Shown in pieces: positions 1-64,000 of a DNA stretch of 64,000 bases. The stretch is taken from IMG/VR virus record IMGVR_UViG_3300033145_000529, positions 1 to 64,000 of that record; one strand, given 5' to 3'. Each line of letters starts with the position of its first letter. Within the stretch, counting starts at the first letter, position 1. This DNA is from a virus. A model generated the notes under the pieces. It did not search any database. It worked only from the letters and a program-made list of their open reading frames with translations, and had not been told where the DNA came from. The position numbers were made by a program, and so were the translations under genes.

Positions 1-46
<46 letters not shown>

Positions 47-86
47 AATCAAAACAGCTATCATACCTACATGGCAAGCCAATCTC

Positions 87-311
87 TCAGCTAGGTTGTT
101 CACTAAATACATTTTCTTCCTCTTGTATTATTAACCTTCTTAGTTTAAGGTCTCTGCAATGGATTTGGTAATTCTGCCCATTACTTATCACGATATAGAA
201 ACCATTTGGCTCCAAAAATTTAACTGTCCCATACATTGTCTTTTTCTCAAAAGCTCCTGCTTTGAACTCTACAGTGTCTCCAATTCTTAAGTTATAATGT
301 TTGTCCTGCAT
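87..311 (-). CDS. hypothetical protein
   Basis: ORF co-oriented with the left arm, purine-rich RBS upstream. Confidence 0.6.
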   Translation of the reverse strand: MQDKHYNLRIGDTVEFKAGAFEKKTMYGTVKFLEPNGFYIVISNGQNYQIHCRDLKLRRLIIQEEENVFSEQPS

Positions 312-337
312 TTTTATTTCCTTTCAGCTCCAATTTA

Positions 338-595
338 CTATCTGCTATGAGTTTCTTGTGCCATAGGGTTTTCAAATACCTTTTCTATCTCTCCATTATT
401 TCGCTCTGCCCATTGTTTAAGTTTTTCCTCACACTGAAGGGCAAACGCTTCAACCAGAGACGGGTTGAGAGTGATGTCATAGTAAACAACCTGGATAGCA
501 TGGAGCACATCCCTTACAATGTTATCCAAATTACCAGTAAGGTGAAGTTCCCTATTTTCTGTGCTGCTTATAGTAAGTTTATATTTAATTACCAT
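338..595 (-). CDS. hypothetical protein
   Basis: ORF with GGAGG upstream. Confidence 0.6.
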   Translation of the reverse strand: MVIKYKLTISSTENRELHLTGNLDNIVRDVLHAIQVVYYDITLNPSLVEAFALQCEEKLKQWAERNNGEIEKVFENPMAQETHSR

Positions 596-802
596 TTCCT
601 TTTACCTCCCAGTCTTCTTAATTTACTAATCTTTGCAAGGCTTTAGTATAAGCATCTAGTGTCTTTGTGAAAGCATCCCAAGCCTTGCTGTAATCAACAT
701 ACGCTTGGAAGCGTAAAATATTCCGTGCCTTAATGTAAGCATCTCGTTCCTTTTTAGCTCTGTCCTTATTTTTCATTCCCTTTTCCCTCCTGTTAGATTT
801 AT

Positions 803-905
803 GCTGGCTAGTAGCCTACTTTCGAAAGTGAGCTATGGATAGACCTACGCCCTAACTCACGCCGCCCCTTTCGGGTAGCCAGCTTGCTTAAAGTGCTTTC
901 GCACT
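803..905 (-). ncRNA. candidate structured RNA
   Basis: Closing stem GCTGGCTA/TAGCCAGC (883-803), internal CCC-GAAA-GGG and GTGAGTTA/TAGCTCAC stems, upstream GTGC-GAAA-GCAC hairpin; intergenic. Confidence 0.4.
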
Positions 906-1023
906 AGAAACCATTCTGTATTTACCAACTCACCCGTAAACCTAGCTGGCAATCTTCATCTCCTAAAATAAGAGTAGGATTTGATGGTGATATTTATATT
1001 TCAGCATATCCTGTTGAGCTCCC

Positions 1024-1233
1024 TTATCTGACTTTTTGCCGCACACATTTATGGTTTACTTCACATTGCTCACAACTACATTGCGTTCCTAGATTACTCC
1101 AGCTTTTTACATGAAACCGTGCTCCTTCACAGATAATATGTCGTTCTAATTTCTTATTGCAGTCAGGACATTTATAATACTCCGCTTTGAATGTTAAAGT
1201 TTTGGGTTCTAAAATAGTGTGATGATATATCAT
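1024..1233 (-). CDS. small Cys/His-rich hypothetical protein
   Basis: CPDC and CSCEQC motifs; coupled to the upstream ORF. Confidence 0.6.
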   Translation of the reverse strand: MIYHHTILEPKTLTFKAEYYKCPDCNKKLERHIICEGARFHVKSWSNLGTQCSCEQCEVNHKCVRQKVR

Positions 1234-1610
1234 TTCTCTTCTCCTACTACTTGGTGATAGTTATATGGTGGTTTGAGCATAGCCAGTTGAGACTCCTCCC
1301 AGATACTATCATTGCCTCCAAAATCCTTATATGCCTCATCAACTTCAGGCAATTCCCCCTTAGCCCATACTATCTCAAGAGACCTATCGGGTTTATCGGC
1401 TCTGATAGATAGTTTAATGAGTTCCTCTATGGTTAGTTTGCCGACTTTGAGATTGAGGATTTGCTTCCTAACATTCTCTGCGAGTTTTCGCTTAAACTCC
1501 TCTTCGTCTACTCTCTTAGAGGCTACTTGCCTAGCAGTTGTTTCATAAGCAATAATAATCTCAGCATCTATCTTCTCCCTAGCTTCGTTTAGGATTTCTT
1601 GGTCTGTCAT
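1230..1610 (-). CDS. hypothetical protein
   Basis: GGAGG RBS, 126 aa. Confidence 0.65.
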   Translation of the reverse strand: MTDQEILNEAREKIDAEIIIAYETTARQVASKRVDEEEFKRKLAENVRKQILNLKVGKLTIEELIKLSIRADKPDRSLEIVWAKGELPEVDEAYKDFGGNDSIWEESQLAMLKPPYNYHQVVGEEK

Positions 1611-1770
1611 TTTTACCTCCCAGAGCTATACGAAATATCTTTTCCGATAATCTGTGGAACTTACAGGGTTTATGCCAAGGACATCTGATTAAACAATCTT
1701 CCTCCATACATAGCTCGCATACTTTCTTTCGGAATAGTTTAGCTTTCTTTAGGATTTCTTGGTCTGTTAT
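1579..1770 (-). pseudogene. ORF beginning at ATA (start lost or non-canonical)
   Basis: N-terminus ITDQEILKKA matches MTDQEILNEA of 1230..1610; in-frame stop two codons upstream. Confidence 0.5.
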
Positions 1771-1960
1771 TTTTCACCCTCCTTAATAATCTGTCTTTTA
1801 GAGTAATCCTCTAGGATGGCAAACCCCACACAGGCAGGGAAAACTATTACCCACCATTGCCATTGCAAAACGCTGAAGAAATGCGCCATCACCACACCAA
1901 GCAACCCACACAAGAAACAATACATAATATCTATATACTTCATAATTCCTCCTTTAGAGC

Positions 1961-2224
1961 TTACCCGAAACACCTTTCGTCAAGTTCAGTCTCTAACTCT
2001 TTCAGAAATTTCTTCCACCCCATAGAAAGTATTCTCTGCCTCTCATCCTTCACCCTCTGCTGACATTCAGCCTTACCATCAATCTCATCTTGGTCTAGTT
2101 GAGCTTGAAGTAGAGGGAATACATCCCTTTTGAAATCTCTACCTAACGACCTAACATGAAAAATGCTTGCTGGTCTTAGCCTATTTAATATAGGCATTAT
2201 CTGTTTATCTGTTAATCTTTTCAT
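1961..2224 (-). CDS. hypothetical protein, paralog of 3572..3832
   Basis: Shares an identical 56-bp segment encoding QAQLDQDEIDGKAECQQRV. Confidence 0.65.
   Translation of the reverse strand: MKRLTDKQIMPILNRLRPASIFHVRSLGRDFKRDVFPLLQAQLDQDEIDGKAECQQRVKDERQRILSMGWKKFLKELETELDERCFG
2052..2107. repeat. 56-bp perfect direct repeat, copy 1
   Basis: Identical to 3678..3733. Confidence 0.9.
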
Positions 2225-2366
2225 AACAACTCCTTTATATTTATTTATCAGTCAATCTACTTAGCATTATTCCCACCTGTATCCTGATGTAGATTCTCTA
2301 AACACTACCTCTCTTCGCCAATCCAATGTGCTTTCATACCATTTTGTTGTTTCTTTAGTCAATCTA

Positions 2367-2594
2367 TCACCTCCTTAAAAACCTAATTGTGCAAAGTCCG
2401 CATAGAGATGCCACAGCCACGCAGATGAAAACGATAACAGAAATATCAGAATGTAAAACACCACGCTGCATCTCTCCTTGATAGTAGGTCGTAATATGGT
2501 CAAAATCAGGCAGGATACTACCGAGGCTGCCGCCAACCCCGACAACCAGTGCAGGAATAAACATCTTATTACCCAGCTTGCCTCTACACCGCAT
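2367..2594 (-). CDS. small membrane protein, YdjM-like hydrolase fragment
   Basis: GSILPDFDH motif, hydrophobic segments. Confidence 0.4.
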   Translation of the reverse strand: MRCRGKLGNKMFIPALVVGVGGSLGSILPDFDHITTYYQGEMQRGVLHSDISVIVFICVAVASLCGLCTIRFLRR

Positions 2595-2595
2595 A

Positions 2596-3054
2596 TCAAT
2601 CTAGATACGCTCCTATCCAAATTCTATTATCCCTTGGCTCTATATACCAGAGTTCATTGCCTATCGCCGCATTGCAAATCAAGTGCAGACGACCCCCATA
2701 TATTGTTCTACCATAGTATTGTCTATATTCCGCCCTTGTTAGTGTCTCAAGTGATAGGATACAACCCTCCTCCAATGCCCTCTGTTGTAGTGACATAGCT
2801 CTATCGTCACAGTCAGTATCAAATTTAGTTACACCTTTGGTCTCTTCCTGTACCTTAGCTAGGAACTGTTCTAAGTCCTCAACTGAGTGGAAGTGGCTTG
2901 GTAGATTTAGCTGTTCTTCCCTGCTTAGTTCAGAGCCATATACCTGATTATAGGAATAGACGTTAACCCCTACGAATACAGCTAGGCAGATAATTATAGC
3001 TAGTATTATCTTTCTATTAGACGTCATTTCTTCTCCTCTACTATTTCGTGCCAT
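2596..3054 (-). CDS. membrane-anchored transglutaminase-like cysteine peptidase
   Basis: N-terminal TM helix; DCDD..H..N..YIEP pattern. Confidence 0.45.
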   Translation of the reverse strand: MARNSRGEEMTSNRKIILAIIICLAVFVGVNVYSYNQVYGSELSREEQLNLPSHFHSVEDLEQFLAKVQEETKGVTKFDTDCDDRAMSLQQRALEEGCILSLETLTRAEYRQYYGRTIYGGRLHLICNAAIGNELWYIEPRDNRIWIGAYLD

Positions 3055-3065
3055 CCCTCAAGCTC

Positions 3066-3225
3066 CTACCTTACTTCGGAGAGGATTAGAGGTTTGATTT
3101 CCTTGTAGATTACTTTGGCTATTTCAGTTAAATCAGCATAGAGAGCATCTCTCTCTATTATCAGAAACAGCACCAATCCAGTATACCAGCATTCGTTTAG
3201 CTATTATTTCTACTATCTCATCCAT
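3066..3225 (-). pseudogene. frameshifted small ORF
   Basis: MDEIVEIIAKR... continues in another frame (DALYADLTEIAKVIYKEIK) across an (AG)n run near 3148-3157. Confidence 0.4.
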
Positions 3226-3571
3226 TATCCTCTCCTACTACTGGTTTCACTTCTTCCATTTAGGTGTATTTTGCCTAGCTTTTGCCACGCACTTTGGGCA
3301 AGCTGATTGGTCTGCCACCGAATAGGGATAAAAAGTATACGGCTCCCCACATATAGGACATTTAATTGTTTTAGTATCCATTATCTTCTCCTATTACTAA
3401 TGTCTTCAGGCTTCTAATTCCTCGCACAGACTGCTAAGAATATCGGCTGGAACTGAGTCAAAAAATGTTTCAGGTAATTTAGGAACGACATCAACCACCC
3501 AAGCTAGTGTCTCGACAATAGTCCTGTGGATTTCCTCTCTCACATAGTCATCCATTGTTGCTTTTGGAGTT

Positions 3572-3832
3572 TTACTTGGAAATTCTCTCATTACTTGCCT
3601 CCTGTTTTAATATAGACTTTACCTTTTGGGCTAACTCAAATGAAAATAGCAGCATAAGTTTGTCCAATATCCTCTCAACCCTCTGCTGACATTCAGCCTT
3701 ACCATCAATCTCATCTTGGTCTAGTTGAGCTTGGGTTATTGCTCTTCTACCAGCACCTCGCTTATTAGAAGCTACAAATCTTTCACCATTAAAAACTGCA
3801 TCCTCTATCTGTCGCTCTGTTAGTATTTTCGT
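3572..3832 (-). pseudogene. ORF beginning at ACG, paralog of 1961..2224
   Basis: Same upstream AAAGGAGTTGTT as its paralog but ACG replaces ATG; 86 sense codons open. Confidence 0.55.
3678..3733. repeat. 56-bp perfect direct repeat, copy 2
   Basis: Identical to 2052..2107. Confidence 0.9.
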
Positions 3833-3859
3833 AACAACTCCTTTTCAATTTTAATATAC

Positions 3860-4768
3860 CTATCGGCTATCTTCTCCAAACTCTCTCTCTTTCAGATAAT
3901 CCTTAAACATCAAAGCTGTTAAACGACCTATTTGTTTGCGTGCATCGGGTGAGTCAACTATTTCACCCTCAGCCTCCCGAAGAATGTCATCGGTCATCAA
4001 GGCAATTATTTTACCTGTGTTCTCTATTGTTGCCTCGACTACACCTTTTGTCAAAATGTGGTTTAATCTCTCCTGCGTTACCCATTCGTTAGCAATTACC
4101 TTTGCGTTCTCTATAACTTTTAATTTCTCTGGACTAATTTGACGTGGGGCTTTGGTTTCCTTATACTCATCCCTCTTATGTTTAGCAATTACTCTTTTGC
4201 CGCTGTTCAGCACAACTTCTTCAATCGGTCTGAGCACAATACCTTCACGATGATGCTCTCCCATCTCATTTCTGACTGCCTGCTCAGAGGGAGCATCCCT
4301 TTCGGCATCAATTGCTTCAAGAGTAGTAGGAATTCTCTTATAATGGACAAATTCAATACCGAGTTTATTACAAATATCTTCTGCATTTGGAACATTTAAC
4401 CAAGTGTCTCCAATCTTAACCTCAAATGCCACAAACTTCTGCTTGTCACCATAGACTTTCCTCATCCCCTGCATTTTTCCACCGTAGAACTCACCGTAGA
4501 CGTGGACTTTGTTGTTCGGTGGGGCTATTTCATCAAGTTTTGTTCTTATTGCTTCAGCATCGAAGAGTTCAATAAAAGTTTCATACTTTCCCCCACCAGC
4601 AAAGAATGCTAGTCGGCTACCGAGAGTAGTTTCCTTATCGGGTGTATAAGAAAGATGAGCAGAAGTGCCGTGAATTTTCTCTAAGGCATATACTTCCCTA
4701 AATAAAAGTATTTCTTGTTCCTTATATAGATTTGGTATGCTCATATAGGACACTGTTTCTACCCCCAT
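3860..4768 (-). CDS. RNA ligase, Rnl2 family
   Basis: Motif I EKIHGT, YGEFYG, FVAFEV, EGIVLRP, IAKHK. Confidence 0.85.
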   Translation of the reverse strand: MGVETVSYMSIPNLYKEQEILLFREVYALEKIHGTSAHLSYTPDKETTLGSRLAFFAGGGKYETFIELFDAEAIRTKLDEIAPPNNKVHVYGEFYGGKMQGMRKVYGDKQKFVAFEVKIGDTWLNVPNAEDICNKLGIEFVHYKRIPTTLEAIDAERDAPSEQAVRNEMGEHHREGIVLRPIEEVVLNSGKRVIAKHKRDEYKETKAPRQISPEKLKVIENAKVIANEWVTQERLNHILTKGVVEATIENTGKIIALMTDDILREAEGEIVDSPDARKQIGRLTALMFKDYLKEREFGEDSR

Positions 4769-4795
4769 CTTGCTCCCCCAACACCCATCTAGTAT

Positions 4796-5134
4796 CTAAA
4801 TACTGTTGTAATTGTGCTGAGGTAACTCCCCAATCAAAATTCCATATTTATCTGCTTCACATGAACCCCAATTATATCTGCCACACACTTTGCATAACTC
4901 CTTACATTCTTTTAATGCTAAGAAATAGGGTTGTATCAAATGAAACCGTTCTGGTGTTAATTTAGACATAATGAGGACTTCACATTTCGTTGTGTAACAT
5001 TGAAACTTAACCTCACAGTTATTACAATGTTCATCGCAATAACCATCACCAAGCTCCTCACCACCTAATATGTAACGCACTATTCGCATTACCTCTCCGT
5101 AAAACACTTGAACCTGTTCACGCAAGTTTCGCAC
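4796..5134 (-). CDS. hypothetical protein with CX2CX5C motif
   Basis: CNNCEVKFQCYT. Confidence 0.6.
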   Translation of the reverse strand: MRNLREQVQVFYGEVMRIVRYILGGEELGDGYCDEHCNNCEVKFQCYTTKCEVLIMSKLTPERFHLIQPYFLALKECKELCKVCGRYNWGSCEADKYGILIGELPQHNYNSI

Positions 5135-5403
5135 TCCTCGCCCTGTAAAACACCTTCACAAATCCTCTTAATAGGTTTGTAATAATCCGTGCCCCACTCA
5201 GCAATCAGTTCTCTATTACCACCACCGCTTCCACCTGTTTTGTAGACACGAACAATATCTTTGCCACTTTCATCATCGTGGTAGCACTCAATTTTAGCTC
5301 CTGTACGCCAGCCTCGGATATGACCAGCAATTCCGCTATCCTTACTTCCGCCCCTTGTAGCTTCACCACGATCGCCTTGAATATTCCCATAAAAATGTGA
5401 CAT
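5089..5403 (-). CDS. hypothetical protein with C-terminal CX2CX5C motif
   Basis: Start moved to MSHFYG after GGAGG; ends CETCVNRFKCFTER. Confidence 0.7.
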   Translation of the reverse strand: MSHFYGNIQGDRGEATRGGSKDSGIAGHIRGWRTGAKIECYHDDESGKDIVRVYKTGGSGGGNRELIAEWGTDYYKPIKRICEGVLQGEECETCVNRFKCFTER

Positions 5404-5646
5404 TGTTTTACCTCCCCATAGTACACAACAATCTTTGCAATTCTGGTGACAGTCCATCTATCCACCAACATTCAAGTCTGCCGTATGGTTCAAATCTAAC
5501 ATAAATGACATTGCCAGCAGGGTGTCACTCTTCAATAGTCTTTGCTGTTTTCTGTATTCTTTTCCTCCGCTTTGGCTTCCCTCTCCTCTTCTTTCTCTGC
5601 CTCAGTAATTGCAGTTTTGAACCTTTCTTCGTAATCCATCCTTAAC

Positions 5647-5841
5647 TCAATCAAACTCTCCCCTTGCTACACACTGACGCAGGTGCTTAACTAGCTCTAT
5701 GTGTGCTTTGGTAGGTATTTCGTGACAACCAGTAGCACAAGCACACCTGTCTTTGCAAGCATCGCAATCTGTGTCAAAGGTATTACCTTTAGTAGCACGA
5801 CAGTCCCTTACTTTCTTGGGTAGCAATTCATATCCTTCCAT
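5647..5841 (-). CDS. small protein with variant CX2CX5C motif
   Basis: CDACKDRCACAT; directly downstream of a promoter. Confidence 0.6.
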   Translation of the reverse strand: MEGYELLPKKVRDCRATKGNTFDTDCDACKDRCACATGCHEIPTKAHIELVKHLRQCVARGEFD

Positions 5842-5861
5842 TCTTTCACCTCACTATAACC

Positions 5862-5890
5862 ATTGTATCATAAGCCCCAATTAAAGTCAA
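5862..5890 (-). promoter_or_regulatory. sigma70-type promoter
   Basis: TTGACT-17-TACAAT with GGCTTATG in the spacer. Confidence 0.7.
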
Positions 5891-6229
5891 ACCTTATTTG
5901 TGGCTACACCAATCTCTCTGTGTCCATTATTTCGGGGAATAGCCTGCCTAACTACCCATCACAAATGATATAATCCCCCCTAACATCTTCTTTAATTTTC
6001 GTTTTCATGCAATTTTTTTTCGAGAAATTCAAGTCGCTCTTTATCGTATGGCGACATAGTGATAGCACCTAATTGCTCCACAATGCTAAAGTATTTTTTA
6101 TAGATTATCACCATTTCTAGCAAAATTTCTTCTTTATTCATTACCACTTCCCTTTCCTTAATTGCTTGTTTTCCAACCCAAGAAGTCTAATCAGCTCGTT
6201 GCCCCTTTTAATCTCATCTATTTCTCTTC

Positions 6230-6742
6230 TCATCGCCAGAACCTCTTAGTTACCTTTGGATTTCTGTGAAGCCTTTGAGGGTCTTGTTGATACACTTGGC
6301 TTTCCGTTGCTATCTCATGCTGTGATGTATAGCACTTAAACCTATCTGGACAAGTTCCACAGATACTCGTAACTTCCAAGTTAAGTTTACTTCTTATCTC
6401 TGAGTGTGGCTTTTCTCTGCATTCCTTACAAAGCGGAACTATAAAATTACAGGTATTAACACCCTCAAAAGTTAGACGTTCTATTGTAGTAGGAAAGAGA
6501 TTTGTGCCTTTAACTAACCCACAACAAGCACACAATACTAGACGATTTTTTTCTCTTTCTTTTTTGCGACAAGAGGTACAGATAGGTTTTATTATAATAT
6601 GGTCACCTTCGGTCATTGTATATGGTCTTACTGTGTCATGTGTAAAACCGCAAAAACTACAATAACCTATTTTATGTTTAATAATATGAGGTTTAACTTC
6701 CATGTTCCCACTTATAACCGCCTGCTGTCTTACGCTTGCCAT
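6230..6742 (-). CDS. multi-CxxC protein with CX2CX5C motif
   Basis: Four CxxC pairs plus CGTCPDRFKCYT. Confidence 0.7.
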   Translation of the reverse strand: MASVRQQAVISGNMEVKPHIIKHKIGYCSFCGFTHDTVRPYTMTEGDHIIIKPICTSCRKKEREKNRLVLCACCGLVKGTNLFPTTIERLTFEGVNTCNFIVPLCKECREKPHSEIRSKLNLEVTSICGTCPDRFKCYTSQHEIATESQVYQQDPQRLHRNPKVTKRFWR

Positions 6743-6838
6743 TGCATACCATATAAAGATTATTTATTCTAGTTTGTCTACTTGCTTCCTTTCAAAGCCT
6801 CACTTATGTGTTTCCTATGCTCTCATTAGTCAGATGTT

Positions 6839-7318
6839 TCAACTTTTACACCTTGTGGTAAGGCAACGAAATCTATTATCGCATTTCGCACAGTTTTCGC
6901 TTTCCCCAAGTGGAATAGCCTCAATAGTTATTCTCAAAAATCTTTCAGTATTGTGCTTTAAGATTTCACTTACATCCCTAAATTCATCGTAAGCTATGCG
7001 AGACATGCCAGGATGTTTACTATTAAAATTTGGACAACCTAGATACTGAAAAATCTCACGAATAGTGCCGTGTTCATCACGGTCAACTGCATCACCAACA
7101 TCTTCCGCCAAAAATCCCTCAATTTCAATAGGAAGTGAAGCAACAAGTTGGCTTTCTACGCATAGCTTCTTTATCTTAATTTGCCTTAACTGCTCCCTCT
7201 CCTCAACATAGAGATTTTTAGCAGAACCATCCGAAATTTGCCCCTCAATCGCCTTTATCTCAATTTGCATTTCATTGCGTAGTTTGATAGTTTGCTCTCT
7301 GGTCTTATTCTCTTGCAT
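6839..7318 (-). CDS. coiled-coil protein with C-terminal CX2CX5C motif
   Basis: CAKCDNRFRCLT. Confidence 0.7.
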   Translation of the reverse strand: MQENKTREQTIKLRNEMQIEIKAIEGQISDGSAKNLYVEEREQLRQIKIKKLCVESQLVASLPIEIEGFLAEDVGDAVDRDEHGTIREIFQYLGCPNFNSKHPGMSRIAYDEFRDVSEILKHNTERFLRITIEAIPLGESENCAKCDNRFRCLTTRCKS

Positions 7319-7397
7319 TGATATATCCCTTGCACTCTAAAAATATCTTGGGCGCGACCTCTTTTGAGTATAGGCAATTAGTCGTGTCCTTTATCTT

Positions 7398-7649
7398 TCA
7401 TTTTCCTTCCTCCTTTTCAGGCAACGGACACCAAGATGGCATTATATGAATGTTTCTAATTATCCTTAACCCATGGGTTTTAAGGGGGCTTTTAAGACAC
7501 CTGTTAAGGGAGGTTATTGAATACAATCCTAGTATCTCTGTAGTTTTTGGTTCTAACCGCCAACCACATTCAATACATTTACTGACATCGTAAACTTCCT
7601 TCACATACTCACCATCAATGTGATGGTTTATGCTACAAATCTTAGTCAT
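7398..7649 (-). CDS. small Cys-containing hypothetical protein
   Basis: CIEC and PSWCPL motifs. Confidence 0.6.
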   Translation of the reverse strand: MTKICSINHHIDGEYVKEVYDVSKCIECGWRLEPKTTEILGLYSITSLNRCLKSPLKTHGLRIIRNIHIMPSWCPLPEKEEGK

Positions 7650-7673
7650 TTTCCTCGTTTTGTTGTACCTAAT

Positions 7674-10427
7674 TCAATCATTTTCCATCACAATAATTTT
7701 GCCGAGCTTAGGTGACCATCCCCCAGTATAGTGCTCAGGCGTGACAACCCATATCGTGGGGCATGGTATTGAACGAGGATAAGTACCAGCACCATCCGTA
7801 CAGTATATGATACCATCCACTTTTTGCTTCAATTTGAAGCTCTCACCGTTACCATTCTTATAAACACCCTTTTTCACGAACTTAAACACAGGAGTAAAGT
7901 CAGTTCCACCATAGCCATACCTCTTAATACCTTGACCTGTTGGTGGTTTTCTCTTGTAGTCTTTAACATGAGTAATATCGGCATCGCATTCCACATGAGT
8001 TATACTAACACCTGCGGAGAACATTGCCCCAATTTCCTTCCAGAACATAGCAAATTCTTTATCGTCCACACTACCTGAGCTATCTGTTGCCACCACAAAG
8101 TGTGCTTTCCGCATAACTTTATAGCCTGGGAATACTACAGGGAAGCGTCTGTTCATTCTCTTGCGAGTGCTTACAAAGTGAGAGAACTGGCGAAAACCAT
8201 AGAACCTGCGTAATTCAGATTTCCAAGTTATAGTCTTGTGGGCAAGACACGCATCAACAAGACCTTTCAACCATGCTGGCATATACCCCTGAGACTTCTC
8301 ATTAACCTTATGAACAGCTTTCTTGACCATCTCCTTGATTTTCTCATGTGCCATTTCTTTGTTATCACTATCTGCCGCCCAAGCTTCGTGGTTATCCATA
8401 GGCATTGGTATCATTATTCCATTAACTTCTACACCGCAACCACTACCAGCTCTAGGAGACTCAGTTTTAGACTCAGCTTTCTGTTGACTCTTTCCGCCAG
8501 TGCTATCACCTTCATCTTCTTTTTGTTCGTAGCTCCCATCACCACCACCTTTGCCTTTTTGCTGGTTTTGCCCTTGACCTTCTTGATTGCCAAGACTATT
8601 CTGGTCTTTGGCTTGCCCTTGACCAGAACCTTGCTGTCCAGAGCCTTGCTGTCCTTGTTTACCTTGTCCACCTTGCCCACTTTGTTGACCCTGTTGACCA
8701 GCTTGCCCCTTACCCTTACCAGCCTGCCCCTCCTGACCTTCTCTCATTTGCTCTTTTGCTGCCTTCTCTTGTTGGTTAGTAATTTTACTCCCAATCTCTA
8801 TTACGTATTTTGGAATTTTACTCCATAAAATATCATAATAAACCTCAGAAGCTTTCTCACTTTGAAGGTCAACCTTTTTGTTATCAATCCTAAAATTATG
8901 AATGTCAAGGGGTTCAAAAACATTAACTTTCGGATTAAGTTTCATATTACACATCGGACACCAAGTGGGAAATTGCCCTGATGGTGTTTTCCTCACAAAT
9001 ATATTACACTCTGGACACATTCCACCATATGGCAATCCCTTAATATACTGATTTATGGCAAGGTCAGAATTGTGTGTAATAGCATTAGCTACCAAGAAAG
9101 TATGGTCAGGAGTAGTAATATTATATACTTTGCCAACATAATGTTCCTTCTTTGGTTTTTCTGTTAATAAAGAAGCAACATAATCACCCAAATCAACAAA
9201 ATTTCTTCCCCCGTTTTCGGTATCAATTAAAGTATAATACTTACCATAATCATGAATAGCAAAGTATTTGCCAATTTTAAACCCAAGAAGTTGTAATTGT
9301 AACGCTAAAATTTTGCTTACTGTTTTTACTTGCTTATTAGATTGGCAATAATCTCCTGCTTCATAACCTTCAAAGAAGCTAGAAATAATTTCTTTGTTTA
9401 CATTGTTCATTATAAAGTCAGGGATTTGTTTATTATGTGCTCCTTTACCACACCAACTATTGAAAGCTCTTGCTAAAATTGGAGAACGAGTATCAGCATG
9501 TTTCTTATTGTAATAAACTTTAGTTTTTATTCCACAGTTTCTCTCAACAATATCTGCCCATTTTTCTACTGGGGTAGCATCTTTAAAAGAGAATTCTGGA
9601 GTTCCCTCCCCTGAACCTTCAGCCACATAATATCCCAATGCCCAAGCAGTTTCTTTGTTGATTGGAAATTCTTTTATATGCCAGTTGTGAGCAGACTTGA
9701 TATTTTTAACATATTTTGTCATATCTAATGTAGGGCTATCAAAAGTTCCTTTAATTTTCGGAATAAGAACTGCTAATTTAGAATATTTACCACTTCTTAT
9801 TGTATGAGCTAATTTCCAGTAGGGAGCCGAGAATGTATCATCTCCTCTTGCCCTATTCTTATTCAATCGTTTAACAAGTAATATTGGGTGATTGTAAGTA
9901 GTTTCAATAGGTAACATCCCTCTTGGATTAAAGGAATAAATGTTACCATCATAATCATAATTAGCTATTGCTTTAATTGATTGTAAAACACCTTTGCCAA
10001 ACACAAAATCTCCGCCTTGTAAATCTTTGATAGGTTTATTATCTCCCAATAAGATAGTTTCTGGTTTTAGGCAAGCAATGTTCCACACATAATGATTACG
10101 ATTTTCTATTCGTAAAAGATGCTTATTAAGAATGTGCAAAATTTCATGTTCCAAAACAGCAATCTTTTCCTCTTGGGTTAACCCCCACGAATGTTGAGCA
10201 GGTTTACTCTTGTCGTAATCGCCACTATTATAAAACATATTATTGATAAACAAATGAGGTTGAAGTTCATTGCTTATCATAACGGCAAGCGTTCTAATTA
10301 CTTGACCTGCCCCCACATTAGTTTTATGGTCAACACTATGTCTACGGAATTGTTGGAGTAAATGTCCGTAGAAGTGCTTATGTTGAAGCAAAAGTTCTAT
10401 CACTTCAAGCTCTATAAGTTCCTTCAT
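7674..10427 (-). CDS. HEXXH metallopeptidase-like/VWA protein (DUF2201-type), intein-containing
   Basis: HEILH, WNIA|SDLAINQ after intein removal, Gly/Gln-rich linker, MIDAS DSSGS, GGTDF, TDG; adjacent to MoxR ATPase. Confidence 0.85.
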   Translation of the reverse strand: MKELIELEVIELLLQHKHFYGHLLQQFRRHSVDHKTNVGAGQVIRTLAVMISNELQPHLFINNMFYNSGDYDKSKPAQHSWGLTQEEKIAVLEHEILHILNKHLLRIENRNHYVWNIACLKPETILLGDNKPIKDLQGGDFVFGKGVLQSIKAIANYDYDGNIYSFNPRGMLPIETTYNHPILLVKRLNKNRARGDDTFSAPYWKLAHTIRSGKYSKLAVLIPKIKGTFDSPTLDMTKYVKNIKSAHNWHIKEFPINKETAWALGYYVAEGSGEGTPEFSFKDATPVEKWADIVERNCGIKTKVYYNKKHADTRSPILARAFNSWCGKGAHNKQIPDFIMNNVNKEIISSFFEGYEAGDYCQSNKQVKTVSKILALQLQLLGFKIGKYFAIHDYGKYYTLIDTENGGRNFVDLGDYVASLLTEKPKKEHYVGKVYNITTPDHTFLVANAITHNSDLAINQYIKGLPYGGMCPECNIFVRKTPSGQFPTWCPMCNMKLNPKVNVFEPLDIHNFRIDNKKVDLQSEKASEVYYDILWSKIPKYVIEIGSKITNQQEKAAKEQMREGQEGQAGKGKGQAGQQGQQSGQGGQGKQGQQGSGQQGSGQGQAKDQNSLGNQEGQGQNQQKGKGGGDGSYEQKEDEGDSTGGKSQQKAESKTESPRAGSGCGVEVNGIMIPMPMDNHEAWAADSDNKEMAHEKIKEMVKKAVHKVNEKSQGYMPAWLKGLVDACLAHKTITWKSELRRFYGFRQFSHFVSTRKRMNRRFPVVFPGYKVMRKAHFVVATDSSGSVDDKEFAMFWKEIGAMFSAGVSITHVECDADITHVKDYKRKPPTGQGIKRYGYGGTDFTPVFKFVKKGVYKNGNGESFKLKQKVDGIIYCTDGAGTYPRSIPCPTIWVVTPEHYTGGWSPKLGKIIVMEND
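9069..10073 (-). mobile_element. intein with LAGLIDADG endonuclease domain (335 aa)
   Basis: Starts CLKPET, block B TYNHP, WALGYYVAEG and FFEGYEAGD, ends VYNIT...THN followed by Ser. Confidence 0.9.
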
Positions 10428-10476
10428 ACTGTGCTCCTGTTCAGTTTACTGTTACAACTAATACTCCTACCCATTC

Positions 10477-11652
10477 TTAACCAATATCCCCTCTTGTCTG
10501 TTTCAAGATTGAGAACAAATCATCACGCTTGAGCAGTAGCCTATCGTTTATATCATTATTCAAAGCAAGGTCTTTCAACACTGAGAATGCCAAATCCTCT
10601 GGTAAAAGTATAAAGAAGTTACCGAGATTAGTAAGTTGCTTTTCATTATATTTACTTGACTTACCACTAGCAAGACACTGATTTATTTCATCAAGTGTAA
10701 CTCTGAGCAAGTCAAACCGAACATCCCCTTCACCAGCTTCCACTTGTGCCACAACTCTATCCCTAACTTTAGGGAAATGGTTGAAGATGTCAGCCGCTTT
10801 AATTGGTTTATCAAGGTCAGTTTTTAGAGACTGCGTAAAGGCAATTGCGGCAGTCGGTCCAATTACTGTCTCTGCAACTTCTGCCCAATATTTTCTTGGG
10901 ATAGTATCCCCACTTAGAAGTTTATGTAGAAACTCATAGGAACGTGGAGATGGGGTAATTTCAACAGGTATATCTATCGCATCGTTGCCGAGGAACTTCT
11001 CCTCTGTAGCAATAAAATCAATAATGTCCCCCATTACCCCATAATCACGTGCCCACCTTAACCAATTAGGTGTGGTCAAAGTGAATTTCATATTAACAAA
11101 CCTATCCAGCAAAGCGGGATCAATTTCTTCCACATTGTATTCTTGACCAGTGCCAGCATCGGTTGAGGGTGGATTACAAGCACACACAATCGCACAATCA
11201 TCAGGAATTTTGTGAGTATGTATTCTACGGTCAAGCACAATCTGGAATGCCGCTTGCTGTACATCAAGACGACCACGATTGAACTCATCAAAGAAAATAC
11301 AGCGTTTCTCACCATTTGACGGAAACCATGACGGTGCTAACCAGACCGTTCTACCGATGATAGGAATTTTAGCCTGTTCTTGCTGTTCACACATCGGACA
11401 GTAAGCAGTTTTTACCCCAAAACCATACTTGGTTTGGCACTTCGGACAGTAGTATTCCTGTGCTGGCATACCAATGAGGTCACCAACCTCAAGCTGTCCG
11501 AGTCTAAGGTCAATAACGTCATAATCTAGTGCCTCAAATACTTCTCTGGTAATCATGCTTTTACCAATACCATGACGCCCCCAAAGCATAGCTGTAAGAC
11601 CAACTTCTGAGCAACGCTTTAGGATTAACTGGATAAGCGTAATATTCTCCAT
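10477..11652 (-). CDS. MoxR-like AAA+ ATPase with zinc-ribbon insertion
   Basis: Walker A GRHGIGKS, Walker B FFDEFNR, DPALLDRF, SPRS; CPKC...CPMC insert. Confidence 0.88.
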   Translation of the reverse strand: MENITLIQLILKRCSEVGLTAMLWGRHGIGKSMITREVFEALDYDVIDLRLGQLEVGDLIGMPAQEYYCPKCQTKYGFGVKTAYCPMCEQQEQAKIPIIGRTVWLAPSWFPSNGEKRCIFFDEFNRGRLDVQQAAFQIVLDRRIHTHKIPDDCAIVCACNPPSTDAGTGQEYNVEEIDPALLDRFVNMKFTLTTPNWLRWARDYGVMGDIIDFIATEEKFLGNDAIDIPVEITPSPRSYEFLHKLLSGDTIPRKYWAEVAETVIGPTAAIAFTQSLKTDLDKPIKAADIFNHFPKVRDRVVAQVEAGEGDVRFDLLRVTLDEINQCLASGKSSKYNEKQLTNLGNFFILLPEDLAFSVLKDLALNNDINDRLLLKRDDLFSILKQTRGDIG

Positions 11653-11679
11653 AAATCAACCCTCTCCACTGTTTCTTTA

Positions 11680-11708
11680 ATTATATCACATGCCGTTAGC
11701 TTTGTCAA
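11680..11708 (-). promoter_or_regulatory. sigma70-type promoter
   Basis: TTGACA-17-TATAAT, GGCATGTG spacer. Confidence 0.85.
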
Positions 11709-11711
11709 CTG

Positions 11712-12251
11712 CTACTCTCGGCTACAAACATTAGCCTTTTCTTGGGTTGCTATTAAAAACCAACCATCAAATGTCTCGCCATCAACCAATTTCGGAATTT
11801 GGGTAAGTTTAACTCGTTGCCGTTTTGCTATATTATTGAGTGCTCTCATCTGCCCTAAACTAAATGGTCTAGTGTCAGTCTTATACATTACATCAATAAC
11901 AAAATTTCTTGCTCTCCCTAGCTCCAAGTCTAATAGCCGATATCCCACTTTTCTTGTCTCTACTTGCTCAAATAACCTATCATCACTCATAACACACATA
12001 TCAATGTAGAGACTTGTGGCAAAGCTTTTCTGCTTATCCGTGAGACTTCCCTTCCCTTCCACGAAAGCTTTTAAGCTATCAACTGTGCTCCGTGTCCAGG
12101 GCAAACGTTTTTTGGTTTCTTCCAACCTACTCCAAAGTGTTTGATATTCGGGAGTGGCGAGAAACTTATTTAGGTTATCTTCCTTGTCTTTACCAGTAAA
12201 CCCTTCACCGATTGGAACAACACGCCTTTTACGGTTGCTTATCTTTCTCAT
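11712..12251 (-). CDS. hypothetical protein
   Basis: 179 aa ORF in operon. Confidence 0.65.
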   Translation of the reverse strand: MRKISNRKRRVVPIGEGFTGKDKEDNLNKFLATPEYQTLWSRLEETKKRLPWTRSTVDSLKAFVEGKGSLTDKQKSFATSLYIDMCVMSDDRLFEQVETRKVGYRLLDLELGRARNFVIDVMYKTDTRPFSLGQMRALNNIAKRQRVKLTQIPKLVDGETFDGWFLIATQEKANVCSRE

Positions 12252-12621
12252 TATTGTTTTTTCCTATATCGTTCAATCCCTTCAAATCTTCATTCTTGAA
12301 CCAACATCCCATAATATCAGTGAATTGCTTTAATCCTACAGTACTACTAATTCCAGCATCCAAAATTCTAAGCAAAAGCATATATTCTAATGCCATTGAT
12401 ACAGAAATGGAATTTGGGTCACCTACCATTACTGCACCCATCGCTAATTTGTTTGCCCTCTCTACAATGTAATGAAAAAGAACGGGGTTTTTGTTGTGTA
12501 AGTTATGTAACTCCTCATTGAGCCAAGGCTTAATTTGACCTTGAACAATTTGTTGGTTAAGCATACCGAATTGCTCTTTAATCTGCTCTTCGGCAATCTT
12601 TGGTATGTGGTCTAATGTCAT
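12229..12621 (-). CDS. hypothetical protein
   Basis: 130 aa ORF in operon. Confidence 0.65.
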   Translation of the reverse strand: MTLDHIPKIAEEQIKEQFGMLNQQIVQGQIKPWLNEELHNLHNKNPVLFHYIVERANKLAMGAVMVGDPNSISVSMALEYMLLLRILDAGISSTVGLKQFTDIMGCWFKNEDLKGLNDIGKNNNEKDKQP

Positions 12622-12764
12622 ATCATCATCCTCACTATCGTTATAATCCTCATCACTACTATCATCATTACGGCAAACTGAATATTAGGGTCAAACACCA
12701 TCCAAAACGGTGCGATTTTTAATAGTTCCTCACTCATAACTGCCTCCATTTTCCTGCTCTTACC

Positions 12765-12913
12765 GAGTCGGGTGAAGCGATGCCGCACCACTGTTTTGGT
12801 TGGTTACTTGTAATCCTGATTGCAACTTGTTACAATCTGGCGACTCACTCAATAGCTCGACTTTCGTGCTATATCCCCCATGAGTGGAATAGCACCACTT
12901 CACTCCGCAACTC
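12765..12913 (-). ncRNA. candidate structured RNA (149 nt)
   Basis: Long closing helix GTGAAGTGGTGC/GCATCGCTTCAC with G-U pairs valid only on the minus strand, plus internal hairpins. Confidence 0.5.
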
Positions 12914-12914
12914 C

Positions 12915-13235
12915 TCAACTTGGGCGGAAATGTCGAAGAAGGTCGTCATCTTCTTGTGCCTTTTCTGCTTCCTTCTCTAATTTATACAACATCTTCATTT
13001 GGGCTTTCTGTATATAAACTTGCACCATTGAACGAATAATATTAACCAATACAACCACCCCACAGAAAATGGCAACACCTTTTAATGCTGTTAGAAATGA
13101 TAGTGGGGCTGCAATTGATAACGCCGCAACACCAACTATATTCCATGCAAGCATTAACAATCCTGCAAATGCACAAGCAAGTCCACTGAGCAACGCTATC
13201 CCACTCAAAATACTAGCCAGAGTAGAACGTTTCAT
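12915..13235 (-). CDS. membrane protein
   Basis: Two long hydrophobic segments. Confidence 0.65.
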   Translation of the reverse strand: MKRSTLASILSGIALLSGLACAFAGLLMLAWNIVGVAALSIAAPLSFLTALKGVAIFCGVVVLVNIIRSMVQVYIQKAQMKMLYKLEKEAEKAQEDDDLLRHFRPS

Positions 13236-13236
13236 A

Positions 13237-13986
13237 TCAGTTCCCCTTCACTAGTGCCTTTAACACATCCTCAAGATTTTGCTGTGGTTTATCTTGTTCA
13301 GTAGTTACTTGAGCTACCTCACCAGCAAGCTTCTTCGTTGCCAGTACACTCAGAGCGTCAAGATACTTGTCTGAGTAATCGGTATAATTAAATACCCCCG
13401 AATACTTGCTAATAACCTGCGTTATCAGGTCGATCTGTTCATCAGTAACTTGATGTTTTGGCACTTGTGGAGATGGTTTTATCTCGTTGTTCCAGAACAT
13501 AGTAGAAAGCACCAACCCACCATTTGTGGGGTGAATAACACAGAGATTTTCTCGCTGTGATATTGCTACTTTACCGATTGCTACTTTGCCAAGCTTTTTC
13601 AGACCCTCCATAAAAAGGTTGAAAGCACTTTCCGCCCCGACTTCCTGCGGTGAAAGGTAATAACCAGTGTCAAATGTTAGCGAGTTAAGTTCCTTTGCCT
13701 CAACAAATCGGTCAATTTCAATGTTCTTCGTGGTAGATAATGGAAGCGTGGCGAGTTCCTCTTTAGTAAAGGTTACCACATTACCTTTACTCACTTCAAG
13801 ACCCTTGACAATATCGGCATCTGTAATATCCTTGCCGCAAGCTTTGCAGATTTTCTTTCTGCCACCAAGTCCCATATCATCTTTATGGTATTCGTGCAAG
13901 TTACTCTTGGCTCCTCTTGCTACATTGTCTAGTCTAACAGGAATGAGAAACCCCCCACCGATTGAGATAGACATTTTTCTTGCCAT
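13237..13986 (-). CDS. ku: Ku DNA end-binding protein
   Basis: IPVRL, DIVKGLEV, IEIDRFV, YYLSP, GKVAIGKV, LSTMFW, YTDYSDKY: prokaryotic Ku core. Confidence 0.85.
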   Translation of the reverse strand: MARKMSISIGGGFLIPVRLDNVARGAKSNLHEYHKDDMGLGGRKKICKACGKDITDADIVKGLEVSKGNVVTFTKEELATLPLSTTKNIEIDRFVEAKELNSLTFDTGYYLSPQEVGAESAFNLFMEGLKKLGKVAIGKVAISQRENLCVIHPTNGGLVLSTMFWNNEIKPSPQVPKHQVTDEQIDLITQVISKYSGVFNYTDYSDKYLDALSVLATKKLAGEVAQVTTEQDKPQQNLEDVLKALVKGN

Positions 13987-14102
13987 TTTTATCCTCTCCT
14001 TACTATTTGGGTAGAAATTAAGGTATTACGTGGGTTTTTAGTTACAAACTTAGGTAAGGAATTAAACACAGTAAAGCATTGAAACCTATCACCCCACCCT
14101 TT

Positions 14103-14131
14103 ATTATACCACGAGCCACATTAGTTGTCAA
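14103..14131 (-). promoter_or_regulatory. sigma70-type promoter upstream of Ku
   Basis: TTGACA-17-TATAAT, GGCTCGTG spacer. Confidence 0.85.
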
Positions 14132-14207
14132 GCCCTATTCCTCCTCGCTTGTGCAAGCTAGTATGTTCACCATGTGCCAACGCATCTAAAGTAACCTAAC
14201 TCCTTTG

Positions 14208-14861
14208 CTAACTTAGCTTGCATACCAAATACCTTAAATATTTTGTATCAATCTTTTTATTATCTAATGACCTTTTAATCACAGATGTTTTAGCTGTTGC
14301 CCAACTATCGTCTCTTACTGATGCCAAATCTTCCGTGAGTAATTTCCAGATTGTTCCGCCCAATCTACAGTATCCAAATCCGTTTTTAGTTTCATAACTT
14401 AACCCAACTTTACCCATCTTCTCTCTCAGATTTTGAAGCTGTTCCAATTGCTCATCACGCTTTTTTACCACTACTTTTACTACAGCTTCTTCTTTTTTAG
14501 TTTCGGGGCTTTTCCCTATGGGAGGAATATGTTCACCATCATCTACATTACCAGTCCAACAATTGAAAACACATGGACACCCCTCACATACTACTTCATA
14601 GCCAGTATCCATGCTTCCTGACAATCTTGACCGACAATCTTGATGAAGGATAATGTTTGGTTGAGGGCGGTCTGCGTTCCATCCTGCATATCCTCTACTT
14701 AACCCTTTGTTTCTGCCTCTCTTTATCTTAGTTGGAAGCAAGTGGCAATTACTAGCATGACAGTAAGGACAAATCATTTTATCTAATATAAAATGTGTGA
14801 AGGCAAACTTCCTAAACTTATCACGCTCAGATAAGGTAGTAAAGTCTTTGCCACATTTCAA
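14208..14861 (-). CDS. hypothetical protein with CX2CX5C motif
   Basis: CPYC and CEGCPCVFNCWT. Confidence 0.65.
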   Translation of the reverse strand: MKCGKDFTTLSERDKFRKFAFTHFILDKMICPYCHASNCHLLPTKIKRGRNKGLSRGYAGWNADRPQPNIILHQDCRSRLSGSMDTGYEVVCEGCPCVFNCWTGNVDDGEHIPPIGKSPETKKEEAVVKVVVKKRDEQLEQLQNLREKMGKVGLSYETKNGFGYCRLGGTIWKLLTEDLASVRDDSWATAKTSVIKRSLDNKKIDTKYLRYLVCKLS

Positions 14862-15217
14862 GCATCTAAATTTCGTAGCCTTTTCTCCTTTCCCTCTTTC
14901 TCAACATAAATCCCTGTCAAACTCTGGTCTACACCTTTACTTGCAAGATACCATTGGATTATCTCACCGAGAGTAGGTCTTTCCGATGGAAGTGACAATT
15001 TAAGCAAATCATCATTGAAGTTTATACGCAGAGCATCTCCAGTATAGCAACGGAATTTTAGTTTACACTTATCACAAGCTTTGGTACTCTGCCCCAAACA
15101 TCTATTATCTAAAAGTATTTCATACTTATCAAATACAAGAATTATTTCTTTTCCTGGCTTTTCTTTGAGTTCCCTAACCTTAATAGTAATGTTATCGCTA
15201 CTGTCTAATCGTATCAT
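14858..15217 (-). CDS. hypothetical protein with CX2CX5C motif
   Basis: CDKCKLKFRCYT. Confidence 0.7.
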   Translation of the reverse strand: MIRLDSSDNITIKVRELKEKPGKEIILVFDKYEILLDNRCLGQSTKACDKCKLKFRCYTGDALRINFNDDLLKLSLPSERPTLGEIIQWYLASKGVDQSLTGIYVEKEGKEKRLRNLDA

Positions 15218-15453
15218 TGCTCTCTGCCCTCTTTATTCTCTCTCTCTGTCCAACACTTAAATCTAATTATACAATTATCACAGAATATTTGGTCTACTTT
15301 GCCAGCTATACCACTCCAATTACAAGTAAAAAACTTAGAAGTTTCACCGCATCTAGGACACCTATCAAAGTCATGTTCCGCTAGAGCAAACAAATGGTCA
15401 CAATCTGTGCATACAAATGCCGCAGGGTATTGACCATAACCATGCCGTATCAT
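15214..15453 (-). CDS. zinc-ribbon protein with CX2CX5C motif
   Basis: CTDC, CPRC, CDNCIIRFKCWT. Confidence 0.7.
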   Translation of the reverse strand: MIRHGYGQYPAAFVCTDCDHLFALAEHDFDRCPRCGETSKFFTCNWSGIAGKVDQIFCDNCIIRFKCWTERENKEGREQ

Positions 15454-16379
15454 TTTACTGTATCAACCCCATCAATACTCTTATCAAGACGAATACCTTT
15501 AAACTGAGGATGCCGTAGAGAATTAACACTGCCATCTTCATTACGTATTACGCCATTATATTTTACCTTAACTACAATTTTCTGGTCAACATATGTTTCA
15601 TCGCCTTTATGCCCTGTCACCATACCGTTTAATACGGTGAGCAAAGTTTCTTTCATTACCGTCTTAGAACCAAAGCCACCACCAACGTATGATAGTGGAA
15701 TTATTTCACCATCTACTCTATGACCAACTAGAATAGATAATGTTTTTGCCCTTCTAGTTCCAGATTGATAGCCAATAATAACAAAATCACCCTCAGTTTC
15801 AAATTTCCGCTTTGTCCATTCGTATGTTATGCCATTGATATACTTTGACTCTGGAGTTTTGGCAATAATTCCTTCGTATCCCCCATCAATTACTATCTGA
15901 TATAAGTCGTCTAGTTCTTGTTGGTCGGCAACAATAACACTAGGAATAAGCACAGCATTTGGAGTGTAGAATTTCAATTGCTCTAAGAAGTTTCTAGTTG
16001 CTGTATATGTTAGATTATTCCAAAGCTGGCGTCCAGCGTATTCGAGACAACTAAAGAAACCAAGACTACAATTAGGATCAAGTTTGTGCCTTGCAAAGTC
16101 ATAGAAATCTTTACCACCGCCCCAAACAAGTTCAGCTAGGAACACACTGTCATCTGGAATTTTATCCTCAATTTCGTTGAGAACTGGCATCTCCATCCGT
16201 ATCCTACCATGCTCAGGTTTGTTAGCAAGATAGAGTTTACCTTCTTGTTTGATAACATATTGCATCTCGCCGTCAAGTTTGATCTCAACTCGGCAGGGGT
16301 AAGTGAACGACTCCCCCTCTATCTCCATGAAGGGCAATCCATCATAAAGAGGACTATTCTTATCCTGGTATGTTTTCAT
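15450..16379 (-). CDS. ATP-dependent DNA ligase (minimal)
   Basis: EIKLDG, EGIIAK, WTKRK, VGGGF, SLRHPQF..IRLDK; start adjusted to MKTYQ. Confidence 0.88.
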   Translation of the reverse strand: MKTYQDKNSPLYDGLPFMEIEGESFTYPCRVEIKLDGEMQYVIKQEGKLYLANKPEHGRIRMEMPVLNEIEDKIPDDSVFLAELVWGGGKDFYDFARHKLDPNCSLGFFSCLEYAGRQLWNNLTYTATRNFLEQLKFYTPNAVLIPSVIVADQQELDDLYQIVIDGGYEGIIAKTPESKYINGITYEWTKRKFETEGDFVIIGYQSGTRRAKTLSILVGHRVDGEIIPLSYVGGGFGSKTVMKETLLTVLNGMVTGHKGDETYVDQKIVVKVKYNGVIRNEDGSVNSLRHPQFKGIRLDKSIDGVDTVK

Positions 16380-16660
16380 TGAAGTTCCCCCAGTATATTC
16401 GGAAAACATAGCACTTCTATTGCCACTAATCTGAAACTCCCAAAATCACCCTTGAACCAATTCCTACAGTTGCCACTATCCTCATTACCACATTCGCATT
16501 TTGGTGGTAATAACACACTATAAGGATAGAAGCACAACTTTCTGCCGCATTTGTTACACTTAACAGTAACGTAATCTTCGGGTATCAAATCCCTTGCTTT
16601 TAGTATTTTGCGGGCTTTTTGTGCTTTCGTGCTCAACTTCCACAATACTCGTTCCAGCAC
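16376..16660 (-). CDS. zinc-ribbon hypothetical protein
   Basis: CNKC...CECG. Confidence 0.55.
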   Translation of the reverse strand: MLERVLWKLSTKAQKARKILKARDLIPEDYVTVKCNKCGRKLCFYPYSVLLPPKCECGNEDSGNCRNWFKGDFGSFRLVAIEVLCFPNILGELQ

Positions 16661-17846
16661 TACTCTCCACCTGCCTTAAAGTTATATACTGATTTCATAA
16701 AGAACTCAACATCAACTGTCTCCCCGATAGCCTCAACAATTGTGTTCTTATCTTTGTATGCCATCGGTGCTTCATCTATGGTGTTAATTGTTGCGGTAGT
16801 GGTATAGATACCTTCCATTTGACTTTGGAACTCGTCAAGGTCTAGCTGTCTCTTGGCTTGACTTCTGGACAGTAATCTCCCTGCCCCATGCGGTGCAGAG
16901 CAGTTCCATTTATTACTGCCCTTACCAATACCTATCATAACTCCATCACGCATATTAAAGGGAATTACTAATCGTTCCCCATCGTGTGCCGAGACCGCAC
17001 CTTTGCGAATTATCTTGTCCTCAAAGTTTATGTAATTGTGAATTGTGTGGATACCACCTTCTGCCTTTACAAAAGGTGAAATAGCAGGGGAGATTTTTTC
17101 CTTGAAGAAGCTATACATTAAAAGCCCTGCCATTACATTTCTATTCAGGCTGGCATATTCTTGAGCAATCTTCATGTCTGCCAGATACTCCTCACCACCC
17201 ATATCCATAGGTAGATACTCTAAACCTTTGTAAGCATCTGCCCCATAAACATTCTCTTGAGTAGTTCTTTAGCTTTGTTTTGGTGGAAGTTAGCAACTCG
17301 TAACCCGAAATTCCTGCTACCAGAATGGATTAAGAGCCAATATTGACCATTATCATCTTGGTCAACCTCAATGAAGTGATTTCCACCACCGAGAGTGCCG
17401 ATTGAACCTATGACCTTGCTTTCCTCTTGATTTAAGTCCTGAGCAAGTGCCACAACCTTCTTACGGAATTTGCTGTCAAACACAAGATGTGGTTTTACAC
17501 CATTTGCCATTCTCTCACCGATACTTCTTATGTTAAAGCCACTTGGAATGTGTGTCTTTATAAAATGGTCTAGGTGTTCAAAATCAATGGTTGTTACCTC
17601 AAGAGGATAAGCATTTACGCCACAACCAATATCTACACCCACCACATTCGGTATGATGTAGTCATTCATCTTCATAGTGAAACCGATACAACTTCCAGCA
17701 CCAGCATGAGCATCTGCCATGATTGCTATGTGTGTCTTAGCAAACGCAGGATGATTGAGAAACGAGTAAATCTGGCTAATGGTTATCTCGTCAAGCTCAT
17801 CAATCATTACATTGGCTGAATTGTACTTACCTTTATATGTAATCAA
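16660..17846 (-). pseudogene. rtcB: RtcB RNA ligase split by a single-base frameshift
   Basis: DAH, GVDIGCG, GGGNHFIE, HSGSR in 17220..17846; HNY, RKGA, SAPHGAGR, DEAPMAYK in 16660..17208; adding 1 nt near the run at 17241-17244 fuses them. Confidence 0.85.
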
Positions 17847-18121
17847 TCTATCACCTCAAGATAATCCTTGCCATATTTACGATATGTTCGGAACTTTGCC
17901 TTCTTGAGCAGTTTTAATATTTGTTCTGGTTTTATAAGACAATAAAGAGATAATTTAAGCTCACCATCAACCCACGCTGCCATATTGTTATAGCTAGTCC
18001 AGCAACCACCAATATTCTCACCAACCACTATTGGGCATATCAACTGTTTAGATGTAAAGCAATTAAATCGCTTTTCGCAGGTATCACAGTTGTTTCCCTC
18101 TAATGGTTTAGGTGCTTTCAT
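17843..18121 (-). CDS. hypothetical protein with N-terminal CX2CX5C motif
   Basis: CDTCEKRFNCFT. Confidence 0.7.
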   Translation of the reverse strand: MKAPKPLEGNNCDTCEKRFNCFTSKQLICPIVVGENIGGCWTSYNNMAAWVDGELKLSLYCLIKPEQILKLLKKAKFRTYRKYGKDYLEVID

Positions 18122-18361
18122 TTCCCCATTTCTCTACTTCAATATCGCCACCCTCACCATCGCTCTTTACTTCCCTCATTATAACATCATCACCTTATCA
18201 ATTTTGCACCATTAGCTTTGACTAAATTACCAAATGCCGTAATTTGCTTGCCTTTTCTTTGTTTTATTATGTTTTATTTTGCCTTCTGACCCACCTTCAA
18301 TCCTACTTTAGCTTCAAATTCTTGGCTTTTTGAGACATTTTTCCTCTGTTTTTTCAAAGTT

Positions 18362-18697
18362 TTATGGGGTATCAAACCATTTTTCCCTGTCAGCCTTCCT
18401 GTTCCTAATTTCTTGGCAAGAAGGACAAATGCTTTCTATACTCTCCAAGTGCATTTCTGATTGAATATCAGTATAAATCTCAACCAAATTACCCTCAACC
18501 TTTTCCTCATATGGCTTGCCACAATCCAAACAAGTGAGCTTAAATATCCTTCTTACCCCAAACTCCTCTAATACAGCATTATGAATATTCAGCTTGATAC
18601 CCCCTGGCAGGTCAATATATTTTACTTTGTATTCCTGTTCCGCTAGTTCGTCTTCTCGCTGTTCAATCTGTTCTCTCGTTGCCTTCATTAGCCTCAC
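18362..18697 (-). CDS. zinc-ribbon hypothetical protein
   Basis: CLDC...CPSC. Confidence 0.6.
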   Translation of the reverse strand: MRLMKATREQIEQREDELAEQEYKVKYIDLPGGIKLNIHNAVLEEFGVRRIFKLTCLDCGKPYEEKVEGNLVEIYTDIQSEMHLESIESICPSCQEIRNRKADREKWFDTP

Positions 18698-18858
18698 TCA
18701 TTAGTTTTAATTGAGCATACTTTGTTGCTAAACCATAGAGAATATCATCACTGTAAATATGCCCCTCTGTTACTCCGATTTTATTAGCAAGTTCCGTTAT
18801 CTTTTCCATTAAATATTGCTTCATCATACCCATTTTAGTCACCCATTTGCTTCTTCCT

Positions 18859-19191
18859 TTACCTCTTAAATAATTTCGCTAAGGCTTCATTACGCTTTAC
18901 CTCAGCACAAATATCTGTCGCTGTTAACCTGTTCACATACTGGAACTGGTAACCATCATTTATATCAAGGTGAACGAGTTCTACTGGTTTAAGGGACAGC
19001 ACCACATAACAAGCTCTACCATCGGCTACAGGAAAGTATATTTCTTTTCCAGCTTCGGGACACTTGCTGTTCCGTTTGGCATAGTCCTTAATCTTCTGGA
19101 CATATGCCTCCGCACGTTTTTCATACCCCTGCCAATCTAAGGTGATAGCAGGTTTACGAATACCTTGAACACCACTGTATATTTTAGCCAT
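18859..19191 (-). CDS. hypothetical protein
   Basis: RBS, 110 aa. Confidence 0.65.
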   Translation of the reverse strand: MAKIYSGVQGIRKPAITLDWQGYEKRAEAYVQKIKDYAKRNSKCPEAGKEIYFPVADGRACYVVLSLKPVELVHLDINDGYQFQYVNRLTATDICAEVKRNEALAKLFKR

Positions 19192-19199
19192 TTTCGCTC

Positions 19200-20078
19200 C
19201 TATTTAGCGTGAATACATCGTGCATATCCCTGTTCTAAAGCCCGCAAGATTTTATTCATCTGCTCTTGGATTTTTGCTTGGTGGTTTCTTCCCTTCCCTT
19301 TGTTCCATTCTTCACCACCAATAGTAACCTCATAAGTCGGGGAGATAATACTCTCACGGATGCTTGCCCTGAATTGCATACCCTTAGTGACAAACGCATC
19401 TACTTTAGGGTAGTGCTTTTGCCTTCGCTTGCTATATTCACCACCAGTTAGAGCATCAGCTAGAGGTACTAACTCTTCATTGATTATCTTATCTATGATG
19501 CCCTTACATTCGCTGATTATCTCTGACGGTTCACCACTATACCCCCAACAGCTATCAGCATCTTCGCCATCAGCGTCCTCAATTCGGTATCCGTAGACCT
19601 GCCCAGTAAGGTATCGGTCATATTCCTCAACCTCAGACTCAAGGAGCTTGGTTGCCCTCTCTAGTGTTCCTCTCCAGATACGCTTGACACCATAATTATT
19701 CCTAATGTTCTGTCTGGTGGCGTAAATGAACCCAACCTGTCCACTGTCCCAGGGGCAACTGAATGGAGCAGTTCGTATTGTAATTCCTGAATGGTCATAG
19801 ACGTATAATGGTAGAGCTACTGCCGCATCAAGTTCCTTTATCAAATAACCCTCTAACTCCGACCACCCATCAAAGTTACTTGAGATTAAGCCGTGTTCAT
19901 CACCCAGATTATACCGCTTGTGAAAGCACACCATCGTGCCAAAGTTGTCTTGATGCCCACCGTCTCTAGGGTCAATCGGCTCAGGGTCTTTGTATATTTT
20001 TATTGTGTGCCCTTTATATTGTTCTTGTTTTGCCAAATATTCTTCCAGTTTGTTCACCCTTCTGAAGCCTAGCTTCAT
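19200..20078 (-). CDS. phage hypothetical protein
   Basis: PLYVYDHSG and WDSGQVGFIY motifs; follows a promoter. Confidence 0.7.
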   Translation of the reverse strand: MKLGFRRVNKLEEYLAKQEQYKGHTIKIYKDPEPIDPRDGGHQDNFGTMVCFHKRYNLGDEHGLISSNFDGWSELEGYLIKELDAAVALPLYVYDHSGITIRTAPFSCPWDSGQVGFIYATRQNIRNNYGVKRIWRGTLERATKLLESEVEEYDRYLTGQVYGYRIEDADGEDADSCWGYSGEPSEIISECKGIIDKIINEELVPLADALTGGEYSKRRQKHYPKVDAFVTKGMQFRASIRESIISPTYEVTIGGEEWNKGKGRNHQAKIQEQMNKILRALEQGYARCIHAK

Positions 20079-20098
20079 CCTTTTATTCCACTATCTTA

Positions 20099-20127
20099 AT
20101 TATAGCATAAGCCGCTTGAAATGTCAA
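20099..20127 (-). promoter_or_regulatory. sigma70-type promoter
   Basis: TTGACA-17-TATAAT, GGCTTATG spacer. Confidence 0.85.
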
Positions 20128-20150
20128 GCACTCACCCACGAATAACCACC

Positions 20151-20519
20151 TTACGCATGTTCAATCAGCCATCGGTTATCACCAGATGGCTTCCATTCTA
20201 AATTACGCAGTCTAGCAATATACTTCATTGCCGACCACTTATCAAACACTTCTGGATGCTGTCCGTTAAGTTTAGTTATATCATCTGTACCCCAACCATC
20301 AAAGCAATGTGTTTGGTGGCAATTAGGACAAGGCAACCCAAACATATTGACTAAGCCACATATGTCCATATGTGGTTGATGGTCATAAGCCCAAACGACT
20401 GTGCTACAGGAATTACACCATACCATTTCAGCCATTTTTAATCTCCTTTGCGTTTTCGTAAGCCTCAAGAGCGTCAGTAAGTATCTCAAATTCACCAGCC
20501 ATAGACTCGTCAATGTCAT
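20151..20519 (-). CDS. zinc-binding hypothetical protein
   Basis: CNSC...CPNC; true start probably MAEMVW. Confidence 0.55.
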   Translation of the reverse strand: MTLTSLWLVNLRYLLTLLRLTKTQRRLKMAEMVWCNSCSTVVWAYDHQPHMDICGLVNMFGLPCPNCHQTHCFDGWGTDDITKLNGQHPEVFDKWSAMKYIARLRNLEWKPSGDNRWLIEHA

Positions 20520-20965
20520 TATCTCTTAACGCTTCGACAGCCATTTTCAAAGCTTCGTATAACTGTTCAGCCAGCTTTTCCATAATACTCCGTTCCTACC
20601 CTATTTTGGTAATAGTCTGCCATTGCTCCATTAGATAGCGTAGCAACAAATGAGTTTTTACCACTACCTACAATAGCATACGTATACCACTCACCTAATG
20701 GATTACACGCTTGCCAGACTTTGTTAATTCTCCGCATATCTTTCATTGTTCACTACTTAATCTCCCTTAGTTTATTGCGGCGTTCCGCTACATACTCCGC
20801 TGGAACTTCGCCATTGCAATACCTATCAAATGCTCTCAAGAACACAACCAAACGATGTTCCCGAATGATAGCCTTGCGACCACGCTTAACACCTCTTGCT
20901 AATGCCACTATATTCTCCTTTCCTTATATTCAGCCCTCTCAACTTTATGCTTCATATATGCTTTT

Positions 20966-21271
20966 CTATCTAATATTAGTCTCTCGTTTATGTGCAATCG
21001 CTAACGAAGCTTGGACATTTATTCGGCTCACCAAACCAGATATTACCTCTCTTGAAGTTTTGCCTTTCTTTGTTTGTAGGATTAAATCCGTAAGCACATT
21101 AGCAACCCTATCTATACTACCCCTCACCCCATCTCCATTAACACTCTTTCCAGCCTCTCTTACCTTCTCAACCCACTCGTTTATCTGCTCATTGAGGATA
21201 GCATTACTAGCCCAATTTTCTGTGGGGCGAGACTTGCCTACTTCATACTTTCGCATTTTTGATTTAGACAC
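20966..21271 (-). CDS. hypothetical protein
   Basis: Co-oriented ORF. Confidence 0.55.
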   Translation of the reverse strand: MSKSKMRKYEVGKSRPTENWASNAILNEQINEWVEKVREAGKSVNGDGVRGSIDRVANVLTDLILQTKKGKTSREVISGLVSRINVQASLAIAHKRETNIR

Positions 21272-21352
21272 AAGCCACTCTTTCTGTCAAGGTCTCATTT
21301 ACCTACTTTATCAACCTCAACATCCCATTGTCTTAATTATACCATCCGCCGT

Positions 21353-21583
21353 TTATTTTGTCAAGCTCAGTCTCTTAGCCAACTGTTCATCATTCTCAAT
21401 CTGATAATGACCACTTGGCATCTCATAGACTTGTTTGCCTATATCACGTGGAAGAAGTTTGCCAACATTACTATATAACTTAAAGAAGTCAACTGTTCCG
21501 TTTGTCCTTTTAGTTATACTAAGCATACTCTTGACATCTTCTTCTGTAATGGTGTGTAAATACTTACCTTTATACCTTGCCAT
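21353..21583 (-). CDS. hypothetical protein
   Basis: Co-oriented ORF. Confidence 0.55.
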   Translation of the reverse strand: MARYKGKYLHTITEEDVKSMLSITKRTNGTVDFFKLYSNVGKLLPRDIGKQVYEMPSGHYQIENDEQLAKRLSLTK

Positions 21584-21975
21584 TACTGCATATCCCTTGC
21601 TATTTCATCCATCAAGTCAGCACAGTAGCCGAGAGCATTAGCATCTTTGGCTTGGCAATCGGTAGGGTCTGTCATTACTTTCCTCAGTGATTTTGCCTTA
21701 TCTCTAATGTTCTTCTTTGTGCAGTTGAATTCCAGTGTAACCGTATACTTAGCCATTTTTCACCTCAAATCTTTTACTTATATTCTCCGCCATTGTTTAT
21801 TATACGCTTTCTTATCAAACACACTTTTTTCTTAGCCGTTCCCTCTTATTTGTTTTGCGTATTGTATTTTTAGCCTCCTTCTGGATAGACTCTACTGTTC
21901 TACCAGAAGCTAATGATACCTTCCCCGCTATCTTACCAGTAACCTCACTCACAATTTGCCTCGCAGTATGTAATT

Positions 21976-22389
21976 TCATTTCTCACCTCGCCAATTTGGA
22001 TTATTCTCTTTTTTCTTATGTAATGACCTATGCTCACCGTATTGCCGTTCTTCCAAATTCTCTGGTCTATCATCATCCTTAATTTCGTTTATGTGATGAG
22101 AGTCATAGCCATTACGTATTGGTCTACCTAACTTCTCTTCCAATACGAGAATTGCTCTCTTAACATACCCACTTTTGCCTGAACGGGGATGGTCGTGTTT
22201 CAAAATGAAAACATAACCTTCGTGTTTTCTAATGCCCCCGTGCCAATTATAGTTTCGCTTACCACTAAAGTTAAACTTACAAGAACAACTGCGGCATCTC
22301 TTACTTCCGTATTTTATCTCCTTACCACAGTCAAGACAAATTCCCTTATGGTCTGCCTGCCATTGCTTATCATACGCTTTTTTGTTCAC
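21976..22389 (-). CDS. HNH endonuclease with N-terminal zinc finger
   Basis: CLDC..CRSC, HP...GYV, HHINEIKDDDRPENL...H. Confidence 0.8.
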   Translation of the reverse strand: MNKKAYDKQWQADHKGICLDCGKEIKYGSKRCRSCSCKFNFSGKRNYNWHGGIRKHEGYVFILKHDHPRSGKSGYVKRAILVLEEKLGRPIRNGYDSHHINEIKDDDRPENLEERQYGEHRSLHKKKENNPNWRGEK

Positions 22390-22796
22390 ATTATTATCCC
22401 TACGAGATTAAACACGCAAATGCCAAGCATTAAGACAACTAGCAATTCAAACACTCGCCTCACAAGAAACCACCTAGTTAAGAGCTTGTGTTCTGCCAGC
22501 ACTTTGTCCAGTCCTAGTAGTGCCAGAGCTAGGACTGTGCTTCCACCTGCTTTGATAAGCCAGAATAGCACTGGTGTCTGAACTACTTCACGCATACAAG
22601 GATTTAGTTCTTTGCCAGTTCCGTTCCCCACAAAGTAAAGCGTCAATGCACAGTCTAGCACGTTTAACCCCACAAATGCTACTGCCAGCTTATTGACCGA
22701 GATTTCCTTTGCCTCTGACTTAATCAACATTCCCATTGGCTGACCAAGAACCGAGTGCCCTGTTTTCAAACGCTTGAAATATCTTGATGTCGTCAA
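22386..22796 (-). CDS. membrane protein (DUF5658-like)
   Basis: LNVLD..LT...G.ELNP motif and TM helices; true start probably internal. Confidence 0.55.
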   Translation of the reverse strand: MTTSRYFKRLKTGHSVLGQPMGMLIKSEAKEISVNKLAVAFVGLNVLDCALTLYFVGNGTGKELNPCMREVVQTPVLFWLIKAGGSTVLALALLGLDKVLAEHKLLTRWFLVRRVFELLVVLMLGICVFNLVGIIM

Positions 22797-23619
22797 GAGT
22801 AGAAAGCCTTAACATTTTGTGCTCGCCCCGACCACCCCACCGAGTTTGATGCCGTATCTGACCACTGACGAAGATAGCATCGCCAAGCTGGATACCTCTA
22901 GTTGTGATGTGAAGGTTGCCGTTGGGGGTTGTATCAGGAAGCGTAAAGCCCTTTGTCATAGCCTTGTAAAAGAATTTTACCACTTTATCCCAAACATTAG
23001 GCTTCCCATCAGTCAGCAATGAGATTGGTAGCTCAGTTGCCTCAACAAAGAACCACTCACCCTGCCGCTGGAAGTTTTCGTCTTTTACTTCCTTTGGCTT
23101 CAATGACGCAAAAGCTTCCTCAACAGTCTCCACAGGCTCAGGAAGCTGACAGAGGAAGAAGTTGTAGCCCTCCATTGATGATAAGTAGTGCTTACCATCA
23201 TATCGGATTACGGCTGACTCAGGTCTGCGTTCAGCCCTCTTAGAGAAGGCTCTACGTCCCAGTTCAGTCATTGCTTCATATTCAGCCACGCTGATGTTCT
23301 TCTCATAATCAGTGTAACCGATAATATCCCACCTTTGGGCTTCGTAATCCACCAGTTCAATCGCTTTATGTGGGATGCCAGCAGAGTTCAATGCCGAGAA
23401 TGGTATTTGGATTTTGGCGTGACAGAAGCAAGAACTTTGATGACTTGAGGTCGTAGAGCTATACTTATCAGCGTTCAGAAGAAAGCCCCAATCCATCTTC
23501 ACCAGCAATGGGAAGTGTTTGCCATATGAGTAGAGAGTATCACCATCTATGGACATATTGCTTGCTGTCCCTCTGGTTGCCCCCTTCACAAATTTGTCAA
23601 TTAGTGCCTTGTGGTTCAT
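22720..23619 (-). CDS. phage hypothetical protein
   Basis: 299 aa; YSYG.HF, YS.TTS.HQ, RQGEWFF motifs. Confidence 0.7.
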   Translation of the reverse strand: MNHKALIDKFVKGATRGTASNMSIDGDTLYSYGKHFPLLVKMDWGFLLNADKYSSTTSSHQSSCFCHAKIQIPFSALNSAGIPHKAIELVDYEAQRWDIIGYTDYEKNISVAEYEAMTELGRRAFSKRAERRPESAVIRYDGKHYLSSMEGYNFFLCQLPEPVETVEEAFASLKPKEVKDENFQRQGEWFFVEATELPISLLTDGKPNVWDKVVKFFYKAMTKGFTLPDTTPNGNLHITTRGIQLGDAIFVSGQIRHQTRWGGRGEHKMLRLSTLDDIKIFQAFENRALGSWSANGNVD

Positions 23620-24377
23620 TTCGTTTCCTTTCTATAATTTATTGTAACCGTGATAACCTCACCCCCATCCCGTGCCTCATACTCGGTTATCCCATAGTTT
23701 AAGGCATCAGTTTCATCCCTGACTAGTTCAAAGCCGAGTTGTTCCATCGTCTTGTCCAGATTTTGCATTTTGCCTCCTTTTTATAGAACTTGATACAGCC
23801 CTTCTAGGTCAAAGTATTCCTCATTAAAGTATCTGCCGAGTATATCTTCCGCCATAATACTCACTATTTCCGCATCCGTAAAATCTTTCAAGCCATCTTG
23901 GGAGTTGTCCCTATATCCCTTTATTTGGCTCTTGGATAGCCCTACCTTAACTTCTACCACCACATTATCAGTGTCACCCATCTTCTTGCCCTCCTTCAAT
24001 CTCCTCTACTTTGAGGAAGTCAAAACTATCCTCTATATAGCTACCTTCGTGTTGGCAATCCACATCCTCAATTTGCTCTTTGGCATCTTCCTCACTCTCC
24101 GCATCAACCGTAGCCTCTAAAGCTATCCGCCACAATACTCTATACTTCTTCACTCTTTGCCTCCTGTTCTTAGAATGTATTTATCTTCGCTCTGGCTCTC
24201 GTTACTGCTTCACCCCTAGTGCTAACAGTTCCGTGCCACCAACCATCTATGAAGTATTGTAGTGCTCCGTTGCCATCAACATCTTCAATCTGATTGAATG
24301 AGATGTGATGCCCTTTATAAGTAATTCCGTTCATCGGCTTTCTCCTTCCTATTTTCAAATAGTTTCCCACTGTCTAT

Positions 24378-24406
24378 AGTATACCATAAGCCACTTAGGA
24401 TATCAA
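24378..24406 (-). promoter_or_regulatory. sigma70-type promoter
   Basis: TTGATA-17-TATACT, GGCTTATG spacer. Confidence 0.7.
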
Positions 24407-24549
24407 GTCTCTCCTTACCCTTTTATTCCTATTATTTTCTGCCCTAGTGACGCTTTGTGTTTCTCAGTATGCAACGCCAACCCCAACGAAGCTATCACAT
24501 CAGTCAAATCATTCTCAAATGCTCTGGTGAGGTTCTTCGTTCAGCCGTT

Positions 24550-25077
24550 CTAGTTCGTTCCACTCCATTCCCCGTGCCGTTCAACATCTATAACAAATGG
24601 AATGTTATATTCGTTTCTTGGCACTAAGAAATATCGTTCTTTGCCATCGCTCTCTCTCTTAGCAAGGACACCGACCATTCCTGTTGGAACTTTCTCGTGC
24701 CAGCTCCCCCACGCAGTCTTGACAACAAAATTGTTCACGTTCTGTTCATCAAACAACTGTTGCCCTTTTACGTGGGACTCCTCTGGTTTCAGTTCAATGC
24801 CGAAATACTTCTCGTATCTGTCTGGATACCAGTTTCGCATAGTATCCAATGCTTGTTTGTATTCATCTTTGAACATAAGAGGAAAAGCAACTGCCATCAA
24901 GCACCAATCGCAATCTTCTTCATACCAACCCGACTCAATCCGTAGTTCCTCTGGCATCATTCCCAATATTCTTGGAGTAACATGGATGCCACCATGACTC
25001 GGAGTTGAGTATGATACGATGCCTCTCGCTATCTTCTCTGAGTTATCTGCTGTGCCCCAAGGTGTTCGTACGTTCAT
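24550..25077 (-). CDS. hypothetical protein (DUF7007-like)
   Basis: TPWG, TPSHGG, WYEEDCDW; start adjusted to MNVRT. Confidence 0.6.
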   Translation of the reverse strand: MNVRTPWGTADNSEKIARGIVSYSTPSHGGIHVTPRILGMMPEELRIESGWYEEDCDWCLMAVAFPLMFKDEYKQALDTMRNWYPDRYEKYFGIELKPEESHVKGQQLFDEQNVNNFVVKTAWGSWHEKVPTGMVGVLAKRESDGKERYFLVPRNEYNIPFVIDVERHGEWSGTN

Positions 25078-25099
25078 ATTATACTCCTCAGCTCTTTGT

Positions 25100-25480
25100 C
25101 TACCCATAAACCACCTCGCCGAACAGACAACACTGGAGAAACACATCGCCAGTAATTGCATCATCGTTCTCAGCCATCCAGTCACCGAAATGTCTTGGGT
25201 ATTTCTCCGCCATTACCTTGAGTCCTTTCTCAATTGCCTCTCTGTTCAGTTCCTTATCTTCATCACCCTCAGCCTCAAAGTCACCAATGACAAGAGTACC
25301 GCCCTTGAGAGGTAACTCAATATGCTCAAATTCAATACCAAGACTCTCTTTAGTTTGCCCCTCTGGATAGCGTTTATCTTTGATAACATACCAATAATTA
25401 CTGCCACCCTCAAGGGCATTGCAAAGTAAATCCTGTATCCTCTGCTCTGGCATTTCTAATTCAACTTTCAACTTTGTCAC
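25100..25480 (-). CDS. phage hypothetical protein
   Basis: ALEGGSNYW and DAITGDVFLQ..LFGEVVYG. Confidence 0.7.
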   Translation of the reverse strand: MTKLKVELEMPEQRIQDLLCNALEGGSNYWYVIKDKRYPEGQTKESLGIEFEHIELPLKGGTLVIGDFEAEGDEDKELNREAIEKGLKVMAEKYPRHFGDWMAENDDAITGDVFLQCCLFGEVVYG

Positions 25481-25664
25481 CTCCTTCTATTTTTCAATTC
25501 TAGTTTTGAACGGGCTAACCCATCAGGATTGCTAGTGGCAACCTCTGCTCCAAAGGGGTCATTCTCCTCATACCAATAATAAGGTTTCCTATCCCTGTCT
25601 TTAGCCACCCTCTCCCGATTTTTCTTCGCCTCATCTAAATCTATATCACTCATTACTGCCCCCA

Positions 25665-25952
25665 CTAAAATAATAGGTGTGCGATTTCCTCGCTGTTTTC
25701 CTTGATATACTCACTTGCCGTTTTGATTGACTTACCAGTAAGAAAGTCTAAAGGCTCAGGAATTTCAAGGATACGCTGATAAGGTAACAAGATAGAAGAA
25801 AGACTGCCCTTGCTCCTGATGATTGCCTCTATTGGATAGAAGAACCATCTTGAACCCCCATCTGCCAGCTTCTCCCTGACTTCTTCTTTGCCCTCGCTCT
25901 CATAATCAGTAACCCAATCGCCGTCAAGTGCAAACAGTATTGCTTTATACAT
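25665..25952 (-). CDS. hypothetical protein
   Basis: AGGAGG RBS. Confidence 0.65.
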   Translation of the reverse strand: MYKAILFALDGDWVTDYESEGKEEVREKLADGGSRWFFYPIEAIIRSKGSLSSILLPYQRILEIPEPLDFLTGKSIKTASEYIKENSEEIAHLLF

Positions 25953-25969
25953 TTTGCCCTCCTTTTTTA

Positions 25970-26398
25970 TTAGCCATCTCCTTTCGTTACTCTTGAAGTA
26001 GTGATTTTTGTTGCGTGTCTGGTTACTTTGATACTGTAACCTCTATCAAACTCTGTAATTGGAATATACTTATGATTGTTAGAGCGATGCCGTTTGAAGA
26101 ACATATCCACCCTAAAGCGGACAGGCACTAACTGGTGTAGAGCATCCCTCCACTTCAAAACTTCGTCTAACCCTTTGGCTACATCACTACTGTCAATGTA
26201 AAAAACATCTTCGCCATTCTCAGTATGTTTGCAATCACACAACCAGATAATGCCATCCCGCTTGTCTACCACTAGAGTATCAATTTCTCTAGCAATTCTA
26301 TAAGCTACATTGCCCTTGTCCTTTTGGTTTTTAACCTCTGCCTGCTCTTGTCTCGTAGCCTCTTCATTTCTCTCAGCTTTTAATTCTGCCTCATCCAT
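25970..26398 (-). CDS. hypothetical protein
   Basis: GAGG RBS, 142 aa. Confidence 0.65.
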   Translation of the reverse strand: MDEAELKAERNEEATRQEQAEVKNQKDKGNVAYRIAREIDTLVVDKRDGIIWLCDCKHTENGEDVFYIDSSDVAKGLDEVLKWRDALHQLVPVRFRVDMFFKRHRSNNHKYIPITEFDRGYSIKVTRHATKITTSRVTKGDG

Positions 26399-26406
26399 AT
26401 CTTACC

Positions 26407-26847
26407 TCATTTCGCCGCAGAGATAAGTCTCCCTGAGTTTATCTCCACACCATAAATTTCCTCTGGTTTCTCGGCTTTCTTTAGGAACTTCCTCACAGAT
26501 TTTGGTGTTTTGAAAGCTCTGATGGTGCGTGCTGTGCCTTCTTCTTTTACTTGATAAGGAGTTCGGCTGATAACTCTACCAGTCAGAACTTGAGGCTCAG
26601 TACGAAAGAAGTGCTTATACTCAATACAATGAGGACAGAAATTCCACTCTTTGAATGGGGAGAGCCCTCTAGTTTTACAAAAGCACCTGCATCTCCGTAG
26701 CCAACCTTCTTGGTCATAGCGAACATCGGCTGCGTCTTTTTCTCCCCGTGACGGGCAAACATTATCAAAATACCACATATCACAATGAAAAACTTTCTTA
26801 CCTTTCACTTCGCACTTCCTTTCTGGCAAGAAATCCCACCTTTCCAA
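26407..26847 (-). CDS. Cys-rich hypothetical protein
   Basis: Co-oriented ORF; start uncertain. Confidence 0.5.
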   Translation of the reverse strand: MERWDFLPERKCEVKGKKVFHCDMWYFDNVCPSRGEKDAADVRYDQEGWLRRCRCFCKTRGLSPFKEWNFCPHCIEYKHFFRTEPQVLTGRVISRTPYQVKEEGTARTIRAFKTPKSVRKFLKKAEKPEEIYGVEINSGRLISAAK

Positions 26848-27257
26848 GCGGGGTTTTTGTTGCCTACTCTTAATTTACTATGATATGCCTTATGCTCAAA
26901 ATGCTCTCGCTCTTCTAAGTTTTCGGCTTTATCATCATCTTTAACAAGGTTAATATGGTGTGTGTCATAACCATCTCTGATATGCCTACCAAGTTTAGCT
27001 TCCAACACTAAAATTGCTCGTTTAATATATCCTCTTTTATTTGCCTTTGGGTGGTCTGGTTGGTGTATATACCAGTAGCCAGTTGCTTTGTTAAATTGTT
27101 GCCCACCCCTCCATAGGGGATTATCTTCACCACGAATGCCCCACATAGGGTGTCTTTTACCCCTTTTGGCACAAGAAGCACACCTAGTAGCGTTTCTAGT
27201 TATGGCTTTGCCACAATCTGGGCAATGCTTTGAAGCAACTATCTGCTTCTTAGCCAT
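26805..27257 (-). CDS. HNH endonuclease with N-terminal zinc finger
   Basis: CPDC..CASC, HPKANKRGYI, HHINLVKDDDKAENL; paralog of 21976..22389. Confidence 0.8.
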   Translation of the reverse strand: MAKKQIVASKHCPDCGKAITRNATRCASCAKRGKRHPMWGIRGEDNPLWRGGQQFNKATGYWYIHQPDHPKANKRGYIKRAILVLEAKLGRHIRDGYDTHHINLVKDDDKAENLEEREHFEHKAYHSKLRVGNKNPAWKGGISCQKGSAK

Positions 27258-27289
27258 TTCTAGCTCCTTCCCATATTCTCACTACCTAT

Positions 27290-27318
27290 AGTATATCATA
27301 TGCCGAACAGTGTGTCAA
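27290..27318 (-). promoter_or_regulatory. sigma70-type promoter at the start of the left arm
   Basis: TTGACA-17-TATACT, GGCATATG spacer. Confidence 0.8.
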
Positions 27319-27504
27319 GTGTTTCTTATGGCGATGTTCCACAACACGGCATGGGCAAAACTTTGGTGCGTGTGCTTTGGTTTATGGTTTGTACTCTCCC
27401 TATTACCAATGACTACTAATGTAACCTACAAAGTGGTCGGGGGCATTGGTTATTGTGATACTTATATTAACTAGAGATAAGAACAGTAAGAAATGGCACG
27501 ATGG

Positions 27505-27577
27505 GCTGGACGTAGAGCCGAACGTAGAGCTGTAGAGCTGTAGAGCTGGATGTAGAGCTGGATGTAGAGCTGGACGT
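27505..27577. repeat. tandem repeat, 6 x GTAGAGC at 8/12-bp period
   Basis: Copies at 27512, 27524, 27532, 27540, 27552, 27564. Confidence 0.9.
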
Positions 27578-27854
27578 CTAGTTCTACGTAGGCTTGTATA
27601 GTAGCGTTGTCCAACGGTGGAAGAAAGTTTTACAAAACGCCATTCTAACCGTTCTGTTCAGCTTCACGGCAAGCATAGTCAAGTAAAATATGCCACATAC
27701 GCTCTGTTCACTATTATGGCGTTTTTGCCATACATAAATAATGGCATAATCGCCCACACACCTTTAAGTCCCGCAGTCGCAATAATGAAGGCTATTTTGC
27801 CATATGCTTCGAAGGCGTTTTTGCCATATGTTAAGCTTGGCTAAAAGAAAACAC

Positions 27855-27883
27855 TTGACAAATTTTTGGCATTATGTTATGAT
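27855..27883 (+). promoter_or_regulatory. sigma70-type promoter
   Basis: TTGACA-17-TATGAT with TG extension. Confidence 0.75.
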
Positions 27884-27892
27884 CTCAATAGA

Positions 27893-28213
27893 ATGAATAA
27901 GGTAAATAACAACAACACTCCGAGTGAAGTCTATATACTCCACTTTGATAAGCCTTACTGGAATAGGGCTCGTCATTATGTAGGATATACCACCATAGGG
28001 GCTGATAATAGAATTAAGAAGCACCGAAATGGTACTGGCTCACTTCTTGTCAATTACGCTCATAATAAGAAGGGCATAGAATTTCAAACAGGGCTTATTG
28101 AACAATTTGCTACTAGACCATTAGCACGATGGCGTGAAAGACAGCTAAAACGGGAGGGGCATCTCAGTCGTCATTGTGAGATATGTCAGAGAAGGCGAAA
28201 GGATAATGGCTAA
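27893..28213 (+). CDS. GIY-YIG-like nuclease
   Basis: VYILHF...HYVGYT...RIKKH...E..LK. Confidence 0.7.
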   Translation: MNKVNNNNTPSEVYILHFDKPYWNRARHYVGYTTIGADNRIKKHRNGTGSLLVNYAHNKKGIEFQTGLIEQFATRPLARWRERQLKREGHLSRHCEICQRRRKDNG

Positions 28214-28750
28214 ACAAACACGCTTCACTAAATCAAGAGCGTTTCTACGGCAATGTAGGGTCGCTAATCGTAAAAGAATTAAAGCCTTAATTAACTAAAG
28301 AAAGGAGACTGATGGAATTTGTGTATGAGATGAGCCAAGACAAAGTGACCAAAGGGGCTATTAGGTATGCTGATAATGCGGGGCACAGCATCTACCTCCG
28401 TAAAGAGGAAGCGGCTAAGCTTGGTAATCCTCAATCGGTTGAAGTTACAATAGCACCGAAGTAAGCCATAAGGGAGACTTGCTATCGGTGACTGTAATCT
28501 AATGAAAGGAGTTGGCTATGAATAATGTGGATGGAGCTTGTGCTTGCTGTGGCAACAGTACCCCATATACGGGAAGGCTTCCTATTATCTGTCCAACATG
28601 TCGTGAGGCACGGAAGCAGATGGTAACTGGTGGCAATATGGCACACTTGGTTTCTGGTGGTAATTTCAATATACGGCTTCTACTTCCAGATAGTGAGTTG
28701 ATGCCGAAGCCAAAAACGGCAGCAGATTTTCGGTAAGTAGCCGAAACAAG

Positions 28751-28781
28751 GGGTGAAGTGTTAAGATGGCATTTCACCCCT
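28751..28781 (+). terminator. hairpin, putative terminator
   Basis: GGGTGAAGTGTT/GGCATTTCACCC stem after ORF 28512..28736. Confidence 0.45.
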
Positions 28782-28967
28782 GTTCTAGTCTTGGCATTTT
28801 TGCCACCATAGAAAACCACATATTTTTAATTTTGGCAACGTCACGGCAATTTGGGCATTTTTGCCGTGTGTAAAATAATGGCATTTTTGCCATTTATTTT
28901 AGGGCTTGGCTTTTATTTATAGTTTGTGTTAGAAGAGCATTTAATGGAAGTATGCCCACGAAATAAC

Positions 28968-28996
28968 TTGACAAACCACTTGGCATGTGCTAAGAT
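28968..28996 (+). promoter_or_regulatory. sigma70-type promoter
   Basis: TTGACA-17-TAAGAT, GGCATGTG spacer. Confidence 0.75.
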
Positions 28997-29036
28997 CAAG
29001 ACAGTGGAATAATAATAGAGAAAGGACAGATGAGCC

Positions 29037-29258
29037 ATGAGTAAACGGAAAGACCGAGAACGGGCAAAGTCTGGTAGTGTTTGGAGAGATGGTGGACTAG
29101 TCTCCAAAGAAGAGTATTACGCTAGCCACCCGACTCGTGAGATGCGGGCGGAACAGGAAGCTAAGGAAAAAGCTGAAATTTGGGCATCACGTAAACCTGT
29201 ACCTGATGAACTTGACCCAAAGGACACTGATGCTGTTATGGCTGAACGTAATCGCTAA
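29037..29258 (+). CDS. hypothetical protein
   Basis: Downstream of promoter and AAGGA RBS. Confidence 0.6.
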   Translation: MSKRKDRERAKSGSVWRDGGLVSKEEYYASHPTREMRAEQEAKEKAEIWASRKPVPDELDPKDTDAVMAERNR

Positions 29259-29390
29259 CTGCACAGTCTGTCATAAGCATCATATCAGGACATCAAAGGT
29301 TGGCAGAGAACACACTAATTTTTACTTAGAGGAGGCATAATATAATAAGGTAACGCTCCGCTTTCTCTGTGCCTTGTTCAGGTTAGTGGC

Positions 29391-29444
29391 TGCTGTTCAG
29401 CCTTGTGGCAAATGGCAAAGTTTTGCTGTTCAGCCTTGTGGCAA
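29391..29444. repeat. 21-bp direct repeat TGCTGTTCAGCCTTGTGGCAA x2
   Basis: Copies at 29391-29411 and 29424-29444. Confidence 0.85.
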
Positions 29445-29551
29445 TTTTGCCACTTTACATAACTAGCTTTATTACCAGTGGACGTTTGCAAGGGTATAGT
29501 ATAGGACTAAAGTATTTTATTAAAATAATGTAAAATAAACGCTACCAGACG

Positions 29552-29580
29552 TTGACAAAGCTGAAATAATCCTTTAAGAT
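29552..29580 (+). promoter_or_regulatory. sigma70-type promoter
   Basis: TTGACA-17-TAAGAT. Confidence 0.6.
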
Positions 29581-29770
29581 CTAGGTAGATGATAAAAGAA
29601 TAAGCTACAGTGTAAAGCATAAAGAAGCACTACAAAGCTATTAGCGGAAACGCTAAATTCAGTTTGCTATACTGATATTAAGCTAGTAAATCACTACTAG
29701 GTGAAAGCAATACAATGTAATAGGATAATACCGCTATAAGCGGTATAAAATAAAATTGTGAGGTTATACA

Positions 29771-30385
29771 GTGGTAGACAATAACACTAAAACTGGTATA
29801 TCACCTAGTACGCTAGGACGTGAGCGTAAACGCTATAGTGAGATGTCCGAACTTGATGGTGTGACCAAAAAGCAAGTAGACGCTCAAATGCGACTTGACG
29901 CTAAACGCTACGCTAAAAAACTAAATAAGGATATTAGTTTTGAGGACTATAAAACTGATATTGAGACACTACCACAGCGAAGCGGTACTGGTAAGCGTGA
30001 GGCGGACAAGGTAACAAGGGATGCATTGATTGTGGAAACTCAAGAAGTTAATGCGGTCAATAACCTAGCTATCCTATCACACAGGGGCGAGGTTGAACTG
30101 GTTGACGCTCAAAAGGTTGAAGCGTTTGACGCTATGGGAGAAAAAGCTGATGTTTTAGCATCCCACTTGCATACAGCTTTTGATGGTGTGAAAGCGTTAA
30201 CTATGATACACGCTCCAGATAACCTATTGTGTGTCCATATAGCAGGATGGGAAGACGGAAGTAAAAATCTACGCTTCCAATATGCACCCCGTAAAATACC
30301 TATCACTAAACGCTCAGGGTATAGGGATGATAGCTTTAATGCACCTATCTATCAATTACCGATTGCTACAAAGGATAAAAAGTGA
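29771..30385 (+). CDS. hypothetical protein
   Basis: 204 aa, GAGG RBS. Confidence 0.65.
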   Translation: MVDNNTKTGISPSTLGRERKRYSEMSELDGVTKKQVDAQMRLDAKRYAKKLNKDISFEDYKTDIETLPQRSGTGKREADKVTRDALIVETQEVNAVNNLAILSHRGEVELVDAQKVEAFDAMGEKADVLASHLHTAFDGVKALTMIHAPDNLLCVHIAGWEDGSKNLRFQYAPRKIPITKRSGYRDDSFNAPIYQLPIATKDKK

Positions 30386-30974
30386 TAATAGCATTGTGGG
30401 TAATACTAGGAGTGCTTAGTGGTGCAGTTATTAAGTTATTCTGTATCCTATACAATCGGTAGACTACACTGATAGTCTGCTAGTCTTAACAGTATAAAAT
30501 AAGACTAGCACCATTAAATCAAGTGAGGTAATATAATGTTACTAACAGCTATTGAGTATACTGCACTATTGTGTGATTTATTGCTTGGTAAAAATACTTA
30601 TTACCTTAATGAGAAGGTATTATACCAAAACGCAAACTTAAAAGAACTATACGAAGAGAGGGTAAATTGATATGATAGATATAGCACTAACAGGATTATT
30701 CCTGTCATCATTGGCAGGGATTATTGCGGCTGGTATATGTATCAGCATTTTAGTTATTCTACATAGTCAAACAAGGTAAGCAGGCAGGGGTTGACACAGC
30801 GTTAACCCCTACCCCCCCCCCTACTTTACATAAAAACACGCCCTTTCAGCATACTTCGCTAGAGTGTGTTGGATCTATTAGATTGGGCAAAATTTCAAAT
30901 TTGCCTGTTCAAAAATGTCGGGTTTATCTTTCATAACATTGTGCTAATTTCATTGAATTTGACCATGAAAAGGC

Positions 30975-31003
30975 TTGACAACTCCGTGTTCATGTGATAT
31001 AAT
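30975..31003 (+). promoter_or_regulatory. sigma70-type promoter
   Basis: TTGACA-17-TATAAT with TG extension. Confidence 0.85.
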
Positions 31004-31021
31004 ATATATAGAGGTAGTTGA

Positions 31022-31210
31022 ATGATTAGGTTAGAGAAACCTCTAAGATTTATATGTGACAAGATTTGTGATAATTGCTTGATTCGGTTCAAGTGTTGGA
31101 CTCAACGTGGAACTAAACAGCTTTCTGTCGAAGAATTCCATAAGATTGCTGAGAAGAGTAAGTGTAATGGTTGCGTGGGGTCTGAGTTTTATCTAGGATG
31201 TGCAAATTGA
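31022..31210 (+). CDS. small protein with CX2CX5C motif
   Basis: CDNCLIRFKCWT; GAGG RBS. Confidence 0.7.
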   Translation: MIRLEKPLRFICDKICDNCLIRFKCWTQRGTKQLSVEEFHKIAEKSKCNGCVGSEFYLGCAN

Positions 31211-31608
31211 AAACTATTTATAGTACTGGAGCATTTGGAGAACCATATCGTATTGAAGTAAGTGATGCCTTATTAATGGAGGTTATAACTGCTCAACGTC
31301 AGCTTAAAATGTTACCTTGGAACGGTGAGATGTTCTTGCCTGTTCCTATTATTCCTCTAAGCATAGATAAAGAGCTTAATGCTGAGATTGTGGTAGGTAA
31401 GACTTCGGTTTCTATTTGTATCGAAGGTCCAGTGGGAAGAGAAATTATGTTAGACGGAATTGATGATTTACTAACTGTCCCAGATATTTACGTGAGTAAA
31501 GACTTTGAACTCACTCTTTCTGAGCACATGTTCAGCTTAACACCACGTGACGTAGATATGATAGCTACTTGGAAGGGTCTTAAACAGAAAAAATTGGAAG
31601 ACATGTAA
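31198..31608 (+). CDS. hypothetical protein
   Basis: 136 aa ORF. Confidence 0.6.
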   Translation: MCKLKTIYSTGAFGEPYRIEVSDALLMEVITAQRQLKMLPWNGEMFLPVPIIPLSIDKELNAEIVVGKTSVSICIEGPVGREIMLDGIDDLLTVPDIYVSKDFELTLSEHMFSLTPRDVDMIATWKGLKQKKLEDM

Positions 31609-31657
31609 AATATTTCGATTTCGTGCGTAGTTTAAACGGTCTAATAAGCATAAATCA

Positions 31658-31675
31658 TTAGTGATCGATCAGGGA
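31658..31675. promoter_or_regulatory. 18-bp motif TTAGTGATCGATCAGGGA, copy 1
   Basis: Identical at 55615..55632; palindromic core TGATCGATCA. Confidence 0.6.
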
Positions 31676-31688
31676 GTAAGTTTGCAAA

Positions 31689-32025
31689 ATGGACTTTTAT
31701 AAATTTCAAGGATACTTTTAAAGAGTATCAACAACGTTTCGGGCTTACTAGATATAAAGTGTATTTTAAGTTTGAACCCTTAGAGAACTCTTTTGCTGAC
31801 CTTACTGTTAACCAAAATGATATGGTAGCAACGGTTACACTAAATAGTCAGTTATCTGAGAAAAGTGAACCTTTTAAAGATGTCAAGAGAAGTGCTAAAC
31901 ATGAAGCTCTACATCTTTTATTGTCAAGACTAGAACACAGGGTACATTCCAAGTATGTAGCAAATGAAGAGATATATGAATCTGTTGAGGAGCTAGTATT
32001 TAAGCTTGAGGAACTAATAATGTAA
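31689..32025 (+). pseudogene. HEXXH zincin-like protein with a 1-nt frameshift
   Basis: MDFYKFQGYF then stop; removing one T from 31716-31719 joins it to ...KHEALHLLL. Confidence 0.55.
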
Positions 32026-32027
32026 TT

Positions 32028-32379
32028 GGGGGTGCGTGGTTTCGACAGGGTAATTACGCTATATATAAGCAGGTAGTCTTTGGTGAAAAGACTTAAACAG
32101 CACCGAAAAAATAACTGACGAAGTTAAATTATTTGTAGTCCTCGAAGAAGGATTACTCTTTCTCGATGAGAGCGTTGAGTCTCCCGTGAAAGACCGTTTC
32201 TCAACAGAACCAGTTGAAGCTCTAGCAACTGTCTAAGAAATTAGAAAGAATTTAGAGTTACGTTCCCTCCACCCTTCTCGGTTCAGTTCAGGAGAACGTA
32301 AGCTTAGGAACTGAGTAAACCTGTAGAAAGTATTTAGTAGGTTATTTTGGACAGGGAGTTCGACCCTCCCTCACCTCCA
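32028..32379 (+). ncRNA. ssrA: tmRNA
   Basis: 5' GGGGGTG..GGTTTCGAC; 3' GGAC-AGGGAG-TTCGACC-CTCCCT-CACCTCC-A; G3-U alanine pair; AAATAACT resume context before a tag ORF at 32117-32236. Confidence 0.92.
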
Positions 32380-32451
32380 CAGTCAGTAGATGACAATAGA
32401 AAATTCTGTCGTTCACCTACAAATATTGACATGATGACGACTATATATATT

Positions 32452-32688
32452 ATGAAAAAATCAAGACAAATAATAATACAAGATGATTGTGAAGAACAGC
32501 ATGAGTCGTTCTGGTGTGACGCTACCAATTGCGATAACTGTATGCTGAGGTTTCAGTGCTTTACCTCTCGTTCTGAAACAATTATAGTAACTTTTCCACT
32601 AGAAGTTATAGATGACAAAATAAAAGAAGTTCACGCACAAAAATGGAGGTTAAGGGATGGGAGCTCTAGACCTAGAGCGAACCGATAA
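32452..32688 (+). CDS. small protein with CX2CX5C motif
   Basis: CDNCMLRFQCFT; start moved out of the tmRNA. Confidence 0.65.
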   Translation: MKKSRQIIIQDDCEEQHESFWCDATNCDNCMLRFQCFTSRSETIIVTFPLEVIDDKIKEVHAQKWRLRDGSSRPRANR

Positions 32689-32958
32689 GGTAGTTACTTT
32701 TCCACTGATGCTGGTTAGCCAGCGAGAAGGTGGGTGAAATATATGGACGGACCTAATTGGACCAACGATGGAGCTGAAGCAGAGATATATTAATGCACCA
32801 ATCTGTCCTGAATGCCAAAGAGTTATGGTATATTTATACACTGATAAAGAGATGGAAGTCATCTTTGAAGAAGATGACGAAGGTGACCCCTAGTAAACAA
32901 CTAATGATATTCGCAATCACCTTAGATTGCGAGTATATTGTTATGCCTGGAGATAACT

Positions 32959-33543
32959 ATGGAAATAGAGGAATTAGAGAAGATTATCTCAGGTTACAGG
33001 ATAAGCAAACCGAAATTTCGGGGAGAGGAAGTAGAGAACAAGTCTCTACCGTTTATGCTCTCCACATTTAGAGAGTTGATAAAAGATGAAATACCACCAA
33101 CACAAGAAATTTTTCTTAATACTTTCAAAACTAAATATCCTGACCTGAAGTTAAGAGGACTTGTATCAAGACTGAAGAGAGCTTATTTATCGTATGTTCG
33201 GGAGTACCATCTTGGGTATCTATTAAAAAAGCACTTTAAGAGAGTTATATATGATGAGAAATTAGATATTGGCGGTGTGGATTATGTAGTCTACTATCGT
33301 GGAATCAAGTTCAATATTCATGCCTATGTCAATACTGAGAATGGTAAGTATTGGAGAGAAGTCAAAAATGGAAGACACAAGTTTCGTGGTGAACACTTGG
33401 ATATTCCTATGGACTTAGATAAAGGAAAGCGTTGCGGCAAGATTATTCTTTATACCAATGACAATGTAAATAAATTAAAAATAGAGATGAGAAAGATTGC
33501 TGACAAAAGATATACTAAAAAGACGGAAAATAATGGTCTGTGA
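32959..33543 (+). CDS. putative PD-(D/E)XK nuclease, TaqI-like restriction endonuclease family
   Basis: GL.SRL.RAY.S.VRE.H and LD..GVD pattern recalled from TaqI-like proteins; not searched. Confidence 0.45.
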   Translation: MEIEELEKIISGYRISKPKFRGEEVENKSLPFMLSTFRELIKDEIPPTQEIFLNTFKTKYPDLKLRGLVSRLKRAYLSYVREYHLGYLLKKHFKRVIYDEKLDIGGVDYVVYYRGIKFNIHAYVNTENGKYWREVKNGRHKFRGEHLDIPMDLDKGKRCGKIILYTNDNVNKLKIEMRKIADKRYTKKTENNGL

Positions 33544-33599
33544 CATTTTCCGCAAAAATTGGCACTATGTTGATGCTAACTTTTTTTGCTTGGCAAAGT

Positions 33600-33657
33600 G
33601 ATCTTAATAAGGACGTTAGATCAGATCTTAACATTATATATTAGATCTTTGATCTAA
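33600..33657. other. cluster of five GATC sites with a palindrome
   Basis: GATC at 33600, 33619, 33624, 33644, 33651; TTAGATC-TTT-GATCTAA. Confidence 0.75.
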
Positions 33658-33672
33658 GGAAATTATGAAAAA

Positions 33673-33849
33673 ATGTACGAAATGTGGCAGGATATGAAAC
33701 AACGTATTTTTAACACCAAATGTAATAACTACCCCAACTACGGGGTCGTGGCATTATTGTTTGTGATTCGTGATAATGATGGTAACTACGAGCCAAACAA
33801 TTGTCAGTGGTTAACTAAGTCAGAACATGGTAGGAAGAGCAATGGGTGA
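33673..33849 (+). pseudogene. degenerate HNH homing endonuclease
   Basis: MYEMWQDMKQR..N....YPNYG / RGIIVCD / DNDGNYEPNNCQWLT across frameshifts and an internal deletion. Confidence 0.7.
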
Positions 33850-34063
33850 GGAAACCAATAAAAAAAGCATAATTAAAGCGTTGAGAAAGAATCGCAGGGA
33901 ACTTACCACTATTATTGATGGATTTAAAGCGTTGGATGAGACTGATGATGAGCGGTTGAACCGAGTACTCGCTCAAGGGATAGTATTAACCCTGTTTGAG
34001 TTTATTGACACTTTAGTAATAAATGAAATTGATATTCATAATTTTATAAAGAGGAGAGGATAA
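33827..34063 (+). CDS. hypothetical protein
   Basis: Co-oriented ORF. Confidence 0.55.
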   Translation: MVGRAMGEETNKKSIIKALRKNRRELTTIIDGFKALDETDDERLNRVLAQGIVLTLFEFIDTLVINEIDIHNFIKRRG

Positions 34064-34332
34064 TGGATTGTTTTTTGGAAAAACATTTAAAAGAAGAACA
34101 CGCAGCTATGAAAAACCCCAAATTGGGTGGTATTGTAATGACATGTCCTGTTTTGGGGTGCCAGATTTGTATGTGGTGTTGTTTACACATTCGTGACGTG
34201 GCGAATCCGCTTAGTAGAAATTATGCTACTGACCATCATCCAAATTATGCTATAAAAGTACCAGAACTTTCTGAAAGAAACCTTGATAGTATTTGGGAAA
34301 CTTGTGCTCGTTGCCATAATGTAACGACTTGA
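34063..34332 (+). CDS. Cys-rich hypothetical protein
   Basis: RBS; CPVLGCQICMWCC and CARC. Confidence 0.6.
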   Translation: MDCFLEKHLKEEHAAMKNPKLGGIVMTCPVLGCQICMWCCLHIRDVANPLSRNYATDHHPNYAIKVPELSERNLDSIWETCARCHNVTT

Positions 34333-34357
34333 CAACTAAAGGTTTGTATGGTATAAT
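34329..34357 (+). promoter_or_regulatory. sigma70-type promoter
   Basis: TTGACA-17-TATAAT with TG extension. Confidence 0.7.
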
Positions 34358-34545
34358 GGAAGTAGATAAGTTAAAGAAGGATGTAGATAAGTTACGTGAC
34401 AGGGTTGCTGAATTAATAGCACCTGGGTTTTCATACTACCAGCAAGAATTGATTAGGCGCATAATTAAGTCTGTTCTTCCTCAGATGAAAAATAAGTGTG
34501 ATATTAGTATTGCTAAAGAAATTTTGAGCATAACGGAGTGGTTAG

Positions 34546-35187
34546 ATGAAAAAATCACAGCATGAGGTATGCGGTGGAATAACAATTGATGCTGAGTTTG
34601 AAAGGAGAACGCTTCGAGCTAATAGGGTGTTGGTCTTAACGGGTGACCTAGAAAGTGGTAGTGCTCGTGAATTTATAGAGGATATCAAGATGCTGTTGCT
34701 GGAGGATTCTACTGACCCAATTACTATAACTATCTCTTCACCTGGTGGAAATGTTTTTTGTGGGATTGCTGTTATAAGAGCAATCAGGTCGGTTCAGAGT
34801 AGAGGAATAAAGGTTTTTGGTGATGTTCATGGGCAGGCAATGTCAATGGCATTCTTCATTTTACAGTGTTGTGATGAGAGGAGGATGGGCAGTTTTTGTA
34901 CATTGATGGCTCATGGTATTACCACTGGCTTTATTGGTGATATGAGGAATGTTGAAGCGGAGCAAAAATTGCTTACCTTTTGGCAGAGGGAGATAGCTCA
35001 ATTAATTGCTAATCGCTGTACTGCTGAGGGAACTGAGTATGCGGAAATCGGATATTGGTTTGCCATTTTAAAAGATAATACTCCGCAATTTTATGATAGT
35101 CAGGAATCTAAGGAAATGGGGTTAATTGATACGGTCTATGACGATAATAAAAATCAAAAAAATACACCCAAAAGCGATAGTTCCTAA
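34546..35187 (+). CDS. clpP: ClpP-like serine protease
   Basis: ISSPGG, GQAMSMA (catalytic Ser), LMAH (His), E..EMGLID. Confidence 0.8.
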   Translation: MKKSQHEVCGGITIDAEFERRTLRANRVLVLTGDLESGSAREFIEDIKMLLLEDSTDPITITISSPGGNVFCGIAVIRAIRSVQSRGIKVFGDVHGQAMSMAFFILQCCDERRMGSFCTLMAHGITTGFIGDMRNVEAEQKLLTFWQREIAQLIANRCTAEGTEYAEIGYWFAILKDNTPQFYDSQESKEMGLIDTVYDDNKNQKNTPKSDSS

Positions 35188-35569
35188 AATTGCTACTAAA
35201 GGTTCAGCTTGCTTTGATTTTTGTGCTTGCGAGAATTTTGTTCTAGGCAATGGTCATTTTTATAAAGCTAGAACTGGTATCATCTTTGAAGTACCTAAAG
35301 GGTGGCACATTAAAGTATATAATAGAAGTGGCATGGCTGCTAGGGGTATTATAATTCCTAATGCACCTGGGATTATAGATTCTGATTACAGGGGGGAAGT
35401 TATTGTTCTGCTTTATGGTTTATTTATGAAGAAACAAGAAATCTTCCAAATTGGTAGTAGGATAGCACAGGGTGAATTGATGAGGGGAGTACCCATTGGG
35501 TTTAGAGTAGTTTCTAAATTATCGGACACTGAACGTGGTTCAGGAGGTTTTGGTTCGACTGGCAAGTAA
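35138..35569 (+). CDS. dut: trimeric dUTPase
   Basis: GSACFD, RSG, PGIIDSDYRGE, RIAQ, RGSGGFGSTG. Confidence 0.93.
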   Translation: MTIIKIKKIHPKAIVPKIATKGSACFDFCACENFVLGNGHFYKARTGIIFEVPKGWHIKVYNRSGMAARGIIIPNAPGIIDSDYRGEVIVLLYGLFMKKQEIFQIGSRIAQGELMRGVPIGFRVVSKLSDTERGSGGFGSTGK

Positions 35570-35579
35570 AGGAGAGGAA

Positions 35580-35951
35580 ACGAAGGAATATGAAGTCTAT
35601 TTAGCTGGTAGGATAGCTAATCTTAGTTACGATGAAGCTATGCTGCTCGTGATGAGATGATTAAAAACTAAACGCAGTCGGCATTAAGTGTCGGACTCCA
35701 ATGCGGGCAAAGAAAACCTTAAAAATATACAAAAAATTACTGCTGATGCTTTCAAAGATGGTCTTACTATAAATGAAGTAATTCAAAGAGACTTGAGCGA
35801 TATAGAGAAAGTTAATGTTGTGTTGATTCTAACTAGAGATACTCCTAGTTGGGGCACAACTAGAATAGTACCTGACTTTGACTCGGCTGTTCAGGTATTG
35901 TTGCATTGGAAGAAATACTGGAACGGCGAGGGAGTACATGATACGAGGTAG
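35580..35951 (+). pseudogene. degenerate nucleoside 2-deoxyribosyltransferase-like gene
   Basis: ACG start; VYLAGRI..LSYDEA, GIKCRTPMR, IQRDLSDI, PSWGT spread over several frames. Confidence 0.6.
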
Positions 35952-35957
35952 AAAATA

Positions 35958-36269
35958 ATGGAAAATAGATTTGGATGGGGTTCAACACCCCTTATACACA
36001 TTTTATATGATACGGATATTGATGCTCCAGGTGAGGGTCAAAGACTTTGGATAACCGATATATTCATTGAATGTGGTGATAGTACCAGTATTGGACTTAG
36101 TGAGAGTGGTGGTGGTGAAGTCCTTGTTCCTAGTGTTAAGAACATGGACCATACATTTGCCGCACCGATAAAGCTGGCTGAGAACAAAGGAGTATCAATA
36201 GATATTACTGGTGTTGGCTCAACACGTATTTTGATTGGTTATTATATTGAGGGAGTGAGTCACAATTAA
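35958..36269 (+). CDS. hypothetical protein
   Basis: GAGG RBS, 103 aa. Confidence 0.6.
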   Translation: MENRFGWGSTPLIHILYDTDIDAPGEGQRLWITDIFIECGDSTSIGLSESGGGEVLVPSVKNMDHTFAAPIKLAENKGVSIDITGVGSTRILIGYYIEGVSHN

Positions 36270-36270
36270 G

Positions 36271-38313
36271 ATGAGGGTTATAAAACGAGACGGCAGGATT
36301 GTCAAGTACAATTTCGAAAAAATAGTTCTTGCCGTTACCAAGGCTATGAAGTCTATTGGTAAGGTGGACGATGAGATTGCACAAAATATTGTCACTACAG
36401 TTACTAATACCTTGAACGGTAATGGAGAACTATCTGTAGAAGATATTCAAGACAAGGTTGAAGATGCCCTTATTAAATTAGGTGATGCTCAACTAGCGAA
36501 AACTTATATTTTATATAGGGCAAAGCGAGCCGAAGTTCGTGGGTTTAGAGAAGCTATTGGCGTTGAAGATACGCTTAAATTGGGGGTTAATGCCTTAGCT
36601 TTGTTAGATAAAAGATACCTTAAAAGTTTTGATGGCAAAAAGGAAACTCCGTCACAAATGTTTCATAGGGTTGCTAACCATGTAGCGTCAGTGGAGAAAT
36701 CCTTTGGTGGTAGTCCTGATTATTGGGGTAAAGTGTTCTATAATTTGATGGCTAATCAAATGTTCTTACCTAATACACCATGTTTAGCTAATTCTGGTAA
36801 TTCTGACTTAAACTACCTATTTGCTTGTTATGCGTTTGAAGTTGGTGATTCGATGGAAGAGATACTGCAAACAGCCAAAGATTGTGGTATGGTTCAGAAG
36901 ACAGGTGGTGGAGTTGGTCTCAATTTGTCCAAGTTAAGACCTGCTGGTGATAAGGTGAAGACTACTGAGGGTATAGCTAGTGGACCTATTGACTTTATGA
37001 GAATCTATGATACGGTAAGTGATGTTATTAAGCAGGGTGGTATTAGACGTGGTGGTAATCTAGGATTATTGTTAGTTAATCATCCAGATATAATTGAATT
37101 TATCAAATGTAAGAATGATGAAACAAGACTAAATAATTTTAATATTTCAGTCGCTATCACTGACGAGTTTATGCGTTGTGTGAAAAATGATAGCGATTTT
37201 TCTTTGGTCAATCCCAAAGATGGGAAGACCGTACGAAATGTTAATTCTAGGTATCTATTTCGCTTTATTGCTGAATCTGCTTGGCGAAATGGAGAACCAG
37301 GTTTTGTTTTTTGGGATAAAATTGAACAGGACAATCCTACACCAAAACAGGGACACTTGATAAAGAACTTATGTGGAGAACAAGATTTGTTACCTTATGA
37401 AGCTTGTGTTCTAGGTTCTATAAATCTAGTGAAGTTTGTTGAGGATGGGCAGATTGTATATAACTCCTTAAGAAAAGTTGTTCACCACTCTGTAAGATTT
37501 CTTGATGATGTTATTAGTGCCTCAAACTATCCATTGGAAGCTATCCATGATAAAGTTCTAGCAAATAGAAAGATAGGTTTGGGTATAATGGGATTTGCTA
37601 ATTTATTATTGATACTTGGTGTCCCATACGATTCTGAAGAAGCAGAAAAGATAGCTGAAGAGGTGATGGACTTTATAAATGTTGAAGCTCGGAGGGCTTC
37701 TGTACGTTTAGCTGAAGATCGTGGTGATTTCTTGAATATTGGTGACTCTACCGTGCCCCCACCACAAAGGAATGCTTCTTTAACTACTATAGCTCCTACA
37801 GGGAGTATAAGTATTATAGCGGAGACATCCAGTGGTATTGAACCTATTTTTGCTGTAGTGTATCAAAAAACTAATATCTTGGAGAATAATACATTCTTTC
37901 AAGTTAATCCTATTTTTGAGAGCATTGCTAAACAAGAGGGGTGGTATTCCCAAGCGTTGATTAATAAGATTATCAGAAATGGTGGTAAGGTGTCGGGGCT
38001 TCCCGAAGTACCAGAAAAGTGGCAAAAAGTTTTTAGAACGGCATTGGAAATTGCTCCTGAATGGCATGTAAGGATGCAAACCGCTTTCCAACGGCATGTT
38101 AATAGTTCAATATCAAAGACCATAAATTTATCATATGATGCTACGGTTGAAGATGTTGAGCGAGTTATTAAACTTGCATACGATACGAACCTCAAAGGGC
38201 TTACGGTGTTCCGTAACCAAAGTAGGACAAAACAAGTTCTTGAAACGCTCTGTACGGAGTGTGAAGATGGGGGTTGTCCTATTCCTCAAGAATTAGTTTC
38301 TAAGCTAGAGTAG
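36271..38313 (+). CDS. nrdJ: class II (B12-dependent) ribonucleotide reductase with ATP cone
   Basis: VIKRDG ATP cone, PNTP, ACY, GGGVG, NLCGEQ, ACVLGS, IAPTGS; no beta subunit nearby. Confidence 0.88.
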   Translation: MRVIKRDGRIVKYNFEKIVLAVTKAMKSIGKVDDEIAQNIVTTVTNTLNGNGELSVEDIQDKVEDALIKLGDAQLAKTYILYRAKRAEVRGFREAIGVEDTLKLGVNALALLDKRYLKSFDGKKETPSQMFHRVANHVASVEKSFGGSPDYWGKVFYNLMANQMFLPNTPCLANSGNSDLNYLFACYAFEVGDSMEEILQTAKDCGMVQKTGGGVGLNLSKLRPAGDKVKTTEGIASGPIDFMRIYDTVSDVIKQGGIRRGGNLGLLLVNHPDIIEFIKCKNDETRLNNFNISVAITDEFMRCVKNDSDFSLVNPKDGKTVRNVNSRYLFRFIAESAWRNGEPGFVFWDKIEQDNPTPKQGHLIKNLCGEQDLLPYEACVLGSINLVKFVEDGQIVYNSLRKVVHHSVRFLDDVISASNYPLEAIHDKVLANRKIGLGIMGFANLLLILGVPYDSEEAEKIAEEVMDFINVEARRASVRLAEDRGDFLNIGDSTVPPPQRNASLTTIAPTGSISIIAETSSGIEPIFAVVYQKTNILENNTFFQVNPIFESIAKQEGWYSQALINKIIRNGGKVSGLPEVPEKWQKVFRTALEIAPEWHVRMQTAFQRHVNSSISKTINLSYDATVEDVERVIKLAYDTNLKGLTVFRNQSRTKQVLETLCTECEDGGCPIPQELVSKLE

Positions 38314-38376
38314 CAATAAGGAAACGTTCTTTACTGTGTCCCCCATTCTCCATTATTTATTTTACCTAGTTTAGAA

Positions 38377-38670
38377 ATGGCAAAAATTCCACTAGTATTT
38401 GGTGTACTGAATATGACCTACAAATGTGCAATCTGTGAAACTATAATTCGCCCTAATCGTTATTTTTGCTGGCATTGTTATAATGAATTTAGAGATGATA
38501 TTCGTAATAAGAAAGAATGGACTAGATTTGTTGTTAGTGAAGAGTCGAAGAGACGAAGAGGAGAAAAAAGAGATAGAGATAAGTCTGTCATGTTGATTTA
38601 TTTGGGGGATAAGTGGGACATTGATACAGAAGGGAATCTAATCCGTAAGGAAGGTTTTCATTATGGGTAG
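38377..38670 (+). CDS. zinc-finger hypothetical protein
   Basis: CAIC...CWHC. Confidence 0.6.
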   Translation: MAKIPLVFGVLNMTYKCAICETIIRPNRYFCWHCYNEFRDDIRNKKEWTRFVVSEESKRRRGEKRDRDKSVMLIYLGDKWDIDTEGNLIRKEGFHYG

Positions 38671-39220
38671 GAAAAGAAAAGGACAAGACGTTCAAGAGAA
38701 GATTGAGAAGTACTTAGAAGAGTACGAACTTGATGAGTTGAATGCGGCTAATGATAAGGCAGCTTTAACTCAAATGTGCCAAATAGAAGTTAATATAGAG
38801 CAGATTCAAAAAGCTCTTAGCGACATAAAAAACCCACTTGAAAACTCTAAAAAAATTAGGGAGCTTCACAGTGCTCTACGAGACGCCAATCAAAATTGGG
38901 TTACTTTGCAAACAGAACTTGGTATTAATAGAAAAAAGAGAAAGAGTGAGAGTGATGAATCCCCATTACGATATGTTGAGCGGCTTCAAGAGATTGGCAA
39001 GAAGTTTGTAGATGGTAGATTAAAGAGTTTTGTATGTTCTAAGTGTGGGCAGGTTCTAGGCAAATATATTTTTTACATAACTGATAGGGGTGAGAAGGGG
39101 TCAATAGAAAGTGAAACTAAACCGATTGAGACATATAAATTTACTATTCGCCACGAGTGCTGGAAATGTGGTGAGATAGTTGAGGTTTCCAATGAGGATT
39201 TTGTGGTTGTTCAAAAATGA
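38663..39220 (+). CDS. putative terminase small subunit
   Basis: Directly upstream of and overlapping TerL; helical with C-terminal zinc ribbon. Confidence 0.45.
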   Translation: MGRKRKGQDVQEKIEKYLEEYELDELNAANDKAALTQMCQIEVNIEQIQKALSDIKNPLENSKKIRELHSALRDANQNWVTLQTELGINRKKRKSESDESPLRYVERLQEIGKKFVDGRLKSFVCSKCGQVLGKYIFYITDRGEKGSIESETKPIETYKFTIRHECWKCGEIVEVSNEDFVVVQK

Positions 39221-40824
39221 AAGAGAAAGTAACACTCAGTGAAGGTGACTTAGCAGTATTGGAAATAATAGAAGACCCCGTTTTATTTAGTGAATTTATT
39301 AGATGTACTGATGAAGAAATAGAGCAGGGAACAGGCTGGCATTATGACAACTATCAAAGAAAAATGCTGATTGACAGCTCACCTTATATTAGTATAGCTA
39401 CTGGTAGAACTACTGGTAAAACTGCTAGTATGGAAACTAAAATTATTCATACTGCCGTTTCAAACAAGTATAAAAAAGCTAGTGCTAACGAGATATTATT
39501 GGTAGTTCAGAACAAGGCACAGCTAGAACCCGTATTTTTACGTCTTATTAATTTCTTTAGGAGACATCAACTATTGAAGCACTTTGTTGATAGGCTTGGT
39601 GTCAATATGTCAAGTCATGAAATAAGGTTGTTGAATGGTTGCTTGATAAGGTGTAGAATTGTTGGTTCTACGGCGGACAGTAATGTTATTGGTCTTCACG
39701 TTCCATGTATATACGTTGATGAAGGTCAAGTTTTTAATTATGTAGCTTGGAATTCACTGATGCAGTGCTTAACCACATGGGATACTGTGGAATCCTGTGG
39801 TGCAGATTTCTTTCTTTGGGTGAGCGGAGTTCCTAATGGTCTTCGTGAAAAAAATGTTCTCTATGAGTGTGACCAAATTAATGAGAAGTTCTCACGTCAT
39901 AATGTGTCGAGATTAAGCAGTATTAGATATACAAAGCAGCAACATAAAACGGACTTGAAGCAGTATGGTGGTGAGAGCGGTGATGATTATGTTCATTTGG
40001 TTCTTGGGGAACATGGTTCACCCGCTTTCTCAGTATTTGACAGAAAATTGATGAGAATAGAGGATTATCCTGTGTCGGTGTCTATTTTGAATAATATTTC
40101 TTTAGACCAACATGATGGACAGTTTAATGACCTTTTAAGAGCACCAGACCTTCCTGCTGATATTCAAAAGAAATATGATTTAATAATAGCTGGAATAGAT
40201 GCGGGTTTCTCTAATGACCCAACAATTATTACTGTATTGTGGAGGGAGAAGGAAACTTTAACATGGCGAGAATTCGTTCGAATTGAACTGAGGAGAATTA
40301 AGTATCCATTGCAAGCGAAAATAATTAATTGGTTAGACACTATTTATGGATTTAACATGATAGCCGTTGATGCGGGACATTCTGGTTTGGCATTATGTCA
40401 AATATTACAAGATGAAGACGGGGATTTTAAGAGTAGGAACTATATTAAAAGGTTAATTCCAGTTGATTTCCAAGCGAATGTTGTTACTGGGTATGATGAG
40501 GATGAGAAAGAAATAAAGGATAGGGTAAGAAAATTTACAATCCAAACACTACAAAAGTGGAGTCAGAATGACCAAATAATTGCATTTTCTACGCAGGATG
40601 ATGATGTTATTTCTGAACTTGAGAGAGTTGGATTTACTAGGGATATGCTTGGGCAACCAAAATTCTTTGTGTATTCATCCCAAGGTGGTCAAAGAGGTGA
40701 AGACCACATACTTGCTTCTCTTTTGACATGGGTATATGGGTATTACTATAAGTATTACTCTCCTGAGAAACCAACTAAGGGCAAATACAGTGATTTGGTT
40801 CGGGGTGGATGGTTGGCTCGGTAG
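39217..40824 (+). CDS. terL: terminase large subunit
   Basis: YQ adenine motif, GRTTGKT, IYVDE, SGVP, nuclease AGIDAG..NDPT, EDH. Confidence 0.85.
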   Translation: MKEKVTLSEGDLAVLEIIEDPVLFSEFIRCTDEEIEQGTGWHYDNYQRKMLIDSSPYISIATGRTTGKTASMETKIIHTAVSNKYKKASANEILLVVQNKAQLEPVFLRLINFFRRHQLLKHFVDRLGVNMSSHEIRLLNGCLIRCRIVGSTADSNVIGLHVPCIYVDEGQVFNYVAWNSLMQCLTTWDTVESCGADFFLWVSGVPNGLREKNVLYECDQINEKFSRHNVSRLSSIRYTKQQHKTDLKQYGGESGDDYVHLVLGEHGSPAFSVFDRKLMRIEDYPVSVSILNNISLDQHDGQFNDLLRAPDLPADIQKKYDLIIAGIDAGFSNDPTIITVLWREKETLTWREFVRIELRRIKYPLQAKIINWLDTIYGFNMIAVDAGHSGLALCQILQDEDGDFKSRNYIKRLIPVDFQANVVTGYDEDEKEIKDRVRKFTIQTLQKWSQNDQIIAFSTQDDDVISELERVGFTRDMLGQPKFFVYSSQGGQRGEDHILASLLTWVYGYYYKYYSPEKPTKGKYSDLVRGGWLAR

Positions 40825-40838
40825 AGTGGAGATTTACG

Positions 40839-42341
40839 ATGGCAAATAAGGATAAAAAGAAAACTATAAGTAAAGTGATTACTGGAGAACTAAAACCAGG
40901 TAAACTAGTTAAAGCGGCAGTTAATATTTTGACAGACCCAACTCAAACTGGCTTGGTGTTCACTGAAGAAGTGGACAAGATGGCAATACCAAAAGATTAT
41001 CATAAATTGATAAAAACTTGTAGATTTTTTTACAAGCGTGACCCAATTGCTGGTACTGTTATGAACAAAATGGTTGATTGTGCCATTACTCCTCTGTCAA
41101 ACAAAAAGTCGGAGTGTAGTGATGAGGAGTACGAGGTTTACAATGCCCTAACTGAGATGCTTCAAGAATTCTTTAGAAATGTGTGCCTAGAATACCTACT
41201 CTCTGGTTTAGTTATTCCGCATTATGAGTGGGTGAGAATGAGGGGTAGCGAGCTTTCTCAGAAATTGAATTCTAGACGTAGAGTAACTGTTCCCAATAAT
41301 ATTTGGTTTAGAGACCCCGCAACGGTCACTGTTAAGAATTCAGTTATCCCAAATAAGAAATACTACTTTGTTGATGTTGATGCAAGAACTATATCTTTCA
41401 TTAAGAACAAGGGCAAATATCCTGATGGCACAGTTGATAAGGAGACATATAACGAGTTAGAAAAGAACTACCCCGCATTTGTAAAAGCGGTTCAAACTTT
41501 AAAAGGTACTAAGATGCAGATTAAACTAGAGGACATGAGACCCATTCTTGCTAAGACGCTTCCAGAGGAAGCATACCCAGTACCTTACATGGAAAATGCT
41601 TTGGAGTCCTTGATTCACAAGAGAAATTTGAGGAAAATGGATTATGCGATTGCGTCTAGGGTTGTTTCTGCTATTCAAATAATTAAGTTGGGTAGTGATG
41701 AGTTTCCATGTACAGATGAGACCGATTTTGACCACATTAAGAATCAAATGAATTATAGGACTTCTACAGGGTATCAAGAGAGAGTATATCAATTATTTGC
41801 TAATCATACTCTTAAAATTGAATGGGTATTTCCTGATACACAAGCTATGATAAACACTGAGAAGTATCGTGCTGTTGAGGATGACATAATTGCGGCATTC
41901 GGATTTCCTAGAACATTGATTACTGGTGAAACTTTAAGGTCTAATGTCCAAGGTGGTTCTGATTTTGCGGCATTCTCTCCTATTGCTACTATGGAAACTA
42001 TAAGAGATAGGTTACTTGAGTGGACTAAGGAATTGTACAAAGAAATTAGAGATAAGAATGAGTATATCAAAAATTATCCTATGCCTCAGTTTACACCAAT
42101 GAGACTTTACAGATTGATTGACCTTAACCTGATTGGTCAGTCTCTATACATGGAAGGCAATATTTCAAGGACATCAAGGCAAGAGCTTGTTGGTCTTGAC
42201 TTTGAAACTGAAATTGAGAGAAAGGTTCAAGAGGAGAAAGAGATGAAGGAGAAAGGCATTGACCCTGCTCCTGTATTACCGTTCTCTTCACCAAATATAC
42301 CAAATACTGGTAGAAATCCTCAACAAGATAAGGAGGAATAA
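40839..42341 (+). CDS. portal protein
   Basis: ~500 aa after TerL, AFGFP motif; start adjusted to MANKD. Confidence 0.75.
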   Translation: MANKDKKKTISKVITGELKPGKLVKAAVNILTDPTQTGLVFTEEVDKMAIPKDYHKLIKTCRFFYKRDPIAGTVMNKMVDCAITPLSNKKSECSDEEYEVYNALTEMLQEFFRNVCLEYLLSGLVIPHYEWVRMRGSELSQKLNSRRRVTVPNNIWFRDPATVTVKNSVIPNKKYYFVDVDARTISFIKNKGKYPDGTVDKETYNELEKNYPAFVKAVQTLKGTKMQIKLEDMRPILAKTLPEEAYPVPYMENALESLIHKRNLRKMDYAIASRVVSAIQIIKLGSDEFPCTDETDFDHIKNQMNYRTSTGYQERVYQLFANHTLKIEWVFPDTQAMINTEKYRAVEDDIIAAFGFPRTLITGETLRSNVQGGSDFAAFSPIATMETIRDRLLEWTKELYKEIRDKNEYIKNYPMPQFTPMRLYRLIDLNLIGQSLYMEGNISRTSRQELVGLDFETEIERKVQEEKEMKEKGIDPAPVLPFSSPNIPNTGRNPQQDKEE

Positions 42342-43021
42342 TGAGGGGAGTAGTTTTAGCGGGTGGTTTAGCTACTAGACTTAAACCGTTAAGTAATGTA
42401 CTTAATAAGCATTTGTTTCCAGTTTATGATTTACCAATGATTTATTACCCAATTAAAACATTGGCAGATGGTGGTATTAAAGATATTTTAGTGGTCATAG
42501 GAGAGAGGTCTGCTGGTGACATTGTTAGCCTATTACAAGATGGTTCTGAGTTAGGTGTTGATATAACATACAGATACCAAGGTGGTGGAGCACTAGGAAT
42601 AGCCCACGCACTAAACATAGCACGTGATTTTGTAGACGGTGATTTTACTCTTATTCTTGGTGACAACCTTTTCTTCGATACGCTTAATTTTACAGCGATG
42701 ACAGTACCTCATTTGTTTTTAACAAAATCAAATACACCAGAGAAGTTTGGTGTGGCAGAGATAGATGATGGCAAAATTATTCGTATTGTTGAAAAACCAA
42801 AAGAATTTGTATCGAATTTAATAGTTACAGGTCTTTATTTGTATCCTAGTAGCGTATTTGAGATTATTGATAGTTTAGAACCATCTACTAGGGGTGAATT
42901 TGAGATTACTGACCTTAATAATAAACTAGGAGGCTGTGACTATACTGTTATAGACAAGTGGTATGATGTCGGTGAGTACGACACTCTACTTGAAGCATCA
43001 AACCGTATAAAAGGAAGGTAA
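42341..43021 (+). CDS. rmlA: glucose-1-phosphate thymidylyltransferase (short form)
   Basis: LAGGLATRL.P...NKHL.PVYD.PMIYYP, LGDN, VEKP, RGEFEITD. Confidence 0.9.
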   Translation: MRGVVLAGGLATRLKPLSNVLNKHLFPVYDLPMIYYPIKTLADGGIKDILVVIGERSAGDIVSLLQDGSELGVDITYRYQGGGALGIAHALNIARDFVDGDFTLILGDNLFFDTLNFTAMTVPHLFLTKSNTPEKFGVAEIDDGKIIRIVEKPKEFVSNLIVTGLYLYPSSVFEIIDSLEPSTRGEFEITDLNNKLGGCDYTVIDKWYDVGEYDTLLEASNRIKGR

Positions 43022-43022
43022 T

Positions 43023-43487
43023 ATGATTTACGGAGTTAAAACTAAAAATCTTAAAATTATCCCAGATGAGCGTGGGTGGTTAATGGAGATTCTACGTAAA
43101 GATGATGATATATTTGAGAAGTTTGGGCAGGTGTACCTATCAGTAGCTTTTGCGGAGAGGGTAAAAGCTTGGCATTATCACAAGATTCAAACTGATAACT
43201 TTACTTGTGTACGTGGGATGATGAAGGTTGTTCTGTATGATGATAGGAAAGATTCTCCAACATTTGGTGAGTTGAATGAGTTTTTTATTGGTGATAAAAA
43301 CCCACTACTTATCAGCGTTCCACCGCTAGTGTGGCACGGGTTTAAAGCTGTTGATGAGTCGGCTTATTTTGTAAGTGTCCCAACATTACCTTATAATTAT
43401 GATGAACCAGACGAGTATAGGTTATCACCAGATACGGATACTATACCATACGATTGGGGGTTGGTAACTGGTTTAAAGCATGGGTAG
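43023..43487 (+). CDS. rmlC: dTDP-4-dehydrorhamnose 3,5-epimerase family
   Basis: DERG.L.E, KAWHYH, D.RKDSPTFG, WHGF. Confidence 0.88.
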   Translation: MIYGVKTKNLKIIPDERGWLMEILRKDDDIFEKFGQVYLSVAFAERVKAWHYHKIQTDNFTCVRGMMKVVLYDDRKDSPTFGELNEFFIGDKNPLLISVPPLVWHGFKAVDESAYFVSVPTLPYNYDEPDEYRLSPDTDTIPYDWGLVTGLKHG

Positions 43488-43494
43488 GTAAATT

Positions 43495-44376
43495 ATGAGT
43501 AAAATATTTGTGACTGGTGGAAGTGGATTGTTGGGTAGTAGAGTAGTAGAAGTGGCTAGGGAGTGTGGACACACTGTTATTTCTAGCTATTGTGATAACT
43601 ACCATAAAGGTGGTGTAAAACTTGATTTATTATTACCAGATGGTTTAGAACCAATATATTCTATAAAACCAGATGTTATAATACATACAGCAGGATTAAC
43701 AAATGTTGATAATTGTGAGGTAAACAAGGAACTGGCTTATAACATAAATGTTGAGGGTACTAGAAGAGTTGCATTTGCTGCTAGAAAATTAGATTGTTTT
43801 TTGGTAGGTATTTCTACTGACTATGTGTTTCCTGGACGAGACGGTGGTCTATACAAAGAAGAAGATAAGACACACCCAATAAACTATTATGGTTATACAA
43901 AGTTGGTCGGTGAGAATTTTTGTTCTAGTGTCGCAAGGTCTTGTGTAATATACGGGTCTATTCCGTCTAGTGGTAAAAAAGATAACTTTGTTCTGTGGAT
44001 TATAAACAATTTAACTGCTGGGAAAAAGATTAATCTTGCTATTGACCAATTTGTAACACCAGTACTAAACTATAATCTGGCTAGTATGCTACTAGAGGTA
44101 GTTAATAATAGAATAGAAGGTACAATTAACTTAGCTGGTGCTAATAGGATTTCTAGATATGACTTTGCAATAGCTATAGCAGAAAAATTTAAACTTAACA
44201 AGTGTTTACTACAACCAGTTACTATGGACGAGCTTCAATGGGTTGCTAAACGACCAAAAGACGCTTCGTTAGATACTACGAAGGCTTCTACTATACTAAA
44301 GGTGAAACCATACTATTTAGATGAGGCTCTAAGTAAATTAGAAAGCGACATGAGAGGTCAGATATGGAAAAAATAG
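43495..44376 (+). CDS. rmlD: dTDP-4-dehydrorhamnose reductase
   Basis: TGGSGLLG, TNVD.CE, ISTDYVF, PINYYG.TK..GE. Confidence 0.9.
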   Translation: MSKIFVTGGSGLLGSRVVEVARECGHTVISSYCDNYHKGGVKLDLLLPDGLEPIYSIKPDVIIHTAGLTNVDNCEVNKELAYNINVEGTRRVAFAARKLDCFLVGISTDYVFPGRDGGLYKEEDKTHPINYYGYTKLVGENFCSSVARSCVIYGSIPSSGKKDNFVLWIINNLTAGKKINLAIDQFVTPVLNYNLASMLLEVVNNRIEGTINLAGANRISRYDFAIAIAEKFKLNKCLLQPVTMDELQWVAKRPKDASLDTTKASTILKVKPYYLDEALSKLESDMRGQIWKK

Positions 44377-45296
44377 CCATTACTGGTGGTGCGGGATTTA
44401 TTGGCACAAACTTTGTTCATTATTTGTGTGAAAGGTATGATGCTAAGATTACTGTTTTTGATAAATTGACTTATGCTGGTAAGAGGGAAAACATTGCTGG
44501 ATTAGATATAAAGTTCGTCCATAAAGATATTTGTGATTTAATCGAAGATGATTTTGATGAGTACGATTGTCTTTACCACTTTGCGGCTGAGTCACACGTA
44601 GATAGGTCAATAACATCACCACATGATTTTCTGAATACTAATGTTTTAGGAACAGTAAACTTGCTAGAACTGTGTAAGAAGATTGGTGTTGGCAGGTTTA
44701 TATATATTAGTACAGATGAGGTATATGGTTCAGTTAGTGTTCCTAGTCGTGAGGTTGACATTCTTAGCCCATCATCTGCTTACTCTGCAAGTAAAGCATC
44801 TGCTGAGACGTTTTGTAATGCTTATTTAAAAACATTTAGAGTTCCTGTGATAATTACTAGAAGCTCTAATAATTATGGTCCTTATCAGCACGAAGAAAAG
44901 CTTATTCCTGTGGTTATTGGTAATGCTTTAAGGGATATGCAGATTCCAGTATATGGTACTGGTAATAATATTCGTGATTGGTTATTTGTAAAAGATAATT
45001 GTGAAGCTGTTGATTTTGTTTCTAGGAATGGTGGTGTAGGGGAGGTTTATAATATTGGGTCCAATAACCAAACTACAAACATTGAAATAATAACAGAAAT
45101 TTTAGGTGTTCTAGGGAAACCAACGAGTCTAATCTCATTTGTTGAGGATAGGTTGGGACACGATAGAGAGTACAGCCTTGATTGTTTTAAGATTAATAAA
45201 CTTGGTTGGAGAGCAAAGTATAATTTTAGAAAAGCCTTAAAGCAGACTTGTGAGTGGTATGAGCAAAGTTTCAGTAATAACACTAAGTTACAATAA
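44364..45296 (+). CDS. rmlB: dTDP-glucose 4,6-dehydratase
   Basis: TGGAGFIG, DKLTYAG, AAESHVDRSI, STDEVYG, YSASK, NNYGP. Confidence 0.93.
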   Translation: MEKIAITGGAGFIGTNFVHYLCERYDAKITVFDKLTYAGKRENIAGLDIKFVHKDICDLIEDDFDEYDCLYHFAAESHVDRSITSPHDFLNTNVLGTVNLLELCKKIGVGRFIYISTDEVYGSVSVPSREVDILSPSSAYSASKASAETFCNAYLKTFRVPVIITRSSNNYGPYQHEEKLIPVVIGNALRDMQIPVYGTGNNIRDWLFVKDNCEAVDFVSRNGGVGEVYNIGSNNQTTNIEIITEILGVLGKPTSLISFVEDRLGHDREYSLDCFKINKLGWRAKYNFRKALKQTCEWYEQSFSNNTKLQ

Positions 45297-45972
45297 ACCT
45301 CATCTTATTGGTGAGACAATAGATAGTATCTTAGGTCAAACACTTCAAGATATTGATCTTATTCTTGTTGATAATAGCACAACTAGTAAAGAAGAAGTTA
45401 GGTCTATATTAAGGTCTTATGAAAAGAAAGATAGTAGAATTAGATTATTTTATGAGAATCCAACAGAAGATGAACGAAAATACCAGTATGTGGGTGCTTT
45501 GTATACGAATAAATATATGGATATTGCTGAAGGACAATACTTGTACTTATTGGCTGATGATGATATAATCCTTCCTACTTGTCTACAAGAGTTATATGCT
45601 TGTGCTGAAGCTACCGATAGTCACTGTGCTTACCTAGGTCAAGATTGGGTAGTACCAGGTGAGGTGACAGGTACATGGTCTGTGTGGCAGCATCGTGAGT
45701 ACAACTATATATATGGTACAGCAGCACATTTTCACTGTTCGGGTATTTTGGGACAAAGTAGTGTGATATTTAGAAAGGATTGTTTATCCAAAATTGATAA
45801 ACCATATTTTCCCGTTGAGTGGGAAACAGCAACCATGTGTGACGGGTTGTTTTTGGATAAAATGGCTAAAGAATTCAAAATTTACCCACTTGGTAAAACA
45901 TTATGTATTATTAGGTTCTTTCATGGGAGCAATTTTTCATTGTTATCCCAGAAAGATGTGGTAGGAGAATAG
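45259..45972 (+). CDS. GT2 glycosyltransferase
   Basis: VSVITLSYN, LVDN, ADDD. Confidence 0.85.
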   Translation: MSKVSVITLSYNKPHLIGETIDSILGQTLQDIDLILVDNSTTSKEEVRSILRSYEKKDSRIRLFYENPTEDERKYQYVGALYTNKYMDIAEGQYLYLLADDDIILPTCLQELYACAEATDSHCAYLGQDWVVPGEVTGTWSVWQHREYNYIYGTAAHFHCSGILGQSSVIFRKDCLSKIDKPYFPVEWETATMCDGLFLDKMAKEFKIYPLGKTLCIIRFFHGSNFSLLSQKDVVGE

Positions 45973-45974
45973 GA

Positions 45975-46799
45975 ATGGAAGAGGTTATAATTGCTATCCC
46001 AACAATTAATAATTTGCAATATCTGAAGAAGTGTATAGAGTCAATTTGTTGCTCGTTTCCATATGAGTTATTGGTTGTGGATAATGGGTCTACAGATGAA
46101 ACGCTTAGTTGGCTTAAGGAAAATAAGATACCACATATCCATCATGACAAGAATTTTGGATGTTCTTATGCTAATAATGAGGCAATGGAGTATTCTTTTT
46201 CAAAAAATAAACTAGTTTTTATTATACATAATGATGTAATTTTGCATAAAAACTGTTTGGATAACCTATATCGTGGATTGACAGAGACAAGAGATTTTGA
46301 CTTGTTATTTGCATTGGAGCACCTAACTGGTAGAGTTAATCGAGAAGTGATGAAAGAGTTCAGATATAATTATATATTTGATAAAGACAATAAAGGGTTA
46401 CCAAATGAGAAAACTATTGAGTATACGGGGGCAAAAGCATCAAGGGGCATTAATTTCACCGTTAGAGCAATTAGGAAGACTGCCGTTGAAAAGGTTGGTT
46501 ATTTTGATGTTAATTACTTTCCCGCTTATTTTGAAGATAATGACTATGGTTTGAGATGTATTTTGGGCAAGGTTAATGTTGGTATTGTTCAAGCTGCTAG
46601 ATACTACCATTTTTGGAGTAGGAGTATACATGAGGGTGGGGTTGGTACATTGAATAGTAAATATTTTGGAGCAAACCAGACATTTTATAATAGAAAATGG
46701 GGTGGAGCTATTGGTAAAGAGACAATATTAGACCCGAATATTAAGCTTTTTAGGACTAGAGAGGAAGATTATGAGCTTATCAAAAACAAAGTCATTTGA
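45975..46799 (+). CDS. GT2 glycosyltransferase (rhamnosyltransferase-like)
   Basis: VVDNGSTD, HND, VGYFD..Y...YFEDND. Confidence 0.85.
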   Translation: MEEVIIAIPTINNLQYLKKCIESICCSFPYELLVVDNGSTDETLSWLKENKIPHIHHDKNFGCSYANNEAMEYSFSKNKLVFIIHNDVILHKNCLDNLYRGLTETRDFDLLFALEHLTGRVNREVMKEFRYNYIFDKDNKGLPNEKTIEYTGAKASRGINFTVRAIRKTAVEKVGYFDVNYFPAYFEDNDYGLRCILGKVNVGIVQAARYYHFWSRSIHEGGVGTLNSKYFGANQTFYNRKWGGAIGKETILDPNIKLFRTREEDYELIKNKVI

Positions 46800-47682
46800 C
46801 ATAGTAATGGTGACACCAAATGATGTGTGTATGAAGGCACTTGATTATGTGTTTAAGAATTCTGTACTTGACCATGACATTTATCTTATAGATAATGGTG
46901 CTACTGTACTGGGTTATGACTTGGGAAAGTATAAAGGTTTGATTAAGCTCTCTATACCACATGATACATTAAAAATTCCAGAAATATACAATCAAGCGTG
47001 GAAGCTTACAAAAACTAACTATGTGGCTTTTATACACAATGATACTATAGTATTAGAGCATGGTTGGGACGTTAAAGTTGAGAAATATTTTAACGATAAG
47101 ACGGCAGTTCTTGGATTCTCTGGTGCTACTGGGTATGGTAATGAGAATATATATGTGAGACCATTTGAAAATGCTGATGTAGCAAGGATAGATTTTCGTT
47201 GGAACTTTAATAACAAAGAGGTTAGAGAGTATGCTCTTGAGTGTAGCACTGGGTATGATGATGGTTGGTTGAGGAGTCATGGTAAGAACCTTGATGACGA
47301 GCTGATGGTGGCTTCTGTGGTTGATGGTCTTATTATGATTATAAGGCGTGAAGTATTCGAGAGAATTGGTGGGTTTGATGAGAGGTTTATCTTCCAAGGT
47401 TTTGATGAGAACCTGTGCTTACATGCTATATCTTTGGGGTATGATAATTATATGGTAAATATCAAGTACTTCCACGAGGGTAGCGGTGGGGCTAGTAGTT
47501 ACTTAAACCTGCTAAAAGCACATAACATGAATGACGAGATTGCTGTTGGTAGTCTTGAGGTAAAGAATGGTGTACACAGGGAAGCTTGCTTGTTGTTGTA
47601 TAATAATTGGAAAGAATTGTTGCCAATACGGAAATTGGGTGATACTTTGTGGCAGAGGGTTAGAAATGAAGAAGTCGTTTGA
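46771..47682 (+). CDS. GT2 glycosyltransferase
   Basis: LIDNG, HND, VDG, GGFDE; paralog of the next gene. Confidence 0.8.
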   Translation: MSLSKTKSFDIVMVTPNDVCMKALDYVFKNSVLDHDIYLIDNGATVLGYDLGKYKGLIKLSIPHDTLKIPEIYNQAWKLTKTNYVAFIHNDTIVLEHGWDVKVEKYFNDKTAVLGFSGATGYGNENIYVRPFENADVARIDFRWNFNNKEVREYALECSTGYDDGWLRSHGKNLDDELMVASVVDGLIMIIRREVFERIGGFDERFIFQGFDENLCLHAISLGYDNYMVNIKYFHEGSGGASSYLNLLKAHNMNDEIAVGSLEVKNGVHREACLLLYNNWKELLPIRKLGDTLWQRVRNEEVV

Positions 47683-48490
47683 TATTGTAATTGTTACCCC
47701 TAGTCTTAGTTATGTTAAGACTATTGATTCTATATTAGAGAATTCAACATTAGAGCACGATATTTACCTAATAGATAACGGTGCCAGTTACTTGGGAGTT
47801 GAGTTTGACAAGTATAAGGAATACGTCAAGTTGGTCATTCCTGATTGCAGTTTTTCGTTACCAACTGTTTATAATAGAGCTTGGAACATTACTAAAACCA
47901 ACTTTGTAGCCTTTTTACACAATGACATACTCGTTCTTGAGAATGGTTGGGACGAGAAAATTGAGAGGTATACAAAAGACCATATCGGTATTATCGGCTT
48001 TGCTGGAAGTACTGGTCTCGGAACTGCTGATATTTATAAAGCACCATTTAGGAATGACCAGTTAGTGAGAGTAGGATTTCATTGGAATTTTAACAGTCCA
48101 GACCTTAGAAAATTTGTCAATAAATTAGGTCCACCGTATTGTAATGAGTCATGGCTTAGGGTTCATGGTGTTTGTTTAACTAGAGAGTGGTTACAAGTTG
48201 CATCCGTTGATGGTTTAGCAATAATAGCTAATCGTAAACTGTTAGTATCTGGGGGGTTTGATGAGGAGTATTTATTTCACGGGTTTGATGATGATATGTG
48301 TATGAAATCATTAGACATCGGACTGGCAAATATAATTATCAATATTGGTTATTTTCATGGGGGTTGTGGTGGTAATTCTGGTCATATAGAAATGTTAAAA
48401 GTACACAACAAAGAAGAGTCGCAACTTCATGACGATGCTTGTTTAAGATTGTATAATAAATGGAGACATCTGCTACCAATTAGGTATTAG
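47666..48490 (+). CDS. GT2 glycosyltransferase
   Basis: Start adjusted to MKKSF; LIDNG, HND, GGFDE; tandem paralog. Confidence 0.8.
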   Translation: MKKSFDIVIVTPSLSYVKTIDSILENSTLEHDIYLIDNGASYLGVEFDKYKEYVKLVIPDCSFSLPTVYNRAWNITKTNFVAFLHNDILVLENGWDEKIERYTKDHIGIIGFAGSTGLGTADIYKAPFRNDQLVRVGFHWNFNSPDLRKFVNKLGPPYCNESWLRVHGVCLTREWLQVASVDGLAIIANRKLLVSGGFDEEYLFHGFDDDMCMKSLDIGLANIIINIGYFHGGCGGNSGHIEMLKVHNKEESQLHDDACLRLYNKWRHLLPIRY

Positions 48491-48499
48491 GAGACGGTA

Positions 48500-49222
48500 A
48501 TGGACCTAGTGTCAATAATAGTACCAACTTATAATCTTGGTGAAGCGTTGGTTGCTTATTGTATACCATCAATATTACGGCAAACGTATCAAAATTTTGA
48601 GGTGGTAGTTGTTGGTGATGGTTGTACGGATAATACTGAAGACCTTTTACGTAAGTTCAATGATAAGCGTATCCGCTTTGATAATACAATAATACACAAA
48701 CCACCGAGAAGTAAGAATGTCACTAGCGTTGTACCAGGTAATAGGGCTTTAGAGCTGGCACGTGGAGATTGGGTAGCAAGACTTGACGATGATGATATTT
48801 GGACTAAAGACCATCTCGAATTGTTGATAAACTTTGCTCTGGACAACAGGTATAACTTTGTTTATGGAATTCAAGATTGGCGGGGTTCTTTGGTAGGTAA
48901 TGATGCTTTTGGATGTGGTGATGTTGGTAACAGTGCTACCATGTATGACCTTAGAGTATTTGATGAGTTTAGGTACAACATTAATTCTGGAATTCCAGCA
49001 GATTGCGATATACGTGGAAGGATGCTTAAAACTGGAAAAATGGAGCACGGATTCTTACCAACAATAATAACCTATACTGCACCGAGAATAGCTGCGTGGG
49101 AAAAAAGATATTTAACTTACACTGATAGTGGTATAACACCTGTGTTATGGTCAATGAACCAAGCAACTGTGGTAAGATTAAAAGAACTAGGAGATGTTAA
49201 TGAGCAGACCAGAAGGTTATAA
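48500..49222 (+). CDS. GT2 glycosyltransferase
   Basis: VSIIVPTYN, GDGCTD, LDDDD. Confidence 0.88.
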   Translation: MDLVSIIVPTYNLGEALVAYCIPSILRQTYQNFEVVVVGDGCTDNTEDLLRKFNDKRIRFDNTIIHKPPRSKNVTSVVPGNRALELARGDWVARLDDDDIWTKDHLELLINFALDNRYNFVYGIQDWRGSLVGNDAFGCGDVGNSATMYDLRVFDEFRYNINSGIPADCDIRGRMLKTGKMEHGFLPTIITYTAPRIAAWEKRYLTYTDSGITPVLWSMNQATVVRLKELGDVNEQTRRL

Positions 49223-50336
49223 TTATTTGGAAATGTTAAAGGAGCATCTTGGTGGAAGTTTTGATTCTGTGTTCAACGGAAAACTTGTGTATCCAAGGCA
49301 ACTAGAAATACATCTACCTGGAGACCTTGTTAGACCATGTAATTTTAATTGTTATTACTGCCAAGGTGGCAAGATGGATAGGATACTATACCCATACGAG
49401 GAAGATGTGCTATGTTTGCTAGATAAGTTTGGTGATGATACTGTGGATAGTCTTGGTAGACACGCACCACCAGTACAGGCATATGGGGGTCAGTATAGTG
49501 AACCATTGCTTAACCCATATCTGTTGAAGCTTATGTTAAAGACAAAGGAGATAGGTTGTTCCTATGGTCTTCATACTAATGGTTCTTTGTTCTTGGACAG
49601 GGAAAATAAAGAAGGGTTTTTAACTAAGATAGTCGGGAATGCTAACTCCTCATTTGATTATATCACTATTAGTTTAGATGCGGGCAAACCAGAAAGTCAC
49701 CAAAGGATAAAAAACACCAAAATTAGTTGGTTTGAGACAATTATTGATGGAATTGCCAAAGCTTGTGAGATTAGGGGTAGTTCACCAACACCAGCAATAC
49801 GTATCGCTTACCTTATGACTGAAATTAATTCTTCATTTGAAGAACTGAGCGGAATGGTTGATATTGCTAAAAAGATAGGTGTTGACTCGTTACGTTTTTC
49901 TATACCGTATGATAACTATGGCAAAGAGTTTGGTAAGGTTCGTCAATATAAAGAAAAAGTTGAGTTACGGTGTAATGATGAATATAAGGAGTTAATTAAA
50001 CCGCTACTGTCGGGTGTTAAACCAGTTGTTTTCTATATTTCTCCAGAAAGTCAAGATGTTGATAGAATGATAATGTTTAAGCAGTGCATATATCCTTATT
50101 ATCAAACTAGTATTTCTTCGGATGGGTATATTTATAGGTGTTCTAGTACAGCGTCACCTAATTTTGCATTTAATCGTGTATCTGGTAGGGTTAGTGATGA
50201 TATGGATGATTTTCATGCAGCACTACTCCGTTCTCAGGACAAAGGTTGGAAACCAAGCACTTGTTTCAAGAACTGTGGACGTTGCAATAGATTAGCTGTT
50301 GAAATCAATAGTGAATGGATGAAATTAAATGACTAA
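49200..50336 (+). CDS. radical SAM enzyme with C-terminal Twitch/SPASM-like cysteines
   Basis: CNFNCYYC, GG..SEP, TNG, SLDA, C.YPY...DG.IYRC. Confidence 0.85.
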   Translation: MSRPEGYNYLEMLKEHLGGSFDSVFNGKLVYPRQLEIHLPGDLVRPCNFNCYYCQGGKMDRILYPYEEDVLCLLDKFGDDTVDSLGRHAPPVQAYGGQYSEPLLNPYLLKLMLKTKEIGCSYGLHTNGSLFLDRENKEGFLTKIVGNANSSFDYITISLDAGKPESHQRIKNTKISWFETIIDGIAKACEIRGSSPTPAIRIAYLMTEINSSFEELSGMVDIAKKIGVDSLRFSIPYDNYGKEFGKVRQYKEKVELRCNDEYKELIKPLLSGVKPVVFYISPESQDVDRMIMFKQCIYPYYQTSISSDGYIYRCSSTASPNFAFNRVSGRVSDDMDDFHAALLRSQDKGWKPSTCFKNCGRCNRLAVEINSEWMKLND

Positions 50337-50405
50337 ATTACATCGGTTGTGGTGCTCATACAGAGTTGTGTGTGTGAACTTTTCTCTGATAGTGGAGGCA
50401 ATAAA

Positions 50406-51035
50406 ATGAGAAGTGTACAAGATGTTTTAAGCAGCATACCAACGATTCATTCAATACAAGATTTGGAAGTATTGTGTGATAGTGTGGGGTTAATAGGGGA
50501 CAAAACTAAGGCTCTTATTAATGTTGGGTCTTACCGTGGAGGTTCGTCAGCGGCTTTATTAATTGGTATGGACTTGTATAGCGTAACAGGCGAATTATCT
50601 ATAGTAGGTCAATTCAGATACCATTCTCCTGGGGGTCCAGCGGCAGCTATACCAACACTAGATGCTACCTTTAGAGAGAGGAATATAGTGTGGACTGATT
50701 CTTTTCTTGGGGAGACTAAAGCAAACGTGGCTAAGTTCTCTGGTGATAGAAAAGTTAACTTTTTCCAAGGATTCTCTGATGACATTAATCTTGACCTTAT
50801 TGGGGGCACGTCTCTAATATTTTTGGATGCAGACCATTCAATACATGGCTGTTTACTAGATATATTGAAGTATACACAAAAACTAGTCGCTGGTGGTGTA
50901 CTGGTTCTTCATGATTGTGTACCAAGTTCATCGGTTGATAAAGCTTTACAAGTTTTTTTGACCATAAGACCAACCTTTAAGTCTGATGGACTTATTAAAG
51001 AAGGTAGTTCAATAGTAAGGGTGTGGAAAGGATGA
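50406..51035 (+). CDS. class I SAM-dependent methyltransferase
   Basis: VGSYRGGS, IFLDADH, GGVLVLHD. Confidence 0.75.
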   Translation: MRSVQDVLSSIPTIHSIQDLEVLCDSVGLIGDKTKALINVGSYRGGSSAALLIGMDLYSVTGELSIVGQFRYHSPGGPAAAIPTLDATFRERNIVWTDSFLGETKANVAKFSGDRKVNFFQGFSDDINLDLIGGTSLIFLDADHSIHGCLLDILKYTQKLVAGGVLVLHDCVPSSSVDKALQVFLTIRPTFKSDGLIKEGSSIVRVWKG

Positions 51036-51161
51036 TTTCACTACTTACACAACAAGTGGGAAAATATTAAGCAGAAAGGAGCAAGCAAATGAGTAGTTGT
51101 TACTAAACTTATTTCTGATGCTCCTATTGGGTATATATATTATTCAAAAGTAGGGGGAAGT

Positions 51162-52067
51162 ATGGTAAACATTGCTCTCATTGGTTACGGTTATTGGGGC
51201 AAACGTTTTTTGCGTTATATTGATGAAGAATTTAATGTAAAGTATATTTTTGGTCGTTCATTAGCCCCAGGAGGTAGGTTTATCAATGATTTAAATATAA
51301 TATGGGAAGACGATAGTGTTACATCTGTGGTAATTGCTACCCCCATTGACACACATTATGAAATAGTTAGAGAAGCAATACTTCATAACAAACATGTTCT
51401 TTGCGAAAAACCGCTATCACGCAGTAGCAAGCAAGTGTTAGAGCTTCTTGGTTTAGCTAGTGATAGGGGATTGAGACTAGTTACAGAGTTTACTTATACA
51501 TTTTCAAGAACTTTGCGTAAAGCACAACAACTCGTCAAGGATGGGTGTATCGGTGATTTAGAAGCAGTAGAGCTGTCACTAAAGTATTTAGCTGTTGGTG
51601 ATATAGCTAAAAATGATAAGTATACTAAGTTTAGTATAAATTGGTTACTGGCTTCACATCTGTTGGCTGTTCTTGACATGTTTACTCCACTGGGTGGGTT
51701 ACAGTTTAGTAAGATTCGTCTGATGAAGGAGACTAGTATCTTACCTTTTTATGGTGGGGCAAGGGGGTTTATTTATATTAGCTTCAATCATCCGAACAGA
51801 GAGGCTAGGGTGGTCATATACGGTAGCAACGGTACAATACTATGTGACCTCTTACAAAAACCAACATTGAAGGTTATTACATATGATAGAGTAGATGGTG
51901 GATTAACCAATGCGACAATTGTTGATGAAAAAGAATTCATATTCGATGAAACTAACAATTTGGAACAGGCTATTTGTTACTTTAAAGAGGCAATCACACA
52001 AAATCTTACTAATCTAAAATATAGAGATTTCTGGGTAACTAGTATTTTGGAGGGGCTTGATGGGTAA
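51162..52067 (+). CDS. Gfo/Idh/MocA oxidoreductase
   Basis: IGYGYWG, IATP..TH, KHVLCEKP. Confidence 0.88.
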   Translation: MVNIALIGYGYWGKRFLRYIDEEFNVKYIFGRSLAPGGRFINDLNIIWEDDSVTSVVIATPIDTHYEIVREAILHNKHVLCEKPLSRSSKQVLELLGLASDRGLRLVTEFTYTFSRTLRKAQQLVKDGCIGDLEAVELSLKYLAVGDIAKNDKYTKFSINWLLASHLLAVLDMFTPLGGLQFSKIRLMKETSILPFYGGARGFIYISFNHPNREARVVIYGSNGTILCDLLQKPTLKVITYDRVDGGLTNATIVDEKEFIFDETNNLEQAICYFKEAITQNLTNLKYRDFWVTSILEGLDG

Positions 52068-52611
52068 TATACGATTAGAGTTGGTAGATATTAAACATCT
52101 TGATAAGATGGTAGAGTGGAGAAATAAACCAAGAGTGTACTCTTCATTCTTTTCGGGGAAACCGTCCTCAATTGAGCAGCAGAAAGAGTGGTTTTATGGG
52201 CAAAGTGATAATGAAGAAAATTTTATCATTTGTTTTGATGACAAGATAAGTTTTTCTGTAGCACCTCCTGTGATAGCTACAAGATATATTGGAGCTATAA
52301 GTTTATATGACATTGATGATACCAATATGAGAGCAGAATTTGGAAGATTTTATATAGGTGATGATGATTATTTAGGTCGTGGTCTTGGTGAGGAAGCGTT
52401 GCTATTACTGCTTGATTATGGTTTTTATGACCTTATTCTTAATAAGATTTATGCTGATGTTTTTCCAACCAATGCTAAAATAATAAAATTATATCGCAAA
52501 GTTGGTTTTGTTGTTGAAACCATATTGATGCAGCACTATTTTAGTAGTGGTGAATTTATTGATGCTATTAGAATGACACTAACAAAGGAGAATTATTGTG
52601 GAGGAGATTAA
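52060..52611 (+). CDS. GNAT N-acetyltransferase (PseH-like)
   Basis: WRN, GRGLG, N..IIKLYRKVGF. Confidence 0.8.
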   Translation: MGNIRLELVDIKHLDKMVEWRNKPRVYSSFFSGKPSSIEQQKEWFYGQSDNEENFIICFDDKISFSVAPPVIATRYIGAISLYDIDDTNMRAEFGRFYIGDDDYLGRGLGEEALLLLLDYGFYDLILNKIYADVFPTNAKIIKLYRKVGFVVETILMQHYFSSGEFIDAIRMTLTKENYCGGD

Positions 52612-53704
52612 CTTATTCAAACCTAATATTACAGAAGAGTCTGTTCAAGGTGTTTGTGATGTTCTTAGGTCTGGTTGGATAGGATTAGGTCCTAAGACTA
52701 AAGAGTTTGAGCAGAAGTTCGCTGATTTTGTTGGGGCAAAGTATTGTGTTGCTCTTAACTCGTGTACCTCTGCTTTACATCTTACAATTAAACTACTAGA
52801 TACGAGTAGTGGTGATGACATTATTACTACTCCAATGACTTTTGTATCTACAAATGCGGTTATCTTGTACGAAAACCTTGTCCCCAACTTTGTTGATGTT
52901 GAGTATGGAACGTTAAATATAGATGTTGGAGAGATAGAAAAGTCTATTACTGATAAGACTAAGGCTATAATGTGTGTTCATTATGGTGGACAACCGTGTG
53001 ACATGGATGAGATATACCAATTAGCGGACAAGTATAAATTGAAGGTTATCGAAGATGCCGCACATGCTGTTGGTTCTACCTATAAAGGGAGAAAATTGGG
53101 GTCTGCTGATATGGCTTGTTGGAGTTTTCACGCAGTAAAGAACCTACCGATGGGTGATGGTGGGGCAATTACTTTGAACAACAAAGAAGATTATGAGCGA
53201 CTGTTAAAGCTACGTTGGATGGGGATTACCAAAGATACTTGGGAAAGGTCTAGTGATACACCAGGGGTTTACTCTTGGTACTATAACGTGGACGAGCTTG
53301 GTTATAAATATCATATGAATGACATTACCGCTGCAATTGGTCTCGGACAGCTTGGGGTATTGGAGGAACACAATAAGATACGAAGGAGAATTGTAGATAC
53401 TTATTTGTCACGCATAAATAACAGTAAGGTCATGTTTCCAGTATACAAGCAGGACAGAATTAGTTCTAATCATACATTTCATATTAAAGTAACCAATCGT
53501 GACAAACTATTGAAAGTGTTGCGTGATAGTGGTATAAATTGTGGTGTACATTATATTCCAAACCATACATTTAAACTATTTAACTATCAAAAATCTTTAC
53601 CAGTAGCGGAGGAAGTTTATGAGCAGGTAATACTTCTCCCATTGCATACTCTACTATCTGATGATGATATTAACAGAGTGTGTAGTGTGATAAATAATTT
53701 TTAG
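52598..53704 (+). CDS. DegT/DnrJ/EryC1/StrS sugar aminotransferase
   Basis: NSCTSALH, VHYGG, EDAAHA, SFHAVKNL..GDGG. Confidence 0.92.
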   Translation: MEEINLFKPNITEESVQGVCDVLRSGWIGLGPKTKEFEQKFADFVGAKYCVALNSCTSALHLTIKLLDTSSGDDIITTPMTFVSTNAVILYENLVPNFVDVEYGTLNIDVGEIEKSITDKTKAIMCVHYGGQPCDMDEIYQLADKYKLKVIEDAAHAVGSTYKGRKLGSADMACWSFHAVKNLPMGDGGAITLNNKEDYERLLKLRWMGITKDTWERSSDTPGVYSWYYNVDELGYKYHMNDITAAIGLGQLGVLEEHNKIRRRIVDTYLSRINNSKVMFPVYKQDRISSNHTFHIKVTNRDKLLKVLRDSGINCGVHYIPNHTFKLFNYQKSLPVAEEVYEQVILLPLHTLLSDDDINRVCSVINNF

Positions 53705-53873
53705 ATTAGAACGAGGAAGTCTTGTGAGGTTGGTCAGGTTTGGGAGTTTAATTTCAAGGAGACCAAATGAAAATATGTACAAAGTGCAATAAAGTTGAAA
53801 AGTGCGATTGTGGTTGCACAGAATTTCAATACTCCTTTTTTGGGAAGGAGAATAAAATAAAGAGGTGAATGGA

Positions 53874-54383
53874 ATGCCATACGGCATAAAAAATGAAACG
53901 CCAGAACAAACTAAGTGGATGGAGAAATGTGTTGATAGTATAACTGGCACTAACAAGAGAACTGATAAACCCTACACCAAAGGTGAAAAGATAGCGATTT
54001 GTAAAGTGCAGTTAAAGAAGAGAGGTTCTTCTGAGGCTTATAGCGAAGAAAGTCTTAGGGAGCAGTTCTACGACTTTGAGGATAAAATAAGAGATGCTCT
54101 TTCTCCTTCGTTGATGCGTGAGACACCATCATATGGTCCTTATGTAGTGGACATTTTTGATGATTGTGTTATCGTGGACAAGGGCAACAAGATGTATAAG
54201 TTATCTTATACAATTAAAGGTGACGATGTTTCTTTTGATTGGGGTAGTGCAGTTGAAGTTAAAAGAAGAACTGTTTATGAACCAGTAGAGGAAGCGGAGA
54301 GACAAATCGTAACGAAAGTTCCCCGCATTCCACAGAGGAATGGTGGAAGAATCGTAACTTTTGGTGGAAGAACAGTAAGTTAA
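53874..54383 (+). CDS. hypothetical protein, possibly head-associated
   Basis: GAGG RBS; position in the head module. Confidence 0.6.
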   Translation: MPYGIKNETPEQTKWMEKCVDSITGTNKRTDKPYTKGEKIAICKVQLKKRGSSEAYSEESLREQFYDFEDKIRDALSPSLMRETPSYGPYVVDIFDDCVIVDKGNKMYKLSYTIKGDDVSFDWGSAVEVKRRTVYEPVEEAERQIVTKVPRIPQRNGGRIVTFGGRTVS

Positions 54384-54395
54384 GGAGAGGTATAC

Positions 54396-55547
54396 ATGAA
54401 AGTTTTATGGATAGGTGATGCCCTCGTGCAGTCAGGGTTTAGCGTGGTGACGCATAGCATCTGTAATCAATTAGTTAATAAGTGTGATTTGGTCGTATAT
54501 GGTGTGCGTAATGATGGTAAATTGAGGCATAACGCTAATTATCACATATATCCAGGTCAACATTCTGAAGACATGTATGGTTTTGATTTTGCCGCACAAG
54601 TTGTGATGCAGGAAAATCCTGATATTGTCGTGCTGTTCAATGATGACCACATTGTTAATAGATACCTTGACGCTATTCGTAATGTGAGTAAGAAATATAA
54701 CAGTTCGGCTAGGATAGTTCCTTTGTTTCCTGTTAATCTGCTACCTGTTGGTAGAGATGTTATGCTTTACTTTACAGTGAAGGATATTGAGCAAGTTATG
54801 ACCTACACTAATTTCTCTAAACGTAAAATTGAAGAACTTAATCCGAACTTAAATGTTACTGCTATTTGTCACGGTGTGGATAGGAATTTATATTTTCCTA
54901 TACCCGATGCTAAAGAACAATTAGGAGTGGGAAAAGATTTTATTGTTGGCAATATCAATTCCAACACTTATAGAAAACGTCTTGATTTGTTACTAGAGGG
55001 ATTTGCCAAGTTTGCCAAGGGAAAATCTGATGTAAAATGTCTTATTCATGCTAATAATCCCGATATAGCATACGATTTACCAACTTTAGCAAAAGATTTT
55101 GGTATAATGGATAAAGTTATTCTTAGTACTGATAAACTAATTGTAGATAAGTTAAATGTTCTTTACAATGTAATGGATATTAACACTAATACAGCACTTG
55201 GAGAAGGATTTGGTTTATCACTTATTGAAGGAGCGGCTTGTGGTGTTCCCATCTTATGTACTGATAATGGTAATCTTAGAGATATTTGGGGCAAGAATGC
55301 TGATTACATTGAAATAGAACGCTCAGAGTATGTTGCTGGTTCTAAGTTTAAAGGTGATGTCATCAGTACTGATGATTTTGCTAAGAAGCTTAATAATTTC
55401 TATGAAGACCGTTCTTATCTATCAGAACGGAAAGAGAACATCTTTGAAGTTGGCAAAGACCCTAAATTTGATTGGTCAACTGTGGCAGATAAGGTTTTTA
55501 AGGTGATTACTACTGCGAACAGAGGAAAATTAGGTATTGTATCTTAA
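54396..55547 (+). CDS. GT4 (GT-B) glycosyltransferase
   Basis: SGF..V, HGVD, RKRLD, EGFGLSLIEGAACGVP. Confidence 0.88.
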   Translation: MKVLWIGDALVQSGFSVVTHSICNQLVNKCDLVVYGVRNDGKLRHNANYHIYPGQHSEDMYGFDFAAQVVMQENPDIVVLFNDDHIVNRYLDAIRNVSKKYNSSARIVPLFPVNLLPVGRDVMLYFTVKDIEQVMTYTNFSKRKIEELNPNLNVTAICHGVDRNLYFPIPDAKEQLGVGKDFIVGNINSNTYRKRLDLLLEGFAKFAKGKSDVKCLIHANNPDIAYDLPTLAKDFGIMDKVILSTDKLIVDKLNVLYNVMDINTNTALGEGFGLSLIEGAACGVPILCTDNGNLRDIWGKNADYIEIERSEYVAGSKFKGDVISTDDFAKKLNNFYEDRSYLSERKENIFEVGKDPKFDWSTVADKVFKVITTANRGKLGIVS

Positions 55548-55614
55548 TTTTATGGTTTATTTAAATTATCTTTAAATTACTTGCCAAAAACGTGGTCTAA
55601 TGGTGTACTTTTCG

Positions 55615-55632
55615 TTAGTGATCGATCAGGGA
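55615..55632. promoter_or_regulatory. 18-bp motif TTAGTGATCGATCAGGGA, copy 2
   Basis: Identical to 31658..31675; upstream of the head operon. Confidence 0.6.
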
Positions 55633-55681
55633 AACCAAACGTGTTTTGTGCCCGTTTGGGCAAGTTAACGGAGTATTGAGT

Positions 55682-56278
55682 ATGACCGATAAAGAAACTA
55701 AATTTACGTTAAGTCTTGACCTCATCGAGGATAGCGAACTAGCCCAAGCTGGTATTCCTGATGAATATAAGAACCCTCTGTTGACGTGGGTAAGGTTTAT
55801 TTTTACAGATGACTTACCAAATGCGAATAACCAGGGGATTAGTCAAGATGAGTTTTTAAATCTCATCAAGTCTATGTCCTATATGCCAATCAAAGCTGAT
55901 TTTGATTCTGAATTTGGACTTGAGGGACACTCTGAAGCACACATAATTGGAGTTATTAAGGGAGGACAACAGCAAGCAAATAAGGTAGTTACTATTGGTG
56001 CAATATATCACGATGAGTTTCCTGATATTGTTGACTTCTTCAAGAGAGAGATGGCGGAAGGTGGAACTGTGGATTTTTCTTGGGAAATAAGATACAAGGA
56101 TTCAGAGGAAAAAGATGGTGTTGAGTGGCTAAAAGATGTGACTACTAAAGCTGTAACGGCTGTTCAGCATCCTGCTTACCAAGGTAGGACACCGTTAGTT
56201 TCTATCAGTGCGAAGGATTTGGTTCAATTGATAGATGAAGAATTAAAGGACAGAAAAGATACTGAGGTGATTAAATGA
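55682..56278 (+). CDS. putative prohead protease
   Basis: N.N, GH, FSWE, V.HPAY pattern and position before scaffold/capsid. Confidence 0.55.
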   Translation: MTDKETKFTLSLDLIEDSELAQAGIPDEYKNPLLTWVRFIFTDDLPNANNQGISQDEFLNLIKSMSYMPIKADFDSEFGLEGHSEAHIIGVIKGGQQQANKVVTIGAIYHDEFPDIVDFFKREMAEGGTVDFSWEIRYKDSEEKDGVEWLKDVTTKAVTAVQHPAYQGRTPLVSISAKDLVQLIDEELKDRKDTEVIK

Positions 56279-57252
56279 AAAGATTATTAGACCTAGCTGG
56301 TGTGTCTACTCCTCAGTTATTAGAAATTAAGAAAGTGTTAACGGCTGGTGTTCCTGCTAGTGCAGAGGAGAATAATGATGGTGCTGTAGCTCAGTTGTGT
56401 CATAAGAGTCCTCCAAAGGGTTACCCCAAGGAGAGAGGACAATACGGTGATCCTGAGTGTTATAGATACCCACTTAACACTAAAGCTAGATGCCTAGCCG
56501 CTTGGAGATATGTTCACCAAAAGCAAAATAAATCTATCTTGGGTGGTAAGTTTAAGAAGGTAGAGAGCAAAATCAAAAGTTATGCTAAAAAGAACTATAA
56601 TTTGGATCTTCAGGTTGGTGACTCAGAGGAGTTTGATTGGGAACAAGTATTCATGGAATATTATGATGCTGAGACAATGGGTGAGCGTAGCGAGCTTATT
56701 GACCTTGAACCCGAAGATAGTGAGGTAAAAATGGAAGACAAAGAGAGAATTGAGGCTCTTGAACAGGAAAACAAAGATTTGAAGAGGGAAAAGGAGACTT
56801 GGAGCACTGAAAAATCTGCGTTGGAGATACAGGCTTTGAAGGACGAAAAGGGAACTTGGGTTACTGAAAAAGCTGACCTAGAGGGAAAGGCTTCTCAGGT
56901 TGAGACGCTCACAACTGAGCTTAACAGCCAGAAAGAAGAACTTGAGACTCTAAGAAAGTTCAAGGCTGATACTGATGAAGCCGCTGAAAGAGCGGAAAAA
57001 ATCAAGGGTATCAAAGCTAAGTTAGATGAAGCAGCAATTGAGGCTAATGTGGAAGCTGATGCCGATTACTGGTTGAGTATGACTGATGAGACCCTAGATA
57101 AGACAATTGCTAAGATGAGCGAACTGAAGAAGGGAGCAAAAGCTTCAGCAAGTATAAAAATTCCCCCTGTTGGTAGTGGAGATGAGTCTGACGCAAAAAT
57201 AGTTGTTTCAGATGGTTTGAAAGAGCTAAAACAGGCTAAGGGAGGTAGTTAA
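56275..57252 (+). CDS. putative scaffolding protein with extra N-terminal domain
   Basis: YRYPL.T..R..AAWRY domain followed by a long acidic coiled coil. Confidence 0.55.
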   Translation: MKRLLDLAGVSTPQLLEIKKVLTAGVPASAEENNDGAVAQLCHKSPPKGYPKERGQYGDPECYRYPLNTKARCLAAWRYVHQKQNKSILGGKFKKVESKIKSYAKKNYNLDLQVGDSEEFDWEQVFMEYYDAETMGERSELIDLEPEDSEVKMEDKERIEALEQENKDLKREKETWSTEKSALEIQALKDEKGTWVTEKADLEGKASQVETLTTELNSQKEELETLRKFKADTDEAAERAEKIKGIKAKLDEAAIEANVEADADYWLSMTDETLDKTIAKMSELKKGAKASASIKIPPVGSGDESDAKIVVSDGLKELKQAKGGS

Positions 57253-57254
57253 AA

Positions 57255-57869
57255 ATGGGAGTAGAAATTAGATTAAGAGGTACAGCAATTGGTTGTATAG
57301 CACAAGAAAGCATTAAAGCAGGACTTGCTGTTCAACTTGTTCCCGCAACAAATGCCCCACGTATTTTGGCTGGTAGTCCCGACCCTGACCCACGATTGCA
57401 AGATGGGATTTATAACACGTTGCAGGGAGCACAAAAACCTACAGGTGCGGGAGAGCTTGCGGCTCATTATGTAGCAGCGTTTCGTGTTTATAATGAGAAA
57501 CCACCGCTATATGAGACTCTTCCAGTGTTGGATGTTGGTGGTTCTACTGTACCTTATACAATGAGAGAATTTGTAGAAGGTGAAGAGAACCTACCTGCTG
57601 AGGATATTGACCTAAGAATGGTAGTTCCGAGATTAAAAGAAGATGCAACAATCCCTTCAGGTGCGTTGATGTTGGCTTATGATGACGGTATCTATACCGT
57701 AACAAGCGGATGCTTCGTTGCTGGTGCAACTTATGCTGTTGGTCAAAAACTTAAGGCGGGAGTTGGTGGTGTTTGGACAGAGACAGCTTTGGATGCCGAT
57801 TCGGTTGCTGTTGTTTTTGAAAGAAATAGTACCAAGAATACACTAACAATTAAGACTGAAAGGAACTAA
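57255..57869 (+). CDS. putative capsid decoration protein
   Basis: Gly/Ala/Val-rich, between scaffold and capsid. Confidence 0.45.
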   Translation: MGVEIRLRGTAIGCIAQESIKAGLAVQLVPATNAPRILAGSPDPDPRLQDGIYNTLQGAQKPTGAGELAAHYVAAFRVYNEKPPLYETLPVLDVGGSTVPYTMREFVEGEENLPAEDIDLRMVVPRLKEDATIPSGALMLAYDDGIYTVTSGCFVAGATYAVGQKLKAGVGGVWTETALDADSVAVVFERNSTKNTLTIKTERN

Positions 57870-57932
57870 AATTAGTGTACTAGACTAAAATATTGGGGGA
57901 GGTTTATTTCCTCCCCCTGAATAGGTGAAAAA

Positions 57933-58865
57933 ATGGACGAACAAAAGTTTAAAGAAGCTATGGCTCAAATAGCAAAAACTGATAAGAGAGCACTGGCTGA
58001 ACTTATTGTCGAATATGTTGACCCTAAGCACATTACTGCGGACATCGTAGGTATGTTCTTGAACACAAGATCATTAAATCCTGGTGATGCTTTGGTAAAG
58101 AAAGTGCGTAGAGGCATCGAAGTTCGTCAGTTAGTTCCTGGTCAGGATACGCTTGCTAGCCAAATCACAGTGAAAGAAGTTGTGACTTACAATTTGGATA
58201 CAGCTTACGCAGAAGTTGCCCACAATGAGTGGGAGGTAGAGTCAGGTGAAATTGGCACTGTTGACGAGATAAGACGTGAAATGATGGCTAAATTGTCAGA
58301 CTTTTATGTTGTTAAGGTTATGAATGCGTTATATACGCTGGCTACACTTGATGCTGCTAGTGGTGTCGGTGCTACAAACTTCTGGTATTTGACAAGTCTT
58401 ACTAGAAGTGCGTTGGAAGATGCCATTGATAGTATAGCGGATGTAGCTGGAAATGTAAGGGCTGTGGTTGGCAGAAGACCTACCTTAGCTCCTATTACAA
58501 AGTTTGCTGGATATAGGGTTGGTGTGGGAGCCACCGAAGCGGCTGGTTACCCCGTACCTGTTCCAAGCACTTTGGAGGAGATTAAGAGAACTGGTTGGTT
58601 TGGTATGTACTACGGCGCAAATTTTATCAGCTTAGAGCAAGTCTACGATAACCCATATGATAGAAATGGTTTAATCCAAGATGACTTAATTGTTGTTATT
58701 GGTGATAATTGTGGTGAGTTTATTACTTATGGAGACGTAAGAGAAGACCAGTGGACCGATATGGTTACTGCTCCCCCAACTTGGCACATTAGAATTTATC
58801 AGCAATTCGGTCTCCTATTTGACCGTATGGAAAATGTGGGCATCATAAGAACTGATAAAAGTTAA
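57933..58865 (+). CDS. major capsid protein
   Basis: 310 aa, position in head module, followed by a hairpin. Confidence 0.7.
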   Translation: MDEQKFKEAMAQIAKTDKRALAELIVEYVDPKHITADIVGMFLNTRSLNPGDALVKKVRRGIEVRQLVPGQDTLASQITVKEVVTYNLDTAYAEVAHNEWEVESGEIGTVDEIRREMMAKLSDFYVVKVMNALYTLATLDAASGVGATNFWYLTSLTRSALEDAIDSIADVAGNVRAVVGRRPTLAPITKFAGYRVGVGATEAAGYPVPVPSTLEEIKRTGWFGMYYGANFISLEQVYDNPYDRNGLIQDDLIVVIGDNCGEFITYGDVREDQWTDMVTAPPTWHIRIYQQFGLLFDRMENVGIIRTDKS

Positions 58866-58870
58866 ATAGT

Positions 58871-58888
58871 GGGGGGCTAAACCCCCCC
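58871..58888 (+). terminator. hairpin after capsid gene
   Basis: G-run/CTAAA/C-run stem-loop, no clear U tract. Confidence 0.45.
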
Positions 58889-58952
58889 TACTAAGAACTG
58901 GATGGAAGAGAGGTTCAGAAATTCAGTATAAAAAGCATAAAGGAGATATAGA

Positions 58953-59453
58953 ATGGAAGATAAGAAATATCCAAGAATTTTTAGGAAGGCTATAAGGGGT
59001 GCTGTTGGTGGTACGTTTATCAACACGAGGGGAGATATAGAAGAATTTCTATTAAAAGGTGACCCCCATACCAAAGATGTTGAACGGGTTGTTGTAGAGG
59101 TTCATGATGCGGAGGCTGAGAAATACTTCATTAAGCATAATAAACCTGCAATTGTCAAGGGCTATTTAGTCGAGATTAGTGAAGGTTATGAGATGACATT
59201 AGATGAGGTGAATGCGGTAAGTGATGGTTTCTTAAAAGATCTTCTAAAGCAACCGTTTATGAAGATGAAGAAGAGAGTAATAGAGTTTACGTCACCTGTT
59301 CCTGTGGATAGATTACTTACCTTTGCGTTGGAGAGTAATAAACCATTCAAGACTATTGAATTCTTGAAGGCAACTCTAAGTAGCTTCACTAAGAGGACAT
59401 TACCCAACGTAGCCGAGATAGGTGGTGTGAAGATTGGCGGTTCTACACAATAA
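58953..59453 (+). CDS. hypothetical virion-module protein
   Basis: AAGGAG RBS. Confidence 0.65.
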   Translation: MEDKKYPRIFRKAIRGAVGGTFINTRGDIEEFLLKGDPHTKDVERVVVEVHDAEAEKYFIKHNKPAIVKGYLVEISEGYEMTLDEVNAVSDGFLKDLLKQPFMKMKKRVIEFTSPVPVDRLLTFALESNKPFKTIEFLKATLSSFTKRTLPNVAEIGGVKIGGSTQ

Positions 59454-59507
59454 GTAAACATCCCCGCTAATAAGGTTGTGTTAATCTTTCCCATTGGAGT
59501 AGAGTAA

Positions 59508-59996
59508 ATGCCACAGACGACAACATTAGCATATTTGATACCTCAGTTTAGGAGACATCTATCAGATTACACGTCTCCTTATACTTATGACGATGCCACC
59601 CTGTCTGGTTTCCTATTTGACTCTATTAAAGCTTTAGGACGCAGGTGGAATAACAAATATTTTGTTGCCACAGTGAGCAGTGTCCCTAATTTAATTATTA
59701 GGAATGAGAACTCTGATTTGTTTGAATTTTCCGAGCCTCCAGTTATCCAAGGTCAGGATGAACGTGCTATTATCTTACAGGCTTCTATTATTATAAAGAG
59801 TAGCACAAAGTGGAGTGAGTCTGGTAGTGCTGTTAATTGGAGGGATGAAGAGATTTCATATTCTAATGTTCAATCAGCAAGGCAGAGAAGCTCTACATTA
59901 GATGATGATATTAGAGAACTTAATGAGCTATTTCCTGTTAAGTTAGCCCAATCTCAATATGGAAGACAGTATGGTTGGACTAGAGATTGGGAATAA
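59508..59996 (+). CDS. putative head-tail adaptor
   Basis: LI..FR..L.D...PY.YDD..L N-terminus, position after capsid. Confidence 0.5.
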   Translation: MPQTTTLAYLIPQFRRHLSDYTSPYTYDDATLSGFLFDSIKALGRRWNNKYFVATVSSVPNLIIRNENSDLFEFSEPPVIQGQDERAIILQASIIIKSSTKWSESGSAVNWRDEEISYSNVQSARQRSSTLDDDIRELNELFPVKLAQSQYGRQYGWTRDWE

Positions 59997-60103
59997 ACTT
60001 GTTTAGAGTATTAAGTGAATGTTCTCAATACTAAGTTGTTGGATTAACTATTTGATTATGGTATCGAGTACTGACTCTGACACCATTTATTATAAAGATT
60101 AAA

Positions 60104-60841
60104 TTGTATGATAAAGGAGAGGAAATTGTGGAAGAAAAGGATAGGAACAAAGTTGCTTTAAAAATTATCCAGATTTCAGACTTACATATTACTTCTTTCC
60201 GAAATCTATTATCCCCGATGATTGAGGCTATAAATCGTGAGCAAGTAGATTTAGTTGTGGTGACTGGAGATATTACTCACTATTCTGATGATAAAGACTT
60301 GTTTAAAGTGTCAGAAGCTTCTTTAAACAAGATTAGGCATAGGGTAGTTGTAATTCCTGGGGATTATGATGGGGGAGAATTGTGGAAGGATAGTTTTGGA
60401 GAGGGTCGCTTAAAGGCTTTCAATCTTAATGGTTTTTGTTTGGACTTTCTGGATACTTCATTCATGGGGCATAAATATGCTGTTGGTTGGGCGGACGTTC
60501 TGAAGGACGAAGACCCCGAACAATATGAATGGTTGAAGGAGCAGTTAAAAATTGACAAATACCATCTTGTATTTTCTCATCATCCATTTTGGACTCAACC
60601 AACAAAAGAGGGGGATGAGTACCTAAGCGATACTTTAAGGGCTGTATACTCAGGTCACTTACACGAACCAATAAAATTTTACTTTAAGTACGATAAACCT
60701 AAAGCCCACTTTCCACACGGGTTCACGTGTGTCCCAATGAAATTTCATGGTAATGCGTGTTATATGGTTATCTTGGTTAAATCTAATGGAGAGATGGTTA
60801 ATATTCCCAGGATGGTAAGTGCAAAACGAACAGCATGGTAA
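60104..60841 (+). CDS. calcineurin-like metallophosphoesterase
   Basis: SDLH, VTGD, PGDYD, HH, GHLH. Confidence 0.8.
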   Translation: MYDKGEEIVEEKDRNKVALKIIQISDLHITSFRNLLSPMIEAINREQVDLVVVTGDITHYSDDKDLFKVSEASLNKIRHRVVVIPGDYDGGELWKDSFGEGRLKAFNLNGFCLDFLDTSFMGHKYAVGWADVLKDEDPEQYEWLKEQLKIDKYHLVFSHHPFWTQPTKEGDEYLSDTLRAVYSGHLHEPIKFYFKYDKPKAHFPHGFTCVPMKFHGNACYMVILVKSNGEMVNIPRMVSAKRTAW

Positions 60842-60995
60842 TGAAATGGGTAAAGTAACACTTATTTGTCAATATTGTGGTAAGAAAAAGACTCTTTATG
60901 ATACTCCAAATATAAAACTAAAGAATTTATGACGAACCACAGCTTAGAATTACTGTTTAGAAAAGATTTGAATAAAATAAGGAGAGGGTTGGATT

Positions 60996-62306
60996 ATGAA
61001 TGGAAACAAGATTAAGTTGCTTTGGATTGGTGATAGCCCTGCTGTATCAACTGGATTCGGTCGTGTGTCGCAGGGAGTTTTAGAGGGATTATTTCAAAGT
61101 GGAAGATATGATATATCGGTTCTTGGTATTAACCATCCGATTGGTGACCCCCACCGTTATGAAGGTATATTTAGAGTTTACCCCGCCAGAGCGAGGGGGA
61201 ACATTTATGGGTTTAACAGAGTTAAAGAGATTATCACAAAAGAGAAACCTGACCTAATCATAATTAATAATGATTTATGGATAGTGTCGGAGTACGCTAA
61301 GGAAGTTCCTGAAAATAATAGGATTATTACTTATTCACCAGTGGATGCCTTACCTGTTCAGAAAGAGTGGATAGAAGTTCTGGAGAGGGTGAACGCTAGA
61401 GTTGCAACTTATACGGAGTTTGCTAAAGATGGTATACAAGTTGTAAGAGATATTCCTGTAGATGTTATTGGTCATGCTGTAGATACTGATGAATTCTATC
61501 CAATAGAGGATGCTAGAAAGTTTATGGCAAGCATGCCACCAGATGCTTTTATTGTACAGAACATAAATCGAAATCAACCAAGGAAGAGATTAGATTTGTT
61601 CTTGAAGTCAATGCAGGTGTGGTTAGGTCGTTTACCGAAGAGTGATAGAGAAAATATTAGTTTTTATTATCACGGTACTTTAAGAGATGTCGGTTGGAAC
61701 TTGGTTCAACTAGCTCAGAGATGGGGAGTTGATGATAGGTTTTTAATAACTGACCAGACGCACATTAGTCCAGCACAAGGTGTTTCTCTCTCAATGTTAT
61801 GTAAGATATATAATTGTGCTGATGTTCATGTTATGACCTCAATGGGAGAAGGCTTTGGATTGAGCCCATTTGAGAGTGCGGCTTGTGGAGTTGCTCAAGT
61901 TGTTCCGTCCCATTCAGCTTGTAAGGAGTTATGGGAAGGCAGGACACCATTAATTAACATTGACCGTTGGGAAGTCCTTACTGGTGGTGTTAATACCGAA
62001 GGCGGAGTGATTGATGTTGAACATTTAGTGAGTATCTTAGATGACTTGTATCATAATAGAGAGAAAACTAAGGAGTATGGAAGGGCAGCCTACAATTACG
62101 TTCAATGTGAGAAGTTCACTTGGGAGTATATCGCTAGGCAATTTGATGGAATGATTCAGGAAATTATGAAAGCTGGTGACTTGTCATTGTCTAAAAAGTT
62201 TTCTACAGAAGAGCAAAAGCTCATTGAAACCCCCGCATTAGAAGGCAAGGAAGCCACTGTAGCGGGAGAAAAAGAGAAAAAAGATGGTGACGTTTCCAGT
62301 AACTAA
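60996..62306 (+). CDS. GT4 (GT-B) glycosyltransferase
   Basis: TGFGRV, HAVD, NQPRKRLD, EGFGLSPFESAACGV; paralog of 54396..55547. Confidence 0.88.
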   Translation: MNGNKIKLLWIGDSPAVSTGFGRVSQGVLEGLFQSGRYDISVLGINHPIGDPHRYEGIFRVYPARARGNIYGFNRVKEIITKEKPDLIIINNDLWIVSEYAKEVPENNRIITYSPVDALPVQKEWIEVLERVNARVATYTEFAKDGIQVVRDIPVDVIGHAVDTDEFYPIEDARKFMASMPPDAFIVQNINRNQPRKRLDLFLKSMQVWLGRLPKSDRENISFYYHGTLRDVGWNLVQLAQRWGVDDRFLITDQTHISPAQGVSLSMLCKIYNCADVHVMTSMGEGFGLSPFESAACGVAQVVPSHSACKELWEGRTPLINIDRWEVLTGGVNTEGGVIDVEHLVSILDDLYHNREKTKEYGRAAYNYVQCEKFTWEYIARQFDGMIQEIMKAGDLSLSKKFSTEEQKLIETPALEGKEATVAGEKEKKDGDVSSN

Positions 62307-62733
62307 ATCAACCAAAGATGCGATTAGGCAAGCAATCGGTCAAACGGTTATATTTGTGATTCGTGGTGACCCCACACCCTGTCTCGTATGTAGTGGGTTA
62401 AACCATTATGACGAGGTAAATGAGGTTAGTCTTAACCCGTACTGTACAACTTGTTCTGGTCAATATTGGTTGACTGTTGATACTCTTTCTGGTATTATCT
62501 CCCATGTCAGGTGGAGAACTCAAGACCAACCCGATATGGGGGTAGGTGGGAAAACTTTTGAAGGTGATTGTTTTGTCACCATTGATATAAATGCTATCTC
62601 AGCTTCTAATATTGTCAAAATAAAAGAAGTAAGAGTGGACTCAAGGAAACTACAAGTATATAGGGTTATACAAAGAGGTGTTCCTATAAGAGATAGGGTA
62701 CGCTTTGTGTGTAGAGAATTTGGTAAGGAATAG
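62284..62733 (+). CDS. putative head-closure protein with zinc finger
   Basis: CLVC...CTTC.G.YW; position. Confidence 0.45.
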   Translation: MVTFPVTKSTKDAIRQAIGQTVIFVIRGDPTPCLVCSGLNHYDEVNEVSLNPYCTTCSGQYWLTVDTLSGIISHVRWRTQDQPDMGVGGKTFEGDCFVTIDINAISASNIVKIKEVRVDSRKLQVYRVIQRGVPIRDRVRFVCREFGKE

Positions 62734-62744
62734 AAGGGGAGGTA

Positions 62745-62969
62745 ATGATGGACAAATTTGAAGGGTTGACAGAACTGGAAATCGTAAAGCTTATTAATAA
62801 ACGTAAGAAAAGATATTGTGCAATAGCATTAAATGACCTTGAAGAAGAAATACAGGAAGAGGAGTTATTTAAGAAAGTAAGGAAAATTCTTCTCGATAAT
62901 ATGAATAGCTTTACGAGGAGCATTTTTACGGTGGTTGGAGTTAATGTAGAAGGGATTGAGGATGATTAG
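62745..62969 (+). CDS. hypothetical protein
   Basis: GGAGG RBS. Confidence 0.65.
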   Translation: MMDKFEGLTELEIVKLINKRKKRYCAIALNDLEEEIQEEELFKKVRKILLDNMNSFTRSIFTVVGVNVEGIEDD

Positions 62970-62972
62970 TAA

Positions 62973-63845
62973 ATGGAATATCGCTTTACACATAGGATAT
63001 TCAACTTTAACCCTGTGGGGGTTCTGACAATATTAGGAATTACCCCCAAAGCATATCCACTTCGATATTATTCTCTTGTAAGTGAGGTTTATTACACAAT
63101 AGAGACTCAAGTAAGGGTTGCAGCACAGAAGCTAAATTTCTTGATAAGGGGAGAGTATAGGAAAGATATGCAGGACATTGAAGAGTATAGTAGGTTTCCT
63201 GGGTATCTCTCAGTAATGGAGCAAGCATTAAGCGACCCCGCTCACATAGGTACTTATTGGGATAAAAAGAATGTAATTCAAGCGAGATTTATTAATACTG
63301 AGAAATTAGGTGATGTTGGTGACCTTCAAGCAATACAACAACTTGCGTACCCAACAAGAGGTAGTTTGGACAGGTGGCGGGGTTTGTACATTGCTTGGGT
63401 ACAGGGAAGGAGTAACAAATATGCTGAGACAGTTGGGCAGAGATTGGACCTGATGAGGTCTTTTGGTCTAGCCCCATTTTGGGAATTAATTGAATTCGGA
63501 AATCAACAATACTCCGCATACCCTACCAATGGTCCAAAGAGAACTCTCTCTAACTTTAGAGGCGTATATAATCGAGAAATGCTTGTTGCTTATAACAAGG
63601 TGTTGGGGATTGTGCGACAGTTGAGAGGAGTACCTGACATTGCTCTTAGGGAATTTGACACTGTTACGGTTACGTACTTAAATCAACCCCAACTTGGATA
63701 TGCATGGAAATCAAGGATGGGTAATAATATATTTGTATTAGCAGGAACAGAAAGGGTTGTAAGTAATCGTCTTGTGGCTAAGGGGTTTATATTAAGCCCA
63801 CAAGGTGTAGTATTGAGAAAATGGAGTGGATGGTTGCCGAGGTAA
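62973..63845 (+). CDS. hypothetical virion-module (neck/tail completion-like) protein
   Basis: APFWELIEFG resembles the neck-protein EFG motif; position. Confidence 0.45.
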   Translation: MEYRFTHRIFNFNPVGVLTILGITPKAYPLRYYSLVSEVYYTIETQVRVAAQKLNFLIRGEYRKDMQDIEEYSRFPGYLSVMEQALSDPAHIGTYWDKKNVIQARFINTEKLGDVGDLQAIQQLAYPTRGSLDRWRGLYIAWVQGRSNKYAETVGQRLDLMRSFGLAPFWELIEFGNQQYSAYPTNGPKRTLSNFRGVYNREMLVAYNKVLGIVRQLRGVPDIALREFDTVTVTYLNQPQLGYAWKSRMGNNIFVLAGTERVVSNRLVAKGFILSPQGVVLRKWSGWLPR

Positions 63846-63853
63846 AGGAGTTT

Positions 63854-64000
63854 ATGATGGAAGATACAAAAAGAAATGGGCTATTGGAGGCTGCGATAAG
63901 GCAAGCTACTGAGAAGTTAGTAGAGAAAGGAGTTGAGGGTTGTACAACTAAAGATGTAATCTTAGCTTCCTTTGCTTCGTTGTATATAAATGATGGTGGT
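63854..64000 (+). CDS. partial hypothetical protein
   Basis: AAGGAG RBS, open to the window end. Confidence 0.5.
   Translation, partial: MMEDTKRNGLLEAAIRQATEKLVEKGVEGCTTKDVILASFASLYINDGG

Follow-up and report, generated by a model that had tools for sequence, protein, structure and literature searches.

A 12-residue Cys module, together with an accompanying fourth Cys, recurs on many unrelated small proteins of a phage and its relatives, and most likely represents a plug-in metal site that is undescribed so far. The core consensus of the module is C-[DEN]-x-C-x2-[RK]-[FY]-x-C-[WYF]-[TS]. We infer, with somewhat better than even confidence, that it forms a self-contained tetracysteine site that binds a metal, most likely an Fe-S cluster of the [4Fe-4S] type, and acts as a structural clasp. 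Arg/Lys at position 7, Phe at 8, the aromatic residue at 11 and Thr at 12 would pack around the cluster, and the clasp would fold or stabilize small proteins. Within one clade, the module has been joined, at one copy per protein, to ~150 families of non-structural proteins, which are small, evolve fast and are unrelated to each other; it was added or lost in at least two host proteins whose domain also exists without it. If the metal is Fe-S, the carriers would depend on host cluster supply and be sensitive to oxygen or iron.

The window analyzed comprises 64,000 nucleotides (positions 1 to 64,000 of IMG/VR record IMGVR_UViG_3300033145_000529), and the whole phage is 148,197 bp. A six-frame scan of the window with C-x2-C-x5-C-x-T gave exactly 11 matches, all inside ORFs and on the coding strand of the respective arm. 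These are the same 11 ORFs named in the original prediction, with matching peptides, and ORF mapping confirmed that the module can be N-terminal, internal or C-terminal and is present on both arms:

4796..5134 (motif 4991-5026), minus strand: 112-aa ORF with module CNNCEVKFQCYT, fourth Cys 3 residues upstream, no family in Pfam or PHROG; the true start is likely the ATG ending at 5089 (~97 aa)
5089..5457 (motif 5098-5133), minus strand: phrog_5927-type beta domain with a C-terminal extension, Cys-x9 then module CETCVNRFKCFT; the source-called gene (5089-5403, 104 aa) starts MSHFYG
5647..5841 (motif 5731-5766), minus strand: 64-aa protein with divergent module CDACKDRCACAT (Cys at position 8, Ala at 11)
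6230..6742 (motif 6326-6361), minus strand: 170-aa Cys-rich protein with module CGTCPDRFKCYT; a core family with orthologs in related genomes G002, G004 and G005; fourth gene of the MoxR-VWA operon
6839..7318 (motif 6857-6892), minus strand: 159-aa protein with C-terminal module CAKCDNRFRCLT; its family has an invariant fourth Cys (LGCP) 54 residues upstream of the module; directly downstream of the VWA gene, as in G002, G004 and G005
14208..14861 (motif 14553-14588), minus strand: 217-aa protein with variant module CEGCPCVFNCWT (Val at position 7)
14858..15217 (motif 15041-15076), minus strand: 119-aa protein with exactly four Cys and module CDKCKLKFRCYT, fourth Cys 7 residues upstream
15214..15453 (motif 15247-15282), minus strand: 79-aa protein with C-terminal module CDNCIIRFKCWT and an N-terminal, zinc-ribbon-like CxxC...CxxC part
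17843..18121 (motif 18053-18088), minus strand: 92-aa protein with N-terminal module CDTCEKRFNCFT and no upstream Cys; a Cys-Pro 7 residues downstream of the module is kept in the G005 ortholog
31022..31210 (motif 31067-31102), plus strand: 62-aa protein with module CDNCLIRFKCWT, fourth Cys 3 residues upstream
32347..32688 (motif 32530-32565), plus strand: protein with module CDNCMLRFQCFT, kept in the G005 ortholog, fourth Cys 4 residues upstream; start likely near 32431 (~85 aa)

Two of these copies (5731-5766 and 14553-14588) are divergent variants, and forms akin to the second recur in relatives (CEGCPQVFNCWT, CEGCPSAFNCLA). The whole phage has 36 module copies, of which 31 are strict; the 31 strict copies in its 290 called ORFs compare with 0.002 on average across 500 residue shuffles, such that the motif is far more frequent than in shuffled ORFs. 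The Cys spacing C-x2-C-x5-C occurs 39 times, versus 4-7 times for each other C-x2-C-xn-C spacing (n = 2 to 11). At the DNA level, the pattern has 25 matches in this genome and 19-49 in five relatives, versus 0 for the reversed pattern in both cases. Carriers account for ~1/8 of the proteins of this phage and for 1/5 to 1/9 in relatives (about 30-55 carriers per genome; 37 module proteins in G002 and 27 in G005). Copies had been said to differ at synonymous positions, and across them Arg7 is encoded by all six codons, Thr12 by four and Cys by both; the use of all six Arg7 codons argues for selection at the peptide level.

A narrower pattern (Asp at position 2, Arg-Phe at 7-8) was used for the distribution search; it was found in only one phage clade in IMG/VR, consisting of uncultured phages of 134-153 kb, and in 185,000 prokaryote genomes it was no more frequent than expected by chance. 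In keeping with the original prediction of something new, no family matching the module was identified in Pfam, PHROG or PDB, and the module profile matched none of the solved Fe-S or zinc proteins. Weak, sub-threshold Pfam matches include Whib, NifQ and DDE_Tnp_1_6, as well as treble-clef and zinc-ribbon families.

The claim that the host proteins share nothing else is borne out by all-against-all blastp with the motif masked, in which no carrier pair had E<0.1 and no full-length paralogs emerged. Across five related genomes, the 192 carriers (one module each) fall into 144 families (clusters), of which 117 are singletons, and the known domains that carry the module include a family-4 UDG, a ParB-like domain and an L7/L12 C-terminal domain. 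The UDG is complete, with all four canonical Fe-S Cys present, and the module is an additional tail found only in G000 and G004. In the ~71-residue phrog_5927-type domain family, the homologs of the MSHFYG... protein comprise 16 with the Cys-plus-module extension and >40 that end before it; the extra Cys is found only together with the module (16/16 extended forms). It is very improbable that the carriers are instead one ancient paralog family, a small Cys protein that expanded in the lineage and diverged down to its metal site, with a module that is not portable. Most carriers are small (medians 92-117 aa), and the tandem arrays of ~85-aa module genes in G003 are detectable paralogs, as such a history would have it; however, the masked searches show no similarity, the module may lie anywhere between residue 3 and the very end of the host protein, the phrog_5927 domain and family-4 UDG, with histories of their own, are also found beyond the clade, where neither has the module, and only two of the five genomes have the UDG tail. 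Masked blastp, codon diversity and domain families with and without the module together support a module that is portable, under selection as a peptide and attached to unrelated proteins.

One or more additional Cys are present in 191 of the 192 carriers, usually 2-22 residues upstream of the module and sometimes far upstream or just downstream; the exception (129570-129755) has three Cys only. The predicted upstream position holds for 48 of the 51 carriers with exactly one extra Cys, and, across carriers, the gap between the upstream Cys and the module peaks at 3, 4 and 7 residues. All four Cys of the 14858..15217 protein are invariant across 24 orthologs, and the x positions of the module vary freely between orthologs; among homolog pairs, the module is retained in 148 versus absent in 7. 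A four-ligand site is supported because the extra Cys is near-universal, invariant in ortholog sets, and gained with the module in the phrog_5927 family.

The metal is probably Fe-S, because the characterized C-Xn-C-X2-C-X5-C sites that we found all bind Fe-S: Wbl (PMC7363131) and SPASM (PMC5715301), for which the literature agrees with the spacing given in the original prediction, Dna2/AddB (PMC3439918), Nbp35/NUBP1 with n = 13 (PMC8007109), and FNR (PMC4672761). The same spacing (n = 5) is described as a conserved motif in RseC (PMC11729352), which by our own reading would also bind Fe-S. The C-P-x-C-G signature of rubredoxin-type knuckles is absent (Pro at position 2 and Gly at position 5 in 2/192 carriers each), and Pro follows the second Cys in 28/192. 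MutY and Wbl sites often have a Pro at this point, and conserved aromatic residues beside ligands are typical of cluster shielding. In AF2 models, pLDDT over the module was ~50 or less in both predictions made; for the phrog_5927-type protein (5089..5457), it was >88 for the host domain and ~50 for the module.

Cys4 sites often take either metal, and a less likely but realistic reading is that the same portable module holds structural zinc, as a lineage-specific zinc knuckle that stabilizes small proteins without a redox role. No IscU, IscA or NifU homologs were found in the phage, and Fe-S loading of 30-55 small proteins per infection would therefore depend wholly on the host, a point in favor of zinc, the cheaper metal; zinc loading requires no machinery and fits this number of carriers per genome. 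Cys4 zinc sites are common in small phage proteins, a CxxC...CxxC ribbon is present in one carrier besides the module, and the treble-clef and zinc-ribbon families among the weak Pfam matches point the same way. The missing C-P-x-C-G signature and the conserved aromatics flanking the ligands are, however, at odds with a zinc knuckle. Furthermore, no characterized C-X2-C-X5-C zinc site was found, and the characterized examples bind Fe-S (PMC7363131, PMC3439918, PMC8007109, PMC4672761).

Among Fe-S proteins, the layout is shared with Nbp35/NUBP1, in which the four Cys of an N-terminal CX13CX2CX5C segment tightly bind one [4Fe-4S] (PMC8007109): both have a ~24-residue terminal four-Cys segment (Xn, X2, X5) on an independent domain, and the gap is exactly 13 in eight phage carriers. 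Unlike Nbp35/NUBP1, the phage carriers have no P-loop NTPase host and show no similarity beyond the Cys, and the module is set apart by its R-F...aromatic-T signature, an Xn of varying length and its ~150 unrelated host proteins. The iron-sulfur cluster loop of EndoIII/MutY, Cys-X6-Cys-X2-Cys-X5-Cys, is likewise compact and C-terminal, and its four Cys have the same X2 and X5 spacing, but it sits within an HhH-GPD glycosylase fold; no HhH-GPD domain was found in the carriers, and only 10 of 175 have a gap of 6. In the AddB/Dna2/Cas4 'iron staple', CX2CX5C plus one further Cys holds [4Fe-4S] as a structural staple (PMC3439918, PMC3466216). A distant fourth Cys is also seen in a minority of carriers (e.g., the 6839..7318 family), but in most it is only 2-22 residues away, and the PD-(D/E)XK nuclease domain that the staple spans was not found in carriers. 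Cas4-type motifs have an aromatic residue at position 6, versus 8 in the phage module. FNR has the identical three-Cys spacing (N-terminal Cys20-X2-Cys23-X5-Cys29), which with Cys122 ligates an oxygen-labile [4Fe-4S] (PMC4672761), a precedent for switching by redox state or oxygen; however, its fold is of the CRP family, its fourth ligand is distant, and its sequence does not resemble the module. CX2CX5C is also part of the SPASM/twitch auxiliary cluster motif CX2CX5CX3C, a [4Fe-4S] site (PMC5715301), but SPASM requires the subsequent X3-C, with a Cys there in 1/192 carriers, and a radical-SAM core.

The phage itself encodes a radical-SAM/SPASM enzyme (132680-133759), and two genes just downstream (131707-131889 and 132130-132573) carry the Cys module. 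It is nonetheless highly improbable that the module is a substrate motif of this enzyme, which would introduce Cys cross-links (thioethers or others) of the kind formed in RiPP maturation: at E<1e-10, neither G002 nor G005 yielded an ortholog of the enzyme despite their 37 and 27 module proteins, and the invariant fourth Cys suits ligation better than a cross-link.

Wbl proteins resemble the carriers in size (80-140 aa) and Cys pattern (CXnCX2CX5C, [4Fe-4S]), and they bind sigma region 4 through residues around the cluster, with cluster-proximal aromatics as the docking surface (PMC7363131). They differ in being one homologous family, whereas the phage carriers are unrelated; their G[V/I]WGG motif is present in 0/192 carriers, and PF02467 was matched weakly by 2/129 segments. 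Wbl proteins occur in phages too. Their docking on sigma region 4 is a precedent for the docking tag of the original prediction, possibly redox-gated, which would recruit diverse effectors to one hub. On that view, which we consider unlikely, the module would serve mainly as a handle recognized by one common partner, whether or not it carries metal. Candidate partners are the phage MoxR-VWA/HExxH machine, the host sigma factor/RNA polymerase, and a host cluster-delivery system; the original prediction also named the module proteins themselves. The first of these is encoded next to module genes:

10477..11652, minus strand: MoxR-type AAA+ ATPase (AAA_5), first gene of a conserved MoxR-VWA-module-module block
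7674..10427, minus strand: VWA (DUF2201) protein with an HExxH metallopeptidase-like N-domain, upstream of the two core module genes; interrupted by an intein in this phage

MoxR-VWA pairs act in metal-cofactor insertion. The VWA gene is conserved in 5/5 genomes, and in G000, G002, G004 and G005 the MoxR and VWA genes lie together with the two core module genes in one tightly packed block; in G003, a module copy lies ~60 bp downstream of VWA. Across all C-x2-C-x5-C sites of the five genomes, conservation is 72-89% at the non-ligand positions 7, 8, 11 and 12, versus a 9-13% background, which exceeds the usual need of a structural site and suggests that a shared partner may contribute. However, tight mini-folds such as CCHC knuckles likewise conserve non-ligand residues, and the module occurs at any position of the host protein, including buried-looking internal sites followed by beta-strand-like sequence.

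The original prediction also described a truncated remnant of the module behind a promoter. The half-motif (DRFQCFT/RFQCFT) is indeed present at 14070-14087 on the minus strand, in a frame that is intergenic and lacks a start codon, but with a count of 1 versus 1 in the reversed-genome control, it is indistinguishable from chance. Outside the range originally considered, a possible degenerate relative (CEQCEVNHKCVR, 1039-1074, minus strand, in ORF 1024..1233) keeps the Cys spacing without the R-F and T signature.

The cysteine module of this phage (G000), a 12-residue core of the form C-[DEN]-x-C-x2-[RK]-[FY]-x-C-[WYF]-[TS] that usually has a fourth Cys upstream, is real and specific to one clade. 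A six-frame scan of the 64-kb window gave exactly 11 copies of C-x2-C-x5-C-x-T, in the same 11 ORFs as the original prediction. Nine of the 11 satisfy C-x2-C-x2-[RK]-[FY]-x-C-x-[TSA], and two (CDACKDRCACAT and CEGCPCVFNCWT) are variants. In each arm the copies are on the coding strand (minus at 4.8–18 kb, plus at 31–33 kb); the scan found none at 33–64 kb, the region with the RNR and terminase genes. The whole 148,197-bp genome holds 36 loose copies. Strict copies number 31 in the 290 called ORFs, against a mean of 0.002 over 500 residue shuffles, which disposes of the possibility that the motif is no commoner than in shuffled proteins. The spacing C-x2-C-x5-C occurs 39 times, compared with 4–7 times for each other spacing (n = 2 to 11), and the module DNA pattern has 25 matches in the genome versus 0 for the reversed pattern. 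A chance origin is excluded by the residue shuffles and reversed controls. A half-motif at 14070-14087, previously read as a truncated remnant, is indistinguishable from chance: one was observed and one was present in the reversed-genome control. Another variant that recurs, C-x2-C-Y-F-[IL]-E-[HE]-C-L-G, keeps the Cys spacing with a different conserved signature and is located near the C-terminus of a ~250-aa protein (genome 93004-93039), with orthologs in three relatives.

Position conservation was computed over every C-x2-C-x5-C in five related genomes (G000 and its relatives G002, G003, G004, and G005), and because every such spacing was taken in, the counts are free of ascertainment bias.

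Conservation of module positions over every C-x2-C-x5-C in five related genomes (n = 225)
Position 7, R/K: observed 88%, background 13%
Position 8, F/Y: observed 89%, background 9%
Position 11, aromatic: observed 72%, background 10%
Position 12, T/S: observed 86%, background 12%

Within the module, Arg7 is encoded by 6/6 codons, Thr12 by four, and Cys by both. Because these codons vary, the constraint acts on the peptide, as had been proposed from synonymous differences between two copies, and a DNA-level repeat is excluded.

The observation that a fourth Cys often lies upstream also extends well beyond the window: 191/192 carriers (proteins bearing the module) have at least one further Cys, upstream in 175. 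In these 175, the gap distribution has maxima at 3, 4, and 7 residues, with 79% of gaps within 25 residues. Carriers with exactly four Cys (n = 51) have the extra Cys upstream in 48/51, and no more than 22 residues upstream in 38/51. In the 14858-15217 protein, the fourth Cys (C40, alongside C48, C51, and C57) is invariant across 24 orthologs from metagenomes. It is also invariant in the family of the carrier starting at 6839, where it is 54 residues upstream of the module; N-terminal modules have a conserved downstream Cys in place of the upstream one. The sole three-Cys carrier (genome 129570-129755, minus strand; CNKCDKRFRCWA) has 61 aa and two His, and its fourth ligand, if any, is not Cys.

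Apart from the module, the carriers are unrelated. When the 12 residues were masked in an all-against-all blastp of 36 carriers, 0 pairs were recovered at E<0.1, and unmasked matches were 12–30-residue alignments with the motif at the centre; the carriers thus share nothing beyond the module and do not align full-length as ordinary paralogs would. Clustering of the 192 carriers of the five genomes gave 144 groups, of which 117 have a single member. Orthologous carriers have the module at a constant position; C, R, F, C, the aromatic residue, and T are fixed in it, whereas the x positions vary. The carriers show no excess basicity over other proteins (median pI 8.1 versus 7.7, p = 0.4), and composition therefore does not point to nucleic-acid binding. 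Hosts that could be recognised in the relatives are listed here; the remaining hosts are orphans.

Recognisable module hosts in the relatives
ParB-like protein, 295 aa, in G002
Two L7/L12 C-terminal domains, best E=1.5e-11, in G002-G005
DNA-polymerase-A fragment

None of the five genomes encodes a carrier with two modules. The only two-module protein seen is P0090, a metagenomic ortholog of the 14858-15217 product; an N-terminal extension supplies its second module (CSSCGGRFICYT), and P0090 resembles a fusion of two carrier genes.

Portability of the module is demonstrated in two cases. The first is the 5089-5457 product (104 aa as called at 5089-5403), whose ~71-residue domain corresponds to phrog_5927. 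Among 65 phrog_5927 homologs in databases, 16 (98–120 aa) have a C-terminal extension consisting of one Cys and the module, and more than 40 (~71–90 aa) stop at ...ELIAEF without the extra Cys and without the module; homologs of this host domain do therefore exist without the tag, a check that the original prediction had called for. The second case is a family-4 uracil-DNA glycosylase (UDG), which in G000 retains the four canonical cluster Cys, as in solved relatives (e.g., 1L9G), and continues for ~45 residues after the UDG domain to end in Cys-x11-CKNCKQRFYCFR.

Family-4 UDG genes
G000, 134711-135442: UDG with module tail
G004, 95280-96357: ortholog, also with the tail
G002, 104320-105122: ortholog ending before the tail
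G003, 52406-53277: ortholog ending before the tail
G005, 74971-76868: ortholog ending before the tail

In G002, G003, and G005, a small module gene follows directly after UDG, its start adjoining the stop codon of UDG or overlapping it by a few bases, such that UDG is linked to the module in 5/5 genomes, as a tail or as the next gene. Gene fusion or fission is a plausible but unproven origin of the tail. The tail and the small module genes behind UDG elsewhere have the module alone in common, and therefore a simple read-through fusion with the neighbours is not supported. The G005 UDG is also interrupted by an intein (74971-76476, 501 aa).

The module is undescribed in family libraries (Pfam, PHROG, and PDB) and in a limited literature search: no significant profile match covers it in Pfam-A, PHROGs, or PDB sequences (best PDB match E=2), which answers the concern that it might belong to an already described family. 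Weak matches below threshold are spread among Whib, NifQ, DDE_Tnp_1_6, and various zinc fingers. Sites of this kind (Cys4 with Fe-S-type spacing) are already known; what is new is a portable signature of 12 residues and its use across 10–19% of a proteome. The cluster loop of EndoIII/MutY (C-X6-C-X2-C-X5-C) terminates an HhH-GPD glycosylase domain, whereas no such domain was found in carriers, which show a gap of 6 in only 10/175. Carriers have the C-Xn-C-X2-C-X5-C pattern of Wbl proteins (PF02467), but the G[V/I]WGG turn motif of Wbl is present in 0/192, and PF02467 matched only 2/129 carrier segments, below the cut-off (best E 0.015). Carriers likewise meet the Cys spacing of the AddB/Dna2/Cas4 iron staple, but a PD-(D/E)XK nuclease domain was found in none of the carriers scanned, and the extra Cys of the staple is distant rather than close upstream as in most four-Cys carriers. 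The CX13CX2CX5C spacing of Nbp35/NUBP1 is inside the observed gap range, although its P-loop NTPase domain (Mrp/NBP35 ATPase) was not found in carriers. The last Cys of the SPASM/twitch pattern (PF13186; CX2CX5CX3C) is present in 1/192 carriers, and SPASM occurs in G000 only in a separate enzyme (genome 132680-133759). Two small genes just downstream of this radical-SAM/SPASM gene (131707-132573) carry the module; a homolog of one of them in G005 (78704-79084) is without it.

The characterised sites of comparable spacing that we found all bind Fe-S, in Wbl (PMC7363131) and Dna2/AddB (PMC3439918) with C-Xn-C-X2-C-X5-C, in Nbp35/NUBP1 with n = 13 (PMC8007109), in FNR with C-X2-C-X5-C (PMC4672761), and in SPASM domains (PMC5715301). 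The same Cys motif with n = 5 is described as conserved in RseC (PMC11729352), and would on our reading of the motif bind Fe-S. Rubredoxin-type zinc knuckles and ribbons have C-P-x-C-G and paired CxxC...CxxC, whereas carriers have Pro2 in 2/192 and Gly5 in 2/192, and the third ligand of the module is at X5 rather than in a second CxxC; Pro after the second Cys occurs in 15% of module copies. Because the characterised sites we found bind Fe-S, C-P-x-C-G is absent, and 15% of copies do have this Pro, we somewhat favour the module as a compact Fe-S site that would clasp small proteins, by analogy with these sites. The main rival, structural zinc in place of Fe-S, we regard as rather unlikely: zinc-family profile matches to carriers are scattered and sub-threshold only. 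Against Fe-S, a search of the phage for homologs of IscU, IscA, and NifU gave nothing beyond one weak IscA match (the 18362-18697 ORF, a CxxC...CxxC protein), and the loading of dozens of proteins with clusters would be costly. AlphaFold2 with alignments modelled the host domain of the 104-aa protein confidently, with module pLDDT ~50, and gave the 14858 protein a mean pLDDT of 52 (module ~50 or less). Since AlphaFold2 could not model the site, the metal is inferred. Foldseek of the 104-aa model against PDB returned nothing at E<=0.001, and an ESM Atlas look-up of the 79-aa carrier (15214-15453) gave scores <0.9, which serve as leads only.

If Fe-S is bound, 10–19% of the genes of this phage clade would encode iron-sulfur proteins, the infection programme would be tied to host cluster supply and oxygen, and the module would be a rare natural 12-residue plug-in metal site working on ~150 unrelated scaffolds, relevant to protein design and to the question of how small orphan phage proteins acquire stability. 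The small proteins marked by the motif form a defined set that is open to direct testing; several of them, such as the 14858-15217 product, have exactly four Cys, and a minimal ORF of 44 aa lies at genome 106346-106480.

The motif also marks this uncultured clade cleanly at the sequence level. A search of IMG/VR with a DNA pattern narrowed to Asp at position 2 and Arg-Phe at positions 7-8 gave 44 stretches, nearly all from about eight contigs of 54–153 kb. Five near-complete relatives (134–153 kb; TerL 70–80% identical in four, G003 71%) have 19–49 strict copies each (reversed control 0), with 27–55 carriers per genome out of 233–291 ORFs in the five genomes. In 5/5 genomes the carriers are concentrated among the non-structural genes, and a long block is left free of modules. 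JGI/ENA metagenomes contain at least 120 stretches with the module, many of them multi-copy. Among 185,579 prokaryote species (one genome each), the 45 single matches equal chance expectation and are almost all in non-coding-looking frames; two short MAG contigs resemble real carriers and are probably mis-binned phage. A megablast of 20 kb against cultured phages gave no match, and the sole TerL tblastn match was a mangrove-soil phage at 24% identity. TerL relatives comprise one fragment at 58% and others at 65–91% identity, with the next drop to 36%; no module-free sister clade was found among them. A word-indexed homolog search with 17843-18121 returned only the query itself. The more distant relative G007 (IMGVR_UViG_3300037067_002514; 90 kb, mainly structural block, 33.7% GC, 35–63% protein identity) shows, at the edge of its structural block, modules of the variant form K-F...C-[YW]-I (81568-81800; CDKCYVKFKCYI and CRQCPVKFICWI). 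These have Lys7 and a final Ile, and therefore the signature drifts with lineage.

The original prediction went further, to a docking tag. In our extended version of this idea, the module would be more than a clasp: a face of Arg/Lys7, Phe8, aromatic 11, and Thr12, held by the Fe-S site, would be read by one machine, and a phage hub would load, gate, or remove 30–55 effectors by iron/oxygen status. We consider this a long shot, although the non-ligand positions 7, 8, 11, and 12 are unusually conserved. The best candidate for the tag-reading machine is a MoxR ATPase with a VWA/HExxH protein; a host factor (sigma region 4 or a cluster-delivery system) is the alternative. These two genes form one block with two carrier families, also consistent with the docking idea.

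MoxR-VWA block in G000 (window 6230-11652, minus strand)
Carrier family starting at 6230
Carrier family starting at 6839
7674-10427, minus: VWA (DUF2201)/HExxH protein
10477-11652, minus: MoxR AAA+ ATPase

The block is kept in G000, G002, G004, and G005, and in G002 and G005 its neighbouring genes abut or overlap by a few bases; in G003, VWA is followed ~60 bp downstream by a module copy. HExxH is invariant in the VWA protein, which also contains a CxxC...CxxC insertion.

In G000 the VWA protein is interrupted by an intein (917 aa versus 510–582 aa in relatives). The module protein at genome 146192-147625 likewise contains an intein (LAGLIDADG and splicing domain; 477 aa versus 120–139 aa in orthologs), and the two G000 inteins have 28% identity to one another. 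An RtcB-type RNA ligase is split into adjacent minus-strand ORFs at 16660-17208 and 17220-17846 (208 and 182 aa), one matching the N-terminal and the other the C-terminal half of RtcB family models; nearby are genes for an RNA ligase (3860-4768), Ku (13237-13986), and an ATP-dependent DNA ligase (15450-16409).

Follow-up and report, generated by a model that had tools for sequence, protein, structure and literature searches.

Why does an uncultured phage with a 148-kb genome carry a block of sugar genes between its portal and head genes, and to what would the sugars be attached? We addressed this in a window of 64,000 nucleotides (positions 1 to 64,000 of IMG/VR record IMGVR_UViG_3300033145_000529), in which all features given with coordinates below lie on the plus strand. 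Directly 3′ of the genes for the terminase large subunit (TerL; 39217..40824; tblastn match to the annotated TerL of Caudovirales GX15bay, 1e-9) and the portal protein (40809..42341; phrog_2739 portal, 1e-7; 24% identical to Basilisk gp33) are 14 sugar genes, all co-directional. The order TerL, portal, capsid and tape measure runs on one strand with the sugar genes included, and because TerL, portal and tape measure place the block there, it lies inside the structural operon. The portal stop codon TAA (42339-42341) shares one nucleotide with the start codon (ATG) of the sugar gene that follows, which has GGAGG upstream, bearing out an earlier, preliminary description of this DNA that placed glycan genes between the portal and head genes and coupled them to the portal stop.

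Pfam and NCBIfam searches recovered every sugar gene named in that description, including the series rmlA-rmlC-rmlD-rmlB and five family 2 glycosyltransferases (GT2), but the RmlA, RmlC and RmlD assignments fall below the NCBIfam equivalog cut-offs. The first gene encodes a short RmlA-like sugar-1-phosphate thymidylyltransferase (42341..43021; NTP_transferase PF00483, 4e-48) whose top NCBIfam models are rmlA, scored below cut-off. The next product is an RmlC-like cupin, a dTDP-4-keto-6-deoxyhexose epimerase or isomerase (43023..43487; PF00908, 4e-15), which scores far below the TIGR01221 cut-off (37.9 bits against 155.75) and has as its top PDB match 3ejk, a 'dTDP sugar isomerase' (3e-24). An RmlD-like dTDP-4-dehydro-6-deoxyhexose reductase (43495..44376; PF04321, 2e-56; TIGR01214, 200.5 bits, below the cut-off of 224) precedes RmlB, dTDP-glucose 4,6-dehydratase (44364..45296), which exceeds its cut-off (TIGR01181, 378.9 bits against 365.1). 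The RmlA-like enzyme and RmlB would produce dTDP-4-keto-6-deoxyglucose, which the RmlC-like cupin and RmlD-like reductase may convert to dTDP-L-rhamnose or another 6-deoxyhexose. The dTDP-L-rhamnose named in the preliminary description is just one of the sugars that the RmlC-like and RmlD-like enzymes may make.

The glycosyltransferases that follow start with two GT2 (GT-A) enzymes (45250-45972, Glycos_transf_2 PF00535, 7e-16; 45975-46799, PF00535, 9e-18), the second of which has homologues of 24-42% identity at the same site in many relatives and, in distant relatives, ahead of TerL. The members of a tandem pair of paralogous GT-A-like genes (46771..48490, with starts at 46771 and 47567; Glyco_tranf_2_5 PF13712) are 45% identical to each other and, at 27.5 and 30.3 bits, barely exceed the Pfam cut-off of 27. 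The fifth enzyme is again a GT2 (48500..49222; PF00535, 2e-25) with a weak Rhamno_transf match. Next comes a radical SAM enzyme from a family enriched in phages (49194..50336; PF04055, 6e-9), in which the CxxxCxxC motif reads CNFNCYYC. The Atlas clusters closest to it consist mostly of viral radical SAM or SPASM proteins, and the genome's other radical SAM gene shows no relationship to it; the enzyme is presumed to tailor sugars. The remaining genes encode a class I SAM methyltransferase (50349..51035; Methyltransf_24 PF13578, 6e-8), a Gfo/Idh/MocA sugar oxidoreductase (51162..52067; GFO_IDH_MocA PF01408, 6e-14) with weak NCBIfam matches to sugar 3-dehydrogenases, a PseH-like GNAT N-acetyltransferase (52057..52611; PF13302, 5e-19; TIGR03585 PseH, 65.7 bits, below the cut-off of 93) and a DegT-family sugar aminotransferase (52598..53704; PF01041, 5e-107), for which the top NCBIfam models, PseC, ArnB and WecE, do not reach cut-off.

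Comparison with relatives reveals the main feature of the locus, which the preliminary description missed: the sugar genes form a hypervariable, exchangeable cassette. The 11.5-kb block at 42,300-53,860 has sharp edges, with DNA identity to the nearest relatives stopping at 42292-42298, inside the portal gene, and identity to the nearest relative returning at 53861, so that the DegT gene is the last variable gene. The flanks are retained in the 12 relatives compared, where portals are 62-89% identical (TerL conservation in relatives is 74-88%), yet the sugar genes between them fall into five or more different sets of 4-13 kb, and relatives with 89% identical portals have no close cassette gene in common. 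Shuffling of modules is evident, and one cassette type can occur on backbones that have diverged. A comparison of island presence and absence had been proposed earlier; content indeed differs among relatives, but the site is never empty, every relative examined having some cassette there.

That a host polysaccharide locus was misjoined into a phage contig during assembly could be suspected, since the sequence is one metagenomic contig and has poly-G runs at either end, but the chance of this is very slight. Independent contigs from other samples (L004 and L005) have the same portal-to-RmlA junction at 81% DNA identity, and a cassette occupies this site in every relative. Tetranucleotide usage of the cassette correlates with that of the rest of the phage at 0.90-0.92, and the best cellular homologues of RmlB are only about 50% identical.

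The right edge also redraws the island, which had been taken to span 42341-55547. Its variable part ends at about 53,860, and the open reading frame for a 172-aa protein at this flank (53865..54383) belongs to the conserved head block, being found in 12 close-relative loci. The protein is probably involved in head morphogenesis (AF2 model, pLDDT 64, which weakly matches portions of prohead proteases in BFVD). The first family 4 glycosyltransferase, GT4a (54396..55547; PF00534, 8e-13; EX7E motif EGFGLSLIE), had likewise been counted within the island, but is part of the conserved head block: it occurs in eight relative loci and, among close relatives, is missing only from G003. Three conserved head-assembly genes (55646..57869; 210, 325 and 204 aa) are syntenic within the portal-to-capsid interval of close and distant relatives; family searches with these proteins gave no match, and the 210-aa and 325-aa proteins jointly match a single protein of about 350 aa in distant relatives. 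The putative major capsid protein (57933..58865) is identified by distant homology, with 95% of its length aligning at 24-27% identity to Basilisk gp36, itself a putative major capsid protein (PMC6145125). It also matches phrog_16565 (2e-15), and the Atlas clusters closest to it are 'phage capsid protein' or YonB. Its variable loop tracks phylogeny and not cassette type, a point against the virion-protein acceptor considered below.

The second family 4 enzyme, GT4b (60996..62306; phrog_2170, 2e-41; EX7E motif EGFGLSPFE, retained among its homologues), lies among head-completion genes, as first described. Both GT4 genes are therefore outside the sharp-edged cassette, an arrangement newly recognized here. 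The two enzymes are paralogous (28% identical, 2e-50) and have chlorovirus B736L as top PDB match (6e-19 for GT4a; 4e-24 for GT4b, its only match); the acceptor of B736L is itself not established (PMC9614988). Relatives of GT4b are encoded by at least 585 IMG/VR contigs. In 16 distant loci, where capsid proteins are only 41-49% identical, GT4b keeps its place between two head-completion genes (order h162-GT4b-h149), which marks it as part of the syntenic core of the head-tail module in a far broader set of uncultured siphophages. Just before GT4b is a second variable slot, occupied here by a metallophosphoesterase (60104..60841; PF00149, 3e-13) that is present in close relatives and in just 3 of 80 GT4b loci. 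Other genes fill this slot in distant relatives (L150, L151 and L181), including in L181 a GT1-family gene and a sulfotransferase.

Variable sugar-gene sets between conserved flanks resemble O-antigen loci, and the enzymes might accordingly remodel a host surface polymer. Soluble GTs at the inner face of the membrane would act on undecaprenyl-linked intermediates of O-antigen, capsule or teichoic acid for export by the host, altering the surface of the infected cell so as, for example, to block superinfection or keep progeny from sticking to debris. The prophage teichoic-acid GT TarP is among the top PDB matches of the recurrent GT2, and small cassettes of relatives include a TagF-like glycerophosphotransferase and a sulfotransferase. 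As expected from the preliminary description, no GT contains a transmembrane-like segment, nor does any other cassette protein. This does not in itself prove a protein acceptor, because O-antigen and teichoic-acid pathways normally use peripheral GTs lacking such segments, whose substrates are lipid-linked intermediates of the host. Against host-polymer remodelling, the earlier failure to see a flippase, polymerase or lipid-carrier transferase extends to the genome: its 148 kb encode no polytopic membrane protein, initiating (phosphoglycosyl)transferase, Wzx flippase, Wzy polymerase or ABC transporter. A search for a tyrosine integrase found none, and relatives carry direct terminal repeats typical of virulent phages. 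The genes are, moreover, inside the head-tail operon, and a role tied to the polymer of each host would make it hard to explain why GT4b is a fixed core across phages of differing gene content. We regard host-polymer remodelling as unlikely, if the most serious of the alternatives.

Alternatively, the glycans could be built on the phage's DNA immediately ahead of packaging and protect it from restriction, in which case cassette variability would mirror an arms race with modification-dependent nucleases. Two reports describe phage GT-A and GT-B enzymes that attach diverse mono- to trisaccharides to DNA (10.1101/2023.12.21.572611; PMC13326640) and glycosyl transfer that occurs late, until the time of packaging (PMC13326640), and a dTDP-rhamnose pathway in phapecoctaviruses has been proposed to serve DNA glycosylation (PMC7552041). 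The cassette adjoins the terminase and portal genes, and an RNR gene lies 4 kb upstream. To our knowledge, however, all known routes of DNA glycosylation need a hydroxylated base, supplied either by a ThyA homologue or by the pairing of a C5-methylase with TET. Searches of this genome found neither a ThyA-like gene nor a C5-DNA methylase, nor a TET enzyme, for which the positive control was also silent. ThyA-like genes occur in only 3 of 10 related genomes, all of which keep GT4b, and hydroxylated-base enzymes were not found in the other seven. The phage has its own DNA-modification module elsewhere, with Mom and DruA-like genes near the DNA polymerase; GT4b is among head-completion and not replication genes; and neither GT4 matched the T4 DNA glucosyltransferases in the PDB search. 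DNA hypermodification is thus an improbable explanation.

Less probable still is another soluble acceptor, such as a non-structural phage or host protein or a small molecule, serving for instance as a decoy or an inhibitor of host defence. Genes for tailoring deoxy-, amino- and C-methyl-sugars do occur in natural-product pathways, and GT4a has a Pfam match to 'GT4 in conflict systems' (1e-4, below cut-off), but no genes for aglycone or scaffold biosynthesis were found nearby, and a position conserved within the head-tail module points to a role connected with the virion.

Glycosylation of virion proteins by a phage-encoded cytoplasmic system is the best-supported reading of these genes, and one we consider somewhat probable. 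Its support is contextual: the genes are in the head-tail operon, their products are soluble, GT4b is a core gene there, searches found neither export machinery nor an integrase nor the enzymes of known DNA-glycosylation routes, the cultured cyanophage S-CBS4 has a comparable small GT cassette between portal and head genes, and virion glycosylation by phage GTs is established in mycobacteriophages (PMC12363180). GT4b and, in most of the subgroup, GT4a would start the glycan by adding its first or core sugars to at least one structural protein, and the cassette would provide donors and elongating enzymes. In addition to the 6-deoxyhexose, DegT and the GNAT may yield an N-acetylated amino-dideoxyhexose; tailoring of sugars would fall to the oxidoreductase, radical SAM enzyme and methyltransferase, and the five soluble GT-A enzymes would lengthen the chain. 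What we infer are the sugars made and, most of all, a protein as acceptor, and late co-expression with the head genes is suggested by gene order. The late cytoplasmic synthesis of a virion glycan envisaged in the preliminary description is accordingly consistent with the soluble enzymes, donor genes and head-tail site, while its virion acceptor and its lateness stay provisional. As the cassette at this site differs among relatives, phage lineages would each bear a distinct glycan, comparable to the O-antigen serotypes of bacteria, and the virus particle would be coated with a strain-specific glycan.

Two known systems come closest: the glycosylation of mycobacteriophage virions and the clade-specific glycogene clusters found in giant viruses. 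The mycobacteriophages Che8, Corndog and Myrna carry few GTs and, as far as is known, use host sugar donors, whereas this phage has full nucleotide-sugar pathways and seven GTs, with a cassette that is hypervariable at a fixed site. As here, the mycobacteriophage GTs and a methyltransferase are associated with virion genes. There, capsid and tail-tube subunits are glycosylated in the cytoplasm (Freeman et al. 2023, as summarized in PMC12363180 and PMC12619734); for the present phage, a virion glycan is predicted from the genes. No Mycobacterium phage matches to the GTs described here were found, so the two sets have no detectable homology. Chlorovirus and Mimivirus clusters similarly combine GTs and methyltransferases with their own donor pathways for rare bacterial-type sugars, including rhamnose and viosamine-type amino sugars, and vary in content by clade (PMC9614988); B736L, the best solved-structure match of both GT4 enzymes, is from chlorovirus NY-2A. 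Giant viruses, however, infect eukaryotes and use individual promoters, whereas the genes here form a bacterial-type operon in a tailed-phage head module and are exchanged on a far finer scale, down to phages with 89% identical portals.

O-antigen and capsule loci and serotype-converting modules also shuffle sugar-nucleotide genes, GTs and tailoring enzymes between conserved flanks, but the present site is a virion morphogenesis operon, with no initiating phosphoglycosyltransferase, Wzx, Wzy or ABC transporter, and no integrase was found. Cultured lytic phapecoctaviruses such as ESCO13 and phAPEC8, of about 150 kb, likewise carry RmlB, RmlA, RmlC and RmlD together. Their rmlBACD genes are conserved, stand next to RNR genes among nucleotide-metabolism genes and have no GTs beside them, unlike the variable cassette and seven GTs of this structural operon; a role in DNA glycosylation has been suggested for them (PMC7552041). 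In the cultured Synechococcus cyanophage S-CBS4, a homologue of GT4b with 35% identity is accompanied by another GT and a SAM methyltransferase (gp013-gp016) between the portal and the head protease and capsid genes. This locus, for which a literature search turned up no functional study, has just three glyco-genes and no donor pathway, and the capsid protein is unrelated at the profile level. Tetrasphaera phage TJE1 has GT4 homologues beside sugar-nucleotide genes.

The virus record is a single contig of 148,197 bp, rated complete by CheckV, and the window is its first 64 kb. Nearly all genes from about 27 kb to 121 kb lie on the + strand. In this region a gene for a class-II-like ribonucleotide reductase (RNR; 36271-38313) and two small genes precede those for the large terminase (39217-40824, +) and the portal (40809-42341, +), the latter directly 5′ of a block of 14 co-directional sugar genes (42,300-53,860). 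The putative major capsid protein (57933-58865, +) is encoded among the head genes after the block, and the tape measure protein (67321-70917; E 1e-31) is encoded further on, in one stretch with tail proteins. Poly-G runs at the two contig ends (45 G at 1-45 and 24 G at 148170-148193) are probably sequencing or assembly artefacts, so the true genome ends are not defined.

The ATG of the first sugar gene overlaps the portal stop codon by one base and has a GGAGG ahead of it. A promoter and terminator scan gave signals not above chance, so expression timing cannot be read from them. Pfam and NCBIfam searches recovered every gene named in the preliminary description, including four rml genes, five GT2 glycosyltransferases, a radical SAM enzyme, a GNAT acetyltransferase and a DegT aminotransferase. 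The reading of the rml genes as RmlABCD held for RmlB, which exceeds the cut-off of TIGR01181 (378.9 versus 365.1 bits) and is the sole Rml protein to pass an NCBIfam equivalog cut-off. It did not hold for RmlC, a cupin that scores 37.9 bits against the 155.75 of TIGR01221, matches Pfam at superfamily level only and has as its closest solved structure 3ejk, an uncharacterised 'dTDP sugar isomerase'. The short RmlA-like protein (226 aa) satisfies Pfam NTP_transferase and has rmlA models as its best NCBIfam matches (187 and 178 bits, with cut-offs of 320 and 361), and the RmlD-like protein scores 200.5 bits for TIGR01214 (cut-off 224) and 191 bits for Pfam RmlD_sub_bind. The predicted product of the block is certainly dTDP-4-keto-6-deoxyglucose. 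Family knowledge points to rhamnose or another 6-deoxyhexose as the end product, and to a 4-acetamido-4,6-dideoxyhexose that the PseC/WecE-like DegT and PseH-like GNAT proteins would make. All five GT2 proteins were found, two of them tandem paralogues (45% identical) that barely exceed the cut-off of a Pfam model for GT-A enzymes. The radical SAM enzyme carries a CxxxCxxC motif, belongs to a phage-enriched family and is unrelated to the product of the genome's other radical SAM gene.

Comparison with IMG/VR relatives, in which terminase and portal are 62-89% and head genes 37-90% identical, shows the block to be a sharply bounded, hypervariable cassette. On the left, the DNA match to the nearest relatives ends at 42292-42298, some 45 bp short of the portal stop; on the right, it resumes at 53861, 4 bp ahead of a conserved 172-aa ORF (53865-54383). 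The interval between these edges differs in every relative, ranging from 4 to 13 kb, and the twelve islands represent at least five cassette types. The nearest relative (portal 89% identical) has homologues of at least 50% identity for none of the 14 cassette genes; its own cassette encodes a GDP-mannose 4,6-dehydratase, NUDIX, GNAT and FkbM methyltransferase proteins, another DegT and a sugar C-methyltransferase. The smallest type, present in five contigs, comprises a TagF-like glycerophosphotransferase, methyltransferases, a cytidylyltransferase-GNAT fusion and an aminotransferase, with a sulfotransferase in addition in one of the five. Across 83 island proteins from eight relatives, the leading classes are SDR dehydratases/epimerases, methyltransferases, RmlD-like reductases, nucleotidyltransferases, and GT2, radical SAM/SPASM, GNAT, class-III aminotransferase and TPP-dependent enzymes. 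Three MptE/Maf-like proteins in this tally were set aside, and were not relocated in the genomes of five close relatives (G001-G005).

The preliminary description had raised a chimeric assembly join as a possible origin of the block. This origin is negligibly probable: independent contigs carry the same left junction from portal to RmlA, the tetranucleotide usage of the island correlates with that of the phage (r 0.90-0.92), and the best cellular RmlB homologues are just ~50% identical. These ~50% homologues are scattered over archaea, Clostridia, Terriglobia and others, and no host inference was reached from RmlB. Two contigs from other samples keep the portal-to-RmlA junction and RmlB but are without RmlC and RmlD, so modules have been shuffled. 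In one pair of phages with a shared cassette type, four cassette genes are 83-88% identical and the others 33-69%, and the adjacent 172-aa core protein is 57% identical; a second pair combines cassette genes of up to 84% identity with a portal of 63%. The occurrence of the same cassette type on diverged backbones fits lateral exchange.

Two small features lie at the right edge. A 33-codon Cys-rich ORF (53767-53868, +) with six Cys residues (CxxCx5CxCxC) occupies the space between DegT and the 172-aa ORF, whose start it overlaps, just left of the point at which relatives become similar again. A stretch of ~55 residues at the N terminus of the 172-aa protein (53865-54040; PYG...WME.CV...AICK) recurs, 58-77% identical, in shorter and otherwise dissimilar proteins of unrelated phage contigs (L213:10001-10327 and L214:10001-10327), and looks like a portable module.

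Outside the cassette lie genes for two GT4 glycosyltransferases, GT4a (54396-55547) and GT4b (60996-62306), which are paralogues (28% identical, E 2e-50) that both have an EX7E motif. GT4a follows the 172-aa ORF in every close relative except one. Relatives of GT4b are encoded by at least 585 IMG/VR contigs. Of 80 such loci analysed, 16 have homologues of both the portal and the capsid protein (41-49% identity for the latter), and all 16 share the gene order terminase, portal, protease-like, 204-aa gene, capsid, two small head genes, GT4b and further head-tail genes. A major-tail candidate, chaperones and the tape measure come next wherever the fetched DNA extends far enough. In these distant phages the head genes follow the portal directly or after one small ORF, so the portal-side cassette is an insertion specific to the 130-150-kb subgroup; Basilisk and MaeS, of the same capsid family, have the same portal-to-head arrangement without such a cassette. 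In some distant relatives extra genes immediately precede GT4b, among them one for another GT1-family enzyme and one for a sulfotransferase, and others have a GT2 and a DegT just upstream of the terminase; in the present phage the slot before GT4b holds a metallophosphoesterase. The best solved-structure match of both GT4s is chlorovirus NY-2A B736L (E 4e-24 for GT4b and 6e-19 for GT4a), the acceptor of which is unknown (PMC9614988). A 90-kb relative encodes a GT4b homologue of 779 aa (L215:16502-18841), both halves of which are 59-63% identical to GT4b; the large insert between them is possibly an intein.

Glycosyltransferase genes lie in or beside virion structural genes, with the cassette between portal and head genes and GT4b between head-completion genes. 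The best-supported mechanism, and one that we hold to be somewhat more probable than not, is cytoplasmic glycosylation of virion proteins, for which we infer the acceptor and the timing. The conserved GT4 core would start a glycan on virion proteins, and the exchangeable, lineage-specific cassette would elaborate it. We tentatively propose, at a lower level of confidence, that the site is a 'virion serotype' locus, in which an O-antigen-like exchangeable cassette in the head operon would give capsid or tail a lineage-specific complex glycan on a conserved GT4-made core, and would be swapped between diverged backbones under diversifying selection. Candidate selectors of such a glycan are glycan-recognising host defences, grazers and competing phages.

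The soluble glycosyltransferases might instead act on lipid-linked intermediates of host surface polymers and so remodel the envelope of the infected cell. Enzymes that act on such intermediates normally lack transmembrane (TM) segments, and a hydropathy scan found no TM-like segments in the cassette proteins or GT4s. The same scan, however, found no protein with more than three such segments in the whole 148-kb genome, in agreement with the earlier report that flippase, polymerase and initiating transferase are missing, and revealed no exporter either. With no polytopic membrane protein encoded, initiation, flipping, polymerisation and export would all be left to the host. Also against this reading, a tyrosine integrase (PF00589) is absent (the control was positive in all 14 genomes), and direct terminal repeats are present in relatives. 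We consider remodelling of the host surface unlikely. The cassette resembles O-antigen loci in its population genetics, whereas the export genes that define surface-polysaccharide loci are missing in this phage.

Placement of the glycans on phage DNA is less likely again. The known routes begin with a ThyA homologue, or with a C5-methylase and a TET-type oxygenase (10.1101/2023.12.21.572611; PMC13326640). ThyA (PF00303) and C5-methylase (PF00145) domains are absent from the 148-kb genome, where the positive controls worked; PF12851 (TET/JBP) also gave no match there, with its control likewise silent. Three of five close relatives have ThyA-like ORFs at sites remote from the cassette, and five distant genomes that carry GT4b have none. 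These short ORFs of 213-223 aa (G003:C1:89328-89564, G004:C1:20079-20312 and G005:C1:43691-43915; none in the present genome, G001 or G002) may encode thymidylate synthases or base hydroxymethylases. The glycosyltransferases lie among packaging, head and tail genes, 35-60 kb from the polymerase, RecA and Mom module, and a separate Mom-family gene (PF25680, E 3e-53) lies with two DruA-like genes close to those for the family A polymerase and RecA. That stretch (98388-101765 of the genome; L194:14389-17766), which holds, in this order, the two DruA-like genes (PF14236), the Mom-family gene and a gene for a Holliday-junction-resolvase-like endonuclease with a LAGLIDADG trace, is a candidate separate DNA-modification module. 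In favour of DNA as the acceptor, the RNR gene lies 4 kb upstream of the cassette, and in cultured phapecoctaviruses rmlBACD lies beside RNR genes and was suggested to serve DNA glycosylation (PMC7552041). In Escherichia phage ESCO13 (NC_047770.1 33046-36324; L197:8953-12231) homologues of RmlB, RmlA, RmlC and RmlD come right after the RNR genes, with no glycosyltransferase adjoining. RmlB homologues occur in 146 phage records.

Established examples of virion glycosylation are a few actinobacteriophages and, among viruses of eukaryotes, giant viruses. In the virion-glycosylating phages known to us, only a few transferases are supplied by the phage, whereas this environmental family appears to spend up to 9% of its genome on its own rare sugars, and the whole gene set changes between close relatives while the site stays fixed. 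A literature search found no publication on such an arrangement. The proposed virion glycosylation would work in the same mode as that of mycobacteriophages (PMC12363180) and as the clade-specific glycogene clusters of Mimivirus (PMC9614988). As in the autonomous glycosylation of giant viruses, donor pathways and glycosyltransferases lie together in lineage-variable clusters. There is no sequence-level homology to the proven virion glycosyltransferases of mycobacteriophages (Che8 gp110 and Corndog gp38), and tblastn of GT4b and the recurrent GT2 against 50,697 phage records gave no Mycobacterium phage match. Cultured phages with GT4b homologues show a similar pattern: Synechococcus phage S-CBS4, with the order portal, small protein, GT4, second glycosyltransferase, methyltransferase, then head protease and capsid, and Tetrasphaera phage TJE1, with nucleotidyltransferase, epimerase, methyltransferase and GT4. 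If the glycan is on the particle, phage surfaces, like bacterial ones, would come in glycan serotypes, something in nature would be selecting on phage surface sugars, and the conserved head-tail GT4 would mark a large, so far unnoticed set of glycosylated phages; the cassettes would also offer a compact set of soluble enzymes for making rare sugars and for the glycoengineering of proteins. A DNA or host-polymer target would instead point to a new DNA-glycosylation chemistry or envelope remodelling by a lytic phage.

The capsid identity of the 57933-58865 product is indirect. The protein is 24-27% identical across 95% of its length to Basilisk gp36 and relatives, gp36 being the putative capsid protein of a T=9 HK97-like head (PMC6145125), and the ESM-Atlas clusters closest to it bear the names phage capsid protein / YonB. 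Its AlphaFold2 model (pLDDT 31) is too poor for a fold search. Profile searches of PDB sequences with the capsid and 172-aa proteins gave no match, nor did hhalign of the capsid profile with the major head protein of S-CBS4. No head protein could be assigned to a Pfam family even at E up to 1, and a BFVD fold search with a model of the 172-aa protein gave weak matches only (best E 2e-3). Capsid residues 196-208 (58518-58556), among which Thr, Ser, Ala, Gly and Pro abound, are hypervariable. Elsewhere the protein is 80% identical among relatives, and a 5-residue insertion near residue 142 occurs in this phage only. Variation in the loop tracks phylogeny and does not co-vary with cassette type. 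The neighbouring 210-aa and 325-aa head genes (55646-57252, +) correspond in distant relatives to one protein of 310-390 aa encoded directly after the portal, its N-terminal part resembling the 210-aa product and its C-terminal part the end of the 325-aa product; the pair is either a split gene or the result of a large insertion in this subgroup.
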